Source: Nitrospinaceae bacterium (GTDB lineage Bacteria > Nitrospinota > Nitrospinia > Nitrospinales > VA-1). Taken from it: DNA of 64,000 nucleotides. The translations under genes and the position numbers were made by a program. How positions within the stretch are numbered: position 1 is the stretch's first letter; every line of letters begins with the position of its first letter. The notes under the pieces were generated by a model. It saw only the letters and a list, made by a program, of their open reading frames with translations. It made no database searches and was not told where the DNA came from. The stretch covers positions 1,850 through 65,849 of the forward strand of contig JBHHVU010000012.1 in NCBI GenBank assembly GCA_046754465.1, given 5' to 3'. This document shows, in pieces, positions 1 to 64,000 of the stretch.

Positions 1-978
1 ATCACTGGCGGGATCGAGGGTGGGATTGTAGATAATGGCGTTGAGATCGCCATGGACCAACCGGAATTCATTCGGGTTCCCGGTGGGTTTCAAGAGGTTG
101 AGAACCGGGTCTCCGTACCGAGGATGGGTCACGGGATACATGCTGGCCGGATAGGTGACTTCGTAGCCGGATCCCGGAACTCCTGACACCAGGATGGGAA
201 GCTCACTGTTGGGGTCTCCGGGAATATAATTGGGATTGGAATTGGCAAGGGCCAGCTCTTCCTCGGTTACCTGGCTGCGGTACAAGTCCGAGCCTTCCGG
301 TTCCACGATGAGAGCGCCGTACAAACCCAAAACCTGCTGGCCACCATCGCCTTCGCCGCCCGCGGGCGCCGAATAGCTTTCAAAAATATGCATCCCCTCA
401 AATTCCGCTTTCCACCGGTAAGTGAAGGAATCACCCGGAGAGATTCCGGCAAGCCCTGTGTTCTTGGGATCGTGGTTGGTCGTACCGGGAGCGGGAATGG
501 ATTCCAGGTGGGAAACCACTATCGAGGCATCCCGGGTCGCTGTAGAATCCCCTTCTCCCCCGTCGAGGGGCCGAACAGGATCCAGCATATTGGTGAAATT
601 CACCACCACCGTATCGCCCTTGTTGGCCCTGAGAACCAGCGGCCGGGGACGTTTGCCATCTCGAAGATGAACCATTCCCGGCGGACAGGTGGGGTTATTC
701 GCCAATGGCCCAAGATCAGCACCCGTGGCACTGTGGCAATTGACATCCCGTTTCAGCGCGTACATCATCCCTGTCGGATTAAACGACCCGAAACGGTTAT
801 AGAAATACACCAAGTCAAAAGCGACCACATCGGCCACAATGGTTCGCCCTGTCCCCGCCGCGTCGGCTTGGGAAACCCAGCCGCCCGGAATCTGCATGGA
901 GCCCAGGACCAGCAGAGTCCAAACAACCATTCTGGCAATAAAATTACCACTGATTCGTTTTATTAGATAGGAATGCAT
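1..978 (-). CDS. MnxG-like large multicopper oxidase, N-terminal part (runs off the left edge of the window)
   Basis: Not in the ORF track; translated by hand from ATG at 978 (GAGG upstream), open to position 1: MHSYLIKRISGNFIARMVVWTLLVLGSMQIPGGWVSQADAAGTGRTIVADVVAFDLVYFYNRFGSFNPTGMMYALKRDV...DGKRPRPLVLRANKGDTVVVNFTNML...GGEGDGGQQVLGLYGALIVEPEG...YRSQVTEEELALA. These segments match my recollection of the MnxG-family N-terminus. Signal-peptide-like start. Cu-binding motifs lie outside the window. Confidence 0.75.
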   Translation of the reverse strand, partial: MHSYLIKRISGNFIARMVVWTLLVLGSMQIPGGWVSQADAAGTGRTIVADVVAFDLVYFYNRFGSFNPTGMMYALKRDVNCHSATGADLGPLANNPTCPPGMVHLRDGKRPRPLVLRANKGDTVVVNFTNMLDPVRPLDGGEGDSTATRDASIVVSHLESIPAPGTTNHDPKNTGLAGISPGDSFTYRWKAEFEGMHIFESYSAPAGGEGDGGQQVLGLYGALIVEPEGSDLYRSQVTEEELALANSNPNYIPGDPNSELPILVSGVPGSGYEVTYPASMYPVTHPRYGDPVLNLLKPTGNPNEFRLVHGDLNAIIYNPTLDPASD

Positions 979-1014
979 AATCAACCTCATCCACATTTGT
1001 TAATAATTTCTTCT

Positions 1015-1794
1015 TTAATACGATAATTTTTTACGCAACTCTCCCCGCGCCGCCACACGGGCTTTTCGTGCTTTGTTAAACTCCTTCCAATCTTCGGGGG
1101 AACGGATTCCCCCACTGTCAAAAAAGGGTTTCAGGTCCGGGTCCTCAAAAAGGTCCCGAGGCAAAACGGTTCCCGGCTGTATTTGCAACAACCGTTTGAT
1201 TTTGAAAATAGAAAGATCCGCCTCCGGCGCGGCCCGAGCTATTTTTTGACTGGCATCCGCCGCGGTCCCGGCATTACCCGGCCGAGGCATGGAGGCTGGA
1301 GCGGTTTGATTCGCCGGCCTCCCCGCTTTATCCGTCCCCTTCCTGCCGGCAGGGGCAGCGAACCCAGATGTGTTCAACAACACCACATCGCGCAACCGGG
1401 AATTTTTATCCCAAAGCGCGACCGTACTCACATCCTTCAAAAGCTCATGCACCCCCGCTTCCCAGTCGGCCTCACGAATATTCGCGGTGATCTTCCGGGT
1501 CAGCAGGGAATCCGCCACCCGGAAGCTAACGTTGGTTTCGTCCGCCACCTTTTGCAAAACATCCACCAGATACCCGTTGCTTACATTGATACGGACTCCC
1601 TTGTCCGAGGAGCCGATTACCATGGGAATATTCTTTTCTTCCATGACCGGGAGAGGAGGAAGAGAAACCGGCTTTTCCGGTTTGGAAGAAAAAAATTGGG
1701 TGAAGGAAAACGCGGGACCCGTCATAACCAGAACGACGGTTGCGATCATCAACCCTTTGATCCATCGACGAGCCACGGGGATTTCCTTCCACAT
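1015..1794 (-). CDS. Exported protein with STN/secretin-N-like domain
   Basis: N-terminal hydrophobic signal. INVSNGYLVDVLQKVADETNVSFRVADSLLTRKITANIREADWEAGVHELL resembles STN domains. Ends 37 bp upstream of the oxidase on the same strand. Confidence 0.55.
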   Translation of the reverse strand: MWKEIPVARRWIKGLMIATVVLVMTGPAFSFTQFFSSKPEKPVSLPPLPVMEEKNIPMVIGSSDKGVRINVSNGYLVDVLQKVADETNVSFRVADSLLTRKITANIREADWEAGVHELLKDVSTVALWDKNSRLRDVVLLNTSGFAAPAGRKGTDKAGRPANQTAPASMPRPGNAGTAADASQKIARAAPEADLSIFKIKRLLQIQPGTVLPRDLFEDPDLKPFFDSGGIRSPEDWKEFNKARKARVAARGELRKKLSY

Positions 1795-2990
1795 TATTCA
1801 AAAGGGATTTTCAAGGAGGGGCCCAGGGAGGAAATCCAGTTCACGAGAACCGGATCAATTACATTTACACGAGAAAATAAATTTTCCAGGCATCGATCCC
1901 CGGTCATGAAACCTGAGGAAAAATCCCGGATTCTCTCATCCCTTCGCCCCCATCGATAAATTTACATTTCCAGTTTCTATCTATACTTAGAATTACATTA
2001 ACCTCAGGGGACCCTACAACATTTGTGGCGGTTTTTCAACCTAAAAATAATAAAATTCCCATCGCCACGAATTTTATGACCCTCACCCATCATCCCCTCT
2101 CCGGAAGAATGGAATCCGCCGTTTTCAGCACCGCTGGCGGTCCGCCATCCCGCAATACGAGGGTGGTTAGGGAAACGGGTTCCAGCATGCCATTTGTTTA
2201 TTAAATTCAGGTCAAGACCATGTTACGGTTTGGTTACAACTACAATCGGCCCCGCACCCAAAAGCCGCACAAAATCCATAACTTATTAATAAATAATGAG
2301 GTATTTTATTTTCTCCGCCCACGGGGGTGAACTTTGCCAGGAGGGGCTTGTCATCAAATATCCAATTTCTAAAAATTTTTATGGGAAAAGAATCGACCGG
2401 ATGAACCAGGTGGGATGAAATTTAAGACAGGAATTGAATCATCCAGGGATGGGAAAAATGCGGTTTGCCCAGTCCGTGTGGAAGGAAAGGAAATTCCGGC
2501 GGGGCGTAGACGATTTCCAGTGCCGGTGGGGATCAAACCTCTCCAAGCATTTGCACCCGAAACAATTTGAATCGGGCAGGTATCGTGGTGGGAAATGTAA
2601 AACTAATATTCATGTTTTCATTTACAACCCGATTTTTTGGAGCATTCCTTCCAAATAAAAATAAGAGGCAACAAGAATCCCATCCCCGTTCCGGTACCCG
2701 GTTCCCTGGGATCTTTTTTAATCGGGCCGTTTTTCCTTTAATTAGGATAAAGACTTGAATTAAGGGATAATAGCATGACTTATTTCTGTTTTCCTGGCTT
2801 CAGGGATAGGGTAAAATAGCTACAAAAATTTGAATGGGATGGTGTCAGGGCCTATTTTCCCAGGAGGGGGATAATTGCCGTCGACCCGGAACTCCAACCA
2901 CGAACCGGGCGGGAGGGAAACCGGAATATCCGGGCCAATTCCGATTTCCTTTTTGCTCTCTCTTCAAACTTTAACCCTAAGGGGAAGGCC

Positions 2991-3209
2991 ATGACCGACA
3001 GCGTTTATAAAATTATTGAGCTCGTTGGAACCAGTGAGGTTTCCTGGGAAGAGGCAGCGAAAAATGCGGTTGAAACCGCCTCACAAAATCTGCGGGACCT
3101 GAGAGTCGCCGAAATCAACAAACTGGACCTGAAAATCGAAAATGGAAAAGTGACCGCTTACCGCGCCCGAGTGGGTTTGTCCTTTAAATATACATCCGCC
3201 CAAGGATAA
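2991..3209 (+). CDS. Dodecin (flavin-binding protein)
   Basis: 72 aa, VYKIIELVGTSEVSWEEAAKNAVETA...YRARVGLSFKY; AAGGGGAAGG RBS. Confidence 0.92.
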   Translation: MTDSVYKIIELVGTSEVSWEEAAKNAVETASQNLRDLRVAEINKLDLKIENGKVTAYRARVGLSFKYTSAQG

Positions 3210-3361
3210 ATTTGCTCTTCGGCAGCCAGTCTCCATGCCCAACAAAGGAAGGGGTAAAAAATCCTGGCTTGCGATAATAATTCTTTTCCTAACGGTCCCC
3301 TTTAATGATTAAGGAAATATTGTGCGTGCCATGGAAGGCCCGCCTTTAGGACCTTGGGTGA

Positions 3362-4486
3362 GTGGAATCAAAAATTATTTCCAAGGGCGCCTTGCCGCCG
3401 ATGGATCCTTATCCATCGGCCCCGGGGATTTATCATGTTAGGATTGGGAGTTCCGGATTGTTGGAAACACGAAAAGATTCTTCGTCCAGGAATCAAGAAA
3501 TTTTTAAGAGGCTGGTTTTTCTTTTTCCCCTTGCCGTTATCTTCGTATGGATCCTCGGGAAAGCCCTGTTCGGCCCTCAAAATCCGTTTTACCTGAACTT
3601 GATTCGGGAAGACGGCGTCATCGAGAATGCCCAAAGCTTTTTTTATTTTTTATCCTCCCTGTGCGCCTTTAATCTTGGAACAACTTTTTTCAAGAGCGCG
3701 CCAAGAAGTTTTGGGATTCTTTTTTACCTGCTCGGCCTGGCTTTATTATTTATTTTTTTCGAGGAGATCAGTTGGGGTCAAAGATTTTTTCATTGGAAAA
3801 TTCCCGGGTATTTTATATTCCACAATACCCAGAGGGAAATCACCATTCACAATTTAAGCAATGTGCAAACGCTCCTTCACTTGACTTATTTCATGATTGG
3901 TTTGATCGGCGGCTTGGCGTGGCTGATTTTCCCGAAGCTAAAAAGTGATCCGGCGTTGCCCGGCACGCCCTCACCGGTTCCTTTTGGCCGGCCGGTGAGG
4001 AGAAGGGGATTCGCTATTGTTATTTCGGGCCTCATCGGAATCGTAACGGCTCTCGTGGTCAACCCGGAAATTTTCCGGACCATTTATTTATCCCATGGGC
4101 AACTGACTCCGCAGGATTACCTGGGTTTGTCCGTGGTGAGGAAGGTTTTGATGATTTTCGGAACGATGCTGGTGCTGACGGGTTATTTTTTGATACGTTC
4201 TTCCAGAGGGGTAATGGAATGGATGCGGTCTGCCCCGCATTATCCCGCGTTTATCCAATGGTGTCTTCCCGGCTGGTATTTGACGTTTTATTTCATCCCG
4301 GTTTCCATATTCAACCTGATTTTTGCCGGCAAAACCTTGCTGAATCTCGATGATTTTTTCATACATAGCGATCACGAAATTCTGGAACTGATATTATCCC
4401 TTGGATTTTTTCTCTTTGCCGGTTCAAAATGGTACCGGCAAAAGCAGGAAGGGCATCCTGAAAATTTGATCGAGACTCCCCTGTAA
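3362..4486 (+). CDS. Multi-pass membrane protein of unknown function
   Basis: Several hydrophobic segments; EDGVIEN and EEISWGQR...NTQREITIHN motifs of a widespread uncharacterised membrane family. Start uncertain. Confidence 0.65.
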   Translation: MESKIISKGALPPMDPYPSAPGIYHVRIGSSGLLETRKDSSSRNQEIFKRLVFLFPLAVIFVWILGKALFGPQNPFYLNLIREDGVIENAQSFFYFLSSLCAFNLGTTFFKSAPRSFGILFYLLGLALLFIFFEEISWGQRFFHWKIPGYFIFHNTQREITIHNLSNVQTLLHLTYFMIGLIGGLAWLIFPKLKSDPALPGTPSPVPFGRPVRRRGFAIVISGLIGIVTALVVNPEIFRTIYLSHGQLTPQDYLGLSVVRKVLMIFGTMLVLTGYFLIRSSRGVMEWMRSAPHYPAFIQWCLPGWYLTFYFIPVSIFNLIFAGKTLLNLDDFFIHSDHEILELILSLGFFLFAGSKWYRQKQEGHPENLIETPL

Positions 4487-4544
4487 ACCCGGTTTTTCGG
4501 GGCCTGGTCCCGAAACAAGAATACCATCGGCTCCCAAAAGGATT

Positions 4545-5819
4545 ATGAATACGATTCACCGTTACATCTTCAAGGAACTGGCCAAGATATTTTGTGTCAG
4601 CGTGGTTTTCCTGAGCCTGAGTGTGTTCACGGAACAGATCCTTTTTCTGACCAAGTTGGTGGCGAACCGCGGCATCTCGTTCGGTGAAATGTTGATGATG
4701 ATGGCCTTCATGTTTCCGGCTTTCTTGGAATTGACCATTCCCTTCGCCGTGCTGGCGGCATCGGTGATTGTTTTCAACCAGTTCTCCTCGGACAGCGAAA
4801 TCATCGCCATGAAAACGAGTGGTTGGGGATTCCTTTACCTGATGCGGCCGGTGATGGTTTTTTCCTTTTCGGCGTATATTTTGATCAACATCATAATATT
4901 TCTGATCATTCCGATGGGGAACCAATCCTTCAAGGGACTGATCCACGACATCATCCGCAACCGGGCTTATTTTGACATCAAACCCTATGTCTTCAACAAG
5001 GATTTCAAGGACCTGGTCCTTTATATCAAAGGCAGGGAAAGCAACACCAGCCTGAGAGACATCTTCGTATCCGACAAGTCCGATCCCGACTCCTCCAAAA
5101 TAATCCTGGCCAAGAAAGGGATCATCATCGCGGAACCTTCCACGCTTAAAATCAAGATTCAATTTCAAAATGGGACCATTCACAACATCACCAAACAGGG
5201 ACGGAATTACAACATCCTCCATTTCGACCGCTACGAACGTTATTTGAGCCTTCCGAGCACGGAAAAACTGGAAAGGGAAGCCGTGGAAAGAAACCAGGAC
5301 GTCTCCCTGAAAACCCTGATAGGGGAAATCAAGCGTAAAAAGAAATTAGGCCTGAACACCGACCGGGAGCAAGTGGCGCTGAGCCGGAAATTCTCGGTTC
5401 CTTTTTCCTGTTTGCTTTTCGGGTTGGCCGGGGCCGCCCTGGGAATCAAATCCGGACGGACGGGGAGATCGGGCGGAATCATCATCAGCGGATTCATCAT
5501 CGCTTCGTATTTTCTCGGATTGATGATGATCCAGAAATTCGGCAAATACGGGCTGTTCAATCCCTATGTTTCGGTTTGGATACCCAATTTGATCCTGATG
5601 GTTTTCACCTTCATCATAGCCTACAAGGTACACTTGGAGCGTCCGTTCACATTTCTTACCAAGTTGTGGAATTTTCTGATAACGGGTTATCAGTTTTTAT
5701 CTCATTTCAGGAAAAGACAATCTCTCCGCCAAACGGATTTCCAAAAACCCGTGAAACCCTTGAAGAGCCCGAACCTGGGGACCCGCACCATTGCACAAAA
5801 TTTTTATCCCGAAAAATGA
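4545..5819 (+). CDS. lptF: LptF/LptG-family permease (LptF-like)
   Basis: IHRYIFKEL N-terminus, FNQFSSDSEIIAMKTSG, periplasmic beta-jellyroll region, SRKFSVPFSCLLFGL, WIPN. No lptG partner adjacent. Confidence 0.85.
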   Translation: MNTIHRYIFKELAKIFCVSVVFLSLSVFTEQILFLTKLVANRGISFGEMLMMMAFMFPAFLELTIPFAVLAASVIVFNQFSSDSEIIAMKTSGWGFLYLMRPVMVFSFSAYILINIIIFLIIPMGNQSFKGLIHDIIRNRAYFDIKPYVFNKDFKDLVLYIKGRESNTSLRDIFVSDKSDPDSSKIILAKKGIIIAEPSTLKIKIQFQNGTIHNITKQGRNYNILHFDRYERYLSLPSTEKLEREAVERNQDVSLKTLIGEIKRKKKLGLNTDREQVALSRKFSVPFSCLLFGLAGAALGIKSGRTGRSGGIIISGFIIASYFLGLMMIQKFGKYGLFNPYVSVWIPNLILMVFTFIIAYKVHLERPFTFLTKLWNFLITGYQFLSHFRKRQSLRQTDFQKPVKPLKSPNLGTRTIAQNFYPEK

Positions 5820-6014
5820 AAAAGGTATAAACCCGTCGCGTGCCGGATTATTAGAGTCTGGGTTCCCCGGGTTTCGGAAAAGGCCCTCCCGCCGGGCATC
5901 CTTTCACCCTCCCCCTGGAAGAAGGGTTCTCACGAAGGCGCTCTTTGGAACACCGGAACCCTTCCTGGACAACGAGGTTTGGCACCACGGCAGATGGCTG
6001 GAGATAGTCCCCCC

Positions 6015-7259
6015 TCAGCCCAAAAACCTGGAATAAATTTCACAAGGTTCAAAATGCGCCGGTCCACACGCTGGTCCGGGGAGGGGTTGTTCGATCACCG
6101 TCAACCGAACCCTGCCATTCTCAAGAAAATCGAGGACCATAAAACCCGCCCCATCCTTTGCAGCGTGGGCGAAAAGCGACCGGTCGCCATGCCACACCCT
6201 TCCCGCCCGGGAAGCGGTGCCGAGGCCGCTCACCAGGAAATATTTCGCGCCAGCCCTTCCCCCGCCTTCGATCACCTGAAGATCGTGCTCGTGACCCGAT
6301 GCGTAAATAATAGGTGCGCCCCTTTTCCCCGCGGCCGCTTCCAGTACCTTCTCCACAGCCCGTTTCATTTTCAGGTAAACCGGATGATTCATTTCCTGCG
6401 GACTGAAATAAACATTGATTCGCCCCCACTGCTTAATCATGAAAAAGAAATCCCCCAGACCTTTAAAAAAATAGTTTCCGGAATGTTCCCCCCAGGATTG
6501 CAGGGGATGATGGGCGGCGACGACCACCCACCGGTCTTTCGTTTTGGCATCGGTCAATTGAAGTTTCAAGGCCTGGAGCACCTCTTGTTCCGTCGCCCGC
6601 GAACACCCGCCCCGATGGTTGCGGCCGGGTTTCTCGTACTGATGTAGCCACCACTGGGTATCGAGCACCACCAGAGCAGCTTTACCGTTTTCACCTCCCA
6701 GCAAAACCGTTTTGGGTCCGGGACATCCCTTTTCCGGAATCAGGGCAACGTTTAGGTGGCCCGTTTTTTTTGAACCGGAAATATACCCACCCAAATTCCT
6801 GATCCGTTTCCATCCTTTCGTGCCCCCATTATCCCAGTCGTGATTGCCCGGCACAAATATGCCTTGGGCCCCGCTTTCCCGCGCCACGTTTATCTGCGCA
6901 TCGATCCTCATTTCGGCGCAAGCCCGCCGCTCGCAGTTCTCATCCTCCGCCTGGGGCAGGTTATCCTCGTCCGGCAAACCCTGTTCATAGATATTGTCGC
7001 CGAGAAAAACAACGGTGGATTTATCCGGAAGAAGTTTGGCGTAATTCTGAAGGGCTATGAGAATGGGCTTCTCCTTCATTCTCCTGCCTTCCCGGTCCCA
7101 GGCCGGCGCGCCCGCGTCACCGATCAAAAGAAGCCGATGGTTCACATCGGCTTGCTTCGCGAGGGCGCTCAAACAAACACCCCCCTGGCAATAGGTGAAG
7201 GATTCGTTACAAGCCGCCACCCCGATCCAGGTCATCGCAAAAAACAAGACTCTGATCAT
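6015..7259 (-). CDS. Calcineurin-like metallophosphoesterase, probable lipoprotein
   Basis: Motifs LIGDAG, FLGDNIY, PGNHDW, AHHP, SGHEH. Start placed at ATG 7259, which gives signal MIRVLFFAMTWIGVAAC with a lipobox (ORF track start 7304). Confidence 0.85.
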   Translation of the reverse strand: MIRVLFFAMTWIGVAACNESFTYCQGGVCLSALAKQADVNHRLLLIGDAGAPAWDREGRRMKEKPILIALQNYAKLLPDKSTVVFLGDNIYEQGLPDEDNLPQAEDENCERRACAEMRIDAQINVARESGAQGIFVPGNHDWDNGGTKGWKRIRNLGGYISGSKKTGHLNVALIPEKGCPGPKTVLLGGENGKAALVVLDTQWWLHQYEKPGRNHRGGCSRATEQEVLQALKLQLTDAKTKDRWVVVAAHHPLQSWGEHSGNYFFKGLGDFFFMIKQWGRINVYFSPQEMNHPVYLKMKRAVEKVLEAAAGKRGAPIIYASGHEHDLQVIEGGGRAGAKYFLVSGLGTASRAGRVWHGDRSLFAHAAKDGAGFMVLDFLENGRVRLTVIEQPLPGPACGPAHFEPCEIYSRFLG

Positions 7260-7305
7260 GGATCCGCAATCTCCCTGGAGGATGAGAAAACGATGGAGGG
7301 ACACG

Positions 7306-8370
7306 TCAGGGGTTCACCCACAACCAGTGACGCCTGAGACCGGCCAGGGTTTTTCCCAGGTTCCACAAACATTTCAGTCCCATATAAATACCCAGGGCCG
7401 CCATCAGTTTTAAGTTCCCATCCCCTGTGAGCAGGTGCACGTACCCGTCCGCGAACAAAAAAACAATACCCGCCGTCGAGAAAAAATCCGGATAAGGATG
7501 TTTCCCATGACGAAAATAACTGTCCATGACCTTGCCAATATAGTCACCGCAGTAAAAAGCAAGAATAAACCAGCCCGCGGACCGTGGCAGGGTATTTTCC
7601 GCCAGGGCGATGCTGAGCAAAAAACTTCCGAAAACGAAATTGGTGAATTGAGGGGGACTGTATCCGAGGCGTTTGAAAATATCGAGAACGGTTAACAAAT
7701 ATCCCATTCCCCCCAGGAGAATGAGTATCCAGTAACCGGGGATACCGTTCCAAAGGGGCGTCCGCCAAAACGCCTGTCCGGCGGGAAAGAGACAGGAAAG
7801 GTAAAAAATTAACAAGAAAAAAATTCCCTCCAGGGAACCTATCGGTCCAAAATAAAGTTGTCCCCGTTCCCTTTCCTCCATCATGGTGGCCGCAAAAGCC
7901 AGGTAAGATAACCAGAGAAGGGGATAAAAAACCGCGGGCTCTATGGGGATTAAAGCGAAACAAGCGGCCAGGGCAATCGCGCCGTTATAAACATCGAAAT
8001 AATGGTCCATGAATTCCCCAAGGGGTGAACAGGTTCCGGTCACCTTGGCCTGCATGCCATCCAAAATATCCCCCACCATGTAGAAGTGAATTAAAAAGGC
8101 AAACACGATCGCCAAAACGGCCACGCTGAATTTATGGGGATGAAAAACAAGATACAGCATCCCCCACATCGCCGCACAGGAAACCAGGGTGATCCAGTTG
8201 GCGGTCAATTTACGTGGGATCCATTGGAAATACAGGGAAACGTAATATTTCTTCACCAAGGGTTCCAGCAGCGACTTGTTGACACAGTTGTACCGGTATT
8301 CCCTAACGGGATTTTCACGTTTCCCGGTAATATTCGGACGTTCCTTCAATAAACTTTGGAGGGGTTCCAT
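7306..8370 (-). CDS. CDP-alcohol phosphotransferase, eukaryote-type choline/ethanolamine phosphotransferase (CEPT/CPT1/EPT1-like)
   Basis: CDP-AP signature DILDGMQAKVTGTCSPLGEFMDHYFD; N-terminal YRYNCVNKSLLEPL and GQLYFG segments; about 10 hydrophobic segments. Confidence 0.8.
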   Translation of the reverse strand: MEPLQSLLKERPNITGKRENPVREYRYNCVNKSLLEPLVKKYYVSLYFQWIPRKLTANWITLVSCAAMWGMLYLVFHPHKFSVAVLAIVFAFLIHFYMVGDILDGMQAKVTGTCSPLGEFMDHYFDVYNGAIALAACFALIPIEPAVFYPLLWLSYLAFAATMMEERERGQLYFGPIGSLEGIFFLLIFYLSCLFPAGQAFWRTPLWNGIPGYWILILLGGMGYLLTVLDIFKRLGYSPPQFTNFVFGSFLLSIALAENTLPRSAGWFILAFYCGDYIGKVMDSYFRHGKHPYPDFFSTAGIVFLFADGYVHLLTGDGNLKLMAALGIYMGLKCLWNLGKTLAGLRRHWLWVNP

Positions 8371-8670
8371 TAAAAGAGTATCCCAAAATCCGCCGGCAAA
8401 CCGAGGCTGAACCTAATCGCCGGTGTAAATTATTTTAAGGATTCCAGTGATCCTTGGGAGGTCAAATTGTTCCATCCTTCCCCATGCGGGGATATCTAAA
8501 AGCCGGGGCATTTTCGGCCCGGTTATAAAAATGGCTCCGAAAACACCCCCTGTTTTCTTTTCGGGTATAATACACACAATTCCGCCCGAAAATGAGGGAA
8601 AAAAGGGATGAATTCAATCCAGGAGAAAGGGAGGGATCGCCTCATCACGGGGCGGATTAAGGCATGAAAG

Positions 8671-9372
8671 ATGATTAAGGTTTGTCTGACCATAGATATG
8701 GAACCCGATTGCCCGCCTTTCCTGAATGGATTCCGCGGCATTGAGGAAGGCATCGGCCCCTTGCTAAGCTTGCTGAAGGAAGAAAAGGTAAAAACCACCT
8801 TTTTTTCGACCGGCCAGGTAGCAAAAAAATATCCACGAACGATTCGGGATATTGTGTCTTCGGGCCATGAACTGGGGTGCCATGGGGAGAGTCATCGGGA
8901 TTTTTGCACGATGGATCATGAAACCGCCGAAGCGGAAATTGAGGACGCCTCGGGAGTTCTGCGGCAATTCGCGCCCGTCACATCATTCCGGGCCCCTTAT
9001 CTGAAATTTCCCGAAATTTACCTGACTCTGCTGGAGGCTCACGGCTTTCTCCTGGACTCTTCGCAAGCCAAATACAAGGTCTCTTACTATCGAAAATCCA
9101 TTTCCACGAAACTCAAACGGATCCCCGTATCGGTCACCTCTTCTGTCCTTCGTCTACCCCCATGGATACGCACCCCTTACCTTGGGGCATTGAGCAGTCC
9201 CATCGTTTTATTTGTTCATCCCTGGGAGTTTGTCGATTGGCGCAAGGAAAAACTTCGATTGGATTGCCGATTTAAAACGGGAGTTCTGGCGCTCGATTGC
9301 CTGCGGTCCGTTATAAGGTTTTACGCGGGGAAAAATGCCGTCTTTCTTAGGATGGAAGAACTTCACGACTAA
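8671..9372 (+). CDS. NodB/CE4 polysaccharide deacetylase family protein
   Basis: LTIDME, TFF, HELGCHGESH, FRAPY, VHPWE motifs; no signal peptide, so probably cytoplasmic. Confidence 0.88.
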   Translation: MIKVCLTIDMEPDCPPFLNGFRGIEEGIGPLLSLLKEEKVKTTFFSTGQVAKKYPRTIRDIVSSGHELGCHGESHRDFCTMDHETAEAEIEDASGVLRQFAPVTSFRAPYLKFPEIYLTLLEAHGFLLDSSQAKYKVSYYRKSISTKLKRIPVSVTSSVLRLPPWIRTPYLGALSSPIVLFVHPWEFVDWRKEKLRLDCRFKTGVLALDCLRSVIRFYAGKNAVFLRMEELHD

Positions 9373-9450
9373 AAGACCGGCGTTTCCTGGGGCCGGAATT
9401 TTACTCCAGTGAATAGCATTCTTGATTTCAATGCTCCCCGCCCCACCTTC

Positions 9451-11517
9451 CTAAAAATTCACGGGAATTTTCCCGGCGGGCCTTTTGTTCAAGGATTTCT
9501 TGGGAGTCCCGGGCTTTATTAAATAGTTCTCATCCCAAACGCGGTTTTGTTCTATCAGGTACGACCAGTAATCGATCCGTTGGCTCCACTGTTTCACGGC
9601 ATCGGGGGGAAAAGGCGTTCCCTGGAGGGAAGTCAGGAACTTCGGTTTGGGCAGGAAAGATCGGGTCACCCAGAAGGCCTCCGGGTTGCCGGCTTGCACA
9701 TAGAGGGAAAAATCGCCCTGGTCGACGCGGAATCCCGCATCGTGGATGGCCACGGCGGTTCGATGATGCCGGGGAATGTCTTCAAAAAGGTCGTTTCCCA
9801 TGGAGGCGAACGCCCGGCCGTCGCCGGCCATGGCGAGGAGGGTCGGCATCAAATCCACATGACTGGCGGGAATCAATTCTTTCCGCGGAGCGAGCCCCAC
9901 CAAACATTCCGGGCCGTAAATGATGGCGGAGGTCCAGACTCCGGAATCCACCGGCATGCCCCGCAAATGTTCCGCCACCCAATCCCTGGTATTGTAAGCG
10001 TGGTCTCCAATGACAATAATAATGGTATTGTCTTTTTTTCTCCGCTTCTCCAGAACATCCAGAACGCGCCCGATATGATGATCCAGGTTTTTCAGGGTCA
10101 GGTTATAACGGGTGGGGATATCATCAATCCCGCCCGTATCCACGCGGTAGGAATCGCCCATCGCCGTCAGGGGAACAAAATAGGAATCTTCCAGGGTAAA
10201 CGGATAATGGGTACCGGCGTTGGCCACATAGGCAAAAATGGGCTGATCGGGCCGGGAGCCGTCGTGATTCCGAATCAAACTCAACAGATGGTCCATAATC
10301 AGCCCATCCCCTATTCTTCGGGTAATAAGCAGTTTGTTTTCGGGAAGTTCAAAGTCAAGGTGGTCGTACCATTTCCGGGCCCATTCCAACTGGTTATCAT
10401 AACTGGGATTCCCACCCCAAAGAATCATGGTGTGATACCCCAAATCCTTCAACCGCTTCGGAAGGGCGTCGACCTGGAGATCCAGAAAGTTCGAGACCAC
10501 ATATTTATTCCGATGGGGTAAAAGGGAGGTATTTATGGAATAAAAGGCGCGGACACTGGGGCCTCCATTGGAAATATAGCGTGGGAAAACCACAGATTTC
10601 CGGGCGAGTTGGTCCAACCGGGGAGTATAACTCGGCTTCGGCCCAAACAACCCGTATCCCACATCACTGCCACGCAATGACTCCACGACGAATAATAGGA
10701 TGTCCGGCAATTCACCCTGCTCATCGTTACAGTTCACTTCCCTTGGATGACCTGCCCGGATTATGGGGTATTCCGGACTCATCCATTCCTCCCCAGCCGC
10801 GAGGTCAATTCCCTCGCGAAGATTTTCAATGGCGGCCTGGGCATTCACCGGAGCCGGGGTCCGGTCGATCTTAAGAAATGAGTCCAGGAACAACCATTCC
10901 GCCGGCTTCAACATTATGGGGGTTAAGGGGTGGGAAATAAAGCGGGACAGGGACCCTACCCCCGCGGCCAATAAGAGAAAAAGGATCAAGGGGATTGATG
11001 GTTTGTATTTTGGAGTCCTTTTAAAATAAAGAAGGCATCCTATCCCCAAAACCCACCATGCGGCAAAAACAATCCCCAAGGCAGGGATCACATAGTCCAT
11101 ATCGTTGAATAAAGGTTCATAGAATGAGCTGGAAATCAGGCTGGGGGTCAAATAAGTCACCATGATGGCGGGGGTAAATCGCTGCCCCAGATATCGCACC
11201 AATCCAAAATCAATCTGACCCAACAGGATGATGACCGCGAAAAAGACCACTGCGGATACGGTAATCAGCGGCCGGACCGGCCTCAACAGTTTCCATAAAA
11301 TTAAAAACCCGGCCCCCGTCAGGGAAAGCACCAGGAGGTGATACAATCCGCCCACGAACAAGACACTCAAGGGTGAAGCCACCAACTTGTAACCATTGGG
11401 GTCGGTGCCAAAATAATGAAACACCATGCCCGCAAAACGGGCCACGATAGCCACGGCAATGGCCATGGCGATGGGATGTGAAAGATTGGGAGGTATTCTT
11501 TTAATTAAATTTGCCAT
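9451..11517 (-). CDS. LtaS/EptA-like membrane phospho-headgroup transferase (alkaline phosphatase superfamily), paralog 2
   Basis: About 5 N-terminal TM helices, then FVVESLRG (metal Glu), NGGPS (nucleophile position), THYPF, NLDHHIG, IGDH. Confidence 0.82.
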   Translation of the reverse strand: MANLIKRIPPNLSHPIAMAIAVAIVARFAGMVFHYFGTDPNGYKLVASPLSVLFVGGLYHLLVLSLTGAGFLILWKLLRPVRPLITVSAVVFFAVIILLGQIDFGLVRYLGQRFTPAIMVTYLTPSLISSSFYEPLFNDMDYVIPALGIVFAAWWVLGIGCLLYFKRTPKYKPSIPLILFLLLAAGVGSLSRFISHPLTPIMLKPAEWLFLDSFLKIDRTPAPVNAQAAIENLREGIDLAAGEEWMSPEYPIIRAGHPREVNCNDEQGELPDILLFVVESLRGSDVGYGLFGPKPSYTPRLDQLARKSVVFPRYISNGGPSVRAFYSINTSLLPHRNKYVVSNFLDLQVDALPKRLKDLGYHTMILWGGNPSYDNQLEWARKWYDHLDFELPENKLLITRRIGDGLIMDHLLSLIRNHDGSRPDQPIFAYVANAGTHYPFTLEDSYFVPLTAMGDSYRVDTGGIDDIPTRYNLTLKNLDHHIGRVLDVLEKRRKKDNTIIIVIGDHAYNTRDWVAEHLRGMPVDSGVWTSAIIYGPECLVGLAPRKELIPASHVDLMPTLLAMAGDGRAFASMGNDLFEDIPRHHRTAVAIHDAGFRVDQGDFSLYVQAGNPEAFWVTRSFLPKPKFLTSLQGTPFPPDAVKQWSQRIDYWSYLIEQNRVWDENYLIKPGTPKKSLNKRPAGKIPVNF

Positions 11518-11519
11518 TC

Positions 11520-13574
11520 TTAATTTTTCCCGGGGGAAAAATCATGCCTGAAGGGGTCAACGGTGTTCGGAGAATCTTTCAGGAACCGGTCATCCCAGAC
11601 ACGGTTTTGTTCAATCAGGTGAGACCAGTAATTGATCCGTTGGCTCCACTGCTTCACCTCCTCTGGGGAAAAGGGCGTTCCCTGGAGGGAGGTGCGAAAA
11701 TCCGGTTTAAGTTGGAAGGATCGGGATACCCAGAAGGCTCCCGGGTTGCCGGTTTGCACATAGAGGGAAAAATCGCCCTTATCGACCCGGAATCCCGCGT
11801 GACGGATGGCCACCGCCGATTTCTGGCCCCCGGGAACGGGCCGCAAAAGGTTGGTGCCCATGGAGGCGAAAGGCCGATGATCGCCAACCATGTCCAAAAG
11901 GGTAGGCATCAAATCCACATGGCTGGAAGGAAACAATTCCCACCGCGGAGTGGGGCCTACCAGCCGCTCCGGACCATATATCATCGCCGATGTCCAAACC
12001 CGGTAATCGACCGGCATGTCCTTTATCCCAGGATCCACCCATTCATAAGTATTGTAGGAATGATCTCCTAAAACGATGATGACAGTATTGTCTTTTTTAT
12101 TCCGGCTTTCAAGGAAATCCAGCACCCGCCCGATATGATAGTCAAGGTTTTTCAAGGTGATGTTATAGCGTGTCTGCACATCATCAATTCCTCTGGTGTC
12201 CACGCGGTTGGCATCTCCAAAAGCCGTTAAGGGAACAAAATAAGAGTCCTCCAGGGTAAAAGGATAATGCGTGCCCGAGGTGGCCACATAGGCAAACAAG
12301 GGCTGTCCCGGATTGGAGGAGTCATGCTCCTGAATCCCCTGGATCAAATGGTCCATGATCATGCGATCGCTCATTCTTCGGGTCACGATCAACCTGTTTT
12401 CAGGAAGTTCAAAGTCCAGGCGATCATACCATTTCCGGGCCCATTGCAGTTGATTATCGAAACTCGGGTTCGATCCCCACAGGATCATGGTGCGATAACC
12501 CAAATCCTTCAGCCGCCTGGGCAAGGCGGACACCTTGAGATCAATAAAATGCGCGATCACGTATTTCGCCCGGTGTGGCCAGAGAGAAGTATTGAGGGAC
12601 AAAAACCCACGGGTGCTAGGATCGCCGTTGGCAATATGGTGCGGAAACACCACCGCTTTTTGAGCCAGCCGGTCCAGCCGGGGAGTATTGCTGGGGTTCG
12701 GGGGAAACATTCCATACCCCACGTCCCGGCCACGAAGCGATTCCACCACGAATAAAATGATGTCGGGCAATTCACGGGGTTCCCCGTCATCTCCCGGTTT
12801 ATGTTCAGGACCTGTCCGAACGATGGGATACTCCGGACTCACCCATTCCTCCCCAACCGCGAGGTCAATCCCATTCCGCAGATTTTCCATGGCGGCCTGG
12901 GCATCGGCGGGAGCCGGGGTCAGATCGGATTTAAAGAAGGAAGACACATACAACAATTCCACCGGTTTCAGCATCTTGTCTTTCAAGGGGTCGAAACTGA
13001 GCTGGGGTAAAAACAAAACCGACGCGCCCAGAAAAAAAACAAGGGACGCCGATGGGGATGGATGGTGTTTGGACTGGGACTTTAAATAGAATCCACACCC
13101 CGCTCCCAGGGCCAGCCAGGATAGGAGAACAATGCCCAGGGACACGCTGAAGTATCCCCAATCGTGCAGGAAAGGATTATATAATTGACTGGAAACCAAA
13201 TCGGGACTCATATAGGTTTCCATGATCGCCGGCGTGAACCGCTGGCCGAGGTAGCGCATCATCCCAAAATCAATTTGGTCCAACAAGATCATTCCCGCAA
13301 ACATAACCACGGCGCCGATGGAAATGATTGAACGCAAGGGTTTAAGAAAATTCCACGCGGCCAAAAATAAAGCCCCCACCCACAAAAGTCCGGGAAGATG
13401 ATAAAATGCCGCCACAAACAGGGATTGAAGAGGAGAAGCGACCAGACTGTAACCGTTCGGGTCGGTGCCAAAATAATGGTGCGTTAAACCCGCCAGCCGG
13501 GCAACGGTGGCCACCATGAGGGATGTGAGTATGGGATGCAAGGGAAACCGTTTAATCTTTTTAAAAAGATTCAT
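11520..13574 (-). CDS. LtaS/EptA-like membrane phospho-headgroup transferase, paralog 1
   Basis: Same architecture (FVVESLRG, NGDPS, THYPF, LGDH). Long identical peptides shared with the neighbouring copy, e.g. THYPFTLEDSYFVPLTA and LIEQNRVWD. Confidence 0.82.
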   Translation of the reverse strand: MNLFKKIKRFPLHPILTSLMVATVARLAGLTHHYFGTDPNGYSLVASPLQSLFVAAFYHLPGLLWVGALFLAAWNFLKPLRSIISIGAVVMFAGMILLDQIDFGMMRYLGQRFTPAIMETYMSPDLVSSQLYNPFLHDWGYFSVSLGIVLLSWLALGAGCGFYLKSQSKHHPSPSASLVFFLGASVLFLPQLSFDPLKDKMLKPVELLYVSSFFKSDLTPAPADAQAAMENLRNGIDLAVGEEWVSPEYPIVRTGPEHKPGDDGEPRELPDIILFVVESLRGRDVGYGMFPPNPSNTPRLDRLAQKAVVFPHHIANGDPSTRGFLSLNTSLWPHRAKYVIAHFIDLKVSALPRRLKDLGYRTMILWGSNPSFDNQLQWARKWYDRLDFELPENRLIVTRRMSDRMIMDHLIQGIQEHDSSNPGQPLFAYVATSGTHYPFTLEDSYFVPLTAFGDANRVDTRGIDDVQTRYNITLKNLDYHIGRVLDFLESRNKKDNTVIIVLGDHSYNTYEWVDPGIKDMPVDYRVWTSAMIYGPERLVGPTPRWELFPSSHVDLMPTLLDMVGDHRPFASMGTNLLRPVPGGQKSAVAIRHAGFRVDKGDFSLYVQTGNPGAFWVSRSFQLKPDFRTSLQGTPFSPEEVKQWSQRINYWSHLIEQNRVWDDRFLKDSPNTVDPFRHDFSPGKN

Positions 13575-13707
13575 GGCTCGTCATTCATTATATTTGGGGC
13601 GAGGGAATCCTGGGCATTCACTGACCGGAAGACCAAAATTATGGTAAGATTTTGTTTTCAAACATTGATCCCATTTCCACCGCTAAAATTAAATTAGAAA
13701 AGAATTT

Positions 13708-14697
13708 ATGTCAAACAGGAAAAAGTTGAGTTGGGTCCTGGCATGGGTGGTGGCCTCGTTTTTGATTTACTGGTGCGTCCAGGGGGTCCATTGGGACCGG
13801 GCCCTGTCCGAGTGGAAAAATGTTCATCCTTGGGGGCTGGTCCTGGCTGTTTTGTTTAATCTGTCCATTTTGGCATTTTGGGCCGCCCAATGGAAAGTGT
13901 TTCTTCCGAAAAGGTTTCATGTTTCCTTCGGCCGCATGATCGAGATCAACGCCCTGATGGCCATGACGTTGAACACCGTCCCCTTCCTAATGGGGCAGGT
14001 TTTGGGGGTGGTGCTCCTCGCCAAACGGGAAAAAGTGGGCCATGCCGCAGCCTTATCGGCGCTCGCCCTGGATCAATTGGCGGAAGGTTTTTCCAAAATA
14101 TCCCTGTTTCTTCTGGTGGCAACGCTCACCCCCCTGCCTGCCTGGATGAAGCGGGGTATCCTCCTCGCCGTCCTGGCCATCCTGTTTCTCGTCATTGCCC
14201 TGTTTTTTTTCGCCCATCGATTCCCGGGTCTGCAAGGTTCTTGGAAAGATCCCTCCCATCCCCGATTGAAAAAGGTGATTCATTCTATCACCCGGTGGGC
14301 GCATTATTTGGAGGCCCTGAGAGATTTCCGAATTTTATTTTTCGGGCTGGCCATGGCCTTGGGAATGAAGGGGATGGAAGCCATGGCTGTTTTCATGATT
14401 CAAAAAAGTTTCGGATTGGACCTGCCTATATGGACTGTCTTTCTCGTCCTGGCATCAGTGAGCCTGGCGACCATGGTTCCGGTGGCACCAGGAAACCTCG
14501 GGGTTTATGAAGCCACCGTTTTTTTCATCTATCAATACTTGGGTGTTTCGGCCGAACTGGCCCTGGGTCTCGCCCTGTTTCAACATCTTTGTTTCCTGGT
14601 CCCCAACATTCTCCCAGGCTACCTCATCCTGTTGATTCGCAATTTTTATCCCCTCAAGAGCAGGCAGGCGTCGCTGGGCGCTTCATTGGCGGAATAA
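13708..14697 (+). CDS. UPF0104 / LPG-synthase-TM family membrane protein (putative glycolipid flippase)
   Basis: About 8 TM segments; NTVPFLMG, DQLAEG, VPVAPGNLGVYE motifs of the AglD2/MprF-N-related family. Confidence 0.8.
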   Translation: MSNRKKLSWVLAWVVASFLIYWCVQGVHWDRALSEWKNVHPWGLVLAVLFNLSILAFWAAQWKVFLPKRFHVSFGRMIEINALMAMTLNTVPFLMGQVLGVVLLAKREKVGHAAALSALALDQLAEGFSKISLFLLVATLTPLPAWMKRGILLAVLAILFLVIALFFFAHRFPGLQGSWKDPSHPRLKKVIHSITRWAHYLEALRDFRILFFGLAMALGMKGMEAMAVFMIQKSFGLDLPIWTVFLVLASVSLATMVPVAPGNLGVYEATVFFIYQYLGVSAELALGLALFQHLCFLVPNILPGYLILLIRNFYPLKSRQASLGASLAE

Positions 14698-14722
14698 CCC
14701 TTTCCTCTTAAAAAGATTGAGA

Positions 14723-15901
14723 TCACCCGGCAACCTTCCCTTCCGGATTCTCCTTGCTGGAATTGCGCTTTAGATCGATGGCCTTCCGGTACACATCCAG
14801 ATGTTTCGATAGAACCTGCCCCCAACCGGTGAGGGGCGGGGTTTCACGGTTGTGGCGGGCGATTGACAAACGCTGGCCGGAATCGGTGACCAGCCGCACC
14901 AGGTGGTCCACCATTTCCCCGTCGGTTTCCGCCAACAATCCTTCTTTCCCATGACACACGAATTCCCTAATTCCTCCTTCCCTCCGGGCCACCACGGGGA
15001 GACCGGCCGAGCGGGCCTCCAGCGCCGCGATGCCAAATGATTCCCAAATGGTGGGCTGCACGAAAATATCTGCGCGCGAAAAAATCTTCCCTATCTGTTC
15101 ACGCGTTTGATACCCCAGCAACTCCACCGTTTGTTCCAGGCCATACCGGGCAATCCATTTTTCCATTTTTTCCCGGTCCGGTCCCTCCCCAACAATCTTG
15201 ACTTTCAAACGAACCTGGTCAGGAATCCGCCTCAAGATTTTTGGAATCCATTTGATCAAAGCCTTGCCGCGCTTTTTCCGGTACAACCTCATCACCGAAA
15301 CCACCCAGATTTCATTGGCATCCCGCTCCACGGGGGTTACCCGCCAGTCCAGGGGGTCGACCCCCGCCGGCAAAACAAAAACCGCGTCCGGACCGGTCAG
15401 GGCCTTGACATCCGCGGCCACCACCTCGCTCACCCCCGAGACCAGGATCGGCCATTTGGACCATCGGAAGACACCGTCCAATACCGCAAATATAAGGCGA
15501 TAAGGACCCAAAATCGAATTCCAGGTAATGACCCCGGGAATTCCCAATTTCCTGAGCAGGTAAGCCCCCCCATAAGCCACGGGGGAAACAATATTCCCAT
15601 GGCAATGGACCACGTCATAACACGCCTCTTTAAGAAGGGCCTCCATTTTCCGGATAACGGCGGGCGTCCACGCGAGTTTGAAGCGGGGAAACAAGGGGAC
15701 ATTCAACCGGTGAACGGGAATTCCATCCACCCTCCTTTCACCGGGAAATGATGTGATAACATGGACCTCATGTCCCAGTCCCCTCAGCCGGAGTGCCAAA
15801 TCCCGCAAATGCATCTCGGTTCCCCCAACCTGTGGTAAAAACCAGTCGCAAATGAGGGCGATTTTGAGGGAACCGGCTGAGGACACGGATCGATCGGTCA
15901 T
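14723..15901 (-). CDS. GT4 glycosyltransferase, PIG-A/PimA-like
   Basis: ICDWFLPQVGGTEMHLRDLA..L...GHEVHVIT N-terminus; VHCH; RLYRKKR; ESFGIAALEA (EX7E). Confidence 0.88.
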   Translation of the reverse strand: MTDRSVSSAGSLKIALICDWFLPQVGGTEMHLRDLALRLRGLGHEVHVITSFPGERRVDGIPVHRLNVPLFPRFKLAWTPAVIRKMEALLKEACYDVVHCHGNIVSPVAYGGAYLLRKLGIPGVITWNSILGPYRLIFAVLDGVFRWSKWPILVSGVSEVVAADVKALTGPDAVFVLPAGVDPLDWRVTPVERDANEIWVVSVMRLYRKKRGKALIKWIPKILRRIPDQVRLKVKIVGEGPDREKMEKWIARYGLEQTVELLGYQTREQIGKIFSRADIFVQPTIWESFGIAALEARSAGLPVVARREGGIREFVCHGKEGLLAETDGEMVDHLVRLVTDSGQRLSIARHNRETPPLTGWGQVLSKHLDVYRKAIDLKRNSSKENPEGKVAG

Positions 15902-16156
15902 TCGATGGAGGCTTGATTCAAGAGGGAAATATTTCCGGGCGATGGAGATGGATAAAGTAAAACAAAATTCTCTTTCATTTACAAATCACCTCAAAAATTC
16001 CGGGGATCGTATTATGAAACCCCAATGCGAATCAACCCAAATGAAGGCGAAATTAACAGCCTTCCATTATTCCATAAAACGATGGAAACAGGATGGGTCC
16101 AGTTAAAACAGAATATTTCCCGCCGGGATTGACTTGGCCTCATATTTTATATAGAT

Positions 16157-17230
16157 TTGATCTCCAGTCTTATAAAACCCGGCCCCTTAATTTTCAAGGA
16201 TTTCCGGATGCAGGACCTCGATCCCACACAAGGAAAAATAATGCGGCCGGAAATTCAAACCCATCTCACCCACTTCCCCTACGTTCAGACTTGGCTGGAC
16301 TGGTGGAAAGGCTGCTCCCTTCCTCGAAAATTGATTCCCCTTTTCCTGGTCACCCTTTATTGGACAATTATTTTTTCATTGGGAGGGTTCCGGCCGGATC
16401 ACTTCATCGGCGGAATGCTGTTCTTGGCTTTTTATTATGGCGGACCCAGGACATTGCCTCTATTTTATTTTCTCCTCCCCTTTTTTCTGATGAGCGCCGC
16501 CTACGATTCCCAGGGGTTCTATGCCGGCCAACTTCGGTCCGAGATCCATTTGAAAGAACCCTACCTTTGGGAAAAAAAATATTTCGGGATTCCCACCGGG
16601 GACGGGGTCCTGCTGCCCGCTGAATGGTTTCAAAAACACACCTACCCCGTTTTGGATTTTCTCACGGGCCTGATATATATCAATTTTATTCCGGTGTATT
16701 TAATGGTCGCCCTTTACATTCGATTTCGGCTGGGCCAGACGGGGCACGCCCATTTTTCCGCCGAGGACATCCAAAAACTTTCGCCGGCCATCATGTGGAG
16801 TATGCTGTGGCTGAACGTGATCTCCTGCTCGACTTATTACTGGTATCCGGCGGCCCCCCCATGGTATGTCGCCCAATATGGCTTTGGGCCCGTCCAATTG
16901 GATGTCCCTCCCAATCCCGCCGGGGGAAGCCGGTTTGACGCCCTGCTCGGCATCCATCTGTACGAAGGATTTTATAAAAGAACACCCAACATATTCGGAA
17001 CGATTCCTTCCACCCATGTCGCCTTTCCCTTGTTATGCACTTACTTCGCGTTCAAATTCAAAACCCTCCGGGTATTCTGCCTGAGCTATTATCTTTTGAT
17101 GTGTTTTTCGGCGCTTTACCTCAACCATCATTATGTCATTGACCTCCTGTGGGGTTCCGCCTACGCCTTGATCGTGGGTTGGGGACTGGACCGTTTTTAC
17201 ACTTGGCGAACCGCGCAGAATAAAACATAA
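16157..17230 (+). CDS. Aur1/Ipt1-like inositol-phosphoceramide synthase family (PAP2_3) membrane protein
   Basis: YPAAPPWY, NPAGGSRFD, FGTIPSTH, YLNHHYVIDL correspond to the conserved IPC-synthase domains including the His/His/Asp triad. True start may be ATG 16208 or 16241. Confidence 0.82.
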   Translation: MISSLIKPGPLIFKDFRMQDLDPTQGKIMRPEIQTHLTHFPYVQTWLDWWKGCSLPRKLIPLFLVTLYWTIIFSLGGFRPDHFIGGMLFLAFYYGGPRTLPLFYFLLPFFLMSAAYDSQGFYAGQLRSEIHLKEPYLWEKKYFGIPTGDGVLLPAEWFQKHTYPVLDFLTGLIYINFIPVYLMVALYIRFRLGQTGHAHFSAEDIQKLSPAIMWSMLWLNVISCSTYYWYPAAPPWYVAQYGFGPVQLDVPPNPAGGSRFDALLGIHLYEGFYKRTPNIFGTIPSTHVAFPLLCTYFAFKFKTLRVFCLSYYLLMCFSALYLNHHYVIDLLWGSAYALIVGWGLDRFYTWRTAQNKT

Positions 17231-17341
17231 CATGTTTCCATTTTCATCCTCAATGACACCGGGAATTTTCCTAACGCTTTGCCCTGGAAAATTCCTGGAA
17301 ATCCTTCAACCGCCAATATCCGTTCCGGGTTTGTTGAACCG

Positions 17342-18877
17342 ATGAAATTGCCTGACGAACGGCTGACCACGAGGATTCTTTGGATATTTTTCGGTTTGGC
17401 GGTGTATCAGTCCGTCTCCTTATTGATTTGGTATTGGCCGGGTTCCCTTCCGGATGGACCCACGAGCGGCGTGTGGGCCTCCCTGGCTTATGATTTTTCC
17501 AAAGGGGTCTTTTACCGGCCCCTCATCAGTGAGGCGGGGTATGGGGGAACGCGGTACATGCCTTTATTTTTCGTCCTGCATGGATTCCTCATCCAGATCT
17601 TTGGGGATCCCCTGACCACAGGTGTGGCCCTCACCTTGACGGCGGCCCTGTTACTGGGACTGGGTATTTATTTTGTCTTGCGGGAACTCGGGGTCCCCTG
17701 GCGGCTGGCGCTTCCCTTCGCCGGAGCCGTGAATTGTACTATTTCCTACCTCCTGGACACATTGACCATCCGTGGAGATTTCCTCGCTGCGGCCTTTAAT
17801 ATTTGGGCGATTGGGTTTGCGTTAAAACACCATGCCTCTCGATCCAAATTCTATCTTGTTTTGTCCGTGACGGCCTTCACCTGTGCCTTCCTGACTAAAT
17901 TCACCTCCCTGTTCGGCCTTCTGGCCGTGTCGCTGTTCTACTTTTTCTCCGGTCACAGAGGGTCGGCATGGAAACTCCTTCTGGGCACCGGATTGGGCAT
18001 CGTGGTTTCCTTGACAGCCATTAACAGCATCAGCGAGGGACGGGCTCTGGAATCGTTTTTGGCCTGCGCCACGGGGGGATTGGAAAATATGGAACCCTAT
18101 CGATTTATCCTGCATTTTTTGAGTGAAGGGATTCGCGATCCGATATTTTTCGGACTCTTCGGATTTTGTCTTGTTCTGTTCGTCATGAACGCGAAGGAAC
18201 GTTGGAAGGAATTCCCTTGTTTACTGTTCGGCGCGACCCTGGCCTTTACCTTGGTCATCTATTCCTCTCCCGGCACCGCGAGCAACCACCTTCTAGACCT
18301 GCAGGTGGCCATCATCATTTTTCTCGCGGTGCAATTCTCCAGAAACAGGACCCACGCCACGGGAATCTCGATTTTATTCTTTTTAATAGCCGGGTACATC
18401 GTGTTGTCGTGGTTTCCCCATGTTCCATCGGTTAAAAAGTTTTTTGCCGCCAACCAAAAACCCACGCGGGCCACGGTGGAATACTTTTACGACCGGTATG
18501 GACCGCAAGCCGCTCCCGTGCTCTCGCGCCACAATTTTTTTTCACTCCTCAAGGGACACCGGCCCGTGGTAAGTGATTTTTTTAACTTATTTATCTTGAT
18601 GAAAAAATATCCTATCATTGAGCAGGATTTTACCCGGAAAATTAAGACCCAATATTTCGGATCTTTTGTTGCATCGAACTGGCCCGTCATCTTTGAAAAG
18701 GATGTGAACTCCCCGGACGACCCCTATTTTTTGCAGAAAGTGGATGAGTTTCACCGGGCTCAAAGGGAAGAGTTTCATGAGTTTTATGATCTTATTCTTC
18801 AATATTATGAAATCTCAAGTGTCCGAAGGCCTTTCGTATTTTATGTTCCCAGGAACAAGCCCCCCATTGCCCCCTGA
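17342..18877 (+). CDS. Putative GT-C fold membrane glycosyltransferase, paralog 1
   Basis: About 11 TM segments; first-loop SGVWASLAYDFSKGVFYRPL...GYGGTRYMPLFF; RGDFLAAAFN; FLTKFT. Start set at ATG 17342 (track 17279). Confidence 0.62.
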   Translation: MKLPDERLTTRILWIFFGLAVYQSVSLLIWYWPGSLPDGPTSGVWASLAYDFSKGVFYRPLISEAGYGGTRYMPLFFVLHGFLIQIFGDPLTTGVALTLTAALLLGLGIYFVLRELGVPWRLALPFAGAVNCTISYLLDTLTIRGDFLAAAFNIWAIGFALKHHASRSKFYLVLSVTAFTCAFLTKFTSLFGLLAVSLFYFFSGHRGSAWKLLLGTGLGIVVSLTAINSISEGRALESFLACATGGLENMEPYRFILHFLSEGIRDPIFFGLFGFCLVLFVMNAKERWKEFPCLLFGATLAFTLVIYSSPGTASNHLLDLQVAIIIFLAVQFSRNRTHATGISILFFLIAGYIVLSWFPHVPSVKKFFAANQKPTRATVEYFYDRYGPQAAPVLSRHNFFSLLKGHRPVVSDFFNLFILMKKYPIIEQDFTRKIKTQYFGSFVASNWPVIFEKDVNSPDDPYFLQKVDEFHRAQREEFHEFYDLILQYYEISSVRRPFVFYVPRNKPPIAP

Positions 18878-18976
18878 GGGGTGGGAAACTCCGGCCGGTG
18901 CCCGGGGGACCGGCCGGCATCGGCACGCACTCCTTCCGCCGGTCCGCGTATTCTTCCAACACACCGGCGCCTGGTA

Positions 18977-20512
18977 ATGCCCATTTCCAGACAGCGCACC
19001 AGTTTGGGCTTTCTTTGGGGCGCGGGCGTGGCCGCCTTTTCAGGGTCCTTTTTTCTTCTGATTTGGTTTCTGCCCGGGGCGATCCCCGCGGAACACACCA
19101 GTGGAGTCTGGGCGGCGCTGGCCCATGATTTTTCAAACGGAATTTTGTACAGGCCCCTTTTCGACGGCCAGGGGTATGGCGGAACACGTTACATGCCACT
19201 GTTTTTCGTCATTTACGGCGTTTTCATAACTCTTTTTAATGATCCCGTTTGGACAGGTTTTTTTTTATCGCTTTTTTCGGCTTTGCTTTTGGATGCCGGA
19301 TGCTTTTTTCTGCTCCGCGAATCCGGCCTCAAAGCCACCCTGGCCCTCCCCTTCACCCTTTTGGCTCACGCCTCCATAGCCTACCAACTGCTGACCCTGA
19401 CGGTTAAGGGGGATTTCCTGGCGGCGGCGTTGAATGTTTGGGGCATCTATTTCGCGCTCCGGCATTTGAGGAAGAGTTCCTGGTTTTATTTAACCTTGAG
19501 TTCATTCGCCTTTTTAGGGGCCTTCATGACCAAACTCACTACCGTGGGCGGATTCGCCGCGGTGGCGCTTTATTTTATTATCCGGAAAAGAAATCAATCC
19601 CTCCTTTTCCTGACCGCCGCCACGGGTTCCCTGGCCGCGATCCTGCTTCTGGTCATCGATCTTTACAGTCATGGGAACGCGATCGCATCCTTCCAAGCCT
19701 GTGCCCTGGGGGCGATTAATTTTGGTTACGCCATCCGGACGCCTCTCTGGTTCATCAGAATCATAGTTCAGGACCCGTTTTTCCTGATAATCTTCATTCT
19801 CACGATTTTTCTCTTTATAAAATCGGTTTCCTCGCATTGGCGCACGTTTCCTTATCTTTATTTTGGAATCACCCTGATTTCGACCCTGATTATTTTCTCC
19901 TCTCCGGGGACGGACCACAATCATCTCATCGATTTGCTTTTTTCTTGCATTTGGATTTTAGGCCTCCAATTTACCGGAGCCGAGGGGTTTTCGAGATTCT
20001 ATAATTTCACGTTCGGAATCCTGATCTCAGCGCTGGTGATATCCTGGCTTCCCGGCACACCCTCCATCAAAGACATCATGGGACCCTTGGGGAAACCCAC
20101 CCGGGAAACCTTCCAATACATTGCCCAGCGATTGGGTCCGAACGCGAAACACATGCTGAGTGAAAACCCGTTGCTCCCCATCATGTTGGGCCAACGGCCT
20201 ATCGTCATGGACCCTTTCAGCTTAAGGGTTTTGGCCCAAAAATTTCCCGCGATCCAAAAGGATTTCACCCGTAAAATAAAAAACCAATTTTTTGGGGCGG
20301 TGGTTCTATTGGATTATTCCGGAGCCCCTTTGGACCGACTCCAGGAAGCCATGCAAAAACACACCTCCCTGGGAGTCGATCGCTTTTACGGCGAAGTTCA
20401 TTTTCCCCCGGGATTCCTGGAGTTATTGAAATCGCATTATGTCCTGAGCTTCGTGAAAAGACCTTACGTGGTGTTTGAGCCCAGGAAAACCGGCGGCCCC
20501 AAGGGCTCCTGA
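18977..20512 (+). CDS. Putative GT-C fold membrane glycosyltransferase, paralog 2
   Basis: Shares SGVWAALAHDFSNGILYRPL, GYGGTRYMPLFF, KGDFLAAALN, SSPGTDHNHLIDL with paralog 1. Start set at ATG 18977 (track 18881). Confidence 0.62.
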   Translation: MPISRQRTSLGFLWGAGVAAFSGSFFLLIWFLPGAIPAEHTSGVWAALAHDFSNGILYRPLFDGQGYGGTRYMPLFFVIYGVFITLFNDPVWTGFFLSLFSALLLDAGCFFLLRESGLKATLALPFTLLAHASIAYQLLTLTVKGDFLAAALNVWGIYFALRHLRKSSWFYLTLSSFAFLGAFMTKLTTVGGFAAVALYFIIRKRNQSLLFLTAATGSLAAILLLVIDLYSHGNAIASFQACALGAINFGYAIRTPLWFIRIIVQDPFFLIIFILTIFLFIKSVSSHWRTFPYLYFGITLISTLIIFSSPGTDHNHLIDLLFSCIWILGLQFTGAEGFSRFYNFTFGILISALVISWLPGTPSIKDIMGPLGKPTRETFQYIAQRLGPNAKHMLSENPLLPIMLGQRPIVMDPFSLRVLAQKFPAIQKDFTRKIKNQFFGAVVLLDYSGAPLDRLQEAMQKHTSLGVDRFYGEVHFPPGFLELLKSHYVLSFVKRPYVVFEPRKTGGPKGS

Positions 20513-20556
20513 ACGGAAATATTTCCTTTAATAATAGACAGTTAGACGAGTTTTTT

Positions 20557-21486
20557 TTGAGTGACATTTGCCCGGATGATAGTATAATGGCTCGTCACAT
20601 CCCGGCGCAAAACCTGATTGCAAATCCTATCTCAAAAAGTAAAAGGATGCCGCAAATACCTCACCGGAAAATCGAACGTGCGGTGGTCATTCTTCCGACT
20701 TACAACGAAGCGGCCACACTGACGGGGTTGTTGAATGAATTGACCTCCCTCCCGCTTCCCCTCGACGTTTTGGTGGTTGATGATTCCTCCCCCGACGGAA
20801 CCGCGGACCTGGTCAAAAAACATCCCGCTTATGAAAAAAGAGTCTTCTTGCTGGAACGTCCCCGAAAATTGGGACTGGCCACGGCTTATAAGGAAGGATT
20901 CCAAAAGGGATTGACGCTGGGATATGATGTTTGCCTGGAAATGGACAGCGATCTGTCCCATGACCCTCAAGACATTCCACGGTTATTGGCCGCTATCGAA
21001 GAAGGCGCGGCCATGGCCGTCGGCTCCCGGTATTTACAGGGGATCAGCGTGATCAACTGGCCGCTCCGCCGCTTGATAGTCAGTATCGGGGCCGGTATAT
21101 ACACGAGGGCCATCTCCGGACTGCCCCTCACTGATCCTACCAGCGGATTCAAAGCCATCCGCCGCGAGGTGATCGATCGCCTCGACTGGGACCAAATCAA
21201 AAGCGATGGCTACGGTTTCCAAATCGAGGTGAACTATTTTGCCTTCCAGAAGGGATTCGCCATCAAGGAAATTCCAATCATATTCACGGAAAGAAGAAAC
21301 GGCCAATCTAAATTCTCTTTTTCAATTATTCTGGAAGCCGCTTTCAGAATGCTTCAACTCGGATTGATGAGATTTCTCCCCAGTTCGGGAACCATGAATT
21401 CCCACCCCCCGGTTCCAAAGGAAGCATTGACATACGGTCCCCCATATTCGAACCGGATATGTGAAAAGGAAAGGGAAGTCCATTAA
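20557..21486 (+). CDS. Polyprenol-phosphate-mannose synthase (GT2, Dpm1/Ppm1-like)
   Basis: ILPTYNE, VDDSSPDGT, MDSDLSHDP, AVGSRY, DPTSGFKA, GYGFQIE, IPIIFTERRNGQSK. Start may be downstream of 20557. Confidence 0.88.
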   Translation: MSDICPDDSIMARHIPAQNLIANPISKSKRMPQIPHRKIERAVVILPTYNEAATLTGLLNELTSLPLPLDVLVVDDSSPDGTADLVKKHPAYEKRVFLLERPRKLGLATAYKEGFQKGLTLGYDVCLEMDSDLSHDPQDIPRLLAAIEEGAAMAVGSRYLQGISVINWPLRRLIVSIGAGIYTRAISGLPLTDPTSGFKAIRREVIDRLDWDQIKSDGYGFQIEVNYFAFQKGFAIKEIPIIFTERRNGQSKFSFSIILEAAFRMLQLGLMRFLPSSGTMNSHPPVPKEALTYGPPYSNRICEKEREVH

Positions 21487-21765
21487 AAACGTCTTTCGCC
21501 GCGGAGGGGATGTCCCTAAAATTCTTTCCAGAAGGTTTCGGAGCCGGGCGAGGGTTTCCTTTTCCTTCATCCAGGGGTGCGTCACGGCCCTTTCCTTTTT
21601 TCTTCCCACCCGATTAACAACCATCATTGAAAAAGGGCCGCAGCCGGATTGGTGGATGTTGCCTGCCTTTTTTGGGATTAAAATCCCGGGCGCCGGAACC
21701 GGGCCACATGTATAAAAAGAGGATCCCCTCTATATGAATCCCTGAATTTTTGATAAAGAAGAACC

Positions 21766-23253
21766 ATGATGAGGTTTGGCCGGATTGGAAATGGGTTGAA
21801 ATCTCCAGGAATCGCCCTGGCGCTGGTCCTTCACGCCCTGTTTTTTTTATGGCTGTTCCAATTGCAGTATACCGGGGAAGAATGGGCCCGCGTGGAAGCC
21901 AGGGCCACGGATAAATCGACCGGTGCCTATGCCCGCGCCATATTGCAGGAACTGGGGCCCATGGGGCTGGTTACCTGGTTCTTTAGCACCCATGGTGAAA
22001 CGAAACTGTATTACCGGTACGCCCGGCTGACTCTTTATGGAGACGTGGATTATTGGATCAATGAAGAAACCCAGCTCATCGTGGCGTCCCGCCCCTGGCC
22101 TTACCGCGACGTGACGATCGAATATCCTCCAGGGGCCCTCCTCGCGATCACTCTCCCCGCTTTGATTTCGTCGGATTACGATGGCTACCGTTTTTGGCTG
22201 GGGACCTGGTTCGGACTGCTCTACATGCTGAACCTTTTTTTGGGACTGCAACTCGCCGCCGGGGGAAACCCTTCCCCTTCCCAGGTCAACCGAATGCTTT
22301 GGGGTTCCGTGATGTTTTTACTTTGTTTTGGAGGCATCGTGGTCAGCCGCTTCGACCATGTTGTACCCGCCTTTGTCCTTTTGGCCGCCTGGGCATTCGC
22401 GCGCGCCCTTGGTAAGGAAGGAAAATTGGCTTTAATCGGGTTCGGGGCATTCGGTCTGGCCGCGGCCCTGGGAGTATTGACCAAGATCGTTCCCGGCCTG
22501 GTGATCCCGGCGGCAATCCTTGTCCTCTGCCTCCGGGGAAGAAATTCCAATCGCCTTCAATCCATCGCGGCCTCCCTTGGAGGGTTGGCCACGGGACTCG
22601 TCCTGTTGAACGCCCTCTTTTTTTGGTTATTCGGTCCCGGTTACTTCAAAACTTTCACTTACCATATGCAAAGAGGAATTCAAATCGAATCGGTCTATTC
22701 CGGGATCCTTTTGCTAGTTCATCTAACTGGAGGGGGTTTGCTGGTGGACCATTCCTTCGGGTCCACCAATATCGTCTCTTCCTTCTTAACGTGGGAATTA
22801 AAAAGGCTCTCGCCCTGGATGTTTTTGGGGACCGCCCTTTGGATTTCCCGGCAGGTTTGGAAATGCCGGAATGCATCCCGGGAACCCGAGGATCAAAACG
22901 TTCCCCCGGCTTATTCCCTGATCCTGATCACCCTTATTTTTTTATTGGCCATTATCCTCACCAGCAAGGTATTTTCTCCCCAGTATCTGATCTGGCTGGG
23001 GCCCCTCATGGCGGTACTGGCCGCCGTCCGGAAAGACATGGTAAAAATCGGCGTTATATTCCTCCTGGCCACGGCCTTGACCCAGGTATTGTTTCCACAT
23101 CTATATGATTTTCTGGAAAATTTTCATCCAGCCATGGTAGCCGTTCTAAACCTGCGAAACGTCCTGCTCGTTCTGGTTTTGATTTTATTGGTCCGGGACC
23201 TGCCGGTCCTTTTAAGGAAGAATCAGGAGGATGAATCGTCTTCGGAGAGTTGA
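21766..23253 (+). CDS. GT87/DUF2029-like GT-C glycosyltransferase (PimE-like mannosyltransferase family)
   Basis: PYRDVTIEYPPGAL, SRFD, RGIQIES, KVFSPQYLIWL motifs; 11-12 TM segments. Confidence 0.8.
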   Translation: MMRFGRIGNGLKSPGIALALVLHALFFLWLFQLQYTGEEWARVEARATDKSTGAYARAILQELGPMGLVTWFFSTHGETKLYYRYARLTLYGDVDYWINEETQLIVASRPWPYRDVTIEYPPGALLAITLPALISSDYDGYRFWLGTWFGLLYMLNLFLGLQLAAGGNPSPSQVNRMLWGSVMFLLCFGGIVVSRFDHVVPAFVLLAAWAFARALGKEGKLALIGFGAFGLAAALGVLTKIVPGLVIPAAILVLCLRGRNSNRLQSIAASLGGLATGLVLLNALFFWLFGPGYFKTFTYHMQRGIQIESVYSGILLLVHLTGGGLLVDHSFGSTNIVSSFLTWELKRLSPWMFLGTALWISRQVWKCRNASREPEDQNVPPAYSLILITLIFLLAIILTSKVFSPQYLIWLGPLMAVLAAVRKDMVKIGVIFLLATALTQVLFPHLYDFLENFHPAMVAVLNLRNVLLVLVLILLVRDLPVLLRKNQEDESSSES

Positions 23254-24053
23254 TTTTTCACGTAAATTATCCTTTGGATAGCGGTGGCATTACTCATCAC
23301 CGCTATGATCAAAAGGACCAGGACCATCAAACCCGGCCCCATTACCGGAATGGCTCCCAGCAAGGACCCAATCACCAAAAGGGTGATCCGCTCAGGCCGT
23401 TGCATCCAACCCACTTTACAGGCGATACCGAGCCCTTCCGCCCGCGCCCGGGTGTAGCTGACCAGAAAGGAACCCGCAAGCGCAAAAATGATGAGAACGA
23501 CCGTCCAGGGACCATAAAAAATTCCCAATTCACCGAGTCCCTCCTCATATAAACCCTTCCCTCCCGAAAAATGCCAGGCCAGGCCCAAAAAGATAAACAG
23601 TTCGCCGAACCGGTCCAGAGTGCTGTCCAGGAAGGCTCCAAACCGGGAATTTTTTCCCGTTTCTTTGGCCACCTGTCCATCCAGCGCATCGCAGGTTCCG
23701 GCAAGAACCGTCAAGCAGCCGCCCCAGAAGAACGTTCCCAAGCCGAACACCACCCCTGCCAAGGCACTGAATATGAGACCCGCCACCGAAAGGGTATTGG
23801 GGTCCACCCGCGACCGGGCCAGGAATCTCCCCAGGGGTGCGATAAGGTTCAGATATCTTTGTTTGTTCGATTCACTTAATAAAACCAGTTGCGCCATCTG
23901 TGGGTTTATCTTTTCAAACGGAACCGAAATTTCAATCCCCGTGGCCTTTCCGGAATCCAGGCCGTTTCCGCGGGAATCCGGTCTCAAAGGTTTTGAGGGA
24001 GTTTGAGTAAAATGGTGGATACCGGAATGAAATTTCTTCAAGTGACTAAACAT
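23223..24053 (-). CDS. CDP-alcohol phosphotransferase, phosphatidylinositol-phosphate synthase (PgsA1/AIP synthase) type
   Basis: PNTLS, DALDGQVAKETGKNSRFGAFLDSTLDR, SYTRARAEGLG, GWMQRPER, TAIQR. The SY-RARAE and R-ER motifs are typical of inositol-phosphate-accepting members. Start may be downstream. Confidence 0.82.
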   Translation of the reverse strand: MFSHLKKFHSGIHHFTQTPSKPLRPDSRGNGLDSGKATGIEISVPFEKINPQMAQLVLLSESNKQRYLNLIAPLGRFLARSRVDPNTLSVAGLIFSALAGVVFGLGTFFWGGCLTVLAGTCDALDGQVAKETGKNSRFGAFLDSTLDRFGELFIFLGLAWHFSGGKGLYEEGLGELGIFYGPWTVVLIIFALAGSFLVSYTRARAEGLGIACKVGWMQRPERITLLVIGSLLGAIPVMGPGLMVLVLLIIAVMSNATAIQRIIYVKNQLSEDDSSS

Positions 24054-24189
24054 GGGCGGCCTTCCCCCATCACGGAATGAAAACCAAAACTTCCCGGTAT
24101 CCGGAAAAGGCCCTGGGATAACGATTTCTTTTTGCAGGCGGCACCGAAGGAATGAAAAAACCGGCCGGGGCTAATCTTTTTATACTTCC

Positions 24190-27100
24190 TTATACTTCCT
24201 CGGTCTGCCTTTCGCTGGCCACTTCCAACTTTCCGGTTCCTTTGCCGTTTCCTGAGGATTCCACGTTCTCTTCGGAATCTTCCTCAGCGGATTCATTCAG
24301 GGACATCTCCTCCAGCATCCAGGGGACCATCTGTTCGATGCTGGGGCCGCCAAGGAACCGGACCACTGGCAGAGTGATCTCCAGGTCTCTTTCGATCCGG
24401 ACGATGAGTTCCATGGCCATGAGGGAATCCATTCCCAATTCGGTGAGAGGTTGATCCCATTCTAACTTGGATGGGGGTAACCCCAAAACCCTGGCGATGC
24501 ACTTTTGCAGGTAATCCCCCAGAACCTGTGGACGATCCTCCAGTGGCTCGGCTAATAGCTTGGGACGGATCGGGTCCCCCACTTCCACTCCCAATTCATC
24601 ATCGGATTCCACATGAAACTCCTCTTCCCAAACCTGGGAAAACCTGGGCGGCATGTGTTGGGACGGAAACAACGGACCCAGTCTTCTCCAGTTGACGGGA
24701 AACACCGCCGCTTGCACCGGATTCCCCTGGATCAGCTTGCCGAGCATGTCCACGGCTTGCCGGGGGGTCAGGCTCATCATTCCCTGCCCTTCCAGCCTTT
24801 CATTCATTTTCTGGCGCGCGGCGATTCCCACTTCCAGCAAGGGAGCCCAATGGATGACCTGGCCCGGAAGGCCTTTCGCCCGGCGGTAATGGACCAGGGA
24901 TTCCAGGAAAGTATTCGCCGCAACATAATTGGCCTGGCCGGGATTTCCGATGATATTGGCGACGGAAGAAAACATAATGAAGAAATCCAACGAGCGCTTC
25001 AGGCTTTGCTGATGCAGGTTCCAGGCGCCATGAACTTTCGGGGCCATAACCCGGTGGAGCCGCTCCCGGCTGAGGTGGATCAAGAGACCATCGTCAAGGA
25101 CCATGGCGCCGTGCAGAATGCCTTTCAAGGGGGGCATCTTTGTATCGATGTGACGCAGGGCGCGGGTGGCATCCTCCTGCCGAGCCACGTCTCCCTGGAT
25201 CACCTGAACCTCGGCACCCAGCCCCCGCAGAATCGCCACGCCCGCTTTCGCGTCGTCCGAGGAAGCTCCTTTCCGGCCCATGAGCGCGAGGTGCCGCGCG
25301 CCCTGTTTGACCATCCATTTCGCGGCGGCCAATCCGAATCCACCCAGGCCCCCCGTGATGAGATAGGTGACGTTATCCTTGAAAGCTGCCGGCGGGGGGG
25401 TGTCCGGAATGATTTTCAAGGCGGGCTCTTCCATCGAGACAACGATTTTTCCAATATGCCTGGCCTGAGCCATGGTGCGGAAGGCACTCACGATATTGGA
25501 AATGGGGAAAACCCGGAACGGAAGGGAATGCAACTCCCCCTGGCGGACCCGCTCCATGATCTCCATGATGATGGAACGGAATTCCGGTCCAAAATCGCGG
25601 AAACCTTGTTTGAAATCCACCATCGTGATAAACGAGATACCCTTCAGAAACGGCCGCAAAGCCACCTTGTTATTTTGGTAAATGTCCCGCTTGCCGATTT
25701 CCAGGAACCGGCCAAGGGGTTTGAGGAGGCTCACGCTCTTGGTGACAAACGGTCCGGCGAGGGAATTCAATACGATGTCCACGCCTTCCCCATGAGTGAT
25801 TTCCAGGATTTCATCCGCGAAGGCCAGGGACCGGGAATCGAATACATGCTTCACCCCGAGGGCCCGCAGGAAATCTCTTTTTTGTTCACTGCCTGCAGTG
25901 GCGAACACTTCCGCCCCGGCCCTCATGGCTATTTCCACCGCCGCCAGGCCCACGCCTCCCGAAGCCGCGTGAATCAAAACCCGTTCGCCCTTACGGAGAT
26001 TTCCGGCCCGGTGCAGCATGTAATATGCGGTCAGGAAAGCAGCGGGAAGGGTTGCGGATTCCTCGAAACTCAAATTTTCGGGTTTGTGGACGGTCGATAA
26101 CGCAGGAACCAAAGCGTAAGCGCCAAAGCACCCACCGTTGGAAAGCGCGAGAACTTCGTCCCCCACCTGGAAATCATCGACCCCCTCACCCAGCGCGGTG
26201 ATGATGCCGGAACATTCCAGGCCCAATGTTTCCCAGAGGTGTTCTTTCCCATCCATCTCCTCGGGAAGCAGGCCCATGGCGATCATGACGTCACGGAAAT
26301 TGAGGGCCGCGGCGCGAACCTGAATCTCGACTTCGCCCGGACCCGGTTGGCGGCGGACGGTTTCCCGCAGCTTGAAATTTTCCAGGATTCCCGGCGCGGG
26401 AATCTCCAAAACAAAGGGAGGCATTCCGCTTGCCTTGTCCCGGGCCTCCCGTTTGACAATATTTTCCTTGGGACCCGGCCGGACCAGGCGGCGGACGAAT
26501 CGTTGATTCCCCCGCAGGGCAATCTCCACTTCCGCATCTTCCCGCCACAATTCATGGACAAGTCCCTCCACCCCATCCGGCGGATTCATGGGATCCAGGT
26601 CCACCATCTTGCATCGCAGGTTGGCATGTTCCCCCTGGATCACCTGACCGAGACCCCAAACGGGTGATTGCGCCACGGAAGACAGCGTATCCGCCGGGGA
26701 CACGTGTTGTCCGCCCCGGGTTACCAGGAAAAGGCGTGAAGCCCGCGGCCAATGGATTTGGGCCAGTTCCTGGACGAGGTAGACGATGTTGAGACAACCC
26801 TCCCGCTCGCCGGTTTCCAGATCGTTTAAGGAAAGTTCGGAAGTTTCCGGCATGTCCAGACTCCAAAGATGAACGATGCCGCGCAAGGGGGAAGATTCCT
26901 TCCGGACCGAATCGATCAAACACCCCATGTCTTCCGGACAGTCCGGACGAATGATTACCCGGTTGTCCCGCAATTTTTTAAACGTCTTGCCCTTTCCGAC
27001 CAGCACACAATTTTCACCGATGCGCTTGAGGGATTCCCCCAGTTTCTTGCCTTGTCCACTGTCATCTTCAAAAATCAGCCAGCTTCCCCGGGAATCGGGC

Positions 27101-30100
27101 CGGGGCAGGGGGTGGGTATCCAGGGCGGATTCCTTCTCCAACCTGGGACCCCGGGCAAACAGGAGTGTCTGAAGGCAATCTGCATGGCTGGTTTCGCCCA
27201 AACCGCTGATCGAAGTGAATCCCGCGTCCTTCAAGACCGTTCCCCATTCCTTGAAAGACAAGGCGCGGCGGCAGGTTTCCCCCGGTTCCACGGAACCCAG
27301 CCGCAGCGCTCCGGATATCAATTCCGTCCAACCGGCGGACCGGGTGGTTTCCAAAGGGACAAAAAGTCCCTCGGAGGACAACAGTTGGCGGATATTTCCA
27401 AGCGCCCGCGAGGTATTCCTGACCGAGGGAAAAAGGTTGGAACACAAAATCAGGTCAAAGGAATGCGCGTCCCATCCCTGGGACAGGGGATCGGCCTCAA
27501 TATCCAACTGCTGGTATTTCGCGAAGGGAAATTCCCTGAACTTCCGGGCCGCTTTTTCCAGGACCCGTTCCGACGAATCCGAAAACACGTATTCCGATAT
27601 TTCCGGATTCAACCGCTGCATAACATAGAAAGCGGATCCTCCTTTTCCGGCGCCCAACTCCAGGACCTTTAATTTTCTTCCTTCCGGAAGCCGGTCCATC
27701 GCCAGACCGATCAATTCCTGAATCAATGCGCGATAGACCCGGTAGTTGAACGCATCCTGGTAAAAATGTTCCCAGAGCGGATCGTCTTCCCGAAGAACCT
27801 CTAGAAAACTCCCCGCCCCATCATTAAGGAACCGGGCCAGATAATCCCCGGCATTGCGCAGCAAATTCAGTTCCGCCATGTAATCCGGAAACCGGCGGAT
27901 CAGTGATTGCCAGATTTCCCCCGGGTTTTCTCGCGGAGGAGTGGATTGGATTTCCCACCGGTCCCCTTCCCTGCTCAATATTCCCTGGTTCTCCAGGACA
28001 TGGAAGCCGAGCGCGAGACCGGAAGAGCGTTTGGGATTCAATCCCCATCGGTCGGCCAGGGCATCGATGGAAAACGAGGTTCCGGGTTCAAACCGGAACC
28101 CCAGCGACTCCAGGGCGCCTGCCACGCAGGCGGAGCACAGGCGTTCCAATTGAGGTTCCAGGGAATCGTAGTAAAGGTTCCGCCTGAACCTTTTGGCCCA
28201 AAGGGAGGCCCGGGGTTTCAGCGCATCGGTTAATTCACCGGGAGAGGGAAAAAATTCCGCGCCTCTGAAAGTCTTTTCTGATCCCGCGGGAACGGAGGGT
28301 TCCCAGTTCCATTCATACAACCAGTTTTCGGGATTGTCGGAATCGTTGGTCCGGGAATGATCGAGGGCCCGGCACCGAAACCCTTGGCAATCGATCCACA
28401 CCTTTCCGGAGCCGTCGAAAAAATTCAAATCCGCTTCGAAATGGTTATTGCTCAACTTCACGGCGCGGGCATGGACCCAAAGCGGATGCACCGGCGAACC
28501 GTGGAATGTGATTTTCCCCACCCCTACGGGGAGAAAAAGTTTGTTATCAAAAGTTTCTGATTGGGAACCCAGAAGCGCGCATAGCTGAAATCCCGCATCC
28601 AGCAGAGAAGGATGGATCCGGTACGGCCGGACATCAATCCCCAGGGCATCCGGGTTTTTTATCAGTCCCAACGCTTCTTTATCCCCCCTCCACGCCCGTT
28701 CAATTCCCCGGAAAGCAGGACCGTACTGCAATCCAATTTTCTGAAAGGCATCGTAGAGTCCCTCGGCGGAAGTTTCCTGGCCGCACCGTTTCCGAATCTC
28801 CTCCCGATCCACCGTTTCCGGGGTACCGGGGGAGCCCTGACGCTGGAGCGTTGCGGAGGCGTGCAGGGTCCAGGACTGATTCGTCCGGTCGGCAAGATTG
28901 TAAATGGTCAGGGAACCATCGGAAGGATCAAAGGCCGTCTGCATTTTTACTCCCCGGTTTCTGGGAAGAAACATCGCATTGTGGAATTCGACCGATTCCA
29001 GAACGCAGCCGGACTCGTTGGAAATTTTCAGGCCGGCGGCCAGGGCCATCTCCACAAAACCGGCGCCGGGAAACAAGTTCGCTTTTTTGACGACATGGTC
29101 CCCCAGATAAGTATATTCTCTTTTGTCCAATCGGGTCTGCCAGACGGGATGGGCGCCTTCAATTCCCCGGCCCAAGAAGGGGTGGACATTCTTTTCCATG
29201 GGGTCAATCCCTTTTTCCTCTCTGTCGTGCCAGAACCGCTCCTTTTGCCAGGGATAACTGGGGAGGGAAACGCAACGTCCCCCACGGGAATGAACCTGTT
29301 TCCAATCGACGGTCATTCCCCGGCAATAAAGAGCCGCCAGGGAACCTAAAAGGACCCTGCGGTCTTCCTCGTTCCGGTTCAGCGAGGCCAACACCACCCC
29401 ACTTCGGCTCTGGCGGGAAAAACATTCAGAAATCCCTGGTCCCAGAACCGGATGCGGCGCCAATTCCAGGAAGGTGTTGTACTCATCCAGAACCAGCTTT
29501 TCGGCGGCTTTATAGAACAAAACGGGTTTCCGAACATTTTCCCACCAGTACTCCTCGTCCATCCGCTCCCCCATTTCTATTTCACCCCTCACGGTGGAAT
29601 AGAAGGGGAGGACGGCGGGCCTGCCCCGCAAATTCCTCAAGGATTCCAGCAATTCCTTCCGTGCCGGTTCCATCTGGTGGCTATGGAAGGCGTATTCCAC
29701 ATTCAGGTACCGGCAAAATATTTCCCGGTGCAAGAGGGGACCGATCACTTTCTCCAGGGCAACGGAATCGCCGGACAGGGTGACCGATTTGGGTCCATTG
29801 ACGGCGGCGATGGAGACATCCTCCCAATATCCCTTCAGAGCCTCCGTCGCCTCCGCGGCGGAAAGCCCCACCACGACCATCTTTCCCTTTCTGTACATGG
29901 GATGCAACAGCCTGCCGCGATGGTAGATGATCTGCACTGCGTCTTCCAGGCGGTAAATTCCAGCCACATAGGCGGCCGCCGCTTCCCCCATGCTATGGCC
30001 AATAACCGCTTGCGGAATGACTCCCCAGGACCGCCATAATTCCGCCAAACCCACCTGCAGCGAAAAAATCGCCGCCTGGGTGATGTGGGTTTCGTTGATC

Positions 30101-31878
30101 CGCGAATGGCTTTCCGAAGCCGTCAACTCTTTCAACAAGGACCAATTCGCATGGCGGCCGAAAAGTTCATCGCACCGTTGCAGCGTTTCCCGGAAAACAG
30201 GCTCCTCGTCCAGAAGTTGGCGTCCCATCCCCCACCACTGAGGCCCCTGCCCTGAAAAGACAAATACCAGTTTGGGCGACGCCCCCCGGGTTTTCCGTCC
30301 GGAGGCCCACCCCGTTTGCCGCTCCCCATTCACCACCGCTTGAAGATTCGCTTTCATCTCCTCCACCGACCGCCCCACCAGCGCCAGGCGGTGATCATGG
30401 TGACTCCGCCGGACGCTGGCGGTATAACAAACATCGTTCAAAGCGGTGAGGGACCAGTTTTTTTCCTCGTCAAAGAATTCAAGATATTTTTCGGTGAACT
30501 CCTTAAGCGCCTTGGGACAGCGTGCCGACAAGGGCAAACAAAACCACCGCGGGCGGGTCAAACTTGCACTGGAGGGAAGTGGATCGGCCTCCGGCGGGGC
30601 TTCTTGAAGGATCACGTTGGCGTTGGTCCCCCCAAAACCAAAGGAATTCACTCCGGAGATCGCGGGACCGGGTGTTTCGGGCCAGGGGATAAGGGTTTGC
30701 GGCACCCGCAAACGATACTCCTCGAATTTGATGCTGGGATTGGGGTGATTGAAATGCAGGTTGGGAGGAATCTGGCGGTGTCTCAAGGCCAGGACGCTTT
30801 TGATGAAGCTGGCGATGCCTGAAGCAGATTCCAAATGCCCGATATTGGATTTCACCGAACCGATAAAACAATATTCCCCGGGCGGACGGCTTTCCACCAG
30901 CACTTCCCCCTGCGCATTGGCTTCAATGGGGTCGCCCACCGGCGTTCCCGTTCCATGGGCTTCCACGAACTGGATCTGATGGGGCGCGATACCGGCCTGA
31001 CGGCAAGCTTTTCTCAACAACGTCTTCTGGGATTCCAAATCGGGCACCGGCATTCCCGGGGTGCGGCCATCCTGGTTGACCACGGTGGAAAGCACGAGGG
31101 CGCCAATGGGGTCTTTATCCTCCAAAGCCTTGGCAAGCGGTTTTAAAACGACGATTCCAGCGCCTTCGCCGCGGACATACCCGTTTCCCCCGGCATCGAA
31201 GGACTTACAGCGGCCATCCTGGGAGAGCATCCCCCCCTTGCCAAGAGCTATGGTGGTATCCGGAGATAAAATGATATTGACCCCGCCCGCCAGGGCCAAT
31301 TCGGACTCGCCATTCCAAATACTGCGGCAGGCCAGATGCACCGCCACCAGAGAGGAGGAACAGGCGGTGTCCACCGCCAGGCTCGGCCCCTTGAAATCGA
31401 AAAAATAAGAAAGACGATTGGCGGCTACGCTGAGGGCCACCCCCATTCCCACATGGCTGTCAACCATATGCAGATCGTTTTTCATAATATCCCTGAATTC
31501 GACTCCGGAAATACCTATAAAAACCCCCGTCCTGCTTCCCGCAAGCCTTTCCGGTACCTGACCGGCATCTTCCAGGGCCTGCCAGGCGCACTCGAGCAGA
31601 ACCCTTTGCTGAGGGTCTACATGGGCGGCCTCGCGCGGCGAAATTTCAAAAAAACGAGGATCGAACATGGCGACGGAATTGATGAAACCGCCCCAGCGGG
31701 AAACCGTCTTTCCCGGCGCCCTGGGATTGTGGCTGTAATAGGCCATGGCATTCCAGCGGCTTTCCGGAATTTCCGTAATGGCATCCCTGCCTTGCCGAAG
31801 CAAATCCCAATAGGCTTCCGGGCTATCCACCCCGCCGGGGAAACGGCAACTCAATCCAATAACGGCAATGGGGTCCAT
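24190..31878 (-). CDS. Single-module highly reducing type I PKS (KS-AT-DH-MT-like-ER-KR-ACP), no thioesterase
   Basis: KS DTACSSS/EAHGTGT/NIGHLE; AT GHSMG/YAFHS; DH DHVVKKANLFPGAG/HPSLLDAGFQ; MT ELGAGKGG; ER LIHAASGGVGLAA; KR ITGGLGGFG/VLDD/GQANYVAAN; ACP LGMDSL; short acidic tail. Confidence 0.96.
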   Translation of the reverse strand: MDPIAVIGLSCRFPGGVDSPEAYWDLLRQGRDAITEIPESRWNAMAYYSHNPRAPGKTVSRWGGFINSVAMFDPRFFEISPREAAHVDPQQRVLLECAWQALEDAGQVPERLAGSRTGVFIGISGVEFRDIMKNDLHMVDSHVGMGVALSVAANRLSYFFDFKGPSLAVDTACSSSLVAVHLACRSIWNGESELALAGGVNIILSPDTTIALGKGGMLSQDGRCKSFDAGGNGYVRGEGAGIVVLKPLAKALEDKDPIGALVLSTVVNQDGRTPGMPVPDLESQKTLLRKACRQAGIAPHQIQFVEAHGTGTPVGDPIEANAQGEVLVESRPPGEYCFIGSVKSNIGHLESASGIASFIKSVLALRHRQIPPNLHFNHPNPSIKFEEYRLRVPQTLIPWPETPGPAISGVNSFGFGGTNANVILQEAPPEADPLPSSASLTRPRWFCLPLSARCPKALKEFTEKYLEFFDEEKNWSLTALNDVCYTASVRRSHHDHRLALVGRSVEEMKANLQAVVNGERQTGWASGRKTRGASPKLVFVFSGQGPQWWGMGRQLLDEEPVFRETLQRCDELFGRHANWSLLKELTASESHSRINETHITQAAIFSLQVGLAELWRSWGVIPQAVIGHSMGEAAAAYVAGIYRLEDAVQIIYHRGRLLHPMYRKGKMVVVGLSAAEATEALKGYWEDVSIAAVNGPKSVTLSGDSVALEKVIGPLLHREIFCRYLNVEYAFHSHQMEPARKELLESLRNLRGRPAVLPFYSTVRGEIEMGERMDEEYWWENVRKPVLFYKAAEKLVLDEYNTFLELAPHPVLGPGISECFSRQSRSGVVLASLNRNEEDRRVLLGSLAALYCRGMTVDWKQVHSRGGRCVSLPSYPWQKERFWHDREEKGIDPMEKNVHPFLGRGIEGAHPVWQTRLDKREYTYLGDHVVKKANLFPGAGFVEMALAAGLKISNESGCVLESVEFHNAMFLPRNRGVKMQTAFDPSDGSLTIYNLADRTNQSWTLHASATLQRQGSPGTPETVDREEIRKRCGQETSAEGLYDAFQKIGLQYGPAFRGIERAWRGDKEALGLIKNPDALGIDVRPYRIHPSLLDAGFQLCALLGSQSETFDNKLFLPVGVGKITFHGSPVHPLWVHARAVKLSNNHFEADLNFFDGSGKVWIDCQGFRCRALDHSRTNDSDNPENWLYEWNWEPSVPAGSEKTFRGAEFFPSPGELTDALKPRASLWAKRFRRNLYYDSLEPQLERLCSACVAGALESLGFRFEPGTSFSIDALADRWGLNPKRSSGLALGFHVLENQGILSREGDRWEIQSTPPRENPGEIWQSLIRRFPDYMAELNLLRNAGDYLARFLNDGAGSFLEVLREDDPLWEHFYQDAFNYRVYRALIQELIGLAMDRLPEGRKLKVLELGAGKGGSAFYVMQRLNPEISEYVFSDSSERVLEKAARKFREFPFAKYQQLDIEADPLSQGWDAHSFDLILCSNLFPSVRNTSRALGNIRQLLSSEGLFVPLETTRSAGWTELISGALRLGSVEPGETCRRALSFKEWGTVLKDAGFTSISGLGETSHADCLQTLLFARGPRLEKESALDTHPLPRPDSRGSWLIFEDDSGQGKKLGESLKRIGENCVLVGKGKTFKKLRDNRVIIRPDCPEDMGCLIDSVRKESSPLRGIVHLWSLDMPETSELSLNDLETGEREGCLNIVYLVQELAQIHWPRASRLFLVTRGGQHVSPADTLSSVAQSPVWGLGQVIQGEHANLRCKMVDLDPMNPPDGVEGLVHELWREDAEVEIALRGNQRFVRRLVRPGPKENIVKREARDKASGMPPFVLEIPAPGILENFKLRETVRRQPGPGEVEIQVRAAALNFRDVMIAMGLLPEEMDGKEHLWETLGLECSGIITALGEGVDDFQVGDEVLALSNGGCFGAYALVPALSTVHKPENLSFEESATLPAAFLTAYYMLHRAGNLRKGERVLIHAASGGVGLAAVEIAMRAGAEVFATAGSEQKRDFLRALGVKHVFDSRSLAFADEILEITHGEGVDIVLNSLAGPFVTKSVSLLKPLGRFLEIGKRDIYQNNKVALRPFLKGISFITMVDFKQGFRDFGPEFRSIIMEIMERVRQGELHSLPFRVFPISNIVSAFRTMAQARHIGKIVVSMEEPALKIIPDTPPPAAFKDNVTYLITGGLGGFGLAAAKWMVKQGARHLALMGRKGASSDDAKAGVAILRGLGAEVQVIQGDVARQEDATRALRHIDTKMPPLKGILHGAMVLDDGLLIHLSRERLHRVMAPKVHGAWNLHQQSLKRSLDFFIMFSSVANIIGNPGQANYVAANTFLESLVHYRRAKGLPGQVIHWAPLLEVGIAARQKMNERLEGQGMMSLTPRQAVDMLGKLIQGNPVQAAVFPVNWRRLGPLFPSQHMPPRFSQVWEEEFHVESDDELGVEVGDPIRPKLLAEPLEDRPQVLGDYLQKCIARVLGLPPSKLEWDQPLTELGMDSLMAMELIVRIERDLEITLPVVRFLGGPSIEQMVPWMLEEMSLNESAEEDSEENVESSGNGKGTGKLEVASERQTEEV

Positions 31879-32586
31879 CAGCGATCAACCCTTTCAAAAT
31901 GAATCATAGTTTCCTTCGCCGCCGTGTCAGGGAACATCAAACGGCGCCAATTTGATTTCAGGAGAACCCATCCAAAAAAATATTTTACTTTAGCCGAAAA
32001 TTTGTATAACAGTAATAAACTTTCCACCGGGGGCGGGGGGTTGCCCATCAGACAGGGACACGACCTGACCCCAAACATTCCCCATACCGAACCTCCTGGA
32101 CGGTCGGGGAAACGCGGAGCTGGTCCTGACAAATGACTTCATTTTTCCAATATCCTCTTTCGGCCGGGATGGGTGGGAAGGGGGCCGCTATCCCTAATCA
32201 TGAAAAAGCGGGCTAATTTCCCGGGCGTCGATTTTCGAAACGGCTTATTCCCCGTGCCACGATATCGAATGGCGTGGGGAGTCATTTTAAAGTGTATAAC
32301 CGTTGAAAATCAAATGATTTATTTGAATAAATATGGTTTACACCCCGTAAGAATTAAAGATCAAAGCGCTTATTGATATAGCGGTGATCCATTCCGCTCA
32401 AAATCCCCTGAACTCAAGGGGAAAAAACCGACTATTTTCCAAGGCGCCTTTTTATCCCGCGGCCCATCGGCGCTTAAAAGATAAATTTTTCAATCCAATT
32501 CTTTTCAAAAAACCGGATATCCGGCCGCACCCCAAGGGTCATGGCGGGTAATCCCGGGTGGCAATCTCGGATTCAAGGATGAAGCA

Positions 32587-33723
32587 ATGGTAATCGTCAA
32601 ACAGGTCAATGGAGATAAAAAAGGGATGAGGGATTTTATCGATTTTCCTTATTCCCATTACCGCCAGGATGAAAAATGGTGCCCTCCATTAAAAATAGAA
32701 AGGAAATTTTTTTTCAGTAAAAAGAATCCTTTCATGCGTCATAGCCGCATCGCGTTTTTCGTCGCCTATCAGGAAAACCGGCCAGTGGGACGCGTTACGG
32801 CTCATATGGATGAGATTTTCAACGATTATCACAAAACCCGTCAGGGGTTTTTCGGATTTTTTGAATCGGTCGAGAGCGCGGAGACCGCCGAAAAATTGAT
32901 GCGTTCCTGTGAAAACTGGATTGGATCCCAGGGCATGAATTCCTTGATCGGTCCCTTCAATTTTTCCACGAATCATGAGGTCGGTTTCCTGATCAAGGGA
33001 TTCGACAGACCCCCTATGCTGATGATGCCCTATACGAAAAAATACTATCCGGAATTGCTCTATCCCTTGGGGTACAAAAAGGAAAAAGAACTCCTTGCTT
33101 TCCGGCTGGACAAGGACACCCCCATTCCCGACTTATTTCGGCTCATGGCGGATCGGATAAAAAAGGAAGTGGGGGACTCGGTCCGGTTAAGAAACCTGGA
33201 CATGAAAAACCTGAAATCCGAACTCCGAATCATCCTGGATATTTACAATGATGCCTGGAGCAAGAACTGGGGATTCGTCCCCATGACGGATGGAGAAATC
33301 GACTCCATGGCCTGGCAACTCAAACTTTTCGCCATGACCGAATTCATCTATATTCTTTTCAAGGAGGGCGAACCCGCCGCCTTTTTGCTCATGCTTCCCG
33401 ATCTGAATGAAGGGTTGATTCATATCAAATCGGGAAAACTGTTTCCCACAGGCATTCTCAAACTCATTTTTTTCCGTAAATATATCCGGTCTGGAAGGGT
33501 GTTGCTCATGGGGGTCAAAAAGAAATTCAGGAACCAGGGCCTGGATATTCTCCTTTACAGCCGAATGATAAAAGACGGTTTCAGCAAAACATCCGATCAA
33601 CAAAGAAACGTGGAACTTTCCTGGATTCTCGAGGACAACAAAGTCATGGTGAATATTTTGAAAAGCCTGAACGCGGACCCTTATAAGAAATATCTGATTT
33701 TAAAGAAAACCCTGACCCCTTAA
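32587..33723 (+). CDS. GNAT-fold N-acyltransferase of the YghO / bacterial ceramide synthase (bCerS)-like family
   Basis: FIDFPYSHYRQDEKWCPPL, KNPF, VGRVTA, GFFGFFE, GPFNFSTNHEVGFLIKGFDRPPMLMMPY, YNDAWSKNWGFVPMT, PDLNE, ELSWILEDN match my recollection of this family. Confidence 0.75.
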   Translation: MVIVKQVNGDKKGMRDFIDFPYSHYRQDEKWCPPLKIERKFFFSKKNPFMRHSRIAFFVAYQENRPVGRVTAHMDEIFNDYHKTRQGFFGFFESVESAETAEKLMRSCENWIGSQGMNSLIGPFNFSTNHEVGFLIKGFDRPPMLMMPYTKKYYPELLYPLGYKKEKELLAFRLDKDTPIPDLFRLMADRIKKEVGDSVRLRNLDMKNLKSELRIILDIYNDAWSKNWGFVPMTDGEIDSMAWQLKLFAMTEFIYILFKEGEPAAFLLMLPDLNEGLIHIKSGKLFPTGILKLIFFRKYIRSGRVLLMGVKKKFRNQGLDILLYSRMIKDGFSKTSDQQRNVELSWILEDNKVMVNILKSLNADPYKKYLILKKTLTP

Positions 33724-33824
33724 CCCGGTATCCCCCTTTTCCGGCCTCCTCCTCCGCAAAAAAATTTTAGCTGGCGGCAAATCCATTCCCACCGTCCCTT
33801 CTCCCGCATGATGTTTCGCGCGCG

Positions 33825-34550
33825 TCAATATTCGGTGATTTCCCCTCCCGGTATGCGGCGGGTGGATTGACCCAGATCGAGGGGATGGTCGTATCCCGGC
33901 AGAATGGTCCCGTCGATGGAGTAGGGACCGATTTTGCTCCAGGTTCCGGGCTGGGTGCCGGAGACATATTCCATTTTCAAAATCGATTTGGGATTTTTAT
34001 ATCCGTATTTGAAGGGGATGATGACGCGCAGCGGGTACCCATGCTCATCCGGCAACGGCTCGCCGTCCATGGCATACGCCAGGAGGGTTTCCTCCCGGTG
34101 CAGGCATTCCCGTGAAAGGTATTCCCTGAAAGCATCGGCGCAATGAAAGACCACACCCCGGGCTTCGGGAAGCGGCCGCACAAGACTTTCCAGGTCCGTC
34201 ACCCGGCACCCCCGCCATTCGGCGCGCGCCGACCAGCATTCTACGCACTTCAGCCGCGAGGATCTTTTTTTAACGGGCAGGGACTTGATTTCGTCCAGGG
34301 TAAACCGCCGGGGGTTTTCGCAGAGTCCGGTGACTTCGAGATGCCAATGCCCGGGCCGGATACGCCGCATGGGTTTCCAGAAATTGATATAAAAATGCCG
34401 GTATTCCCCCGCCCGGGTTTTGCCAACGAAATCCGTCCCCGAAAAATAATCGGTCTCGGCCCAACCCGGAAACGGATTTTTCAACCAGGCCGCCCAAAAA
34501 ATCGCCCATCCGGAAAGCCCGTGCCGCAAGAATTTCCTTCGTGTGATCAT
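33825..34550 (-). CDS. MsrP/YedY-like molybdopterin oxidoreductase, Tat-exported
   Basis: TRRKFL twin-arginine signal; LKCVECWS Mo-Cys region; HGYPLRVIIPFKYGYKNPKSI. ATG 34550 overlaps the upstream TGA (ATGA). Confidence 0.85.
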   Translation of the reverse strand: MITRRKFLRHGLSGWAIFWAAWLKNPFPGWAETDYFSGTDFVGKTRAGEYRHFYINFWKPMRRIRPGHWHLEVTGLCENPRRFTLDEIKSLPVKKRSSRLKCVECWSARAEWRGCRVTDLESLVRPLPEARGVVFHCADAFREYLSRECLHREETLLAYAMDGEPLPDEHGYPLRVIIPFKYGYKNPKSILKMEYVSGTQPGTWSKIGPYSIDGTILPGYDHPLDLGQSTRRIPGGEITEY

Positions 34551-35206
34551 TTCGTCGACCGCGCGCATCGAAATCCCAAAAAGGGGAACCGCTGATCCGG
34601 GTCCAGAAGATTCCGGTCATAGGTTTTGCTATAGTGGTAATCCAGGTGCAGGTTCCAAAGCCCCCCTCGAACGGCGATTTTCCCCGCCTGTTGACCCGAC
34701 GTCCACTCCCAAACCGAACCGGCCATGTCATGCCCCCCATAAGGAGAAACGTCTTTTCGATCCATTCCCACCCGGCGTTTGATGAGCCCGGAAAAGTAAG
34801 GATGCGGTTTTCTTCTGGGCAGCTTTTCTCCCCAGGGGTAGGTCCGTCCGTCGGTGCCGCGGGCCGCTTTTTCCCATTCCTCTTCCGAAGGGAGACGTTT
34901 CCCCAGTGACCGGCAGAATTGTCCAGCCTCGTACCAGGTCACCTGACTCACCGGGTGTTTTTCGGCTCCCGGCCGGTAGCCATGCTGGGGAAACTGTTTG
35001 ACGAAATCCTGGTTGGTGACTTCATACGGGTCGATATAAAAGGTTTCCTGCATCACCAAACGCTCCCCGTGGGATTCGGAAATGGGGCCGGTCCCCATCC
35101 GGAAAACTCCTTCGGGGATCTCAATCATGGAGGCAAGGGTACCCGGACTACCCGGCAGAATTATAAATACGGCGGAAAGGAAACCCGGCAAAACACCCAA
35201 CGCCAT
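34547..35206 (-). CDS. FGE-sulfatase (SUMF1-like) domain protein, lacking the catalytic cysteines
   Basis: FRMG, YEVTN, PVSQVTW, RLPSEEEWEKAARG, DMAGSVWEW, RGG, GFRCA; no CxxxxC core after RGG. Start set at ATG 35206. Confidence 0.85.
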   Translation of the reverse strand: MALGVLPGFLSAVFIILPGSPGTLASMIEIPEGVFRMGTGPISESHGERLVMQETFYIDPYEVTNQDFVKQFPQHGYRPGAEKHPVSQVTWYEAGQFCRSLGKRLPSEEEWEKAARGTDGRTYPWGEKLPRRKPHPYFSGLIKRRVGMDRKDVSPYGGHDMAGSVWEWTSGQQAGKIAVRGGLWNLHLDYHYSKTYDRNLLDPDQRFPFLGFRCARSTK

Positions 35207-35207
35207 A

Positions 35208-35996
35208 TCATGAAGAGTTGACCGCCCAGTCATAGGGAATGAATTCCACCTTCAACGACTCCGGAACTTTCTGGTCCAGATACCGGTTGATGAAAGCCAG
35301 GAGCGAGGGAGCGGTTCTGGGATTCACGAAGTCCTTTTCATAAAACTTGAAGATTTCCGAAAGACGGATGATCCCGCCGGCCTCAATGGGTTGAACGTTC
35401 CCCGGGTTATTGATAAACCTCCGCGCCACGTCGTTCAATTGTTTATGAAGAATCTTTCCCTCGAACGGGACCCGTGGGAGAACGGGGCAGGACACGGTCA
35501 TGCAGTTCAAGGCAAAATGAACGCGGGGGTCGCCCAGGGGACGGATGACCTCATTCTCGTAATCGTAGAGGGAGATTTCCTCGCCGCCGACGACGAATTT
35601 GTTGAACTTAAAAAAACCGGCCCGATCCCAAAACCCGTCAAAATCCGTTGGGAATCCGCTCAAGATAATCCCGTACATCGCCAGGGCATTGTACGAGTTG
35701 AGGTAATAGGCAAGCCGATCCTCCAGGGTGGGAAAAAGTTCCGGATGATTTTTGGGGCTGTTTCTGGCGACGTAAGCGATATAAAAGTAAAGGTCGCCGG
35801 GCTGCAAAGCGATTTTTTTAAAATCCACCCTGCCACGCCAATCCACACCCGACTTCAAGACCCGGGCCCAGGCCTCGTGAGCGGCTTCCGGCGTCAAAAC
35901 CGCCGGGTCTATAGGCTGGCTCGCGGGGGGCAGGACCTCCGCCGCGCAACCGGCCATGATCATGATAAGGAAAACGCATATCCAAGGAAATCGCAT
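35208..35996 (-). CDS. DUF547 family lipoprotein
   Basis: MRFPWICVFLIMIMAGC lipobox; LAYYLNSYNA; DPRVHFALNCMTVSCP; LSEIFKFY; YDW. Confidence 0.88.
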   Translation of the reverse strand: MRFPWICVFLIMIMAGCAAEVLPPASQPIDPAVLTPEAAHEAWARVLKSGVDWRGRVDFKKIALQPGDLYFYIAYVARNSPKNHPELFPTLEDRLAYYLNSYNALAMYGIILSGFPTDFDGFWDRAGFFKFNKFVVGGEEISLYDYENEVIRPLGDPRVHFALNCMTVSCPVLPRVPFEGKILHKQLNDVARRFINNPGNVQPIEAGGIIRLSEIFKFYEKDFVNPRTAPSLLAFINRYLDQKVPESLKVEFIPYDWAVNSS

Positions 35997-36021
35997 AATT
36001 TTTTTCAGGAAGGGAAAAGAA

Positions 36022-37461
36022 TCAACCCCACACGGATTCTTCGTGGTTGTCCATTTTGTCAATTCTACCAGAATCGGCACCCAGTACCACCTTCTTTTGT
36101 TGGGTTCCGTATCCCGTGCCGCTGCTCCGCGCGGACCGGTGCAGGACTTTCCCCGGCTCCGCCGGAACCTCCCCGGACGGTAAAATATATTTCTCCCGTT
36201 TCGCGTTATGCTCGCACATCGACATGGGACCCTGGGGAGTCATCACCATGAAGGAACAGGCTTCGATCCGGTCCGGGTCCAACCGGTTGGCATCCATGAA
36301 ATTCTGGATGAAAAACGATATTTTATGGACCCTGCCCCGCGCATCGACGATCTCCTTCCTCATGCTCCACAACCGGGGCAGGAAATATTTGATGCCGCGA
36401 AGAATCCAAAGGGGTTTCCCGGACGCGGCTTTCACATAACGCCAGGCAATTCGAGAGGGCTTTTCGCGGCGGTCGTGGGTGACATGACTGAACTCTTTTA
36501 AAAAATCCGCGTAAAGGCCGGCATCGTCCAAAATTCCAAACGCCCTGCCTTTCACCGCAAACACGGGAACATAACTGTGACAGCCGGGATGCCCGACCCG
36601 AATGGCGTCCCATGGAAGCGGCGCGCCTGCGCCCTCGTTGATCTTTTGGCGAACGGACGCGAGGGAAATTCTTCCGGGCCGCCGGCGCAATACCCCCCGC
36701 CCCGTCTCCGCCTGCAACTGGAAGGAAGCGAAACCCACGCCATCGGCATGGGATAAAAAGAACCGCACCAACGCGGGAATCTCATGAAAATTGGCCCCGT
36801 GAACCGTGGTATTGAAAACCACCATGACGGGCAATCCCCTGGCCCGATCAATATATTCTTCGCGCAGCGCATTGAGCGACGTTTCCGTAGGAAAGCCCCG
36901 GCGCCCCTGGGAGAGGTCCACATGAAAGGCCACGTCGCTCAATCCGTTCTCCGCCAATTCCTCGAGCAGGTCCCGGCTGCACCGGATGCCGTTGGTGAAC
37001 AGGGCGGGAAGGAGCCCGAGTTTTCGAGTGTACCGGACGATGCAGACCAGCTCTTTTCGATTCCTCAAGGTGGGGTCCCCGCCGCTGATCTGAACGTTGG
37101 TCCCCACACCAAAATTTTCGCGGATACCGTCGATGCGGCGAAACACTTCCCGCAGGGGAAGGTCGGTGACCCCATTGGATCGATCGGACAAATAACACAG
37201 GGAGCAGTCCAGGTTGCAACGTTGGCTGATCTCAAGGGAAACGCAGCCGATGGCCCCCTTGCGGCCGAGGATCTGATTTCCCTGGTAGAACTTTCCCATC
37301 CGTTTCCGGGTCCGTTCCAGAGCCCGGGACAGTTCCAGTATTTCCCTGGCGTTGAGCCTCTCTCCCTCCCCGGGGACCAGGGTATCGATTTTTTTCCTGG
37401 CTTTCACCGTTCGCGTTTTCGGGAGCAAAGGAGAACCCATTTTCCCACGGCTCCCGCGCAA
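36022..37461 (-). CDS. Radical SAM protein related to the Tes/GDGT-MAS (MJ0619) family, without N-terminal metal domains
   Basis: RCNLDCSLC, QISGGDPT, TNG, FQLQAETGR, HPGC, FMDANRLDPDRIEAC...PMSMCEHN. Radical SAM assignment is firm; the subfamily is inferred. Confidence 0.75.
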   Translation of the reverse strand: MRGSRGKMGSPLLPKTRTVKARKKIDTLVPGEGERLNAREILELSRALERTRKRMGKFYQGNQILGRKGAIGCVSLEISQRCNLDCSLCYLSDRSNGVTDLPLREVFRRIDGIRENFGVGTNVQISGGDPTLRNRKELVCIVRYTRKLGLLPALFTNGIRCSRDLLEELAENGLSDVAFHVDLSQGRRGFPTETSLNALREEYIDRARGLPVMVVFNTTVHGANFHEIPALVRFFLSHADGVGFASFQLQAETGRGVLRRRPGRISLASVRQKINEGAGAPLPWDAIRVGHPGCHSYVPVFAVKGRAFGILDDAGLYADFLKEFSHVTHDRREKPSRIAWRYVKAASGKPLWILRGIKYFLPRLWSMRKEIVDARGRVHKISFFIQNFMDANRLDPDRIEACSFMVMTPQGPMSMCEHNAKREKYILPSGEVPAEPGKVLHRSARSSGTGYGTQQKKVVLGADSGRIDKMDNHEESVWG

Positions 37462-37468
37462 TCAGGAT

Positions 37469-38179
37469 TTATTTTCCAAAAACGTTTTTCAGGAGGTCCG
37501 TGACGCGGGCCGTGGGGTCTGTCCGGATCTTCTTTTCCTCCTGAGCTGTCATGTAAAACAGTCCTTGCAGGGATCGATCGGTCACATAGTGATCGAGGTC
37601 GAAGGATTGGGCACTAATGAAAGGCAACGATGTAAAAGTCCGCATCATGTCCTTGTAAGCCCGCGTTCCACCAACCTGGTCCAAACTTGAAGCAACAGTG
37701 GGCTTGAAAGCCGCGTAAATTTTTTTGAAGGTTTTGGATCGTAAATAATCCGTTGCCGCCGTGTCCCCGCCGTTGAGAATTTTCCTGGCATCCGAGAACG
37801 TCATCTCCTTGATCGCCCCGATGAAGTAAGATTTCGCCTTGGGGGCCGCCGCTTCCGCGGCGCGGTTCATGCTGAGAATAAACGCATCCACCTGATTTCC
37901 GTACCCCACTTTTTTCAGCATGTCCGCCACATTCTGGATTTTTTCGGGCATGAGAATTTTGATGGCCTCGTTGCTCAAATAACCGTCCGCCAGGGAAATC
38001 TTTTCCACGGCCTTTCCCGTTCCAATGGAAAGCGCTTCTTTCAGAGCCGAGATCGTCTGGTCCGCATCGCCCACGGCGGGGGGATTTATCTTTTCCAGAA
38101 AACCGTCCAGCAATCCGCCATAGGCCGTGGATGCGCCCAAAAAAACCGCCAATACAATTCCACACAAAACCTTGTTCAT
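37469..38179 (-). CDS. DUF4197 family exported protein
   Basis: ALKEALSIG, SMNRAAEAA, AATDYL, EEKKIRTDPTARVTDLLKNVFG; AAGGAG RBS before ATG 38179. Confidence 0.9.
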   Translation of the reverse strand: MNKVLCGIVLAVFLGASTAYGGLLDGFLEKINPPAVGDADQTISALKEALSIGTGKAVEKISLADGYLSNEAIKILMPEKIQNVADMLKKVGYGNQVDAFILSMNRAAEAAAPKAKSYFIGAIKEMTFSDARKILNGGDTAATDYLRSKTFKKIYAAFKPTVASSLDQVGGTRAYKDMMRTFTSLPFISAQSFDLDHYVTDRSLQGLFYMTAQEEKKIRTDPTARVTDLLKNVFGK

Positions 38180-38251
38180 ATCGATCTCCTTCCCGTTCAC
38201 GCCGGACGGACCCCGGTCCCGGGGGTTGCATGGAGTGTTAAAGCAGCGCCG

Positions 38252-40057
38252 TCAAAACGGAAGTTTGAATCCTTTCAAACCCTTCGGAATGGGAAGGGAC
38301 TTCCCGGACGGGGCTGGAGAAACCCCCTTTTTGGCCTGACCCAGCAACCCGGTCCAGGAAGACGTCCTGCCCTTGAGAATTTTATCGGTGTTCAAGAATT
38401 CCCCGAACGAGCCATCGATCCCCGCCAGCGGACCAGCGGCCGCCGACGTGATGGATTGTTTCAGGGACTTTTCAAATCCCTTCATCTTGCCGGACACCAC
38501 ATTGCGAACGGCCCCGGAAATAAGGCTGCTGAGATCCGATTGAATGTCGACGGAATAGTTGTCCCGCCCGCCCTGGATGGACACCTTGATGAAAAATCCC
38601 TCGACCGAGGACAACGCGTTCAAAACCGCGTCCCTGATTTCATTGCCGTCTCCCGGCGGAACGGAAAGAGACAGTCCCTTCAAATTCGCCTGAAGCACCC
38701 CGGACAAATCGTTTTCATTGGCGATTTCGATCGTACCTTCAAAATCCGCCAATCCCTTTTGAATGCGCATCCCCTCCCCCGCTTCCACATTTTCCAACTT
38801 CAGGGCCTTGACCCGGGATTCCAGGACATCCCGCGCAACAGGCCCCGTCCGGTCCAGTTTGATTTTCAGGAAAAATTTCTCGAACTTGTCATCCTGGTCC
38901 GACTGAAACACCATGACCGCCGGTTTGCCATATACCTTCTGGTTATCCGAAAGGTCCTTCAGTTCTCCCGCAAGCTGGGTGTCGAAAAGGTCCAGGGACA
39001 ACCTAGCGCGCCTGATGAGAAAATCCGGAGAAGGATTCGGTTCGTTGAAGCGGACATAAACGCCCTTGCCCCGGACGTATTTTTCTTCTTCGCCAACGGT
39101 TTTGCCGCCTTTTTTCCCATTCAGGTAGGGGCGGGCCAATTCGTAATAACGCCAGAACTTGTCGACTTTTTCCTTAACCGCGCCTCCCAGCAGGGTGGAT
39201 ATGATATTCGCGCCGCCCCCCATATCCAGGGAATACTTTTTTTTCAGACGCTCAAAATCCTTTCGCGGCAGGTCCTTCAATTCCGCCACCCGTTTCTTGA
39301 TCCGCCGCGTGTCCCGTTGCAATTCCGCCTTTAACCCTTTTATCTTTTTCAGGTTGCCCTGGATGGTTTCTTGCAGGGATTTGAGTTCCTGAAGGGTGGC
39401 GGGAAGATCGGCCAATCCCCCGCCCTTGGCTTTTTTGTGTAACTGACGGATTTTCTCCCGGGTTTCTTCCAGCGCCTTGGGACTCAATTCGTTTTCCAGC
39501 TTATTTTCCCATTTGGCCTTCAGATCGGCGATCTCCTGTTTCACCCGGTCCGCGGCTTCCAACGTTTCCAGTTTTTCCGACTTGAGAATATCCTGGGGGG
39601 ATGGCAAGGACAGGCCCCCGCCGAACAACTGGGAAGCGGATTTTTTTCCCGCCACTTCCGCCCCCTCCTCCGCCGCTTTTTTTTCGGGAGGACGGTAGGC
39701 CTTGGCGGGGCTTTTTCTCTTCTGGTTCAAACGAATGCCATCCACCACCATATCATTGACGGCCACTTTCTTGTAAACCGCCTTCCCCGCATCCACATCG
39801 AACCGGATGGAATCCACTTCCACCGCATTTTCCAGGGGATCGCCGGGATTGGCGACGGCCAGTTTTTCTATCCTCACGGAAGGGGCCAGCAGGGAGGTGG
39901 AAAGGGACGCGACGTCGATTTCGGTTCCCGCGGTTTCGGAACCGGTGGTTTCGATGAGACGCTGGATGAAACCGTCTGCAAAAAACTGTAAAAACACCCA
40001 CACAGGAAGAAATAAAACCGCGAGAAAAATCAGGCCCTGCCAACGAAAGAGTTTCAT
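38252..40057 (-). CDS. TIGR03545 family protein (AsmA-like N-terminus, coiled coil)
   Basis: FRWQGLI N-terminus, RGKGVYVRF...PDFLIR; coupled (ATGA) to a TIGR03546-like gene. Confidence 0.8.
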   Translation of the reverse strand: MKLFRWQGLIFLAVLFLPVWVFLQFFADGFIQRLIETTGSETAGTEIDVASLSTSLLAPSVRIEKLAVANPGDPLENAVEVDSIRFDVDAGKAVYKKVAVNDMVVDGIRLNQKRKSPAKAYRPPEKKAAEEGAEVAGKKSASQLFGGGLSLPSPQDILKSEKLETLEAADRVKQEIADLKAKWENKLENELSPKALEETREKIRQLHKKAKGGGLADLPATLQELKSLQETIQGNLKKIKGLKAELQRDTRRIKKRVAELKDLPRKDFERLKKKYSLDMGGGANIISTLLGGAVKEKVDKFWRYYELARPYLNGKKGGKTVGEEEKYVRGKGVYVRFNEPNPSPDFLIRRARLSLDLFDTQLAGELKDLSDNQKVYGKPAVMVFQSDQDDKFEKFFLKIKLDRTGPVARDVLESRVKALKLENVEAGEGMRIQKGLADFEGTIEIANENDLSGVLQANLKGLSLSVPPGDGNEIRDAVLNALSSVEGFFIKVSIQGGRDNYSVDIQSDLSSLISGAVRNVVSGKMKGFEKSLKQSITSAAAGPLAGIDGSFGEFLNTDKILKGRTSSWTGLLGQAKKGVSPAPSGKSLPIPKGLKGFKLPF

Positions 40058-40560
40058 CCCCGTCCCCCCATTAAAGTATCGTAAATTTTAACCACCTTCA
40101 GCGACTTCAACAATGGGACCTTATCCAGAAAGACTTTAAGGCTGTTCCGGTATTTTTCCACGAAGAGATTGAAGCCAAGGAAAAGAGGCACCGCCAGAAT
40201 CAGGGAAATGACGAGACTGCCCATGACGATCGAGTTGTTCAGGTTACTCAAAATGAACACCGGACAACTAAAAAAATTCGTCCAGAAAGCATTTAAAGCT
40301 TCATTTTTTAATAACATGTACCCCAATTCATGGAAATAGGGGTCCAGAATATAGCCGAACCCGGAAAACAGTCCGAAGCTCAAAATCATGACGGCGATAT
40401 TCAGGTTAATGATGAAGGCCAAAAGCAGAAGGATTAAATTATGAAGGTTCCAAAGAGGGGTGAGTCCCAGGACCATTCCAAAACAAACCCCCAGACTGAT
40501 TTGCCACGGCTTCGCATTTGAATTCAAGGCTTTAAACGCCTTCAGAATTTGACGAATCAT
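40054..40560 (-). CDS. TIGR03546 family membrane protein
   Basis: ALNSNAKPWQISLGVCFGMVLGLTP, LNNSIVMGS; GGAG RBS. Confidence 0.85.
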   Translation of the reverse strand: MIRQILKAFKALNSNAKPWQISLGVCFGMVLGLTPLWNLHNLILLLLAFIINLNIAVMILSFGLFSGFGYILDPYFHELGYMLLKNEALNAFWTNFFSCPVFILSNLNNSIVMGSLVISLILAVPLFLGFNLFVEKYRNSLKVFLDKVPLLKSLKVVKIYDTLMGGRG

Positions 40561-40933
40561 GGGAGCTCCTTTTTAAGTCCGGTTGCGCGCCGGAGGGCCT
40601 TCCCGCGGGCAAGGACGGGTTTATTGAACGGTCACGGGATTTGAGGAAGGACCCGGAGGGACCTTTTCTTCATTTTTTTAAGAATATACTATCTGCCCAA
40701 AATGCCAATTAAAATCTTCACAAAATTATTTGGGAAACGGGGTATCGGCAATTTTCCTGGGACGTGCCTCTCGCTTTAGGCATGGCACCGTCCGGCCCTG
40801 GATCGTTTTCCAATAACCGCTTAATTTTCCAAAAAATATCAGGTACATTAATAGAAAACCCCAAGAAATTTAAAGTCGGCAACCCATGACAGACCCCATG
40901 CAAACAGGCAAACGGCACTAAAAGGAGTTTGAA

Positions 40934-43171
40934 ATGTTAAAAGCAGAAAAAGAACTCCCCCGCAGAAGATATGATGATGTCGTTCTCAAGGCCCAGGAAC
41001 TCGATAACATCGCTATCAATGTACGGTCCCATAAACTTCTAAAACAGCTTCTCAATGAGAACCCTGAACTCGACGAGATCCTGTGCAGTTCCAGTAATGA
41101 GATCGAAGCGCTGGTGGGGGTGGAGCAATGGATCCTGCGTATCCTGGAAAGCAGCCCCGATGCCTTGAATTTTTATAACGATGGACAGGGAGGGCGGAAG
41201 ACCTACGAGTCTTTAAAATGGCGAGACTATGCGGCCATCAGACTCCTGGATTATATAAAAAATGCCGGGAGAGAATTCGTGGATTTGAATTTAAGAGGGC
41301 AAATGGCGATAAACAATCCCATTAAGATGATCTGGCTGGCGGCCAAATATGGGACGGGCGGGGCCAAACCTCCTTTTTATGAAGATATGATTCAACTGTT
41401 CCGGCAGTTGAGGGGAGAAAACGAGCCCCCGCGGCCCACCCAAGATCGGCTGCGGGAATGGATGGAACGCTGGCCCTCCGGGCTTGATCCCCGCATTTTT
41501 CGACTGCGAGAGGAAAACAAGGAACGGATACTGAATATCATCATCGATCATATTGACAAAAAAGAAGTATCCAGCATAAGGTTCAAGTTCGAACCGGAAA
41601 TGTCCCGCGATCAGAAATATTCAAGAGCCCTTGAATGGTGGGACGACCCTCACTTTCATCTCAGCTTTGCCGTCCGCTCGCCGGATCTTCTCAACGAAAT
41701 GCTCGGGTATTCGCTCGATCCCGATACGATGAAAATCCTGTACAAAGCGGAAAAGGCGGGCATTCCCTTCTTTGTCAATCCTTATTATCTGTCACTGCTT
41801 CACGTACGGGTTCCCTATTTTGCCATTGGAGCGGACCTCGCCATCCGGGATTATGTCATTTACAGCCAGCGGCTGATCGACGAATTCGGCCACATTGTCG
41901 CCTGGGAAAAAGAGGATCAGGTCGAGCCCGGCAAACCGAATGCCGCGGGTTGGCTTTTGCCGACTCATAACAATGTGCATCGGCGTTATCCGGAAGTGGC
42001 CATTCTCATTCCGGATACGGTGGGCCGGGCCTGCGGCGGACTCTGCGCCTCCTGTCAGCGCATGTACGATTTCCAAAGCGGCCACCTGAACTTTAACCTT
42101 GAAAAACTCGAACCCCAGGAAACCTGGCCAGAAAAGCTGGAACGGTTGATGGCGTATTTCGAGAACGATTCGCAACTCCGGGATATCTTAATTACCGGGG
42201 GCGACGCGTTGATGAGTTCGGACCGTTCTCTCGAGGAATTATTGGATGCCATTTATAAAATGGCCGTTCGCAAAATCGAGGCGAATCGTGCCCGGAAGGA
42301 AGGGGCCAAATATGCCGAAATAGTGCGTGTACGGCTGGGGACGCGTCTGCCCGTCTATATTCCCCAGCGAATCACCCAGGACCTGGTAAAAATACTCGCG
42401 GAGTTTAAGTTCAAAGCCTCGAAAATAGGGATCAGGCAATTCCTGGTGCAAACCCATTTCGAATCCCCCATGGAAGTCACCCCCGAGGCGCGTGAAGGGG
42501 TTAAAAAACTCATCTCCGCGGGTTGGACCCTAACCAACCAACATGTATTGACGGCCTCCTCATCCCGCCGGGGTCATACCGCCAAGCTCCGGCAGGTTTT
42601 GAATGAAATCGGGGTGCTGGGCTACTACACGTTTAGTGTGAAAGGGTATATGGAAAATCACCACAATTTTGCCACCAATGCCCGCGCGGTCCAGGAACAA
42701 ATGGAAGAGAAAGTTTTCGGCGTGCTCCCTGAAAAATTTCATCCAAGAATCCGCCGTTTTCCTCTCGAAGCTGAAACGATGGTGGAAAACATCCAGGAGT
42801 TGCTCCAATCCGCCGGCCTGCCGTTCCTGTCCACGGACCGGAACATATTGAATCTGCCTGGTGTGGGGAAGAGCCTGACCTTCCGGGTGATCGGCATCAC
42901 CCGGTATGGCCGCCGCATCCTGGAATTTGATCATGATCCCACAAGATTACACAGCCCGATCATCAAAAAAATGGGCAAGGTCGTCATCATTGAGTCGAAA
43001 CCCATCAGTGAATATTTGGAGCACATCGAGGAGATAGGGGAGGATATTCAGGAATACGAAAGTATCTGGGGCTATTCCATCGGGGAAACGGAACCCCGCA
43101 TGCCCATTTATGAATACCCCGGCTATGACTTTAAAATCACCGACGACATTACGAATCTGGAAATAGAATGA
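40934..43171 (+). CDS. Long KamA-family radical SAM/PLP aminomutase-like protein
   Basis: HRRYP, CGGLCASCQR, DILITGGDAL, RLGTRLPV, THFE, NQHVL, LPGVGK (candidate PLP Lys); AAGGAG RBS. Confidence 0.85.
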   Translation: MLKAEKELPRRRYDDVVLKAQELDNIAINVRSHKLLKQLLNENPELDEILCSSSNEIEALVGVEQWILRILESSPDALNFYNDGQGGRKTYESLKWRDYAAIRLLDYIKNAGREFVDLNLRGQMAINNPIKMIWLAAKYGTGGAKPPFYEDMIQLFRQLRGENEPPRPTQDRLREWMERWPSGLDPRIFRLREENKERILNIIIDHIDKKEVSSIRFKFEPEMSRDQKYSRALEWWDDPHFHLSFAVRSPDLLNEMLGYSLDPDTMKILYKAEKAGIPFFVNPYYLSLLHVRVPYFAIGADLAIRDYVIYSQRLIDEFGHIVAWEKEDQVEPGKPNAAGWLLPTHNNVHRRYPEVAILIPDTVGRACGGLCASCQRMYDFQSGHLNFNLEKLEPQETWPEKLERLMAYFENDSQLRDILITGGDALMSSDRSLEELLDAIYKMAVRKIEANRARKEGAKYAEIVRVRLGTRLPVYIPQRITQDLVKILAEFKFKASKIGIRQFLVQTHFESPMEVTPEAREGVKKLISAGWTLTNQHVLTASSSRRGHTAKLRQVLNEIGVLGYYTFSVKGYMENHHNFATNARAVQEQMEEKVFGVLPEKFHPRIRRFPLEAETMVENIQELLQSAGLPFLSTDRNILNLPGVGKSLTFRVIGITRYGRRILEFDHDPTRLHSPIIKKMGKVVIIESKPISEYLEHIEEIGEDIQEYESIWGYSIGETEPRMPIYEYPGYDFKITDDITNLEIE

Positions 43172-43304
43172 CGGGTCTTAACGAGAGGGCATCGTGCCAA
43201 GTGTCCCAAGTTCGACGACCTTTTGGAGAAACTTTCCCGTCCGGCAAAGCCGAACCCTCCGGGAGAAGAAATTCCCTGCCGGACCGGCGGCCGCCCCCGG
43301 GCAA

Positions 43305-45311
43305 TCAATCGGGGTGGCCGGATTGCAAACGCCGGATGGACTGATCCAGGGCGGCATGCCGTCCAAAAAGAATGAGAATATCCCCTTCCTGGAAATAAAA
43401 ATCCTTGCCGGGATTGGCATGAAGGTGGCTGTCCCGAATGACGGCGATCAGTTTAGCTTCCTGCCGTCGGGTCCAATCCAGGTCCCCCAGGGATTTATGG
43501 TTGCACCAGGAATTTTCCAGTACCAGGAAAGATTCGGTCAGGCTGGCCGTGAGGTAAGCCGAAAACTTCTTTAAGCTTTCCATGTGCAACGACAATCCCC
43601 GGAACATGCTGTATCCTTCCAACCTCGCCAGTTCAACCTGCTGTTCGATGATGTTTTGGGGGATGCGGTATTCCCGGAGGACCCGGGAAAATATTTCGAT
43701 CGAGGTTTCGAATTCCTCGGGAATGACCTGGTCCGCCCCCGCCTCATTCAGTTCGTCCACCTGGGAAGCGTAGCGGACCCTCACCAGGATATAGATATCT
43801 GGATTGAGCTTTCGGGCCAGGCGCACGCCCTGTTCGGTCGCAACGTAATCCGATATGGCGAAAACGATCAATCTTGCCCGCTGGATTCCCGCGCGCAGCA
43901 ATGTGTCGCGGTGGGTGGAATCTCCATACAACGCTTTCATATCCTGATTCAACGCGTGCCTGATCCGTTCCCCGTTCAAATCGAGGATCACGAACGGGGT
44001 ATTGGTTTCCTTGAGAACGCGGGACAGGTTTCTTCCCACCAGCCCATACCCGGCGATGATCACGTGTCCGGAAAGTGGTGCCTCTCCCGGTTCCGTGACA
44101 GGGGCCGTGGAGGCCGAAACACCGCCCACCAGGGAATGAAGCCGGATCGAAAGACCCGTCGAAATTTGAATCAGTACCGGCGCCAACAACATGCTGAGAA
44201 TGGAGACAATCAGAAAGGACTGATACTGGTTTCCAGTGAACAAATTCTTTTCCAGGGCCAAGTTGGCCAGGAGAAGGGAAAACTCCCCAATTTGGGCAAG
44301 CCGGAGCCCGACGATGAGTGAAATCCGGAATGAGTTTTTTAGGACGAGGGACGCCAGGAACGCCAAAAAGGCCTTCAGCACGATAACCGCCACCGCCATT
44401 CCCAGGTACCAGAGAAGGGATTCAAAAAACACCTGGATTTGAAGCAACATCCCCATCGAAATGAAGAATATGCTGCCGAAATAATCCTTCAGGGGAAGAA
44501 TATCCAAGACCACTTGATGACTGTACTCAGACTCGGAAATAATCATTCCCGCGATGAAAGCCCCCATGGCCAGAGATAATCCCATCGTTTCCGACACCCA
44601 GGCCGTTCCGAGGATCATCAAGATCACGAACAACGTCAGATGTTCCTTGCTCCCCGTGCGCGCGATCATGTCCAGGGTTCGGGGAACGATCAGGCGGGAA
44701 AGAAAAAAAATACCCACCACCGCCGCCAGGGCTTTCAAAACGGCTTTCCAAAGATCGATGGAGGAAAGCTCCTCCGCGGGAGACAGGAAGGGAATCACCA
44801 GCATCATGGGCACCACGCACAGGTCCTGAAACAACAAAGTCCCGATGCAGATCCGTCCATGAACGGTGTCGATCTCCCCACGGTCGGTGATCATCTTGAG
44901 AACGATCGCGGTGCTGCTGAGGGCGGCAAGCAGGCCAAACAATATTCCCTGGTTCAGCGGCGTCTCCAGGAATTTAAAAATCATGAATATCAGCACACTG
45001 GTCAACCCAAGTTGCAAGGACCCGACCCCGATGACCACTTTCCAGTTTTTTTGCAACTGTTTGAGGGAAAATTCCAGGCCGATAACAAAAAGCAATAAAA
45101 TCACACCGATCTCAGCCAGCCGCCGGACCGATTCGGGCTCATTAATCAATTGTAGTCCGTTCGGACCAATGAGAATTCCCGCGATCAAAAAACCCATAAT
45201 TGAGGGCAGTTTGATTTTGTGGAAAAAAACATTGATCGGAAGAGAGACCAGTAAAAGGATGGCCAAATCTCTTATCAATGGGTCCATTTTGTTAATTTCA
45301 GAAGAATCCAA
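43305..45311 (-). CDS. CPA2/Kef-type K+/H+ antiporter with TrkA-N and TrkA-C domains
   Basis: LAEIGVILLLFVIGLEFS, LSSTAIV, LLFQDL, AQIGEFS, IIAGYGLVG, GADQVIPEEFE. Confidence 0.93.
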   Translation of the reverse strand: MDSSEINKMDPLIRDLAILLLVSLPINVFFHKIKLPSIMGFLIAGILIGPNGLQLINEPESVRRLAEIGVILLLFVIGLEFSLKQLQKNWKVVIGVGSLQLGLTSVLIFMIFKFLETPLNQGILFGLLAALSSTAIVLKMITDRGEIDTVHGRICIGTLLFQDLCVVPMMLVIPFLSPAEELSSIDLWKAVLKALAAVVGIFFLSRLIVPRTLDMIARTGSKEHLTLFVILMILGTAWVSETMGLSLAMGAFIAGMIISESEYSHQVVLDILPLKDYFGSIFFISMGMLLQIQVFFESLLWYLGMAVAVIVLKAFLAFLASLVLKNSFRISLIVGLRLAQIGEFSLLLANLALEKNLFTGNQYQSFLIVSILSMLLAPVLIQISTGLSIRLHSLVGGVSASTAPVTEPGEAPLSGHVIIAGYGLVGRNLSRVLKETNTPFVILDLNGERIRHALNQDMKALYGDSTHRDTLLRAGIQRARLIVFAISDYVATEQGVRLARKLNPDIYILVRVRYASQVDELNEAGADQVIPEEFETSIEIFSRVLREYRIPQNIIEQQVELARLEGYSMFRGLSLHMESLKKFSAYLTASLTESFLVLENSWCNHKSLGDLDWTRRQEAKLIAVIRDSHLHANPGKDFYFQEGDILILFGRHAALDQSIRRLQSGHPD

Positions 45312-45655
45312 GGGTTAAAAAGGTTCCGCCCCTGCGTCATAAGCCCTCCCGCATCACAACCTTATAGCGAAAAAAGAGCAAAATCCCCGAAAGGAAAAAT
45401 TTCCTGACTCACTATACTTGTTTTCCCACCGGGGGGGAAGTGGGTCAAGATCCCATTATTTCATGACAATTCAAAACGTTGAATCGCGAAGGTTCCCTTA
45501 GCGACTAACTTCCTCCTCCCGGGGCCGAAATTCATACCCCCCCCTATTGACAAAATCGAACCCGGGACCAAAATTATTATAATTCGAATTTCGCGGCACT
45601 CGTTTCTCCTGTTCGGTGTCTCACCTTAAACTGGCAACAAAGGAGGGTTAAAACC

Positions 45656-45796
45656 GTGAATCAATTGGACGAAAAAACTGGATTTTCCCTGGAATGGCTG
45701 GATTTTGGCGGTGATATGACTGCCATGTCCATCGTTGCTGGGATCGCGGCGATTGGGATCTTGATATTTTTCTTTACCAGAAGAAACATCGAATAA
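45656..45796 (+). CDS. Small single-TM protein (46 aa), below the ORF-track cutoff
   Basis: AAGGAGG RBS, GTG start, MNQLDEKTGFSLEWLDFGGDMTAMSIVAGIAAIGILIFFFTRRNIE*, followed by a terminator. Confidence 0.65.
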   Translation: MNQLDEKTGFSLEWLDFGGDMTAMSIVAGIAAIGILIFFFTRRNIE

Positions 45797-45834
45797 TAAA
45801 TATTGAATACCCACCAGCAGAACCAAAAACCCAG

Positions 45835-45866
45835 AGGGCCATCCAGGCGGGTGGCCCTTTATTTTT
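45835..45866 (+). terminator. Rho-independent terminator
   Basis: Stem AGGGCCATCC / GGGTGGCCCT, 4-nt loop, TTATTTTT tail. Confidence 0.75.
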
Positions 45867-45939
45867 CTTAGGATGATTTCCCATGCGCATGGATGTTACA
45901 ATTGGTTTTTTATCGCATATTCTTTTTTAAGGACAAAAA

Positions 45940-47043
45940 ATGTTGAATTCATCCTTACGGCTGGTTTCTTTTCTTCTCATTTTGCTCTTTCCCGTGATAT
46001 GGAATTCAGGGACCGTTTGGGCCAATGATAAAGGCAAAATCGGCATTCCTCCGGAGAAGGCCGCCGATTATATCCACGCCATTATCGAGGCGAACCGGAC
46101 TATTTATTCGGAAGTGATTGTTGAACGCCTGGGTGTCACCATCGACCTGAAGGCCACGGAAAATTGGGAAAAAGAAAATACGCTTCCTCTCCCGGCCCAG
46201 TTTCTTTTACTTTCTTCCCAATCCACTTCCGCGAAAAAAATCGGAATGAACTATCGGCTTTTGAGTCTCTGGCCCATTAATAGTAAAAACGGACCCAAGA
46301 CCCTATTTGAAAAAACCGGCTTGGAAAAAATACTGGAAAATCCCCAAAAACCCTATACCAAGGTGGTTACTTCGCAGGGGAAAACCTTCTTCAAAGCCAT
46401 ATATCCCGACAAGGCCGTGACCAAGTCCTGTGTGACCTGCCACAACAATCATCCTAAAAGCCCGAAAAAAGATTTTAAATTCGGGGACGTTATGGGAGGG
46501 ATTTCCATTACCTTCCCCGTGGTCAACAACCACCCCAATAGTAAAACCGGGAAATATTTGATCCCCGCCGAGGTGGTTGCGGAATATATTCACTCCGTTT
46601 TGGATTCGGATCGAAAGATATATTCCCAGTACATCGTCAACCGGCTGCAAGAGAAAAATATTATTTATGCGTCGGAAAACTGGTGGGAGGATAATGCCCT
46701 CCTCTTGCCCGCCCAGTTTTTATTGAACGCGTCGGACCTGATCACCAACAAGCAAATCGATCTGGATTTTAAACTGATCAGTTCTTGGCCCATCAACAAA
46801 CATAACGGTCCAGCCAACGAATTTGAACGCAAGGGGCTCAAGTACGTGGTCCGGCATCCCATCCGGCCATACATTGAGTACCGGGATATTGGAGGGAAAC
46901 AATATTTTCAAGCGGTCTACCCTGATTTTGCCGTCACCCCCGCTTGCGTGAACTGCCATAACAATCACCCCAAAAGCCCCAAAAAGGATTTTAAAATCAA
47001 CGACGTGATGGGCGGTATCGTCATGACGTTTCCCGTCAAATGA
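45940..47043 (+). CDS. Periplasmic di-heme c protein with two Tll0287/DUF3365 domains
   Basis: Signal peptide; two repeats each with LPAQFL, WPIN, YPD, CxxCHNNHPKSPKKDFK (CVTCH, CVNCH), DVMGGI. Confidence 0.88.
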   Translation: MLNSSLRLVSFLLILLFPVIWNSGTVWANDKGKIGIPPEKAADYIHAIIEANRTIYSEVIVERLGVTIDLKATENWEKENTLPLPAQFLLLSSQSTSAKKIGMNYRLLSLWPINSKNGPKTLFEKTGLEKILENPQKPYTKVVTSQGKTFFKAIYPDKAVTKSCVTCHNNHPKSPKKDFKFGDVMGGISITFPVVNNHPNSKTGKYLIPAEVVAEYIHSVLDSDRKIYSQYIVNRLQEKNIIYASENWWEDNALLLPAQFLLNASDLITNKQIDLDFKLISSWPINKHNGPANEFERKGLKYVVRHPIRPYIEYRDIGGKQYFQAVYPDFAVTPACVNCHNNHPKSPKKDFKINDVMGGIVMTFPVK

Positions 47044-47117
47044 CGGCCCCCTTATGGACAGTAAATTTGGAGCATGTTTCCCGGTTCCTCCCCCTTTTTC
47101 CCATCACGAGATAATCC

Positions 47118-48434
47118 ATGAAACGAAAAAAAATCCTGATCATGGGTGCCGCTGGAAGGGACTTTCATAACTTCAACGTTTTCTTTAGAAACAACACCGG
47201 CTATGAATTAGTCGCCTTCACCGCCGCGCAAATTCCGGGCATCGAAGGCAAAATTTATCCGCCCGATCTGGCTGGGAGCCTTTATCCCGAGGGAATCCCC
47301 ATTTATTCCGAAGACCGCCTGTTGGACCTGATCCGGGAAAACGGGGTGGATGCCGTTGTCTTCGCCTACAGCGACCTGACGCAGGAATCCGTCATGCACA
47401 AGGCCAGCAGTGTGCTGGCCGCGGGGTCCGACTTTTGGCTCATGGGACCTCATAACACCATGATCCCCTCTTCGAAAAAAATCATCTCCATTTGCGCGGT
47501 CCGCACGGGATGCGGAAAATCCCAGACCGCCAGGAAAATCACGAAACTCCTTAAAGACCGCGGCATAAAAGTGGTAGCCATAAGACACGCCATGCCCTAT
47601 GGAAACCTGGAAAAACAGAAAGTGCAGCGGTTCGCCGTCCTGGAGGATTTGAAATCCAACCACTGCACCATCGAAGAAATGGAAGAATATGAACCCTACC
47701 TGGAAATGGGGAGCGTTCTGTTCGCGGGGGTGGATTACGAAGCCATCTTGCGGGAAGCCGAAAAGGAGGCGGACCTCATCATCTGGGACGGGGGCAACAA
47801 CGATTGGCCGTTTTACTCGCCCGACCTGGAAATCGTCGTGGCCGACCCCCATCGTCCCGGACACGAACTGAAATACTTCCCGGGAGAGGTCAACCTGAAA
47901 CGAGCCCAGGTTGTCGTGATCAACAAGATAGACACTGCCGATTACCAAGATGTTCAGACCGTCCGGGAAAACATATACCGGGTCAACCCCCAGGCCGTGG
48001 TGATCGAAGCCGCATCCCCCATTTATGTCGACCACGGGGAAAAGATTCTCAACCGGCGCGTGCTTGTGGTCGAGGATGGTCCTACCCTGACTCATGGGGA
48101 GATGAAGTACGGAGCTGGCATCATCGCCGCGAAACGGTATGGAGCCCGGGAAATCATCGATCCCCGGCCGTGGATTACCGGGACCCTCAAGGAAACCTTC
48201 GCCCGGTACCCGAACATCGGCTCCCTGTTACCGGCCATGGGGTATGGGGAAGAGCAGATCCGGGATTTGGAATGTACCATCAACGCCGCCGATTGCGACC
48301 TGGTCATCATAGGCACCCCCATCGATTTGAAACGGGTCATCCATATCCAGAAACCATCGGTCCGGGTAAAATACGAACTCCAGGAAATCGGGTCTCCCGA
48401 CCTGGAATCGGTGTTACAACCTTTTCTGACCTGA
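47118..48434 (+). CDS. cDPG-synthetase-like P-loop NTPase, probable arginine synthetase (ArcE-like)
   Basis: IMGAAGRDFHNFN, AVRTGCGKSQT P-loop, TIEEMEEYEP, WDGGNND, VEDGPTLTHG, LPAMGY; directly upstream of carbamate kinase. Confidence 0.72.
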   Translation: MKRKKILIMGAAGRDFHNFNVFFRNNTGYELVAFTAAQIPGIEGKIYPPDLAGSLYPEGIPIYSEDRLLDLIRENGVDAVVFAYSDLTQESVMHKASSVLAAGSDFWLMGPHNTMIPSSKKIISICAVRTGCGKSQTARKITKLLKDRGIKVVAIRHAMPYGNLEKQKVQRFAVLEDLKSNHCTIEEMEEYEPYLEMGSVLFAGVDYEAILREAEKEADLIIWDGGNNDWPFYSPDLEIVVADPHRPGHELKYFPGEVNLKRAQVVVINKIDTADYQDVQTVRENIYRVNPQAVVIEAASPIYVDHGEKILNRRVLVVEDGPTLTHGEMKYGAGIIAAKRYGAREIIDPRPWITGTLKETFARYPNIGSLLPAMGYGEEQIRDLECTINAADCDLVIIGTPIDLKRVIHIQKPSVRVKYELQEIGSPDLESVLQPFLT

Positions 48435-48452
48435 AAATCACTTCCGCGAAAA

Positions 48453-49454
48453 GTGGCTTCCACCGGTTCACGCAACGCGAACGTAAAACCCAGCCCGCCG
48501 AAACCCAGTCTGCTCATTGCTTTTGGGGGCAACGCCCTCAACGTTCCCGACGCCCTGCCTCCCCACCAGAAAGAGGAATTCATGGTCGCCCGGAAATCCA
48601 TGCAACCCATCCCTTCCCTGGTGAAACAAGGTTACCGTAAAATCATCATCACCCACGGAAACGGTCCGCAGGTGGGGCAAATCTTTCTCCAGCAGGAACT
48701 GACCAGAAATGAATTTCCAAGGCAAATCACCCTCGACGTTTGTGTCGCCGACAGCCAGGGGCGAATCGGGTATATTCTCCAAAACGTATTCGACAACGTC
48801 TTCGCCGGCCAAGGCGTTTCCCAAAGGGCCTTCGCCATCATCACCCAGGTCCTGGTCGATGCCGGGGATCCCGCATTCAACAATCCCACCAAACCCATTG
48901 GCGTCTTTTACTCCCGGGACGATGCCCGGGAACTTGAAAAAAAACGGGGGTGGGTCCTCAAGGAGGATGCGGGGCGCGGTTACCGTAGGGTGGTCCCCTC
49001 CCCGCAACCTCTGGACATCGTGGAAAAGGCCGTGTTTCAGGATATGCTGAACCGGGGCTTCATCGCCATCGGCGCAGGGGGCGGCGGTATCCCCGTCATC
49101 CGCGCCGCCGGGGGGCGCCTGGAAGGGGTCGAGGCGGTTATCGACAAGGATCGAACCAGCGCCCTGTTGGCCGCCCAGGTGGGCATCGATTACCTGGTGA
49201 TTCTGACCTCCGTCGATTTCGCTTACCGAGACTTCAACACCGCGTCCCAAAAACCGATCGAACAGGCCGCCCTGGGCGAGATGGAAGCCTATTTGAAGGA
49301 AGGACATTTTCGGAAGGGAAGCATGAAGCCCAAGGTGGAAGCGGCAATCCATTTTTTAAAGGCGGGCGGGAAAAGAGCTATTATCGCCAATTTGTACGAT
49401 TTGCACGCGGCCGTTGAAGGAAAAACCGGAACCCAAATCCATCCCGATCCCTGA
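48453..49454 (+). CDS. arcC: Carbamate kinase
   Basis: AFGGNAL, THGNGPQVG, NPTKPIG, GRGYRRVVPSP, EAVIDKD, GSMKPKV. Confidence 0.95.
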   Translation: MASTGSRNANVKPSPPKPSLLIAFGGNALNVPDALPPHQKEEFMVARKSMQPIPSLVKQGYRKIIITHGNGPQVGQIFLQQELTRNEFPRQITLDVCVADSQGRIGYILQNVFDNVFAGQGVSQRAFAIITQVLVDAGDPAFNNPTKPIGVFYSRDDARELEKKRGWVLKEDAGRGYRRVVPSPQPLDIVEKAVFQDMLNRGFIAIGAGGGGIPVIRAAGGRLEGVEAVIDKDRTSALLAAQVGIDYLVILTSVDFAYRDFNTASQKPIEQAALGEMEAYLKEGHFRKGSMKPKVEAAIHFLKAGGKRAIIANLYDLHAAVEGKTGTQIHPDP

Positions 49455-49550
49455 AGCCGCTAGCGGATCGCGTGAACCGTAAATTACCAGACGCCCGGGC
49501 GGGCGATGATTGCCAAAGGCCCCCGGACGGTCCATTCCCAAGGAGGTCCC

Positions 49551-51209
49551 ATGAATGTTTCAGACGGCAATTCCTTTCCCGGCAAACCGATCACCGAAAT
49601 CGCCGGAACCCTGGGCCTTCGGCCAGACGACATCATCCCTTATGGCCGGACCAAGGCGAAGATCCGGCTGGAAGTTCTGAAACAGCATCCCCGGCGGGGA
49701 AAACTCATTCTCGTCTCCGCCATCACACCGACCCCGGCGGGAGAAGGCAAAACCACCACCACCATCGGCCTGGGTCAGGCTCTGGCCCGGCTGGGGAAAT
49801 CGGTCTGTCTGGCCCTGCGGGAACCTTCACTGGGTCCCTGCCTGGGAATGAAGGGGGGGGCCACCGGAGGCGGATTGAGCCGACTCATTCCCGCCGAGGA
49901 AATCAACCTGCATTTTACGGGCGACTTCCATGCCGTCACCTCCGCCAACAATCTCCTCGCCGCTCTCCTGGACAACAGGATCTACCATGGCGACTACTGC
50001 ACGATCGATCCACGGCGGATTTCCTGGAGGCGGGTGATGGACATGAACGACCGGGCGCTTCGAAAAACCATTATTGGGCTTGGGGGAGTCCTGCAGGGGA
50101 TTCCCCGGGAAGGGGGATTCGACATCACCGCCGCCTCGGAAATCATGGCCATCCTCTGCCTGGCGGAAAATTATCAGGATCTCCAAGCGCGGTTGAATCG
50201 TATCCTGGTGGCTTTCACCTATGACGGCGAACCGGTCACCGCGGAAATGCTGAAGGCCACGGGCGCCATGACGGCACTGATGAAAGACGCCCTGCTGCCC
50301 AACCTGGTGCAGACCCTGGAGGGGGTTCCCACCCTGGTGCACGGCGGCCCGTTCGCCAACATCGCGCACGGCTGCAATTCGGTCATCGCGACGAAAATGG
50401 CCTTGTCGCTGGCCGACTGGGCTGTCACCGAAGCCGGGTTCGGTTTCGACCTCGGGGCGGAAAAGTTTTTTGACATCAAATGCAGAAGCGCCGGCCTCGA
50501 CACCGCCGCCGTGGTTCTCGTGGCCACTTGCAGGGCCCTGAAAATGCACGGGGGCGTGAAGCACGCCGACCTGCCGCAAAAAAACCTCGAGGCCCTCCGG
50601 AAGGGCCTGCCCAACCTCGACAAACACGTGGAAAATATCACCAAATTCGGCGAAAGACCCATCGTGTGCATCAACCGTTTTGGCGCCGACCACGAAGAGG
50701 AAATCCGCTCGATCCAGGACCATTGCGAAACCCGCCTCCAGGTTCCCTGCGCCGTCAGCAATGTCTTCGAGGAGGGAGGAAAAGGGGGTCTCGAACTGGC
50801 GCGGGCCGTCCTCAACCACGGCGAAAAAATATCCGAACCTTTCCGGCCCCTGTACGGCTGGGACGAAGACGTGAAAACCAAGATATGGAAGGTCGCTCAC
50901 GAAATGTACGGCGCCCGGAAGATCGATTACACGAAAAAGGCCGAGCGGGACTTGCGGTCCATAGAAAAGCTGGGTTATGACAACCTGCCCATCTGTATCG
51001 CCAAGACCCAGTCGTCACTCACCGACGATCCGAAAATCGTCGGCCGCCCGGAAAATTTCTCGGTGACGGTCCGGGAAATCCTGATCGCCTCCGGGGCCGG
51101 GTTCCTGATCCCGGTCACGGGGGATATCATGCGCATGCCCGGTTTGCCCAAACATCCCCAGGCGGAAAACATAGAACTCGTGGCGGGTGTCATTCGGGGC
51201 ATGAAATGA
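49551..51209 (+). CDS. fhs: Formate--tetrahydrofolate ligase
   Basis: PTPAGEGKTT, REPSLGP, KGGATGGG, HGGPFANIAHGCNS, TEAGFG, MRMPGL; AAGGAGG RBS before ATG 49551. Confidence 0.97.
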   Translation: MNVSDGNSFPGKPITEIAGTLGLRPDDIIPYGRTKAKIRLEVLKQHPRRGKLILVSAITPTPAGEGKTTTTIGLGQALARLGKSVCLALREPSLGPCLGMKGGATGGGLSRLIPAEEINLHFTGDFHAVTSANNLLAALLDNRIYHGDYCTIDPRRISWRRVMDMNDRALRKTIIGLGGVLQGIPREGGFDITAASEIMAILCLAENYQDLQARLNRILVAFTYDGEPVTAEMLKATGAMTALMKDALLPNLVQTLEGVPTLVHGGPFANIAHGCNSVIATKMALSLADWAVTEAGFGFDLGAEKFFDIKCRSAGLDTAAVVLVATCRALKMHGGVKHADLPQKNLEALRKGLPNLDKHVENITKFGERPIVCINRFGADHEEEIRSIQDHCETRLQVPCAVSNVFEEGGKGGLELARAVLNHGEKISEPFRPLYGWDEDVKTKIWKVAHEMYGARKIDYTKKAERDLRSIEKLGYDNLPICIAKTQSSLTDDPKIVGRPENFSVTVREILIASGAGFLIPVTGDIMRMPGLPKHPQAENIELVAGVIRGMK

Positions 51210-51222
51210 TGTTGGGAACCGG

Positions 51223-51591
51223 TCATTCAAAATAGGCGGCGCCGCAGTCGTCCATCTCCCGGATCTCCACGCGCTTGACGCGGATGGTCCCAGCGTTCAC
51301 CTCGGCGCTCAACTCCTGGAACAACCAGCGGGCGATGTTTTCCGCCGACGGATTAAGCTGGTCGAAAGGAGGAACCTCGTTGATATTCTGATAATCCAGC
51401 CGGGCCAGGATGGCCTCCACCTGTTCCTTGAGTTTCATGAAATCCATGCCCACGCCGATCGAGTCCAGTTCGCCCGCCTCCACGATCACCGTGGCGCCCC
51501 AGTTGTGGCCGTGCAGGTTTTCATATTTTCCGTCGTAGCCCCGAAGCTGATGGGCGGCGGAGAAACGGGTGTTTATCTTGACTTCATACAT
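51223..51591 (-). CDS. queD: 6-carboxy-5,6,7,8-tetrahydropterin synthase
   Basis: FSAAHQL, LHGHNW, NPSAENIA. Reads GKYENLHGH where the usual catalytic Cys (CxxLHGH) would be. Confidence 0.85.
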   Translation of the reverse strand: MYEVKINTRFSAAHQLRGYDGKYENLHGHNWGATVIVEAGELDSIGVGMDFMKLKEQVEAILARLDYQNINEVPPFDQLNPSAENIARWLFQELSAEVNAGTIRVKRVEIREMDDCGAAYFE

Positions 51592-51604
51592 GGGCCGTCC
51601 CCTT

Positions 51605-52963
51605 TCATGACCGGCACACCGCGCGAATGCAATCGGCGGCCGTCTCTATCATCGTCCGGATCTCCTCCACGGAGATCACCAGCGGAGGCATAAAATATAT
51701 CACGTTTCCCAGGGGACGCATAAAAACCCCCCGCTTCAAACCTTCCCGGAAGATCTGGTGACCCACTCTTTTTTCAAAGGGAAAAGCCTCCCCGGAATCC
51801 CGGTCCTTGACAAGCTCCACGGCGGCGATCATTCCGGTCCGGCGAAATTCGCCACACCATTTCAGTTCCTTCAACGCATTTCCATATTCGCCGAGCGCCC
51901 GGATTTTGGGTTGGAGTTTTTCGAGAAAATCGTCTTCCATCAGAAGCGCCAGGCTTTCATTGGCGCAGGCGCAGGCCAGGGGATTGGCGGTGTAGCTATG
52001 GCTGTGAATGAACAGTTTCATCGTCGCGAACTCATCGTAAAACGCCTCGTAGATTCTGTTTTCCGTCAGGGTGGCCGCCAGGGGAAGGTAGCCTGATGTG
52101 AGCCCCTTGGACAGACATAAAAAAGTGGGATGCAGTCCATGCGCCCCGGAAACGAAAAGGGATCCGGTTCTGCCGAACCCGACGGCGATTTCATCGAAAA
52201 TGGTATGCACCTCCCGGGAGCGGCAAGCCTCCTGGAGTTTTTGTAAATACACGGGGGGGTACATCTTCATTCCCGCCGCGCCCTGAACCAGGGGTTCGAC
52301 CACGACGGCGGCGATATTCCGGTGGTGGCCGGCGAGGGTTTTCTCCATCGGTTCAAAACATTCGGCGCCACAGCTTTCGGGTTTCAAACCATAGGGGCAG
52401 CGAAAGCAGTCCGGTCCCTGAACTTCCACGTTATGCATCAGCACAGGCTCGAATTTTTCGCGGAACATCGGCAGGCCGCACAGTGAAAGGGCGCCCAGGG
52501 TTTCCCCATGATAGCCTCCCCTCAAATAGACGAACTTCACCTTGTCTCCCCGCCCTGTCTGACGCCAGTATTGCAAACTCATCTTGACGGCCACCTCAAC
52601 CGAGGTGGACCCGTTATCGGAAAAGAAGACCTTGCCGAGGTTGGGAGGCGAATATTTCACCAAGGCGGAGGCCAGATCGATCGCTGGAGCGTGGGTGATT
52701 CCCGCGAACATGACATGGGAAATTTTTTCCAGCTGGTTTCTGATCGCCCGGTTCAACCTGGGGTGGTTGTGTCCGAACAGATTCACCCACCAGGAGGAGA
52801 TCACATCCATGTATTTATTGCTGTCCCGGTCGAACAGGTAAATCCCCTCCCCCCGTTCGATCAAGAGTGGGGGCATGGTTTCATGATCCTTCATCTGGGT
52901 GCAGGGATGCCAGACGTTATGAAAATCCCTGACCAGGTCGGTATGCTTGTCATTCTGGGTCAT
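51605..52963 (-). CDS. bioA: Adenosylmethionine-8-amino-7-oxononanoate aminotransferase
   Basis: WHPCTQM, SSWWVNLFGH, SDNGSTSVEVAVKM, YHGET, DEIAVGFGRTG, SKGLTSGYLP, HSHSYTANP. Confidence 0.93.
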   Translation of the reverse strand: MTQNDKHTDLVRDFHNVWHPCTQMKDHETMPPLLIERGEGIYLFDRDSNKYMDVISSWWVNLFGHNHPRLNRAIRNQLEKISHVMFAGITHAPAIDLASALVKYSPPNLGKVFFSDNGSTSVEVAVKMSLQYWRQTGRGDKVKFVYLRGGYHGETLGALSLCGLPMFREKFEPVLMHNVEVQGPDCFRCPYGLKPESCGAECFEPMEKTLAGHHRNIAAVVVEPLVQGAAGMKMYPPVYLQKLQEACRSREVHTIFDEIAVGFGRTGSLFVSGAHGLHPTFLCLSKGLTSGYLPLAATLTENRIYEAFYDEFATMKLFIHSHSYTANPLACACANESLALLMEDDFLEKLQPKIRALGEYGNALKELKWCGEFRRTGMIAAVELVKDRDSGEAFPFEKRVGHQIFREGLKRGVFMRPLGNVIYFMPPLVISVEEIRTMIETAADCIRAVCRS

Positions 52964-53009
52964 GCGTTTTCCCCGTGGGGTGGAACCCGGAACCTGCCGT
53001 GTGATGTGA

Positions 53010-54122
53010 TCAAAGCCCATAACGGGAGGGAGAGAATTCAGGGATTTCTTCCTTCAGCGTTTCCAACACCGTTTGAGTCAGGTACTCGGCCTGATGGGGG
53101 GTCTGCAAAATTCCGTTGCGAAAATGACCGGTGGAATAATACAGGTTATCGTAACGCCCGCTTTTCCCCATCACCGGCATCCCGTCGCGGGCGGCGGGCC
53201 GGAGCCCCGTCCACGACTCGATCAAGGGAGCTTCCCGCAGGCAGGGTAAAATCACCGAAGCGTTATCGATCAAGGCCTGGATGACCGTTTCTTCAATGGC
53301 GGGGTCGAACCCGCGGTCTTCCATGGTGGACCCCAGGACGAATCCATTTCCCTCCCGCCAGGGGGCGATATAGGTCAACAACCCGTGAACGGTATAGGGC
53401 AGGTGACGGTCCTCCGCCTGGACCCGGCACATCTGCCCCTTGACCGGTCTCAGGGGCAGGGAAACTCCCAGGATTTTTGCTAACTGCTGGGACCAGCTTC
53501 CCGCGGCCAAAACGATTTTTTTCCCCCCGACTTCCCCCGCGTCGGTCACTGCCAATCCAATGGAAGATTCATTTCGAATAAAACCGGTGACATTCAACGG
53601 CAGGAGGGTCACCCCCATCTTTTCCGTGGCGGCCACCAGGGCGTCGTGCATCTGGCGATTGTTGACCTGCCCCTCTCCCACCCACATTACCTCGCCGCAG
53701 GACTGAGCCAAGCTGGGAACTTTCTGCCGCACCCGGACGGGGTCCCAGACCTCGTGAGGCACGTTTTCTTCCCGGAAAAACCGCTTCCGCTCTTCCCAGT
53801 TCTCTTCATAAGAGGAGGAGGGCATGAGGGAACCATTCATGGATAAATGCACCGGCTTCCCCGCCACGGAAACCAATTCCGCTATAAAACGGGGATACAT
53901 TTCCAGCGATTCCCGGCAAAACCGGAAAAACCCGTCGGCCACATCGCATTCCGCAAAAGGGGCCAGCATCCCCGCGGCCGCGCGGGAGGCCATCAGCGAG
54001 TTCATGGGGTCCCCCAGAACGGCGATCCTTAATTGTGGAGCGGTCCGCTTGAGCCGAAAGGCGATACTGTGGCCGATAACCCCCGCGCCCACAATCAAAA
54101 TGTCGAATTCTCCGTATTTCAT
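53010..54122 (-). CDS. thiO: Glycine oxidase (FAD-dependent)
   Basis: GAGVIG, ASRAAAGMLAP, PVKGQ, GLRP, TGHFRNGIL. Start set at ATG 54122. Confidence 0.85.
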   Translation of the reverse strand: MKYGEFDILIVGAGVIGHSIAFRLKRTAPQLRIAVLGDPMNSLMASRAAAGMLAPFAECDVADGFFRFCRESLEMYPRFIAELVSVAGKPVHLSMNGSLMPSSSYEENWEERKRFFREENVPHEVWDPVRVRQKVPSLAQSCGEVMWVGEGQVNNRQMHDALVAATEKMGVTLLPLNVTGFIRNESSIGLAVTDAGEVGGKKIVLAAGSWSQQLAKILGVSLPLRPVKGQMCRVQAEDRHLPYTVHGLLTYIAPWREGNGFVLGSTMEDRGFDPAIEETVIQALIDNASVILPCLREAPLIESWTGLRPAARDGMPVMGKSGRYDNLYYSTGHFRNGILQTPHQAEYLTQTVLETLKEEIPEFSPSRYGL

Positions 54123-54429
54123 AAGTGAATCCGCTTCCGGGAGACCCATCCAAGTCTTAAAGCGGCAATGCCGGATTCCTCCCAAAAACCGTTTGAACGG
54201 AATTAGGTCCTATTTTAAATGAGTTTGGTGCCTCCCACCCTCCAAAGGCCGGATTCCTCCTATCACCTCAATTTCCTCCTGGCGCGCCTTTTGATGTTCT
54301 AAGGTCTTGATCATTTCAAAGCGGTTGTGCTATTTTCATTAAAAAAGGTTTTGGAATCAAGGAAAAGGATGTTGAACCGTTTATCAACACAACCGGCAAG
54401 GTCCGGAGTTTACTTCTCAAATTGGGACC

Positions 54430-55074
54430 ATGAACGAAAATACAAAAAATAACACACAGACCGCCGATTCAGAAATCGCCGCCCGGGTGAATCCCATCCT
54501 GGAACACCTAAAGGTCGAAGGCACGGAAATCGATCTAAACGTATTTCGAAAAAAGTTTATTGAAATCTGGAAATTCGAGGAGGCTGGCAAACTTCCCCCG
54601 GAAGACCAGTTTTTGACCACCGTCGCCGTCTTTATATATACCGCGCACAATGCGATGGACGATTATAACATCCGCATCGACCGAGCCCGGGAAAGTATTG
54701 TAGCGGCCCTGGAAGGTTGGAAGAAGCAGGAGCTCGATCAAATGGTGGCCCAGGAGCGGGCGTCGGAAAAACCCTTCAAGGCGTTTGTGGATAACCATCT
54801 TCCACAGATCGACGAAATCTATACCTGGAAAAACTTTTTCCTCGATCACAAACAGGCGGATGAAAATCAGTGGACCTACAAAATGAAAAAATGCTGGTTC
54901 ACTGAGTTTTTTATCCGGTTCGGCCGCGTCGATTATATTGAAACCGCCTGCATGTACGACCAGATTCCCTGGAAGGCCCGGAAGGACTACGTGGATTTGA
55001 AACTCAACAACATGTTCCGGAAACTTGGCAAAATTTGCCAGTTCAATTACAAACCCGCCAAACCCGGAAAATAG
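54430..55074 (+). CDS. ATC-hydrolase/V4R-like domain protein
   Basis: C-terminal KKCWFTEFF...ACMYD...CQFNY cysteine pattern. Confidence 0.6.
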   Translation: MNENTKNNTQTADSEIAARVNPILEHLKVEGTEIDLNVFRKKFIEIWKFEEAGKLPPEDQFLTTVAVFIYTAHNAMDDYNIRIDRARESIVAALEGWKKQELDQMVAQERASEKPFKAFVDNHLPQIDEIYTWKNFFLDHKQADENQWTYKMKKCWFTEFFIRFGRVDYIETACMYDQIPWKARKDYVDLKLNNMFRKLGKICQFNYKPAKPGK

Positions 55075-56222
55075 ATCTGGCGGCGGGCCTGCCCGGTTTC
55101 CGGGAATTTTTCTTCCTCCCCTCTTTGCATCCAGGAACTCCTATCAAACGGGTCGCCTACTACATCAGCTCACACGGCTACGGACACGCGGTCCGCTCCA
55201 CGGTCATCATCGCGAAAATCCTGGAAACGGCCCAGGTGTTCATCAAATCGGCCATTCCCGCCGATTTTTTCCACCTGTATCTAAAAGGAAATTTCATCCT
55301 TGAAGGGGAGGAGGTAGATGCCGGGTGCATCCAAAAAGACTTCATTCATATCGACGCCGATAAAACGTTTCAAAAGCTGGAAACCTTTTTACGCCGGTCC
55401 GAGGAACGATTGCAGAGCGAAATCCGTTGGCTGAAAGAGAAAAAAATCGATCTGATCCTTTCGGATGCCGCCAGCGCCCCCCTGGCCGCCGGGCATGCCC
55501 TGGACATCCCCACGTTCCTCGTCGCGAATTTCACCTGGCACGATATATACTCCCACCTGCCGGGGGTGGAACACCGGATGGAATTACTCGATGCCCTCCG
55601 GAATGAATATTCCCGCGCCTCCCTCCAGCTTCTGCCTCAATGCCACATCGAAAACGATCTTGTCCGAAAAAAGCGGGAGGTGGGGTTTATTGCCAGAAAA
55701 GGCCGAAATCTGCGGGATGAACTGGAACACGCCCTAAACACCTCGTTCAGGAACAAAACCCTGATCTTCATCTACCTGGGCGAGGCCGGGGCGGATTCCC
55801 TGAAATGGCAACATTTGAAAAAACTGGAGCACTGCGTTTTCCTCACCCGGGACCCGTTACCCCGGAACGTGCCCAACCTCTACGTCCTGGATGAACGGTT
55901 CCGGTATCCCGACTTGATCGCCAGTTCGGATATCGTGTGCACCAAGGCGGGGTACTCCACCCTGGCCACGGCCTTCGCTCATGACAAACCGGTCATTTCC
56001 TGCGCCCGAAAAAATTTCCGCGAGTTCGAGGTGATGAAGGACTATCTGAACCGCAGGGGAGTGGGACGAATCATCGAGCCGGACCGATTCTATTCCTGTG
56101 ACTGGGACGAGGATATCAAGAAAGCCCGCGAAATTACCGTTAAAGGAAAAGTCAGACTGGATGGGGAAATGGATGCCGTGAAAATCATCGATAACTTTCC
56201 GCGGCCGGGCTCTCTGGGATGA
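55035..56222 (+). CDS. GT-B glycosyltransferase-like protein (resembles arabinokinase N-terminal domain)
   Basis: YYISSHGYGHAVRS, NFTWHDIY, TKAGYST. True start probably later (e.g. TTG 55125). Confidence 0.7.
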   Translation: MPVQLQTRQTRKIDLAAGLPGFREFFFLPSLHPGTPIKRVAYYISSHGYGHAVRSTVIIAKILETAQVFIKSAIPADFFHLYLKGNFILEGEEVDAGCIQKDFIHIDADKTFQKLETFLRRSEERLQSEIRWLKEKKIDLILSDAASAPLAAGHALDIPTFLVANFTWHDIYSHLPGVEHRMELLDALRNEYSRASLQLLPQCHIENDLVRKKREVGFIARKGRNLRDELEHALNTSFRNKTLIFIYLGEAGADSLKWQHLKKLEHCVFLTRDPLPRNVPNLYVLDERFRYPDLIASSDIVCTKAGYSTLATAFAHDKPVISCARKNFREFEVMKDYLNRRGVGRIIEPDRFYSCDWDEDIKKAREITVKGKVRLDGEMDAVKIIDNFPRPGSLG

Positions 56223-57172
56223 AACCGGATATCACCCTGATCATCACCAACTGGAACGGCCGGGAGCTGTTGCGCGAATGCCTGCCCTCAGTCCTCGAGG
56301 CGGTGAAGAACGATACCGCCCATGCCTATGAGGTCCTCGTGATCGACGATTGCGGAACGGACGACAGTCTGGAACTCCTGAAGCGCGAATTCCCCACGGT
56401 CCGACAGGAAAAAACACCCCGCAACCTCGGCTTCCAGGAAGCCAACAATTACGCCGTGAATTTGGTGGACTCACCCATCGTGATGCCCATGAACAACGAC
56501 ATCAAACTGGATCCCCAGGCGCTGGGTCTGCTCGCCAGGCATTTCGACGGAGACGATGTGTTCGCGGTCAGCGGCAAGTTTTTCGGTTTCGACCGGTCCA
56601 CCTTCCTCTATGGAAACCGGGGCGGGTATTTCCGTAACGGGCATTTCTACCTGTACGAGAAAAGCCCGGAGGACGGCAGCCAGACGCTTTTCGCCTGTGG
56701 GGGAGCCTTTATGGTGGACCGGAAGCGATACCTGGAACTGGGCGGGTTCGATCCGATGTATCACCCTTTATACTATGAGGAAATCGACCTTTCCTACCGG
56801 GCTCTGAAACGGGGATGGAAAGTTCGTTACGAACCGGCTTCCATCGCCTACCACAAGGTGCAGTCCACCATCACCCGGCAGGAAAAACGCCGCCGGATCG
56901 GGTTGATTTCGGCGCGGAACAATTACCTGTTCGTCTGGAAAAATATTCTGGACCGTCCCCTGACCCTCCAGTTCCTGTTTTTCATTCCCCTGTTTCTGTT
57001 CCGCGACCTGTTCCGCTTTAAATCCCGCTTCTGGGTGGCGTTTTACATGGCTCTGAAAAGACTGCCCGCCGCCCTCGCCGGACGAACCATGGAAAAACGG
57101 GACGTCCGGATTTCCGACCGGGAAATCCTTTCCCGGATCAACGCTAACCTGGCGAACCGGTTTGAATCGTAA
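56219..57172 (+). CDS. GT2 glycosyltransferase (WbbL-like)
   Basis: NWNG, DDCGTDDS, NLGF, NND, GGFD, YYEEIDL; ATGA coupling. Confidence 0.9.
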   Translation: MKPDITLIITNWNGRELLRECLPSVLEAVKNDTAHAYEVLVIDDCGTDDSLELLKREFPTVRQEKTPRNLGFQEANNYAVNLVDSPIVMPMNNDIKLDPQALGLLARHFDGDDVFAVSGKFFGFDRSTFLYGNRGGYFRNGHFYLYEKSPEDGSQTLFACGGAFMVDRKRYLELGGFDPMYHPLYYEEIDLSYRALKRGWKVRYEPASIAYHKVQSTITRQEKRRRIGLISARNNYLFVWKNILDRPLTLQFLFFIPLFLFRDLFRFKSRFWVAFYMALKRLPAALAGRTMEKRDVRISDREILSRINANLANRFES

Positions 57173-58164
57173 TGCCTGAAGCCGCCATACGATGCCACGC
57201 CTCCCCGGCCGAGGGGATGGGACACGTCTTCCGCCAACTCCACGTGGCCAAATTGCTACGAGACCGCGGCCTGGCGTTGACCTTTTTCATCCCGGAGCAC
57301 TCCCCCTCGATCGGCCTGCTGCGGAGGGAGGATTTTGTTCCCCGCATCGTGGAGCCGCATCAGGGATTCCCCCCCGGGGTGACGGAAAAATTCGATCTGG
57401 TCATTGTGGACCTGCGTGATACGACACCGGAATTCATCAAGGGGCTGCGGAACCATGCGCGAAGAATCGCCAGTTTCGAGGACTTGGGTGAAGGCAGAAA
57501 CCATGTCGATCTGCTGATCGATTCCAACCTGGAACCGGCCAAGGGCCGGGAGGTCCCCTCCCGCGTCAAACCTCTTTTCGGCCTCCCCTACTGTGTTCTG
57601 GCGCCGGTTTTTGACAAAGCCCACCGGCGGACAAAATCGTTTTCGGGAAAACCGCGATCGGTCCTGGTGACCATGGGCGGGACGGATCCGAACAACCTGA
57701 CCCTCCGACTGGCAAAAATTTTTCTCGATGGGGATACCGATATTTCCTTCACCTTTCTGGCGGGCCCCGGATTCCCGCACAAACCGGCCCTGATGAAACT
57801 GGCGTCGGCCACAAAATCATTCCGGGTGGTTTGCAGCGCTCCCCATACGGCAGAACTGCTATTTGATCACGACGCAGTGTTCTGTTCGGGAGGAATCACC
57901 CTGCAGGAAGCGCTGGCGGTAGGCACGCCGGCTTTTGTCATCAGCCAGGTCCCCCACCAGGCGGAAAAAACCAAACCCATGGAAGAGGCCGGCGCAGCGG
58001 TCTACCTGGGCGCGGCCCAAAATTTCCGGCAGGAAAATATCCACGCCCTGCTGAACATCGGCGGAGAACGGCTTGAAGCCATGAGCCGGGTGGGGAAAAA
58101 CCTGGTGGACGGACGCGGCATCTACCGGGTCGCGGATCAATTGCAATCGTTGATGGAAGCTTGA
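57172..58164 (+). CDS. PseG/SpsG family UDP-sugar hydrolase-like protein
   Basis: GMGHVFR, VTMGGTDP, SGGITLQE, VDGRGIYRV. Confidence 0.8.
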   Translation: MPEAAIRCHASPAEGMGHVFRQLHVAKLLRDRGLALTFFIPEHSPSIGLLRREDFVPRIVEPHQGFPPGVTEKFDLVIVDLRDTTPEFIKGLRNHARRIASFEDLGEGRNHVDLLIDSNLEPAKGREVPSRVKPLFGLPYCVLAPVFDKAHRRTKSFSGKPRSVLVTMGGTDPNNLTLRLAKIFLDGDTDISFTFLAGPGFPHKPALMKLASATKSFRVVCSAPHTAELLFDHDAVFCSGGITLQEALAVGTPAFVISQVPHQAEKTKPMEEAGAAVYLGAAQNFRQENIHALLNIGGERLEAMSRVGKNLVDGRGIYRVADQLQSLMEA

Positions 58165-58176
58165 TAAGGGACGCCG

Positions 58177-59022
58177 TCACGCCCCCGCGAGACTTTCCAC
58201 TTCCTTTAGAATGCGGCGGATTTGAGGCTGGGTCACACCCAGGCCGGAAAGAAGTCCGGGCCGATGGGTCAATTCCCGGCAAAGCACCACGTTTTGTTCC
58301 AGCAGCTTTTTCTTTTGACGGGTTTTCAAGGTGGTCAGGCAGGTCAGCGGATGCAGTTCCTCACGTTCGATCCATTCCTTCAGTCCCTTTCCGGGGGGGA
58401 AATCCCAACTCAGCAGATTCAATCCGACACAACCTCCATATTTGATCGCGTCGGTGGTGAACTTGGTATTGGTCACCAGCCAGAACTCGTTGGAATGCCC
58501 TTCGGTCAAGTGATTTTTAAGGTCCAGGGAGCGGGCATAAACATAAAGGGCCACCTTGATATCGCATTTGACCCCCTCGCGATTATGGAACTTGCATTCC
58601 ACCAGACGCTGGTGGCGGCCTTTGGAGGCCACCACATCCACTTCGTGCGAAACGCAGGCCCCTTCCATTTGGACGTCCACCCGGGTCTCGTACCCCTGTT
58701 TTTCCAGGAGGGCGCCGATGAACTTTTCAAAGGGATAACCGCTGGGCCCCAGGCTCATGACCGCCCGCTTGAGACTGTACCGGGCCGCCAGGTGCCGGGC
58801 TTCCCTGTGCAGCAGGTCGAACGCCATCCGGTAGATTTTGCGGGTGTTGATCCCCGGATAAATCCGCCGGCGGATCAGGTCCAGAACCGTCTGCACCTGT
58901 CTGGGAGAAGCCCCCGCGCCGCGGAGGGACCGTTCCAGTTTTTCTTCGGAAAAAGGCTCCTTGCCGCCGGAGGCTTTTTCGATGGAAAGAACCGGTGGGG
59001 TTTTGGCTGGAGAAACGGGCAT
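58177..59022 (-). CDS. ATP-cone domain fused to Mrr-like PD-(D/E)xK domain
   Basis: IEKASGGKEPFSEEKLERSL (ATP-cone-like), GPSGYPFEKF, HEVDV...VECKFH, VTNTKFT. Confidence 0.8.
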   Translation of the reverse strand: MPVSPAKTPPVLSIEKASGGKEPFSEEKLERSLRGAGASPRQVQTVLDLIRRRIYPGINTRKIYRMAFDLLHREARHLAARYSLKRAVMSLGPSGYPFEKFIGALLEKQGYETRVDVQMEGACVSHEVDVVASKGRHQRLVECKFHNREGVKCDIKVALYVYARSLDLKNHLTEGHSNEFWLVTNTKFTTDAIKYGGCVGLNLLSWDFPPGKGLKEWIEREELHPLTCLTTLKTRQKKKLLEQNVVLCRELTHRPGLLSGLGVTQPQIRRILKEVESLAGA

Positions 59023-59033
59023 GACCGCTGAAA

Positions 59034-59183
59034 CTACCTGTCCAAAAATAGGGGAATGATGTGCCAGGCAAAGGATATCCCGGCAACCAAAACGCCAATG
59101 ATCAACAGAATAAAATTCAATTTTTTCTGTTTCCGTTGTTCATCGGACTCCTCATCGACCTTCTTCACCGCGTCATTCTCCAA
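59034..59183 (-). CDS. Small single-TM protein (49 aa), below the ORF-track cutoff
   Basis: GAGGGA RBS, TTG start, MENDAVKKVDEESDEQRKQKKLNFILLIIGVLVAGISFAWHIIPLFLDR*; fills the gap between two co-oriented genes. Confidence 0.55.
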   Translation of the reverse strand: MENDAVKKVDEESDEQRKQKKLNFILLIIGVLVAGISFAWHIIPLFLDR

Positions 59184-59191
59184 GGATTCCC

Positions 59192-59800
59192 TCAGGGAAT
59201 TTTTTCAAGATAAAGCACTTTGTACGCCGCCACCGCCTTGTACACGCCCTTGGTGATGGCGTGAACGGAAAGGGTCGCTCCGGTGATCGAATTGATTTCC
59301 CGGAAATCCGAACCGGAATCCATTCCAAAAAACTGCCGCAGGAACGAAGGATACCGGACTTCCCAACCCCGGGGTTCCCGGTAAACCATGACCTCTACGT
59401 CCCTGACCGTTCCATTGGGGTTAAGCACCACCATGAAGGTGATGGGAAAAGATTTTCCGATGATATGATCGATGACCATATACCCCAGGGTCCTTCCATC
59501 CTTTTTCCCGATATAAAAGGTGATCCGGCTTTCTTTTATTTCCTGGTGACAAATCTCTCCGATGGCCTTTCGCTGGGTATCGGTCAACCACTTGTGGTCC
59601 TTTTCAATTTTATCCGCACCGGGAAAGGCGGCTTCCAAAGCCTGTTTCTTGGTGAGGAAAACCTGCAACTGAAATTTTTTTTCCTCGGCTTGAAAGGGAC
59701 GCGGGAAAAAAGCCCAGGTGGTCCAGATCAAGAGGAAAACCCATGCGATTTTTAAAAAGCCTTTGGGGCGAAGATAGAGGTTTGAAGATTTCCTGGGCAT
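59192..59800 (-). CDS. FMN-binding (flavinylation-motif) exported protein
   Basis: N-terminal TM; YREPRGWEV; SITGATLS contains the [S/T]GA[S/T] ApbE target motif. Confidence 0.85.
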   Translation of the reverse strand: MPRKSSNLYLRPKGFLKIAWVFLLIWTTWAFFPRPFQAEEKKFQLQVFLTKKQALEAAFPGADKIEKDHKWLTDTQRKAIGEICHQEIKESRITFYIGKKDGRTLGYMVIDHIIGKSFPITFMVVLNPNGTVRDVEVMVYREPRGWEVRYPSFLRQFFGMDSGSDFREINSITGATLSVHAITKGVYKAVAAYKVLYLEKIP

Positions 59801-59880
59801 TGGCAGTGGTTACAGGTCGGGACGGGTCTTCCTCAGCGAGGTTAATGGGGTCCTATTATAAAGCTATTTCCGGCGGGAAG

Positions 59881-59938
59881 AAAAAAAATCCTGGCGCCCC
59901 GAATCTCTTGGAGGAGACCGGGGTTCAGGGCGCCAGGA
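59881..59938 (-). terminator. Rho-independent terminator after the porin gene
   Basis: 11-bp outer stem TCCTGGCGCCC/GGGCGCCAGGA with an inner helix, followed on the minus strand by T8. Confidence 0.75.
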
Positions 59939-59964
59939 GAGAGCACAACTCAGGGCAGGACCGA

Positions 59965-61221
59965 TTAATACATATAGGCGATCCCCATATTGAACTGGTC
60001 GTGCGATTTGCTGTCACCGGTTTTAAAATGCTGGTAGTCGGCCTTCAAAGCGACTTCTGCGATCGGCATATAGGAAATTCCCATTGTAAAAACATTGAAG
60101 TTGCTTTTATGCGAGGGCGCCGTTCCCGACGGCAGGCTGTCCTGCGGGCGGATCCGCTCGAACAGAAAGAAGGGAACCAGATCTTGCGTGGTATTCAGTC
60201 CCAATAACTGGGGGATATGCACCCCCGCCTGGATATTCCAACCGAAGATGTTGTCCGGCACGTCCGCGGAACAAGTCCCCGCGGTAACCACGTTGACCGC
60301 GGTGCAGTAGGTATTGATCGCTGCGGCATCATCGACGTCGATATTGACGATGGTGGCATTCATCTCGAACCAGCGCAACCGGTATTTCACATCACCCTCG
60401 AGAAGGAGGATGCGGCCGCCTTCGTTGATGATATTTTGGGTCGTTTCACCGGTATAAAAAGAGAAACCCAATTGCAGTCCGGGATACAGACTGGTGAGCT
60501 CCAGGCGTCCCACGGCCGCGAAATCCTCCGCGATGGCCACATTGGGCTGAAGCCGGCCCTTGCGGATACCATCCTTTGCCCGGAACTGACCCGATTGTCC
60601 GCCCCCACCCACTCCATCCCCGCTGCCAAACCCCAGGGGACGGATGGATTGAACGGAGTTGACGGCATAAATCCGGTAATTGACCCCCTCGAACGGGGTC
60701 CCGAATATTCCCACGCCGGAACCGTTCCAGGTCGTAGGAATGATTTTGGTTTGAAGTTCCGGCCGTTCCACGGACCAAAACAAGGGGGGCTCATGAAATT
60801 CGTTCAGGAAACCCACGGGAAGAAGCATCACCCCGGCCCGCACATTAAAGGATTGTTGGATGAGAAAGTCCAGGTAGCCGAACTCAAACTCCAGTTCCTG
60901 GGCGCCATGCTCAAAATCGATTTCCGCGTTGAGGTGAATCCAGTCCGTTAACAGCGCGTGAATCCCAATGACAAACCGGTGCAGATCGACTTCTGTCCGC
61001 CCACCCTGGGGCCGATGGTTGAAGTGCAGTTCGCCGTAACCATGAAGTTTCACCCGGTCGGGTTCCCCGCCTCCCCCGCCTTGCATTTTAAAATTCTCAA
61101 TTTCATCGGTCAAAACATCAATCCGCCGTTGCAGTTCATTGAGGTCCGCCGAAAACCCAGGCACCCCCCATGCCAGGACCCAAAGGCATACCCAGCCGGA
61201 AATCCAAAAAGCCTTTCTCAT
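59965..61221 (-). CDS. Outer-membrane beta-barrel porin (OprO/OprP-like fold suspected)
   Basis: Signal peptide, short coiled coil, GYGELHFN, EIDFEH, NEFHEPPLF..VERP....IIPTTW, C-terminal aromatic residue (GIAYMY). Confidence 0.8.
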   Translation of the reverse strand: MRKAFWISGWVCLWVLAWGVPGFSADLNELQRRIDVLTDEIENFKMQGGGGGEPDRVKLHGYGELHFNHRPQGGRTEVDLHRFVIGIHALLTDWIHLNAEIDFEHGAQELEFEFGYLDFLIQQSFNVRAGVMLLPVGFLNEFHEPPLFWSVERPELQTKIIPTTWNGSGVGIFGTPFEGVNYRIYAVNSVQSIRPLGFGSGDGVGGGGQSGQFRAKDGIRKGRLQPNVAIAEDFAAVGRLELTSLYPGLQLGFSFYTGETTQNIINEGGRILLLEGDVKYRLRWFEMNATIVNIDVDDAAAINTYCTAVNVVTAGTCSADVPDNIFGWNIQAGVHIPQLLGLNTTQDLVPFFLFERIRPQDSLPSGTAPSHKSNFNVFTMGISYMPIAEVALKADYQHFKTGDSKSHDQFNMGIAYMY

Positions 61222-61297
61222 GAAATCATGCTCCTTTCTAGGGACGGTACTTTACAACCAATTGAGGACAAAACCAAAAAAATATCCCGCGGTTATG

Positions 61298-61343
61298 AAA
61301 ATAAAAACGGTTCTTATTTTTTCCTTAAGCCGTCCCTTGTCAA
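61298..61343 (-). promoter_or_regulatory. Porin promoter with Fur-box-like palindrome
   Basis: Minus-strand TTGACA (61338-61343); 9-1-9 inverted repeat AATAAAAAC-G-GTTCTTATT (61300-61318) at the -10/+1 region. Confidence 0.55.
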
Positions 61344-61422
61344 ATTTTTCTTATGGTTCATTTTTAAGGAAACCTTATCCCTTTCCAATTTCCGAACCGA
61401 TTCCCGATAGCCGGATAGTGAA

Positions 61423-61656
61423 TCAATGAAACTTCATAGGTTTGGATGGAATGTAAATGCCCATTCCAGCTCTATCGGCCAATTCATCGGGGACCAGATT
61501 TAATTCGAATTCAAGGGATCTGTCTCCAAGGCTCCCCGTTTTTGCCCCATGAACAGGGCGAATAGGGGATCCGATTGGACCGGGGACGCTGACGGTTGGC
61601 CTTCGTTTTTTTTCCCTTGCTTCCATCAAAAGGATTTTTATTGGATTTTTCTTCAT
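61423..61656 (-). CDS. Hypothetical 77-aa protein
   Basis: GGAGG RBS; starts 14 bp downstream of the DUF2325 gene on the same strand. Confidence 0.55.
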   Translation of the reverse strand: MKKNPIKILLMEAREKKRRPTVSVPGPIGSPIRPVHGAKTGSLGDRSLEFELNLVPDELADRAGMGIYIPSKPMKFH

Positions 61657-61669
61657 GGAACCTCCTGGA

Positions 61670-61948
61670 TTAGGAAATTTCGGTCAGGCATTTATGAAAA
61701 GCGGAAATGCTGCTGGAATGGCTCAATTCAATAGGGATATCGTATCTTCTCGCCGCCCGCCTCGCGTCCTTGACCATGGGATGCGCGATCGTGCCCGTAA
61801 AAATGACAATGTAATGGACTCCCCGCAACCGACGGACCATATCGGGAACTCTTTGGCTGAACACTTTAATTTCGTGCCCCAAATCCTTCCCTTTTTGCTT
61901 ATAGGAATTTTTCAAGCGATCCAACCCTCCAAGAACAGCAATACTCAT
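61670..61948 (-). CDS. DUF2325 family protein
   Basis: MSIAVLGGLDRL...IVIFTGTIAH...SHSSS; GGAGG RBS before ATG 61948. Confidence 0.8.
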   Translation of the reverse strand: MSIAVLGGLDRLKNSYKQKGKDLGHEIKVFSQRVPDMVRRLRGVHYIVIFTGTIAHPMVKDARRAARRYDIPIELSHSSSISAFHKCLTEIS

Positions 61949-62098
61949 GATTCCTCCTGATTCTTTAAAACCCCGTACCGGGGAACAATTAAAAGCGAAT
62001 TTCATTATCCTGGCGCAACCAGGAAAAGAGGGCCGGCCGGGATTTTTAATGGCAATGAATCCCATGGATATTTCATAAAAAAAAAGAACCGAAATTAC

Positions 62099-62359
62099 TC
62101 AGGTTAAAGCAGGCACCGCCAGGGCCGGAGCCAAAAACTCTAGAGCCTCCCCGGAAGCTTTCAATTTAAGGATCCGGTCCGGGGTTGAAATTTGAACCGT
62201 TGCCCCGCCGCCACACCTCTTCATGCAGGAAACCCGGCAGACCCGGTACCCCTCTTCTTCCAGGTTCTCCAGCTCAACGGCGATTTTATCGGAGGCCCAG
62301 GCCCTACACCCCGCGCCTGAACAAACCTTTATGTTTTTATGGGATTGGACGAGATTCAT
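62099..62359 (-). CDS. Thioredoxin-like [2Fe-2S] ferredoxin domain protein
   Basis: VCSGAGC...CMKRCGGG cysteine pattern. Confidence 0.75.
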   Translation of the reverse strand: MNLVQSHKNIKVCSGAGCRAWASDKIAVELENLEEEGYRVCRVSCMKRCGGGATVQISTPDRILKLKASGEALEFLAPALAVPALT

Positions 62360-62371
62360 GTTTAAGACAAT

Positions 62372-62425
62372 TTATTTTGATAACGATTTTCAAAATAATA
62401 TAGTAGGGTCATCGAAATTTGTCAA
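62372..62425 (-). promoter_or_regulatory. Sigma70 promoter plus Fur box for the leftward operon
   Basis: Minus-strand TTGACA (62420-62425), 17 bp, TATATT (62397-62402); 13-1-13 palindrome TTATTTTGATAAC-G-ATTTTCAAAATAA (62372-62398). Confidence 0.75.
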
Positions 62426-62532
62426 CTATTTTTTCCAGAAAAACAGCAGTAAAATAACTCACTTAATTACAATTAGTTAGTTTTAAACTGCCATTTTTAT
62501 TCCATTTTCCTCCTCCGGGAACGGTTTTTTTA

Positions 62533-62578
62533 TTGACCTTTTATTATTTATTTATTATAAATGATAATCATTCTTATT
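62533..62578 (+). promoter_or_regulatory. Sigma70 promoter plus Fur box of fur (autoregulation)
   Basis: TTGACC (62533-62538), 17 bp, TATAAA (62556-62561), then ATGATAATCATTCTTATT. Confidence 0.72.
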
Positions 62579-62602
62579 ATTAAATTAAGCCCACTCTTCT
62601 TT

Positions 62603-63046
62603 ATGTTCCAGGAAATCGAGATTTTAAAGGATTACATCCGCCAGAATAACCTCCGTTGGACTCCCCAGCGCAAAACCGTCCTGGAGGTTTTTCTCGATAT
62701 GGAGGGTCACGTGGAAATCGAGGAGGTTTTTGAAGAGGTCCGGAAAAATGACCCGACGATTGGGATCGCCACCGTTTACCGCACCATGAACCTTTTGGCG
62801 GAATGCGGACTGGCAAGGGATAACACCTCCCCCACCGGAAAGAAAAATTTTGAAAAGTTATACCGTCAAAGTCACCACGATCACCTGATTTGTATCGGGT
62901 GCGGCAAGATCGTGGAGTTCGAACATCCCTTGATTGAAAGATACCAGTTGGAAATCTGCCAACGGTATGGCTTCACACTCAACCACCACCGCATGGAAAT
63001 TCTGGGGATTTGCCCGGAATGCAAGGATGAACCAGAATCTCCCTAA
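62603..63046 (+). CDS. fur: Ferric uptake regulator family protein
   Basis: TPQR, IGIATVYRTMNLL, HHDHLICIGCG, CPEC. Start set at ATG 62603 because the upstream ATG (62561) lies within the promoter. Confidence 0.92.
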   Translation: MFQEIEILKDYIRQNNLRWTPQRKTVLEVFLDMEGHVEIEEVFEEVRKNDPTIGIATVYRTMNLLAECGLARDNTSPTGKKNFEKLYRQSHHDHLICIGCGKIVEFEHPLIERYQLEICQRYGFTLNHHRMEILGICPECKDEPESP

Positions 63047-63253
63047 AGGTTTATTCCGCCCGAAGCCCGTCCGGTGGAGCGGGGTGCCCCCGCCTGGGGC
63101 GATCAAAAGGCCAAACCCAATGATTCGAAGAAAGCTTTTACCTAAAACAGCCCCCTCCCCCAACGAATTTTCGGGGAGTCCACGGAGTTTGAAAAAACGC
63201 TCACACTTTTTGTCAAAACGAAACCAGGCAACCGATCGTGTAAGTATCCAATA

Positions 63254-63724
63254 TCAATCATGCATGTGTTCGCTAAGATAATTTTGGATACCGATATCTT
63301 TTATTCGCTGGAACTGGGTCTCAAGCCAGTCACAACTCTCTTCCGTGTCCTCCAAAATATCGTCAAGAATTTCTTTCGTACCAAAATCATTTTTTTCCAT
63401 GCACAGACGGATGTGTTTCCTCAGCCGATCCACATGATCTTTTTCCATGGTGTATTGGTTTTTCAGATGATCCTCACAGGTATTGCCGACAAGAATGGTG
63501 TCGTACTTCGCCATATCGGGGATCCCCTCAAGATACAATATGCGTTCGATGACTTTATCCGTGTGCTTCATCTCCCCCAAGGACTCTTCACGGGCATGGT
63601 GGGCCAGTTTCTTGAAACCCCAATTGTCCTGCATTTTATAATGAATGAAATACATATTGATGGATGTCAATTCCGCCATTAACACATCATTCAATGCCTC
63701 GATTACTGTGCTATCCCCTTTCAT
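63254..63724 (-). CDS. bfr: Bacterioferritin
   Basis: MKGDSTVIEALN, ELTSINMYFIH, EMKH, IERILYLEG, GIQNYL; AAGGAG RBS before ATG 63724. Confidence 0.92.
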   Translation of the reverse strand: MKGDSTVIEALNDVLMAELTSINMYFIHYKMQDNWGFKKLAHHAREESLGEMKHTDKVIERILYLEGIPDMAKYDTILVGNTCEDHLKNQYTMEKDHVDRLRKHIRLCMEKNDFGTKEILDDILEDTEESCDWLETQFQRIKDIGIQNYLSEHMHD

Positions 63725-64000
63725 GGGCCGCTCCTTTTTTACAATAACGGGTAATAAATATATCGCGGGAAACCCCGAAACATGAAACATCCTGAGCCAT
63801 CCTAGCAAAAACCATTTTTCGAATAAACCATTATTTTATAAATAGTTACAACCGATATAGGTAATAAATACTAATATCATTTAATCCTTGGAAAATCTTT
63901 TCCTCCCGGATCGCGGTTTGGCGAACCCCTTTCATTACCGGTTTATATCAGGAAAGCTGAGCGCATCCCGGACGGGCCATGAAATTTTCAATCAATATCG

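What the first reader, a model, noticed from the sequence alone, without database searches (positions are those of the whole stretch)
6015..33723. Candidate undescribed bacterial GPI/GIPC-like glycosyl-inositol-phospho(sphingo)lipid pathway built on a PKS
Seen: 14 contiguous genes, all lipid- or glycan-related. Known eukaryotic logic: PI synthase; PIG-A (GT4) adds GlcNAc; de-N-acetylation; flipping; DPM1 makes lipid-P-Man; three GT-C mannosyltransferases; alkaline-phosphatase-superfamily enzymes (PIG-N/O/G) add ethanolamine-P from PE; a metallophosphoesterase (PGAP5/Ted1/Cdc1) trims; Aur1 moves inositol-P to ceramide. The cluster has a functional counterpart for each: PIP synthase (23223), PIG-A-like GT4 (14723), NodB deacetylase (8671), UPF0104 flippase (13708), Dpm1-like GT2 (20557), three GT-Cs (17342, 18977, 21766), two LtaS/EptA-like transferases (9451, 11520), CEPT-like donor maker (7306), metallophosphoesterase (6015), Aur1-like (16157), bCerS-like (32587) and an HR-PKS for an acyl chain. 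Inferred: the product is a phospho-decorated (Man)n-HexN-inositol-P-ceramide or -DAG. Several counterparts are analogs rather than orthologs (NodB vs PIG-L, GT87 vs PIG-M). A mycobacterial PIM/LM-like glycerolipid is the main alternative. No SPT, ceramide reductase, Ino1 or transamidase is in the window. I cannot confirm novelty without a search.
Basis: partly seen in the sequence, partly recalled or inferred. Interest (0 to 1): 0.93.

Follow-up and report, generated by a model that had tools for sequence, protein, structure and literature searches.

The report
Bacterial glycosylated inositol-sphingolipid gene island
A subset of marine nitrite-oxidiser relatives (Nitrospinota) carries a conserved 29-kb gene island that most likely builds a sugar-decorated inositol-phosphate lipid on a ceramide anchor, a lipid type so far known from fungi, plants and, in a different form, mycobacteria.

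Summary
The island is co-inherited: in 120 Nitrospinota genomes the Aur1-like synthase, PIP synthase and a bCerS-like paralogue each occur in the same 11 genomes. GT4 and the GT87-like GT-C occur in 10 of those 11, the PKS in 9, NodB in 8 and LtaS-like genes in 5, with almost nothing in the other 109. Partial versions recur next to Aur1-like genes in Verrucomicrobiota and Pseudomonadota MAGs. The genome supplies the missing precursors elsewhere: MIPS on C66, and an Spt / bCerS-like / SDR operon on C25. The GT4's best solved relatives are PimA, BshA and MshA. One GT-C is GT87-like (PimE type) and the 354-aa CDP-alcohol transferase is CEPT-like. A distinct LptF lineage travels with the island.

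Best reading (0.6): a GIPC/PIM-hybrid outer-membrane glycolipid, glycosyl-inositol-phospho-ceramide, with a PKS-derived chain. The GPI analogy is functional only. No PIG-L, PgpA or transamidase family was found, GlcN is unproven, and no lipid or expression data exist. It is a new variant of known kinds (Bacteroides IPC, mycobacterial PIM, PKS-sphingolipids).

The parts
4545..5819 (+). LptF-family permease of a lineage that travels with the island (candidate dedicated exporter subunit).
   Evidence: NCBIfam LptF 224.6 bits against a cut-off of 230. It is one of three PF03739 genes in the genome and is 42% identical to the kdsB-adjacent copy on C48. In the tree, the 10 valid cluster-adjacent copies form a clade (SH-aLRT 96) separate from the LptFs of the organism's own family. 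An adjacent copy is present in all 11 Aur1-positive genomes.
6015..7304 (-). Metallophosphoesterase, probably a periplasmic lipoprotein. Inferred role: trimming or remodelling of phosphodiester substituents.
   Evidence: PF00149 E 1.6e-6. GDNIY, GNHD and GHEH motifs and an N-terminal hydrophobic stretch ending ..VAAC. A 42%-identical homologue sits beside the island in L002, L006 and L076. No PDB relative.
7306..8370 (-). CEPT/CPT-like CDP-alcohol phosphotransferase. Inferred role: re-use of diacylglycerol, or synthesis of a phospho-alcohol lipid.
   Evidence: PF01066. The full DxxDGxxAKx8Gx3Dx3D motif was read. The only PDB hits are CEPT1 (4e-13) and CHPT1/Cpt1. It was not found in any of the 80 related loci.
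8671..9372 (+). CE4/NodB-family deacetylase with no signal peptide or TM segment. Inferred role: de-N-acetylation of a HexNAc head group.
   Evidence: PF01522 E 1.5e-19. Orthologues (62-70% identity) occur in 8 of 120 genomes, all Aur1-positive. It lacks the canonical TFDD motif but has D-x-E, H-x4-H-x3-H and RAPY.
9451..11517 (-). LtaS-like membrane phospho-alcohol transferase 1.
   Evidence: PF00884 E 1e-30 after an N-terminal region of about 260 aa with 5-6 TM segments. No C/SxPxR motif. Best PDB hits are VP1736 (2.9e-15) and LtaS (1e-5).
11520..13574 (-). LtaS-like membrane phospho-alcohol transferase 2, a tandem paralogue 64% identical to the first.
   Evidence: Orthologues occur in 5 of the 11 Aur1-positive genomes, always next to NodB, plus one 33%-identity hit in an Aur1-negative genome.
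13708..14697 (+). Flippase-like membrane protein (LPG_synthase_TM, formerly UPF0104).
   Evidence: PF03706 E 2.2e-33 and TIGR00374. It lies next to GT4 in 6 of 8 Nitrospinota loci and in L062 and L070. Heaver 2022 notes that a homologue of this family (BT_1521) neighbours both Bacteroides inositol clusters.
14723..15901 (-). Cytoplasmic GT4 glycosyltransferase. Inferred to make the first sugar-inositol bond.
   Evidence: GT4 domains. Best PDB relatives are PimA 7.5e-19 (full length), BshA 1.7e-18 and MshA 3.5e-13. Orthologues occur in 10 of 120 genomes, all Aur1-positive.
16241..17230 (+). Aur1/BT_1522-type inositol-phosphoceramide synthase (the ORF is open from 16157).
   Evidence: NF052609 E 4.8e-49, 167 bits against a cut-off of 480. 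Yeast AUR1 in the PDB at E 3e-15 over the catalytic region. PSTH and NHHYVID motifs. Present in 11 of 120 genomes.
17279..18877 (+). GT-C glycosyltransferase 1 (PMT_2/ArnT-like).
   Evidence: PF13231 E 0.0035. 4 of 10 family members hit PMT_2, best E 2.9e-8. 7 TM segments plus a C-terminal soluble part. No PDB hit.
18881..20512 (+). GT-C glycosyltransferase 2, a paralogue 41% identical to the first.
   Evidence: PF13231 E 0.0017; alignment A2. One or two such genes occur in 5 of 8 Nitrospinota loci and in L062.
20557..21486 (+). GT2 polyprenyl-phosphate sugar synthase (Dpm1/Ppm1/ArnC class). Inferred to make the donor for the GT-Cs.
   Evidence: PF00535 E 1.2e-28. The top NCBIfam hits are AglJ, ArnC, dolichyl-P hexose transferase and PpgS, all below their cut-offs. 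Present in 8 of 8 Nitrospinota loci.
21766..23253 (+). GT87-like GT-C (PimE-type polyprenyl-phosphate-mannose-dependent mannosyltransferase family).
   Evidence: No Pfam hit on its own sequence. In the ESM Atlas, 22 of the 30 nearest clusters carry GT87 alone and 8 carry GT87 plus PF05007, with score 0.99 and structural TM 0.79/0.82. phmmer relatives carry PF09594, some with PF05007, or are named GT87. Present in 10 of 120 genomes, all Aur1-positive.
23223..23897 (-). Phosphatidylinositol-phosphate (or AIP-type) synthase. The ORF is open to 24053 and lies downstream of the PKS on the same strand.
   Evidence: NF040950 148 bits, NF045883 130 bits (cut-off 170), NF052561 129 bits. CDP-OH motif intact. 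Present in 11 of 120 genomes, the same 11 as Aur1. Homologues align from residue ~52 of the ORF.
24190..31878 (-). Single-module highly reducing type I PKS (KS-AT-DH-cMT-ER-KR-ACP) with no release domain. Inferred to supply a methyl-branched saturated acyl chain.
   Evidence: Pfam domains. Catalytic motifs intact. Orthologues at 64% identity or more occur in 9 of the 11 Aur1-positive genomes. In the Opitutaceae locus L071, a related PKS sits between an AONS and a bCerS-like / Aur1-like pair.
32587..33723 (+). bCerS-like N-acyltransferase, the island-specific paralogue.
   Evidence: 36% identical over its full length (E 5e-85) to the gene between the Spt-like and SDR genes on C25. Weak GNAT signal. 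Orthologues at 62-71% identity occur in all 11 Aur1-positive genomes and in none of the other 109, 60 of which carry only a 33-41% copy; where I compared coordinates, that copy lies next to the Spt-like gene.

Best explanation
The region is a self-contained, laterally patchy biosynthetic island for a complex outer-membrane glycolipid. Its core is inositol phosphate linked to ceramide, that is, a bacterial glycosyl-inositol-phospho-ceramide that borrows mycobacterial PIM logic.

Steps supported by homology:
- MIPS (elsewhere in the genome) makes inositol phosphate.
- The PIP synthase couples it to a CDP-activated lipid.
- The Aur1/BT_1522-type PAP2 enzyme moves inositol phosphate onto ceramide.
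- Ceramide comes from the genome's Spt / bCerS-like / SDR operon, together with the island's own bCerS-like paralogue.

Inferred steps:
- The release-domain-less HR-PKS supplies a methyl-branched saturated chain that enters the ceramide, as N-acyl chain through the bCerS paralogue or as long-chain base through Spt.
- A cytoplasmic PimA/MshA/BshA-like GT4 puts the first hexose or HexNAc on the inositol.
- Where NodB is present, it de-N-acetylates that sugar.
- The LPG_synthase_TM-type protein flips the intermediate.
- In the periplasm, a GT87-like GT-C and up to two PMT_2-like GT-Cs add sugars from a polyprenyl-phosphate sugar made by the GT2.
- LtaS-like enzymes add phospho-alcohol groups from phospholipid donors, and the lipoprotein phosphoesterase trims them.
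- The CEPT-like enzyme re-uses the diacylglycerol that is released.
- An island-linked LptF paralogue helps export the product.

The order of the Aur1 step relative to glycosylation is open. So are the identities of the sugars and of the phospho-alcohol.
For: Family assignments.

Co-inheritance in 120 Nitrospinota genomes:
- Aur1-like 11, and PIPS in the same 11.
- Island-type bCerS-like 11 of 11, 0 of 109 elsewhere.
- GT4 10 of 11 and GTC3 10 of 11, 0 of 109 elsewhere.
- PKS 9 of 11.
- NodB 8 of 11, 0 of 109 elsewhere.
- LtaS-like 5 of 11, plus one distant hit elsewhere.

Gene order is conserved in 8 Nitrospinota loci.

Linkage in other phyla:
- L062, Verrucomicrobiota: Flip, LtaS-like, GT4, GT-C, Aur1-like.
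- L070, Pseudomonadota: NodB, Flip, GT4, Aur1-like, GT32, PIPS, MIPS, LtaS-like, bCerS-like.
- L071, Opitutaceae: AONS, PKS, bCerS-like, Aur1-like.
- L079, Vicinamibacteria: Spt, bCerS-like, Aur1-like.

Precursors in the genome: MIPS and the Spt-like operon.

In 6 island-bearing genomes the island-type bCerS-like gene is the only copy found, although 5 of them keep the 79-81%-identical Spt-like gene (the sixth, G049, is 67% complete). This fits a working ceramide synthase.

The island-linked LptF clade parallels the sphingolipid-specific LptF2/G2/C2 of Caulobacter (abstract read; passages).

Precedents read in passages: the Bacteroides BT_1522/1523/1526 pathway and PKS-derived sphinganines.
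Against: - No lipid, transcript or biochemical datum exists. No RNA run was available.
- The NCBIfam equivalog cut-offs are not reached for the IPC synthase (167 against 480), the PIPS (130 against 170) or the Spt-like protein (458 against 640).
- No PgpA-type PIP phosphatase was found in the 97%-complete genome, so the PIP-to-PI step has no assigned enzyme.
- bCerS membership could not be tested against the Caulobacter or Bacteroides reference sequences.
- GT2, NodB, PMT_2-type GT-C and a phospho-alcohol transferase are also the parts list of Arn/Ept-type lipid A modification. Co-inheritance inside one phylum could partly reflect hitch-hiking on one island.
- The related genomes are kin, so the counts are not independent.
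- Only an AcpS-type PPTase was found to activate the PKS.
- The CEPT-like gene is unique to this genome among the 80 loci examined.
- GT-C numbers, NodB, LtaS-like genes and the PKS all vary between genomes, so there is no single fixed product.
Confidence: 0.6

Rival explanations
1. PIM/LM-like glycerolipid. The glycan is built on phosphatidylinositol with a diacylglycerol anchor, exactly as in mycobacteria (PIPS, PimA-like GT4, flipping, GT87 and other GT-Cs fed by a Ppm1-like GT2). The Aur1-like enzyme makes only plain inositol phosphoceramide as a separate side product.
For: The best solved relative of the GT4 is PimA. GTC3 is GT87-like; by recalled CAZy knowledge, the characterised members of that family act on PIM/LM. 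PIPS and the GT2 fit as well. CerR is periplasmic in Caulobacter, which makes a cytoplasmic GT4 acting on finished IPC awkward and PI the simpler acceptor.
Against: The Aur1-like gene and an island-specific bCerS-like paralogue are the most constant island members (11 of 11). Aur1-like is translationally close to the GT-C genes in one same-strand run (gaps of 48, 3 and 44 bp). In L062 the Aur1-like gene sits with GT4, GT-C, LtaS-like and Flip with no PIPS in the 12 kb seen. A head-group transfer from glycosyl-PI to ceramide would reconcile both readings.
Confidence: 0.2
2. Mosaic island. A simple PIPS plus Aur1 inositol-phosphoceramide module lies beside an unrelated envelope-modification module (Arn/Ept-like: GT2, NodB-type deacylase, PMT_2-type GT-C, phospho-alcohol transferases acting on lipid A, core or another glycan) and a separate PKS lipid. 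Nothing but physical linkage connects them.
For: The GT2 hits ArnC (54 bits) and NodB weakly hits ArnD. The PMT_2 family includes ArnT. LtaS-like proteins share a superfamily with EptA. The island abuts an LptF gene. The decorating genes are variably present. PKS G+C (0.56) differs from the rest of the island (0.50-0.53).
Against: None of the GT4, GTC3 or NodB orthologues occurs in the 109 Aur1-negative genomes. The same gene families re-associate with Aur1-like genes in rearranged order in two other phyla. GT87 and PimA-likeness point to an inositol acceptor. The adjacent LptF is a separate island-linked lineage, not the kdsB-linked copy.
Confidence: 0.13
3. Protein O-glycosylation or another polymer. 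The PMT_2-like GT-Cs with the polyprenyl-phosphate sugar synthase glycosylate periplasmic proteins or a polysaccharide, not a lipid.
For: PF13231 is named for protein mannosyltransferases. No acceptor can be read from sequence.
Against: The matches to PMT_2 are weak. These GT-C genes lie between the Aur1-like gene and the GT2 in one same-strand run, and one lies immediately upstream of the Aur1-like gene in L062. No candidate target proteins were seen in the island.
Confidence: 0.04

Closest known systems
Bacteroides thetaiotaomicron inositol-lipid cluster BT_1522-BT_1526 (Heaver et al. 2022, PMC9246714; passages read)
   Same: MIPS, then PIP synthase, then an Aur1-type inositol-phosphoceramide synthase, with an LPG-synthase-like (flippase-like) neighbour. 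Ceramide comes from an Spt pathway encoded elsewhere.
   Different: Here there is no PgpA-type PIP phosphatase and MIPS is unlinked. The island adds a GT4, NodB, GT2, three GT-Cs, LtaS-like enzymes, a phosphoesterase, a PKS, its own bCerS-like paralogue and an LptF paralogue. Scores stay below the Bacteroides equivalog cut-offs. No glycosylated product is reported for Bacteroides in the passages read.
Mycobacterial PIM/LM/LAM pathway (PgsA1 PIPS, PimA/PimB GT4, PimE and other GT87 or GT-C enzymes, Ppm1). Pathway outline recalled; PimA and MshA names come from PDB titles.
   Same: PIP synthase; a PimA-like cytoplasmic GT4; flipping; then periplasmic GT87/GT-C extension from a polyprenyl-phosphate sugar made by a GT2.
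   Different: The organism is Gram-negative. The island has an Aur1-type ceramide step and a ceramide-synthase paralogue, a NodB deacetylase, LtaS-like phospho-alcohol transferases and a PKS. No PatA-type acyltransferase was looked for.
Eukaryotic GPI and fungal/plant GIPC biosynthesis
   Same: The overall logic matches: an inositol lipid, a cytoplasmic GT4 sugar, de-N-acetylation, flipping, lumenal or periplasmic GT-C mannosylation from a lipid-phosphate sugar, phospho-alcohol side chains from an alkaline-phosphatase-superfamily enzyme, and metallophosphoesterase trimming. Aur1 is a true homologue.
   Different: Except for Aur1, the counterparts are analogues and not orthologues. No PIG-L family, no transamidase-type peptidase and no PIG-A domain hit were found. 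There is no evidence of protein anchoring.
PKS-derived sphingolipids, SgaAB of Pseudomonas fluorescens MYb115 (Peters et al. 2025, PMC12134224; abstract and passages read)
   Same: A single-module iterative type I PKS without a release domain is tied to sphingolipid synthesis. The Opitutaceae locus L071 has the PKS-AONS pair directly beside bCerS-like and Aur1-like genes.
   Different: In the window the PKS has a C-methyltransferase domain. It is followed by PIPS rather than by an alpha-oxoamine synthase, and the only Spt-like gene is on another contig.
Caulobacter sphingolipid locus with Spt, bCerS, CerR and LptF2/G2/C2 (PMC11087976 and PMC11324152 passages; 2026 preprint abstract)
   Same: An Spt / bCerS-like / epimerase-family reductase trio is present (on C25). 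A dedicated LptF-family paralogue is linked to the complex-sphingolipid genes.
   Different: Only LptF is duplicated here (three PF03739 genes). The head group is inositol-based, not phosphoglycerate-based. In 6 island-bearing genomes the ordinary LptF was not found at all.

Membership tests
Aur1/BT_1522-type inositol-phosphoceramide synthase | PAP2-type catalytic His/His/Asp motifs aligned with AUR1 | tested here: met
   The phmmer alignment to yeast AUR1 (9vj3, E 3e-15) covers PSxH and SxxYLxHHYxxD. PSTH is at 256 and NHHYVID at 295-301. These residues are invariant in an 18-sequence alignment.
Aur1/BT_1522-type inositol-phosphoceramide synthase | Score above the NCBIfam equivalog cut-off (NF052609, 480 bits) | tested here: not met
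   167.4 bits, E 4.8e-49. It is a distant member of the family, not a Bacteroides-type equivalog.
Aur1/BT_1522-type inositol-phosphoceramide synthase | Genomic association with a PIP/PI synthase and an inositol-phosphate synthase | tested here: met
   PIPS occurs in 45 of 80 Aur1-centred loci and MIPS in 15 of 80. PIPS occurs in exactly the same 11 of 120 genomes, and MIPS in all 11.
Phosphatidylinositol-phosphate synthase (CDP-alcohol phosphatidyltransferase) | CDP-OH motif D-x2-D-G-x2-A-R/K-x8-G-x3-D-x3-D, and best matches to PIPS/AIPS models | tested here: met
   The motif was read. NF040950 scores 148 bits, NF045883 130 bits and NF052561 129 bits. All are below the equivalog cut-offs of 180, 170 and 350.
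Bacteroides BT-like inositol lipid pathway | PgpA-type PIP phosphatase (BT_1525) | tested here: not met
   PF04608 gave 0 hits in the 97%-complete genome, while the control found it in B. thetaiotaomicron.
GT87 (PimE-type GT-C) | Match to PF09594 | tested here: inconclusive
   The protein's own sequence has no Pfam hit even at E 0.1. However, phmmer relatives at E 1e-16 to 1e-25 carry PF09594, a 38%-identical Opitutus protein is named GT87, and Atlas feature and structure neighbours are GT87.
GT87 (PimE-type GT-C) | Polytopic GT-C membrane topology | tested here: met
   About 10 hydrophobic segments by a Kyte-Doolittle scan. The Atlas model has TM-scores of 0.79/0.82 to a GT87 cluster.
Bacterial ceramide synthase (bCerS) | Soluble GNAT-like acyltransferase encoded with Spt and a reductase | tested here: met
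   No TM segments. Weak PF00583 signal and GNAT-named Atlas clusters. The paralogue lies between the Spt-like and PF01370 SDR genes. A bCerS-like gene lies next to Spt or an AONS in L071 and L079, and in every genome whose coordinates I compared.
Bacterial ceramide synthase (bCerS) | Sequence homology to CCNA_01212 / BF9343_4218 | not testable with these tools
The primary paper (PMC8891067) is not held and no NCBIfam model matched.
Eukaryotic GPI pathway | PIG-L/LmbE-type GlcNAc-PI de-N-acetylase | tested here: not met
   PF02585 gave 0 hits in the genome. A CE4/NodB enzyme is the only candidate analogue.
Eukaryotic GPI pathway | GPI transamidase (Peptidase_C13) | tested here: not met
   PF01650 gave 0 hits in the genome.
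Eukaryotic GPI pathway | PIG-A-type GT4 that transfers GlcNAc to PI | tested here: inconclusive
   GT4 domains only; no PIGA domain is among the 7 Pfam hits. The nearest solved proteins are PimA (a Man transferase), BshA and MshA (GlcNAc transferases). The donor sugar cannot be read from this.
LtaS/OpgB/EptA-type phospho-alcohol transferases | N-terminal multi-TM domain plus an extracytoplasmic alkaline-phosphatase-fold domain without the FGly sulfatase motif | tested here: met
   4-6 TM segments, then PF00884. No C/SxPxR motif. VP1736 and LtaS are among the PDB hits. Which alcohol phosphate is transferred was not testable.
SgaAB-type PKS sphingolipid cluster | Iterative type I PKS directly paired with an alpha-oxoamine synthase | tested here: not met
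   There is no AONS in the window. The three AONS genes lie on C66 (Kbl), C11 (BioF) and C25 (Spt-like). The pairing is present in the related Opitutaceae locus L071.

The most novel reading that the evidence does not exclude
These bacteria make a true GPI-core-like lipid, (hexose)n-GlcN-inositol-phosphate-ceramide with phospho-alcohol side chains. It is assembled cytoplasm-first and then periplasm-side by convergent analogues of the eukaryotic GPI machinery, carries a polyketide-derived tail, and is delivered to the outer leaflet by a dedicated LptF-containing Lpt machine. There it acts as a major surface lipid alongside LPS, or partly in its place. In 6 island-bearing genomes the ordinary LptF was not found.
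Probability: 0.15. Interest if true: 0.88.

Novelty: new variant of a known kind. Interest (0 to 1): 0.64.

Why it matters
- If the product is confirmed, it would be, as far as my searches show, the first bacterial glycosylated inositol phosphoceramide with an identified gene set. It would link three recently opened topics: bacterial inositol sphingolipids, PKS-derived sphingolipids, and Lpt-paralogue transport of sphingolipids.
- It would show that the 'cytoplasmic GT4, flip, GT-C extension from lipid-phosphate sugars' scheme for inositol lipids arose outside Actinobacteria and eukaryotes.
- Nitrospinota are the main marine nitrite oxidisers, so a distinctive, alkali-stable, methyl-branched inositol glycolipid could serve as a lineage-specific biomarker.
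- The wider survey suggests that plain inositol-phosphoceramide capacity (Aur1-like plus PIPS, with or without MIPS) is common in Bdellovibrionota. It also suggests that ceramide capacity is the rule in Nitrospinaceae. I did not find either point in the papers searched.

Tried and rejected
- PDB sequence and profile searches found nothing for GTC1, GTC3, the GTC1/2 profile A2, the GTC3 profile A3, the metallophosphoesterase (only E~0.3 noise) or the bCerS-like protein (E 0.085 noise).
- Rfam found nothing in the window.
- Promoter-like sites (12 found against 15.0 +/- 4.2 in shuffles) and terminator-like sites (46 against 34.5 +/- 5.9) were not informative.
- Expression: no RNA holder was listed. 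Four DNA runs from one study hold the stretch, two of them from a sample flagged as its possible source. I did not lay reads.
- A GT-C/Aur1 fusion and a Flip/LtaS fusion that my greedy ORF picker suggested in L062 were rejected. The tblastn hits lie in different frames, so these are adjacent genes.
- I first read the window's LptF as the ordinary housekeeping copy (after). The kdsB-adjacent C48 copy, the reciprocal search and the tree reversed that reading.
- In that tree, two rows (G042_adj and G008_g14) were wrong-frame ORFs with end branches of 1.6-1.7 on a stem of 9. The tree is a quick search with SH-aLRT support only.
- The C66 aminotransferase near MIPS was considered as Spt and rejected. 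It is Kbl (634 bits against a cut-off of 493) next to Tdh.
- The FGE-sulfatase gene at 34547-35233 was considered as a maturase for the 'sulfatase'-fold proteins and rejected. They lack the C/SxPxR motif and the gene block is not conserved with the island (0-1 of 80 loci).
- Literature: searches found no paper on Nitrospina/Nitrospinota inositol or sphingolipids, nor on a bacterial glucosaminyl- or glycosyl-inositol phosphoceramide. This covers only the held library.
Heaver Supplementary Table 5, Peters Supplementary Data 4 and the supplementary data of Stankeviciute 2022 and Ding 2024 may list Nitrospinota or similar clusters.
- Statements about GT87 substrates, GT32/MIPC synthases, Drosophila CPE synthase, the CE4 motif subgroup and PGAP5/Ted1/Cdc1 are recalled. 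They come from no call.

Full report
**What is there.** Between 6015 and 33723 the window carries 15 back-to-back genes with almost no spacer (gaps of -31 to 339 bp, except 708 bp before the last gene).

- a metallophosphoesterase;
- a 354-aa CDP-alcohol phosphotransferase;
- a NodB/CE4 deacetylase;
- two tandem TM plus sulfatase-fold proteins;
- an LPG_synthase_TM (ex-UPF0104) flippase-like protein;
- a GT4;
- a PAP2_3 protein;
- two weak PMT_2-type GT-Cs;
- a GT2;
- a Pfam-less 495-aa polytopic protein;
- a PIP/AIP synthase;
- a 2562-aa KS-AT-DH-cMT-ER-KR-ACP PKS;
- a 378-aa protein with a weak GNAT signal.

Catalytic motifs are intact in the proteins I checked.
- Both CDP-alcohol transferases have the full motif.
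- The LtaS-like pair lack the sulfatase C/SxPxR motif.
- The PAP2 protein has PSTH and NHHYVID.
- The phosphoesterase has GDNIY, GNHD and GHEH and a lipoprotein-like leader.
- The PKS has KS Cys/His/His, AT GHSMG, a cMT SAM motif, KR YxxxN and an ACP serine, and no release domain.

**Sharper placement of the uncertain genes.**
- The PAP2 protein hits the NCBIfam model 'phosphoinositol dihydroceramide synthase' (E 4.8e-49, below the equivalog cut-off). It aligns to the catalytic part of yeast AUR1 in the PDB (E 3e-15).
- The GT4's best solved relatives are PimA (7.5e-19, full length), BshA (1.7e-18) and MshA (3.5e-13). Going by the PDB titles, these are a phosphatidylinositol mannosyltransferase, a GlcNAc transferase acting on malate, and an inositol-3-phosphate glycosyltransferase. 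That MshA uses UDP-GlcNAc is recalled.
- The 354-aa transferase hits only CEPT1/CHPT1-type enzymes.
- The LtaS-like proteins sit nearest VP1736 and LtaS.
- The Pfam-less protein is GT87-like. In the Atlas, 22 of the 30 nearest clusters carry GT87 alone and 8 carry GT87 plus PF05007, with score 0.99 and structural TM about 0.8. Its phmmer relatives include proteins carrying PF09594, some with PF05007, and an Opitutus protein named GT87.
- In the GTC1/2 family, 4 of 10 members hit PMT_2 (best 2.9e-8). This family is unrelated to GTC3 by profile comparison (probability 6%).

**Who carries it.** The nearest named relatives of several island proteins are Nitrospinaceae/Nitrospinota MAGs. The genome is 3.3 Mb in 115 contigs, 97% complete and 53% G+C.

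**Is the clustering real?** I fetched 80 loci centred on Aur1-like genes and ran tblastn with each window protein (E <= 1e-10, at least 50% coverage).
- The 8 Nitrospinota loci keep the island. GT2 and PIPS are in 8 of 8, GTC3 in 7, Flip, GT4 and the PKS in 6 each, and GTC1/2-type genes in 5. NodB and the phosphoesterase are each in 2, the bCerS-like gene is in 2 and LtaS-like genes are in 1. The shortfalls are partly because the 10-kb flanks or the contigs end.
- The genes downstream of 33723 are not conserved with the island (0-1 of 80), and neither is the CEPT-like gene (0 of 80).
- Most Bdellovibrionota loci have only Aur1-like plus PIPS (PIPS is in 45 of 80 loci overall).

Across 120 genomes of the phylum:

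| Gene | Genomes with a match |
|---|---|
| Aur1-like | 11 (5 of 30 genera) |
| PIPS | the same 11 |
| Island-type bCerS-like (62-71% identity) | the same 11 |
| GTC3 | 10 of the 11 |
| GT4 | 10 of the 11 |
| PKS | 9 of the 11, plus an unrelated 41%-identical PKS in one other genome |
| NodB | 8 of the 11 |
| LtaS-like | 5 of the 11, plus one 33% hit elsewhere |

These genomes are kin, so the counts are not independent events. The cleaner test is other phyla.
- A Verrucomicrobiota MAG (L062) has Flip, LtaS-like, GT4, GT-C and Aur1-like.
- A Pseudomonadota MAG (L070) has NodB, Flip, GT4, Aur1-like, a GT32-type transferase, PIPS, MIPS, an LtaS-like protein and a bCerS-like gene.
- An Opitutaceae MAG (L071) has AONS, PKS, bCerS-like and Aur1-like in a row.
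- A Vicinamibacteria MAG (L079) has Spt, bCerS-like and Aur1-like.

**Precursors.** Both exist.
- MIPS lies on contig C66.
- The genome has three AONS-family genes: Kbl (beside Tdh), BioF (beside BioC), and a 442-aa protein whose best model is serine palmitoyltransferase (458 bits, below the cut-off of 640).
- That Spt-like gene heads an operon with a 373-aa unknown, a PF01370 SDR, another CDP-alcohol transferase and an HpnN-like RND transporter.
- The 373-aa unknown is a full-length paralogue of the window's 378-aa protein (36% identity, E 5e-85). These are the only two copies in the genome.
- The Spt-like gene is present at 70% identity or more and full length in 69 of 120 genomes by my count of the table. 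The Spt-adjacent bCerS-like type (33-41% identity to the window copy) is present in 60 Aur1-negative genomes.
- So ceramide capacity looks general in this lineage and the island is an add-on.
- In 6 island-bearing genomes only the island-type bCerS-like copy was found. Five of them keep the Spt-like gene at 79-81% identity; the sixth (G049) is 67% complete. This fits a working ceramide synthase.
- I could not compare either copy with the Caulobacter or Bacteroides reference enzymes, so bCerS membership rests on context.

**Gaps.**
- No PgpA-type PIP phosphatase was found.
- No PIG-L/LmbE deacetylase was found.
- No transamidase-type peptidase was found.
- Only an AcpS-type PPTase was found.
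- NodB is absent from 3 of the 11 island genomes, 2 of which keep GT4.
- The PKS is absent from 2 of the 11.
- There are no expression or lipid data.

**Export.**
- The LptF-like gene at 4545-5819 is one of three PF03739 genes in the genome.
- The copy on C48 lies beside kdsB and pyrG.
- The single LptFs of same-family Aur1-negative genomes are closer to the C48 copy (51-54% identity) than to the window copy (44-49%).
- In a quick ML tree (two faulty rows to be ignored) the 10 valid island-adjacent copies form one clade (SH-aLRT 96) that is sister to the LptFs of another family (SH-aLRT 99). The second copies group with the LptFs of the organism's own family (SH-aLRT 99).
- This parallels the sphingolipid-specific LptF2/G2/C2 of Caulobacter. 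Only LptF is duplicated here.
- In 6 island genomes, two of them 94-96% complete, the ordinary copy was not found.

**Interpretation.** The best-supported reading is an island for a glycosylated inositol-phospho-ceramide. It uses the known bacterial PIPS/Aur1 chemistry (Heaver 2022), then a PIM-like glycan-building scheme, and has a PKS-fed lipid tail for which a precedent exists (Peters 2025).

What the sequence cannot tell:
- whether the first sugar is GlcNAc or mannose;
- whether glycosylation precedes or follows transfer to ceramide;
- which phospho-alcohol the LtaS-like enzymes add;
- where the polyketide chain ends up.

The GPI comparison is a useful functional analogy but not a membership. 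Apart from Aur1, the defining families that I could test are absent.

The main rivals are a PIM-like glycerolipid with plain IPC as a by-product, and a mosaic of an IPC module with an Arn/Ept-like envelope-modification module.

**Novelty.**
- The components and the individual schemes are known.
- The combination, its occurrence in Nitrospinota, Verrucomicrobiota and a Pseudomonadota MAG, and the island-linked bCerS-like and LptF paralogues were not found in the held literature.
- Supplements could not be opened.
- I therefore rate it a new variant of a known kind, of solid but not exceptional interest until a lipid is shown.

Noticed in passing
G000 contig C66 (L094) 4064-11737: A second inositol module: HAD hydrolase, NTP-transferase, HpnL/flippase-like protein, MIPS, a DIPPS-like 399-aa CDP-alcohol transferase, a Gfo/Idh-type oxidoreductase and a class-III aminotransferase. 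The first five match the gene set of the unconfirmed 'alternative' CDP-inositol lipid cluster of Heaver 2022. MIPS is in 63 of 120 Nitrospinota genomes, far more than carry the Aur1-like gene.
   Followed up: partly
G000 contig C25 (L095) 3243-9963: A sphingolipid-type operon: Spt-like AONS, bCerS-like protein, PF01370 SDR, a 288-aa CDP-alcohol transferase (possibly a ceramide head-group enzyme) and an HpnN-like RND transporter. The Spt-like gene is conserved at 70% identity or more in 69 of 120 genomes.
   Followed up: partly
Loci L009-L081 (mostly Bdellovibrionota/Oligoflexia MAGs): Aur1-like genes there commonly sit with PIPS (45 of 80 loci over the whole set), MIPS (15 of 80), an RND transporter like the C25 one (24 of 80), a Gfo-type oxidoreductase (22 of 80) and a class-III aminotransferase (42 of 80). 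This hints at widespread inositol, perhaps amino-inositol, phosphoceramides in predatory bacteria.
   Followed up: no
window 33825-40560 (- strand): A contiguous same-strand block: MsrP-like molybdopterin oxidoreductase, FGE-sulfatase/EgtB-like domain protein, DUF547, a radical SAM protein with weak TrsS/Tes-like matches, DUF4197, a DUF748-like protein and DUF2062. It is not conserved with the island in the loci examined. Function unknown.
   Followed up: no
L062 1146-3416 and L070 5320-7659: Both other-phylum islands carry an ABC ATPase fused to a cyclic-nucleotide-binding domain. In L070 it comes with MacB-type permease, HlyD and TolC-like genes. This may be an alternative export route, replacing the LptF paralogue.
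   Followed up: no
Genomes G042, G043, G045, G047, G048, G049: Only the island-adjacent LptF lineage was found and no ordinary LptF. Two of these genomes are 94-96% complete and in 2-10 contigs. The island-linked copy may have taken over LPS export there.
   Followed up: partly
L004, L006, L008, L076, between GT4 and Aur1-like (about 6-9.8 kb in locus coordinates): Sister islands carry several extra kilobases here. They include a stand-alone MDR/enoyl-reductase-like gene matching PKS residues ~1835-2160 at 30-38% identity. The window lacks it.
   Followed up: no
L071 11143-20666: The Opitutaceae AONS-PKS-bCerS-Aur1 set is followed by Fic, sigma-70, RelA/SpoT-domain and phage-integrase genes. 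This suggests a mobile context.
   Followed up: no
window 24001-32000 versus 8001-22000: The PKS region is 56-57% G+C. The rest of the island is 50-53% and the genome 53%.
   Followed up: no
window 3362-4486 (+): A 374-aa protein with 6 hydrophobic segments and no family match. A stretch of about 90 residues is weakly conserved (35-40% identity) near the LptF paralogue in L007 and L076.
   Followed up: partly

What the first reader, a model, noticed from the sequence alone, without database searches (positions are those of the whole stretch)
24190..33723. TE-less highly reducing PKS head-to-head with a ceramide-synthase-like GNAT: possible chain release by N-acylation
Seen: the PKS ends at ACP plus an acidic tail with no TE, R, C or AONS domain; no FAAL or PapA-type acyltransferase lies nearby; the divergent gene is a YghO/bCerS-like GNAT; the gene downstream of the PKS is the PIP synthase. 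Known: bCerS N-acylates 3-ketosphinganine, and TE-less iterative PKSs (Mas-like, fumonisin-type) need a trans-acting release enzyme. Inferred: the GNAT takes a long saturated chain from the PKS ACP onto a sphingoid or other amine, or an SPT elsewhere uses the PKS chain to build the base.
Basis: partly seen in the sequence, partly recalled or inferred. Interest (0 to 1): 0.75.

Follow-up and report, generated by a model that had tools for sequence, protein, structure and literature searches.

The report
Release-less PKS beside ceramide-synthase paralog
A marine nitrite-oxidiser relative carries a fatty-acid-synthase-like polyketide synthase with no release domain, wedged into a gene cluster for sugar-decorated inositol sphingolipids next to a second ceramide-synthase-type enzyme, which probably puts the synthase's chain into an unusual bacterial sphingolipid.

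Summary
Window 24190-31878 (-) encodes a 2562-aa single-module PKS (KS-AT-DH-MT-like-ER-KR-ACP, no release domain). It lies head-to-head with a 378-aa tandem-GNAT protein (32587-33723, +) and upstream of a PIP-synthase-like gene.

The GNAT belongs to the YghO/bCerS family: 36% identical over its full length to E. coli B YghO. It is a separate lineage ("clade A") from the spt-linked copy that most Nitrospinota carry.

Both genes sit in a conserved cluster with a phosphoinositol-dihydroceramide-synthase-like PAP2 protein, two GT-C proteins, a GT2 and a GT87/PimE-like protein. This points to a glycosylated inositol-phosphoceramide-type pathway.

The PKS looks like an accessory insertion. Two related genomes have the same cluster with the PIP-synthase gene and GNAT directly head-to-head and no PKS. 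All 9 PKS-bearing genomes have the GNAT. In five genomes examined, clade A is the only bCerS homolog beside Spt and CerR, so it is very probably a working ceramide synthase.

Direct off-loading of the PKS chain by the GNAT is plausible but unproven (co-fold gave weak support only). Off-loading by Spt is the main rival.

The scan noted this cluster earlier in another Nitrospinaceae genome (e1-3211138).

The parts
16157..17230 (+). PAP2_3 protein, phosphoinositol-dihydroceramide (IPC) synthase-like
   Evidence: Pfam PAP2_3. Its only NCBIfam hit is NF052609, phosphoinositol dihydroceramide synthase: E 4.8e-49, 167 bits, below the cut-off of 480. Syntenic in G007, G050 and G047.
17279..18877 (+). 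GT-C-type membrane glycosyltransferase (weak PMT_2 match)
   Evidence: PMT_2 at E 0.0035 only. Orthologs lie in the same place in G007 and G050.
18881..20512 (+). Second GT-C-type membrane glycosyltransferase (weak PMT_2 match)
   Evidence: PMT_2 at E 0.0017 only. Orthologs in G007, G050, G044 and G047.
20557..21486 (+). GT2, polyprenyl-phosphate-sugar synthase-like
   Evidence: Pfam Glycos_transf_2, E 1.2e-28. Best NCBIfam matches are AglJ, ArnC, dolichyl-P-hexose transferase and PpgS types, all below cut-off.
21766..23253 (+). GT87-like (PimE-type) membrane glycosyltransferase
   Evidence: No Pfam or NCBIfam hit. ESM Atlas: feature score 0.99 with 225 of 256 features shared, and TM 0.79/0.82, to GT87 clusters. 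This is a lead, not an alignment-based assignment.
23223..24053 (-). PIP-synthase-like CDP-alcohol phosphatidyltransferase, downstream of the PKS on the same strand
   Evidence: Pfam CDP-OH_P_transf. NCBIfam archaetidylinositol-P synthase 148 bits (cut-off 180), PIP synthase 130 (170), BT_1523-type 129 (350). Lies directly downstream of the PKS in G043, G044 and G047 as well.
24190..31878 (-). Single-module FAS-like type I PKS: KS-AT-DH-(degenerate MT)-ER-KR-ACP with an acidic tail and no release domain
   Evidence: Domains. Catalytic motifs are invariant across 13 orthologs. The MT-like domain lacks the His of the canonical motif. Full-length orthologs at 55-59% identity occur in 8 other Nitrospinota genomes.
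31879..32586 (.). 708-bp divergent intergenic region between the PKS and the GNAT
   Evidence: Sequence read. One promoter-like site matching 10 of 12 positions lies on the minus strand at 31930-31903, but site counts do not exceed those in shuffled sequence. No Rfam match of note.
32587..33723 (+). Tandem-GNAT N-acyltransferase of the YghO/bCerS family, clade A
   Evidence: 36% identity, E 5.7e-70, to E. coli BL21 YghO. 36% identical to the spt-linked paralog of the same genome. AF2 model pLDDT 91; best PDB fold matches are tandem GNATs. Clade A is monophyletic with SH-aLRT 99.

Best explanation
Window 16157-33723 is a Nitrospinaceae gene cluster for a glycosylated inositol-phosphoceramide-type membrane lipid.

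Proposed pathway:
1. The PIP-synthase-like enzyme makes phosphatidylinositol phosphate from CDP-diacylglycerol and inositol phosphate. MIPS is encoded elsewhere in the genome.
2. The PAP2_3 enzyme moves phosphoinositol onto ceramide.
3. The GT2, the GT87-like protein and the two GT-C proteins add sugars from polyprenyl-phosphate donors.
4. The 378-aa tandem GNAT is a second, separately derived bacterial ceramide synthase (clade A). It N-acylates the long-chain base made by the genome's single Spt.
5. The PKS is an accessory module that was inserted between the PIP-synthase gene and the GNAT in part of the lineage. It iteratively builds a saturated, probably unbranched, long acyl chain on its own ACP.
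6. With no release domain present, the adjacent GNAT takes that chain from the ACP phosphopantetheine thioester and puts it on the amine of the base. Ceramide formation is then the release step.

Shown: gene content, family memberships, the presence/absence pattern, and intact PKS motifs.

Inferred: every enzymatic activity, the nature of the product, and above all the ACP-to-GNAT transfer.
For: GNAT family and linkage to sphingolipid genes:
- The GNAT matches E. coli BL21 YghO over its full length. YghO sits divergent to FAAL-epimerase-ACP-spt. Passages of PMC9386255 list yghO as the homolog of Caulobacter CC_1154, which is needed for dihydroceramide.
- Of the 80 best family loci from genome contigs, 53 have an Spt-like gene in the flank (40 within 400 bp), 51 have a CerR-like gene, and 46 have both.
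- Of 80 metagenome loci, 43 have Spt-like and 35 have CerR-like genes.

Clade A as a working ceramide synthase:
- Its nearest relatives outside Nitrospinota (L062, L063, L064) are spt-adjacent.
- In G044, G046, G047, G048 and G050 the spt locus is Spt-CerR with no GNAT, and clade A is the only family member found in those genomes.

Cluster identity:
- PI-DHC-synthase-like PAP2_3, PIP-synthase-like gene, GT87-like protein, GT2, and MIPS on contig C66.

PKS-GNAT link:
- 9 of 9 PKS-bearing genomes among 120 Nitrospinota have clade A. The two genes are adjacent and divergent in 8 of them, the window included, with gaps of about 210-770 bp.
- The PKS lies between the GNAT and the PIP-synthase gene in all 4 loci examined.
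- KS, AT, DH, ER, KR and ACP motifs are invariant across 13 orthologs.

No other release candidate:
- The genome has no PF00975 TE and no Condensation domain, and no AMP-binding gene on this contig.

Co-fold of the GNAT with ACP residues 2435-2535:
- Verdict 'weak support'. Score 0.40 (runs 0.47, 0.38, 0.40); best of 3 controls 0.01.
- The mark was reached by 116 of 157 solved complexes and 2 of 215 mismatched pairs. At 0.60 or under it was reached by only 18 of those 157 and by both mismatches.
- The runs agree in at least 92% of contacts, and the partner's pLDDT is at least 81.
- My own alignments were used, so these counts hold only roughly.

Recalled, from no call: GNAT-fold N-acyltransferases that use acyl-ACP exist (AHL synthases, FeeM-type N-acyl amino acid synthases).
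Against: - The GNAT works without the PKS. G007 and G050 have the whole cluster with the PIP-synthase gene and GNAT directly head-to-head and no PKS at E<=1e-50. G050 is nested among PKS-bearing lineages in the GNAT tree.
- The adjacency probably stems from one insertion, so the 8 cases are not independent.
- The published bacterial PKS-sphingolipid system releases the chain through an Spt-type alpha-oxoamine synthase (PMC12134224, abstract and sections 8-9). The one independent PKS found next to a family member here (L203) carries its own C-terminal aminotransferase-class domain.
- Only 1 of 80 genome loci (the same Nitrospinales lineage) and 1 of 80 metagenome loci have a type I PKS near the GNAT.
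- The co-fold pass is of the weak class, 'more often wrong than right unless the guess was likely beforehand'. It had no control with another ACP, so it says nothing about specificity.
- The PIP-synthase-like and PI-DHC-synthase-like proteins score below their NCBIfam cut-offs. No PgpA-type PIP phosphatase was found in the genome.
- Only an AcpS-type PPTase was found to activate the PKS ACP.
- Whether bCerS can use acyl-ACP is unknown to me; the primary bCerS paper was not held.
Confidence: 0.4

Rival explanations
1. The PKS chain becomes the long-chain base, not the N-acyl chain. The genome's single Spt (contig C25) condenses serine with the acyl chain still bound to the PKS ACP, as SgaB does with SgaA. 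The clade-A GNAT then N-acylates that unusual base with an ordinary acyl donor.
For: - Published precedent: the iterative PKS PfSgaA plus the alpha-oxoamine synthase/SPT PfSgaB make sphinganines (PMC12134224, abstract and sections 8-9).
- Rhodobacterial Spt takes its acyl chain from a dedicated ACP (PMC9386255, title, abstract listing and passages).
- Metagenome locus L203 has a bCerS-type GNAT divergent from a FAAL, desaturase-like gene and a PKS ending in an Aminotran_1_2 domain.
- Every PKS-bearing genome with enough assembly has an Spt ortholog at 78-82% identity. G049, 67% complete, has none found.
- The domain order matches fungal fumonisin-type PKSs that are released by an AONS enzyme (recalled).
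Against: - Spt is on another contig and not linked to the PKS. In both precedents the AOS is adjacent or fused.
- Spt is equally conserved (73-82% identity) in genomes with and without the PKS, with no sign of a changed donor.
- The PKS was inserted next to the GNAT in the inositol cluster, not at the spt locus.
Confidence: 0.25
2. The PKS chain goes into another lipid of the cluster or of the cell. Candidates are the glycerolipid (PI) anchor via a PlsX/PlsC-type route, or a free acid released by an unrecognised hydrolase. Under this reading its position beside the GNAT reflects only where the insertion landed, in a divergent promoter region that also drives the PIP-synthase gene.
For: - The PKS is co-directional with the PIP-synthase-like gene and only 136 bp upstream of it, so it forms an operon with a glycerophospholipid enzyme.
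- The GNAT and the rest of the cluster function without the PKS in G007 and G050.
- The adjacency is probably one event.
- TE-less single-module PKSs of the same architecture are common in cyanobacteria and other phyla: 38-43% identity over residues 900-2562. Only 1 of 160 sampled family loci outside this lineage has a type I PKS nearby.
Against: - No candidate hydrolase or acyltransferase other than the GNAT lies between 16157 and 36080.
- The genome has no PF00975 TE.
- The PKS is never found without the clade-A GNAT in 120 Nitrospinota genomes.
- The neighbours of the cyanobacterial relatives were not examined.
Confidence: 0.2
3. The clade-A GNAT is not a ceramide synthase. It N-acylates some other amine of this pathway, such as an amino sugar or inositol-linked glucosamine head group, or an amino acid.
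For: - It is only 36% identical to both YghO and the spt-linked paralog.
- It is not next to spt.
- Its best solved fold matches include glucosamine N-acetyltransferase and mycothiol synthase MshD, both tandem GNATs acting on amino sugars.
- A polysaccharide deacetylase and a GT4 lie further upstream in the window.
Against: - The fold matches share only 8-13% sequence identity and show only the general tandem-GNAT fold.
- Its closest non-Nitrospinota relatives are immediately downstream of Spt.
- In five genomes it is the only family member beside Spt and CerR. If it were not the ceramide synthase, those genomes would lack one.
Confidence: 0.1

Closest known systems
Bacterial ceramide synthase bCerS: Caulobacter CC_1154/CCNA_01212 ('aca') and E. 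coli B YghO
   Same: Full-length homology: 36% identity, E 5.7e-70, to YghO. Soluble protein of about 375 aa with a tandem-GNAT fold. Family-wide linkage to spt and cerR. Divergent placement relative to an acyl-chain-supplying operon, as with yghO opposite FAAL-epimerase-ACP-spt in E. coli BL21.
   Different: This copy is a second paralog of a separate lineage. It is not linked to spt. It sits in an inositol-lipid/glycosyltransferase cluster, next to a type I PKS instead of a FAAL plus a small ACP. Its activity and acyl donor are untested.
PfSgaAB(C) of Pseudomonas fluorescens MYb115 (PMC12134224)
   Same: A monomodular iterative type I PKS without its own release domain is dedicated to a bacterial sphingolipid. 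A trans-acting sphingolipid enzyme is the presumed off-loader.
   Different: There the partner is an adjacent alpha-oxoamine synthase/SPT, and the PKS chain becomes the long-chain base; a KDSR-type reductase follows. Here no AONS gene lies in the window, and the adjacent enzyme is a bCerS-type N-acyltransferase. I did not compare the sequences of SgaA and this PKS.
Bacteroides thetaiotaomicron inositol lipid cluster BT_1522-BT_1526 (PMC9246714, passages)
   Same: A PIP-synthase-like gene and a PI-DHC (AUR1-like) synthase-like gene lie in one cluster, and MIPS is present in the genome.
   Different: Both proteins score below the NCBIfam cut-offs. No PgpA-type PIP phosphatase was found. MIPS is on another contig. 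Here the cluster adds GT2, GT87-like and GT-C glycosyltransferases, a ceramide synthase paralog and, in some genomes, a PKS.
Fungal fumonisin/sphingofungin pathways: HR-PKS plus AONS (domain order recalled; FUM13 and SphF are mentioned in PMC12134224, section 8)
   Same: The same domain order, KS-AT-DH-MT-ER-KR-ACP, with no TE, and a product related to sphingolipids.
   Different: Those PKSs are released by an AONS enzyme and have active C-methyltransferases. Here the MT-like domain lacks the motif His, and no AONS is adjacent.
Mycobacterial phosphatidylinositol mannoside pathway: PgsA1 PIP synthase, Ppm1, PimE (GT87) (recalled)
   Same: It combines a PIP synthase, a polyprenyl-P-sugar synthase-like GT2 and a GT87-like GT-C enzyme.
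   Different: The lipid anchor proposed here is ceramide, not diacylglycerol. The GT87 assignment rests on language-model and fold likeness only.
Mycocerosic acid synthase with PapA5, and other TE-less Mas-like PKSs (recalled)
   Same: An iterative, fully reducing, TE-less PKS is released by a trans-acting acyltransferase.
   Different: PapA5 is a Condensation-fold O-acyltransferase and the system needs a FAAL. The genome has no Condensation domain, and no AMP-binding gene lies on this contig. The AT motif here is of the malonyl type (YAFH; motif meaning recalled).

Membership tests
YghO/bCerS bacterial ceramide synthase family | Full-length sequence homology to YghO / CC_1154 | tested here: met
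   36% identity over residues 10-375, E 5.7e-70, to E. coli BL21 YghO. The equivalence of yghO and CC_1154 is taken from passages of PMC9386255. I did not compare directly with the Caulobacter protein.
YghO/bCerS bacterial ceramide synthase family | GNAT-type acyltransferase fold | tested here: met
   AF2 model with pLDDT 91 and pTM 0.89. Top Foldseek PDB matches are tandem-repeat GNATs (7q3a, 5kf1, 2wpw, MshD), TM 0.55-0.72, E down to 3e-15. The Pfam GNAT match alone is weak (E 0.0033).
YghO/bCerS bacterial ceramide synthase family | Genomic linkage to spt and cerR | tested here: not met
   This copy is on contig C12, whereas spt, the clade-B GNAT and cerR are on C25. Linkage holds for the family (53 of 80 loci) and for clade A's nearest outside relatives. 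In five genomes clade A is the only family member beside Spt-CerR.
YghO/bCerS bacterial ceramide synthase family | N-acylation of 3-ketosphinganine or sphinganine | not testable with these tools
   Needs an enzyme assay or complementation.
Iterative fully reducing type I PKS (FAS-like, single module) | Domain order KS-AT-DH-(MT)-ER-KR-ACP in one polypeptide with intact catalytic motifs | tested here: met
   Pfam domains. KS Cys173/His308/His348, AT GHSxGE with Arg654, DH His899 and Asp1094, ER HAASGGVG, KR GGLGGFG with Tyr2318, and ACP DSL are invariant in 13 orthologs. The meaning of these motifs is recalled.
Iterative fully reducing type I PKS (FAS-like, single module) | Active C-methyltransferase | tested here: not met
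   The window copy keeps GxGxG (LELGAGKGG). The His of the D[VA]LHAT motif found in 6 cyanobacterial-type relatives is absent from all 13 Nitrospinaceae orthologs, and a lid segment is missing. The catalytic role of that His is recalled, not tested.
Iterative fully reducing type I PKS (FAS-like, single module) | Own release domain (TE, R, C or AONS) | tested here: not met
   None in Pfam or NCBIfam. The 12 orthologs are 2551-2579 aa long and have no PF00975 domain.
SgaAB-type PKS/AOS sphingolipid cluster | Alpha-oxoamine synthase/SPT gene adjacent to the PKS | tested here: not met
   None of the genome's 12 Aminotran_1_2 hits is on contig C12. The window ORFs scanned have none.
[quoted passage not shown] | PIP synthase | tested here: inconclusive
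   Best NCBIfam matches are inositol-phosphate-transferring CDP-alcohol transferases, all below cut-off: 148/180, 130/170, 129/350.
[quoted passage not shown] | PI-DHC (IPC) synthase | tested here: inconclusive
   The only NCBIfam hit of the PAP2_3 protein is NF052609: E 4.8e-49, 167 bits, against a cut-off of 480.
[quoted passage not shown] | MIPS in the genome | tested here: met
   C66:6596-7993 matches NAD_binding_5 (E 3.8e-91) and Inos-1-P_synth.
[quoted passage not shown] | PgpA-type PIP phosphatase | tested here: not met
   No PF04608 hit in the 97%-complete genome. Another phosphatase would be needed.
Mas/PapA-type release | Condensation-fold acyltransferase and a FAAL near the PKS | tested here: not met
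   No Condensation hit in the genome. The 5 AMP-binding hits are all on other contigs.

The most novel reading that the evidence does not exclude
A bCerS-type tandem GNAT acts as the chain-release enzyme of a type I PKS. It takes a long saturated acyl chain directly from the PKS ACP and forms the amide bond of a ceramide. That ceramide is then converted into a mannosylated inositol-phosphoceramide, a lipid class known from fungi and plants, in marine nitrite-oxidising Nitrospinaceae. This would be the first ACP-dependent bacterial ceramide synthase, a new PKS off-loading route, and a possible source of distinctive sedimentary lipid biomarkers.
Probability: 0.3. Interest if true: 0.8.

Novelty: new variant of a known kind. 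Interest (0 to 1): 0.6.

Why it matters
Nitrospinota are the main nitrite oxidisers of the ocean, and their membrane lipids are little known.

The data predict that most of the phylum makes ceramides: spt, bcerS and cerR lie together, and a family member was found in 74 of 120 genomes. They also predict that one sub-lineage makes glycosylated inositol-phosphoceramides, and that part of that sub-lineage uses a chain built by a private FAS-like synthase.

If the GNAT off-loads the PKS, amide formation by a ceramide synthase joins the short list of ways a release-less PKS frees its product. It would also complement the only published bacterial PKS-sphingolipid system, in which the PKS builds the base rather than the N-acyl chain.

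The natural gain and loss of the PKS within one otherwise unchanged cluster offers a ready comparison for lipidomics.

Tried and rejected
- The search for related loci with the PKS alone (residues 880-2562) in genome contigs found no relatives. The second scan was therefore spent on the GNAT family alignment.
It served only as a second sample of family neighbourhoods.
- Expression: no RNA holder was listed for window 24000-33800.
- The primary bCerS paper (Stankeviciute et al. 2022) is not held. What I say about the Caulobacter enzyme comes from passages of PMC11087976, PMC11334938 and PMC9386255. Its acyl-donor preference is unknown to me.
- No supplements were read. Supplementary Data of PMC11334938 (phyla with Spt-like genes) and of PMC12134224 (6,101 SgaAB-like clusters) may bear on whether Nitrospinota or this PKS type were already listed.
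- Base composition does not settle a foreign origin for the PKS. The PKS is 56.9% GC, the GNAT 44.7% and the genome 53.4%, but GC3 values are similar.
- Promoter and terminator scans did not exceed shuffled expectation. No Rfam family matched the intergenic region.
- PDB sequence search found no solved relative of the GNAT.
- Considered and rejected: an active C-methylating HR-PKS making a branched chain; Mas/PapA-type release; a built-in or type II PF00975 thioesterase.
- Searches for prior print:
  - 'Nitrospina' + 'polyketide synthase' + 'lipid' gave 6 papers, none on this by title or abstract start.
  - 'polyketide synthase' + 'serine palmitoyltransferase' + 'bacterial sphingolipid' gave 2 papers.
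  - 'bCerS' + 'GNAT' gave 4 papers, 3 listed, none relevant.

Full report
**Observation**

The ORF at 24190-31878 (-) encodes 2562 aa. Pfam places KS, AT, DH, a methyltransferase-like domain, a structural KR-like part, ER, KR and one ACP in that order, and nothing after the ACP. The protein starts directly with the KS and ends in an acidic tail of about 45 residues.

The ORF at 32587-33723 (+) encodes 378 aa and is separated from the PKS start by 708 bp. The gene 136 bp downstream of the PKS on the same strand (23223-24053) is a CDP-alcohol phosphatidyltransferase. Its best NCBIfam matches are inositol-phosphate transferases: archaetidylinositol-P synthase at 148 bits and PIP synthase at 130 bits, both under their cut-offs.

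None of the 43 window ORFs that I scanned has an AMP-binding, Condensation, thioesterase or class I/II aminotransferase domain. In the 97%-complete genome:
- the 5 AMP-binding hits lie on other contigs;
- there is no Condensation hit;
- there is no PF00975 thioesterase hit.

**What the GNAT is**

Pfam gives only a weak GNAT match (E 0.0033) and NCBIfam gives none. The protein nevertheless has more than 6000 homologs of the same length.

It is 36% identical over residues 10-375 (E 5.7e-70) to YghO of E. coli BL21. That gene lies divergent to fatty acyl-AMP ligase, epimerase/dehydratase, ACP and spt. Passages of PMC9386255 list yghO (ECD_02850) as the homolog of Caulobacter CC_1154, the N-acyltransferase needed for dihydroceramide. 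PMC11087976 (passages) calls that enzyme bCerS.

An AlphaFold2 model (pLDDT 91) matches solved tandem-repeat GNATs best.

Family-wide linkage to sphingolipid genes:

| Sample | Loci | Spt-like in flank | Spt within 400 bp | CerR-like | Both |
|---|---|---|---|---|---|
| genome contigs | 80 | 53 | 40 | 51 | 46 |
| metagenome contigs (shorter loci) | 80 | 43 | not counted | 35 | 24 |

**Two paralogs**

The genome has two family members. The second (36% identical) lies on contig C25 in a tight operon: Spt-like, GNAT, epimerase (CerR-like), CDP-alcohol transferase, MMPL.

Among 120 Nitrospinota genomes, 74 have a family member:
- 11 carry the window's type ('clade A', 62-71% identity): G000, G007 and G042-G050.
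- By my count from that table, 67 carry the spt-linked type ('clade B', 33-43% identity).

In a tree of 106 family proteins, clade A is monophyletic (SH-aLRT 99). It groups with spt-adjacent proteins of Spirochaetales, Sumerlaeota and an unclassified MAG (99). Nitrospinota clade B forms its own clade of 21 rows (99). Clade A is therefore not a recent duplicate of clade B.

**The surrounding cluster**

Upstream on the + strand lie five genes:
- a PAP2_3 protein whose only NCBIfam hit is phosphoinositol dihydroceramide synthase (E 4.8e-49, 167 bits, cut-off 480);
- two weak PMT_2-like GT-C proteins;
- a GT2 of the polyprenyl-phosphate-sugar synthase type;
- a 495-aa protein that the ESM Atlas places with GT87 glycosyltransferases (score 0.99, TM about 0.8). 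This is a lead only.

MIPS is encoded on contig C66. Passages of PMC9246714 describe the Bacteroides route: MIPS, then PIP synthase (BT_1523), then PIP phosphatase (BT_1525), then the AUR1-like PI-DHC synthase (BT_1522). The window has look-alikes of the second and fourth enzymes. No PgpA-type phosphatase was found.

I read the cluster as a pathway to a glycosylated inositol-phosphoceramide-type lipid. All activities are inferred.

**The PKS is an accessory**

Full-length PKS orthologs (55-59% identity) occur in G042-G049, which makes 9 genomes with G000. All 9 have clade A. In 7 of the other 8, the GNAT and PKS are adjacent and divergent, with gaps of about 210-770 bp. G045 is fragmented. In G043, G044 and G047, as in the window, the order is GNAT, then PKS on the opposite strand, followed by the PIP-synthase gene.

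G007 and G050 have no PKS match at E<=1e-50. Their loci read: PAP2_3, GT-C, GT-C, GT2, GT87-like, a small PAP2, then the PIP-synthase gene (-) head-to-head with the GNAT (+). The gaps between those two genes are about 50 and 560 bp.

In the GNAT tree, G007 is basal and G050 is sister to the PKS-bearing genus of G044-G049 (97). The simplest history is one insertion followed by one loss. This rests on a gene tree, not a species tree.

**Clade A as the working ceramide synthase**

In G044, G046, G047, G048 and G050 the spt locus is TPR, Spt, CerR. The clade-B GNAT, the CDP-alcohol transferase and the MMPL gene are missing. G043 keeps all of them. In those five genomes clade A is the only family member found, and Spt is 78-81% identical to that of G000.

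Unless these genomes lack a ceramide synthase, clade A fills that role. In G050 it does so without any PKS.

**Nature of the PKS**

KS, AT, DH, ER, KR and ACP motifs are invariant in 13 orthologs. The AT has YAFH, which I recall as the malonyl type.

The MT-like domain keeps GxGxG only in the window copy. The His of the D[VA]LHAT motif seen in 6 cyanobacterial-type relatives is absent from all 13 Nitrospinaceae proteins, and a lid segment is missing. I recall that His as catalytic in PKS C-methyltransferases. The enzyme is therefore best read as FAS-like, making a straight saturated chain of unknown length.

Beyond 12 orthologs at 51-54% identity (over residues 900-2562), the next relatives (38-43%) are single-module proteins of the same order in cyanobacteria, Acidobacteria and others. 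Some have a TE or R domain and many have neither.

Only an AcpS-type PPTase was found in the genome.

**How the chain leaves**

For the GNAT:
- constant adjacency to the PKS;
- no other candidate in the cluster or genome;
- a co-fold of the GNAT with the ACP that reached 'weak support': score 0.40, best of 3 controls 0.01. The mark was met by 116 of 157 solved complexes and 2 of 215 mismatched pairs, but at 0.60 or under by only 18 of those 157 and by both mismatches. Contacts agree in at least 92% of cases and partner pLDDT is at least 81. My own alignments were used, and no other ACP was tried.

For Spt:
- the only published bacterial case, PfSgaA/PfSgaB, releases the PKS chain through an SPT-type enzyme (PMC12134224, abstract and sections 8-9);
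- Rhodobacterial Spt uses a dedicated acyl-ACP (PMC9386255);
- the one independent PKS found beside a family member here (L203: GNAT divergent from FAAL, a desaturase-like gene, and a PKS with KS, AT, KR and DH domains ending in an aminotransferase-class domain) carries its own AONS-type domain.

My odds: GNAT 0.4, Spt 0.25, another fate 0.2, GNAT not a ceramide synthase 0.1.

**Comparison and novelty**

Already known:
- bacterial ceramide synthesis by Spt, bCerS and CerR;
- inositol-phosphoceramide synthesis in Bacteroidetes;
- PKS-derived bacterial sphingolipids.

New here:
- the combination of a second bCerS lineage inside a glycosyl-inositol lipid cluster;
- a FAS-like, release-less PKS inserted beside the ceramide synthase rather than beside an AOS;
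- the host phylum, Nitrospinota.

My three literature searches found no paper on it. Supplements were not read.

Earlier notes of this scan describe the same cluster in another Nitrospinaceae genome (e1-3211138). They also describe bCerS-type enzymes beside release-less synthases in other phyla (e1-2366333, e1-2366338, e1-2173556, e1-953580). Those notes are unchecked leads, apart from the MT degeneracy and the cluster reading, which I derived or tested here.

Noticed in passing
G000 contig C25 (L059:5243-11963, minus strand): A canonical-looking sphingolipid operon: Spt-like (442 aa, NCBIfam SerpalmtaseCFB 458 bits, cut-off 640), clade-B YghO/bCerS homolog with start overlapping the spt stop, epimerase (CerR-like), CDP-alcohol phosphatidyltransferase, MMPL transporter. 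The same order occurs in G043. The last three genes of this kind (GNAT, CDP-OH, MMPL) are deleted in G044, G046, G047, G048 and G050.
   Followed up: yes
G000 contig C66 (L060:4064-11737): MIPS lies next to a CDP-alcohol transferase with an N-terminal extension (best NCBIfam match IPCT/DIPPS, 92 bits), an NTP transferase and a HAD hydrolase. This is the gene set that PMC9246714 describes as the 'alternative' inositol-lipid cluster of Prevotella and B. vulgatus. A GFO/IDH/MocA oxidoreductase, a class III aminotransferase and a flippase-like LPG_synthase_TM protein are also there.
   Followed up: partly
L043:8408-9124 (G007) and L045:7707-8447 (G050): A small PAP2 gene (238-246 aa; the G007 copy weakly resembles undecaprenyl-diphosphatase) lies between the GT87-like gene and the PIP-synthase gene only in the two PKS-less genomes. 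It is absent at that place in the window, G044 and G047. G000 has only a weak match elsewhere (31% identity over 69 aa). It may be the missing PIP phosphatase, which would give a reciprocal pattern with the PKS.
   Followed up: partly
L203:2-11110 (metagenome contig): A bCerS-type GNAT lies divergent from a FAAL, a desaturase-like protein and a type I PKS (KS, AT, KR, DH) that ends in an Aminotran_1_2 (AONS-type) domain. This is an independent link between a PKS and sphingolipid-type genes in which the release domain is built in.
   Followed up: partly
L084, L096, L100, L132 (Nitrospirota and unclassified MAG loci): A stand-alone FabF/FabB-like ketosynthase (27-29% identical to the PKS KS over 280-460 aa) lies just beside the spt-bCerS-cerR genes.
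   Followed up: no
L138:3431-5667 (Myxococcales MAG): PIP-synthase-like and PAP2_3-like genes lie within about 7 kb of spt, GNAT and cerR. This suggests inositol-phosphoceramide capacity in a myxobacterium.
   Followed up: no
window 36022-37461 (-): A radical SAM protein whose best NCBIfam matches are TrsS (92 bits, cut-off 490) and the tetraether lipid synthase Tes (79 bits, cut-off 450). It lies near DUF547, an FGE-sulfatase-like protein and a molybdopterin oxidoreductase.
   Followed up: no
window 6015-15901: A second block of membrane-lipid head-group genes: metallophosphoesterase, a second CDP-alcohol transferase, polysaccharide deacetylase, two LtaS/sulfatase-type proteins, a flippase-like LPG_synthase_TM protein and a GT4 (best matches BshA and MshA types). 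It is partly syntenic in G043 and G044.
   Followed up: no
window 40934-43171 (+): A 745-aa KamA-family radical SAM aminomutase-like protein with an N-terminal extension of about 230 residues that has no family match.
   Followed up: no
G000:C2:42896-43240: The only PPTase hit in the genome is AcpS-sized (open frame 157 aa). No Sfp-type enzyme was found that might activate the PKS ACP.
   Followed up: no
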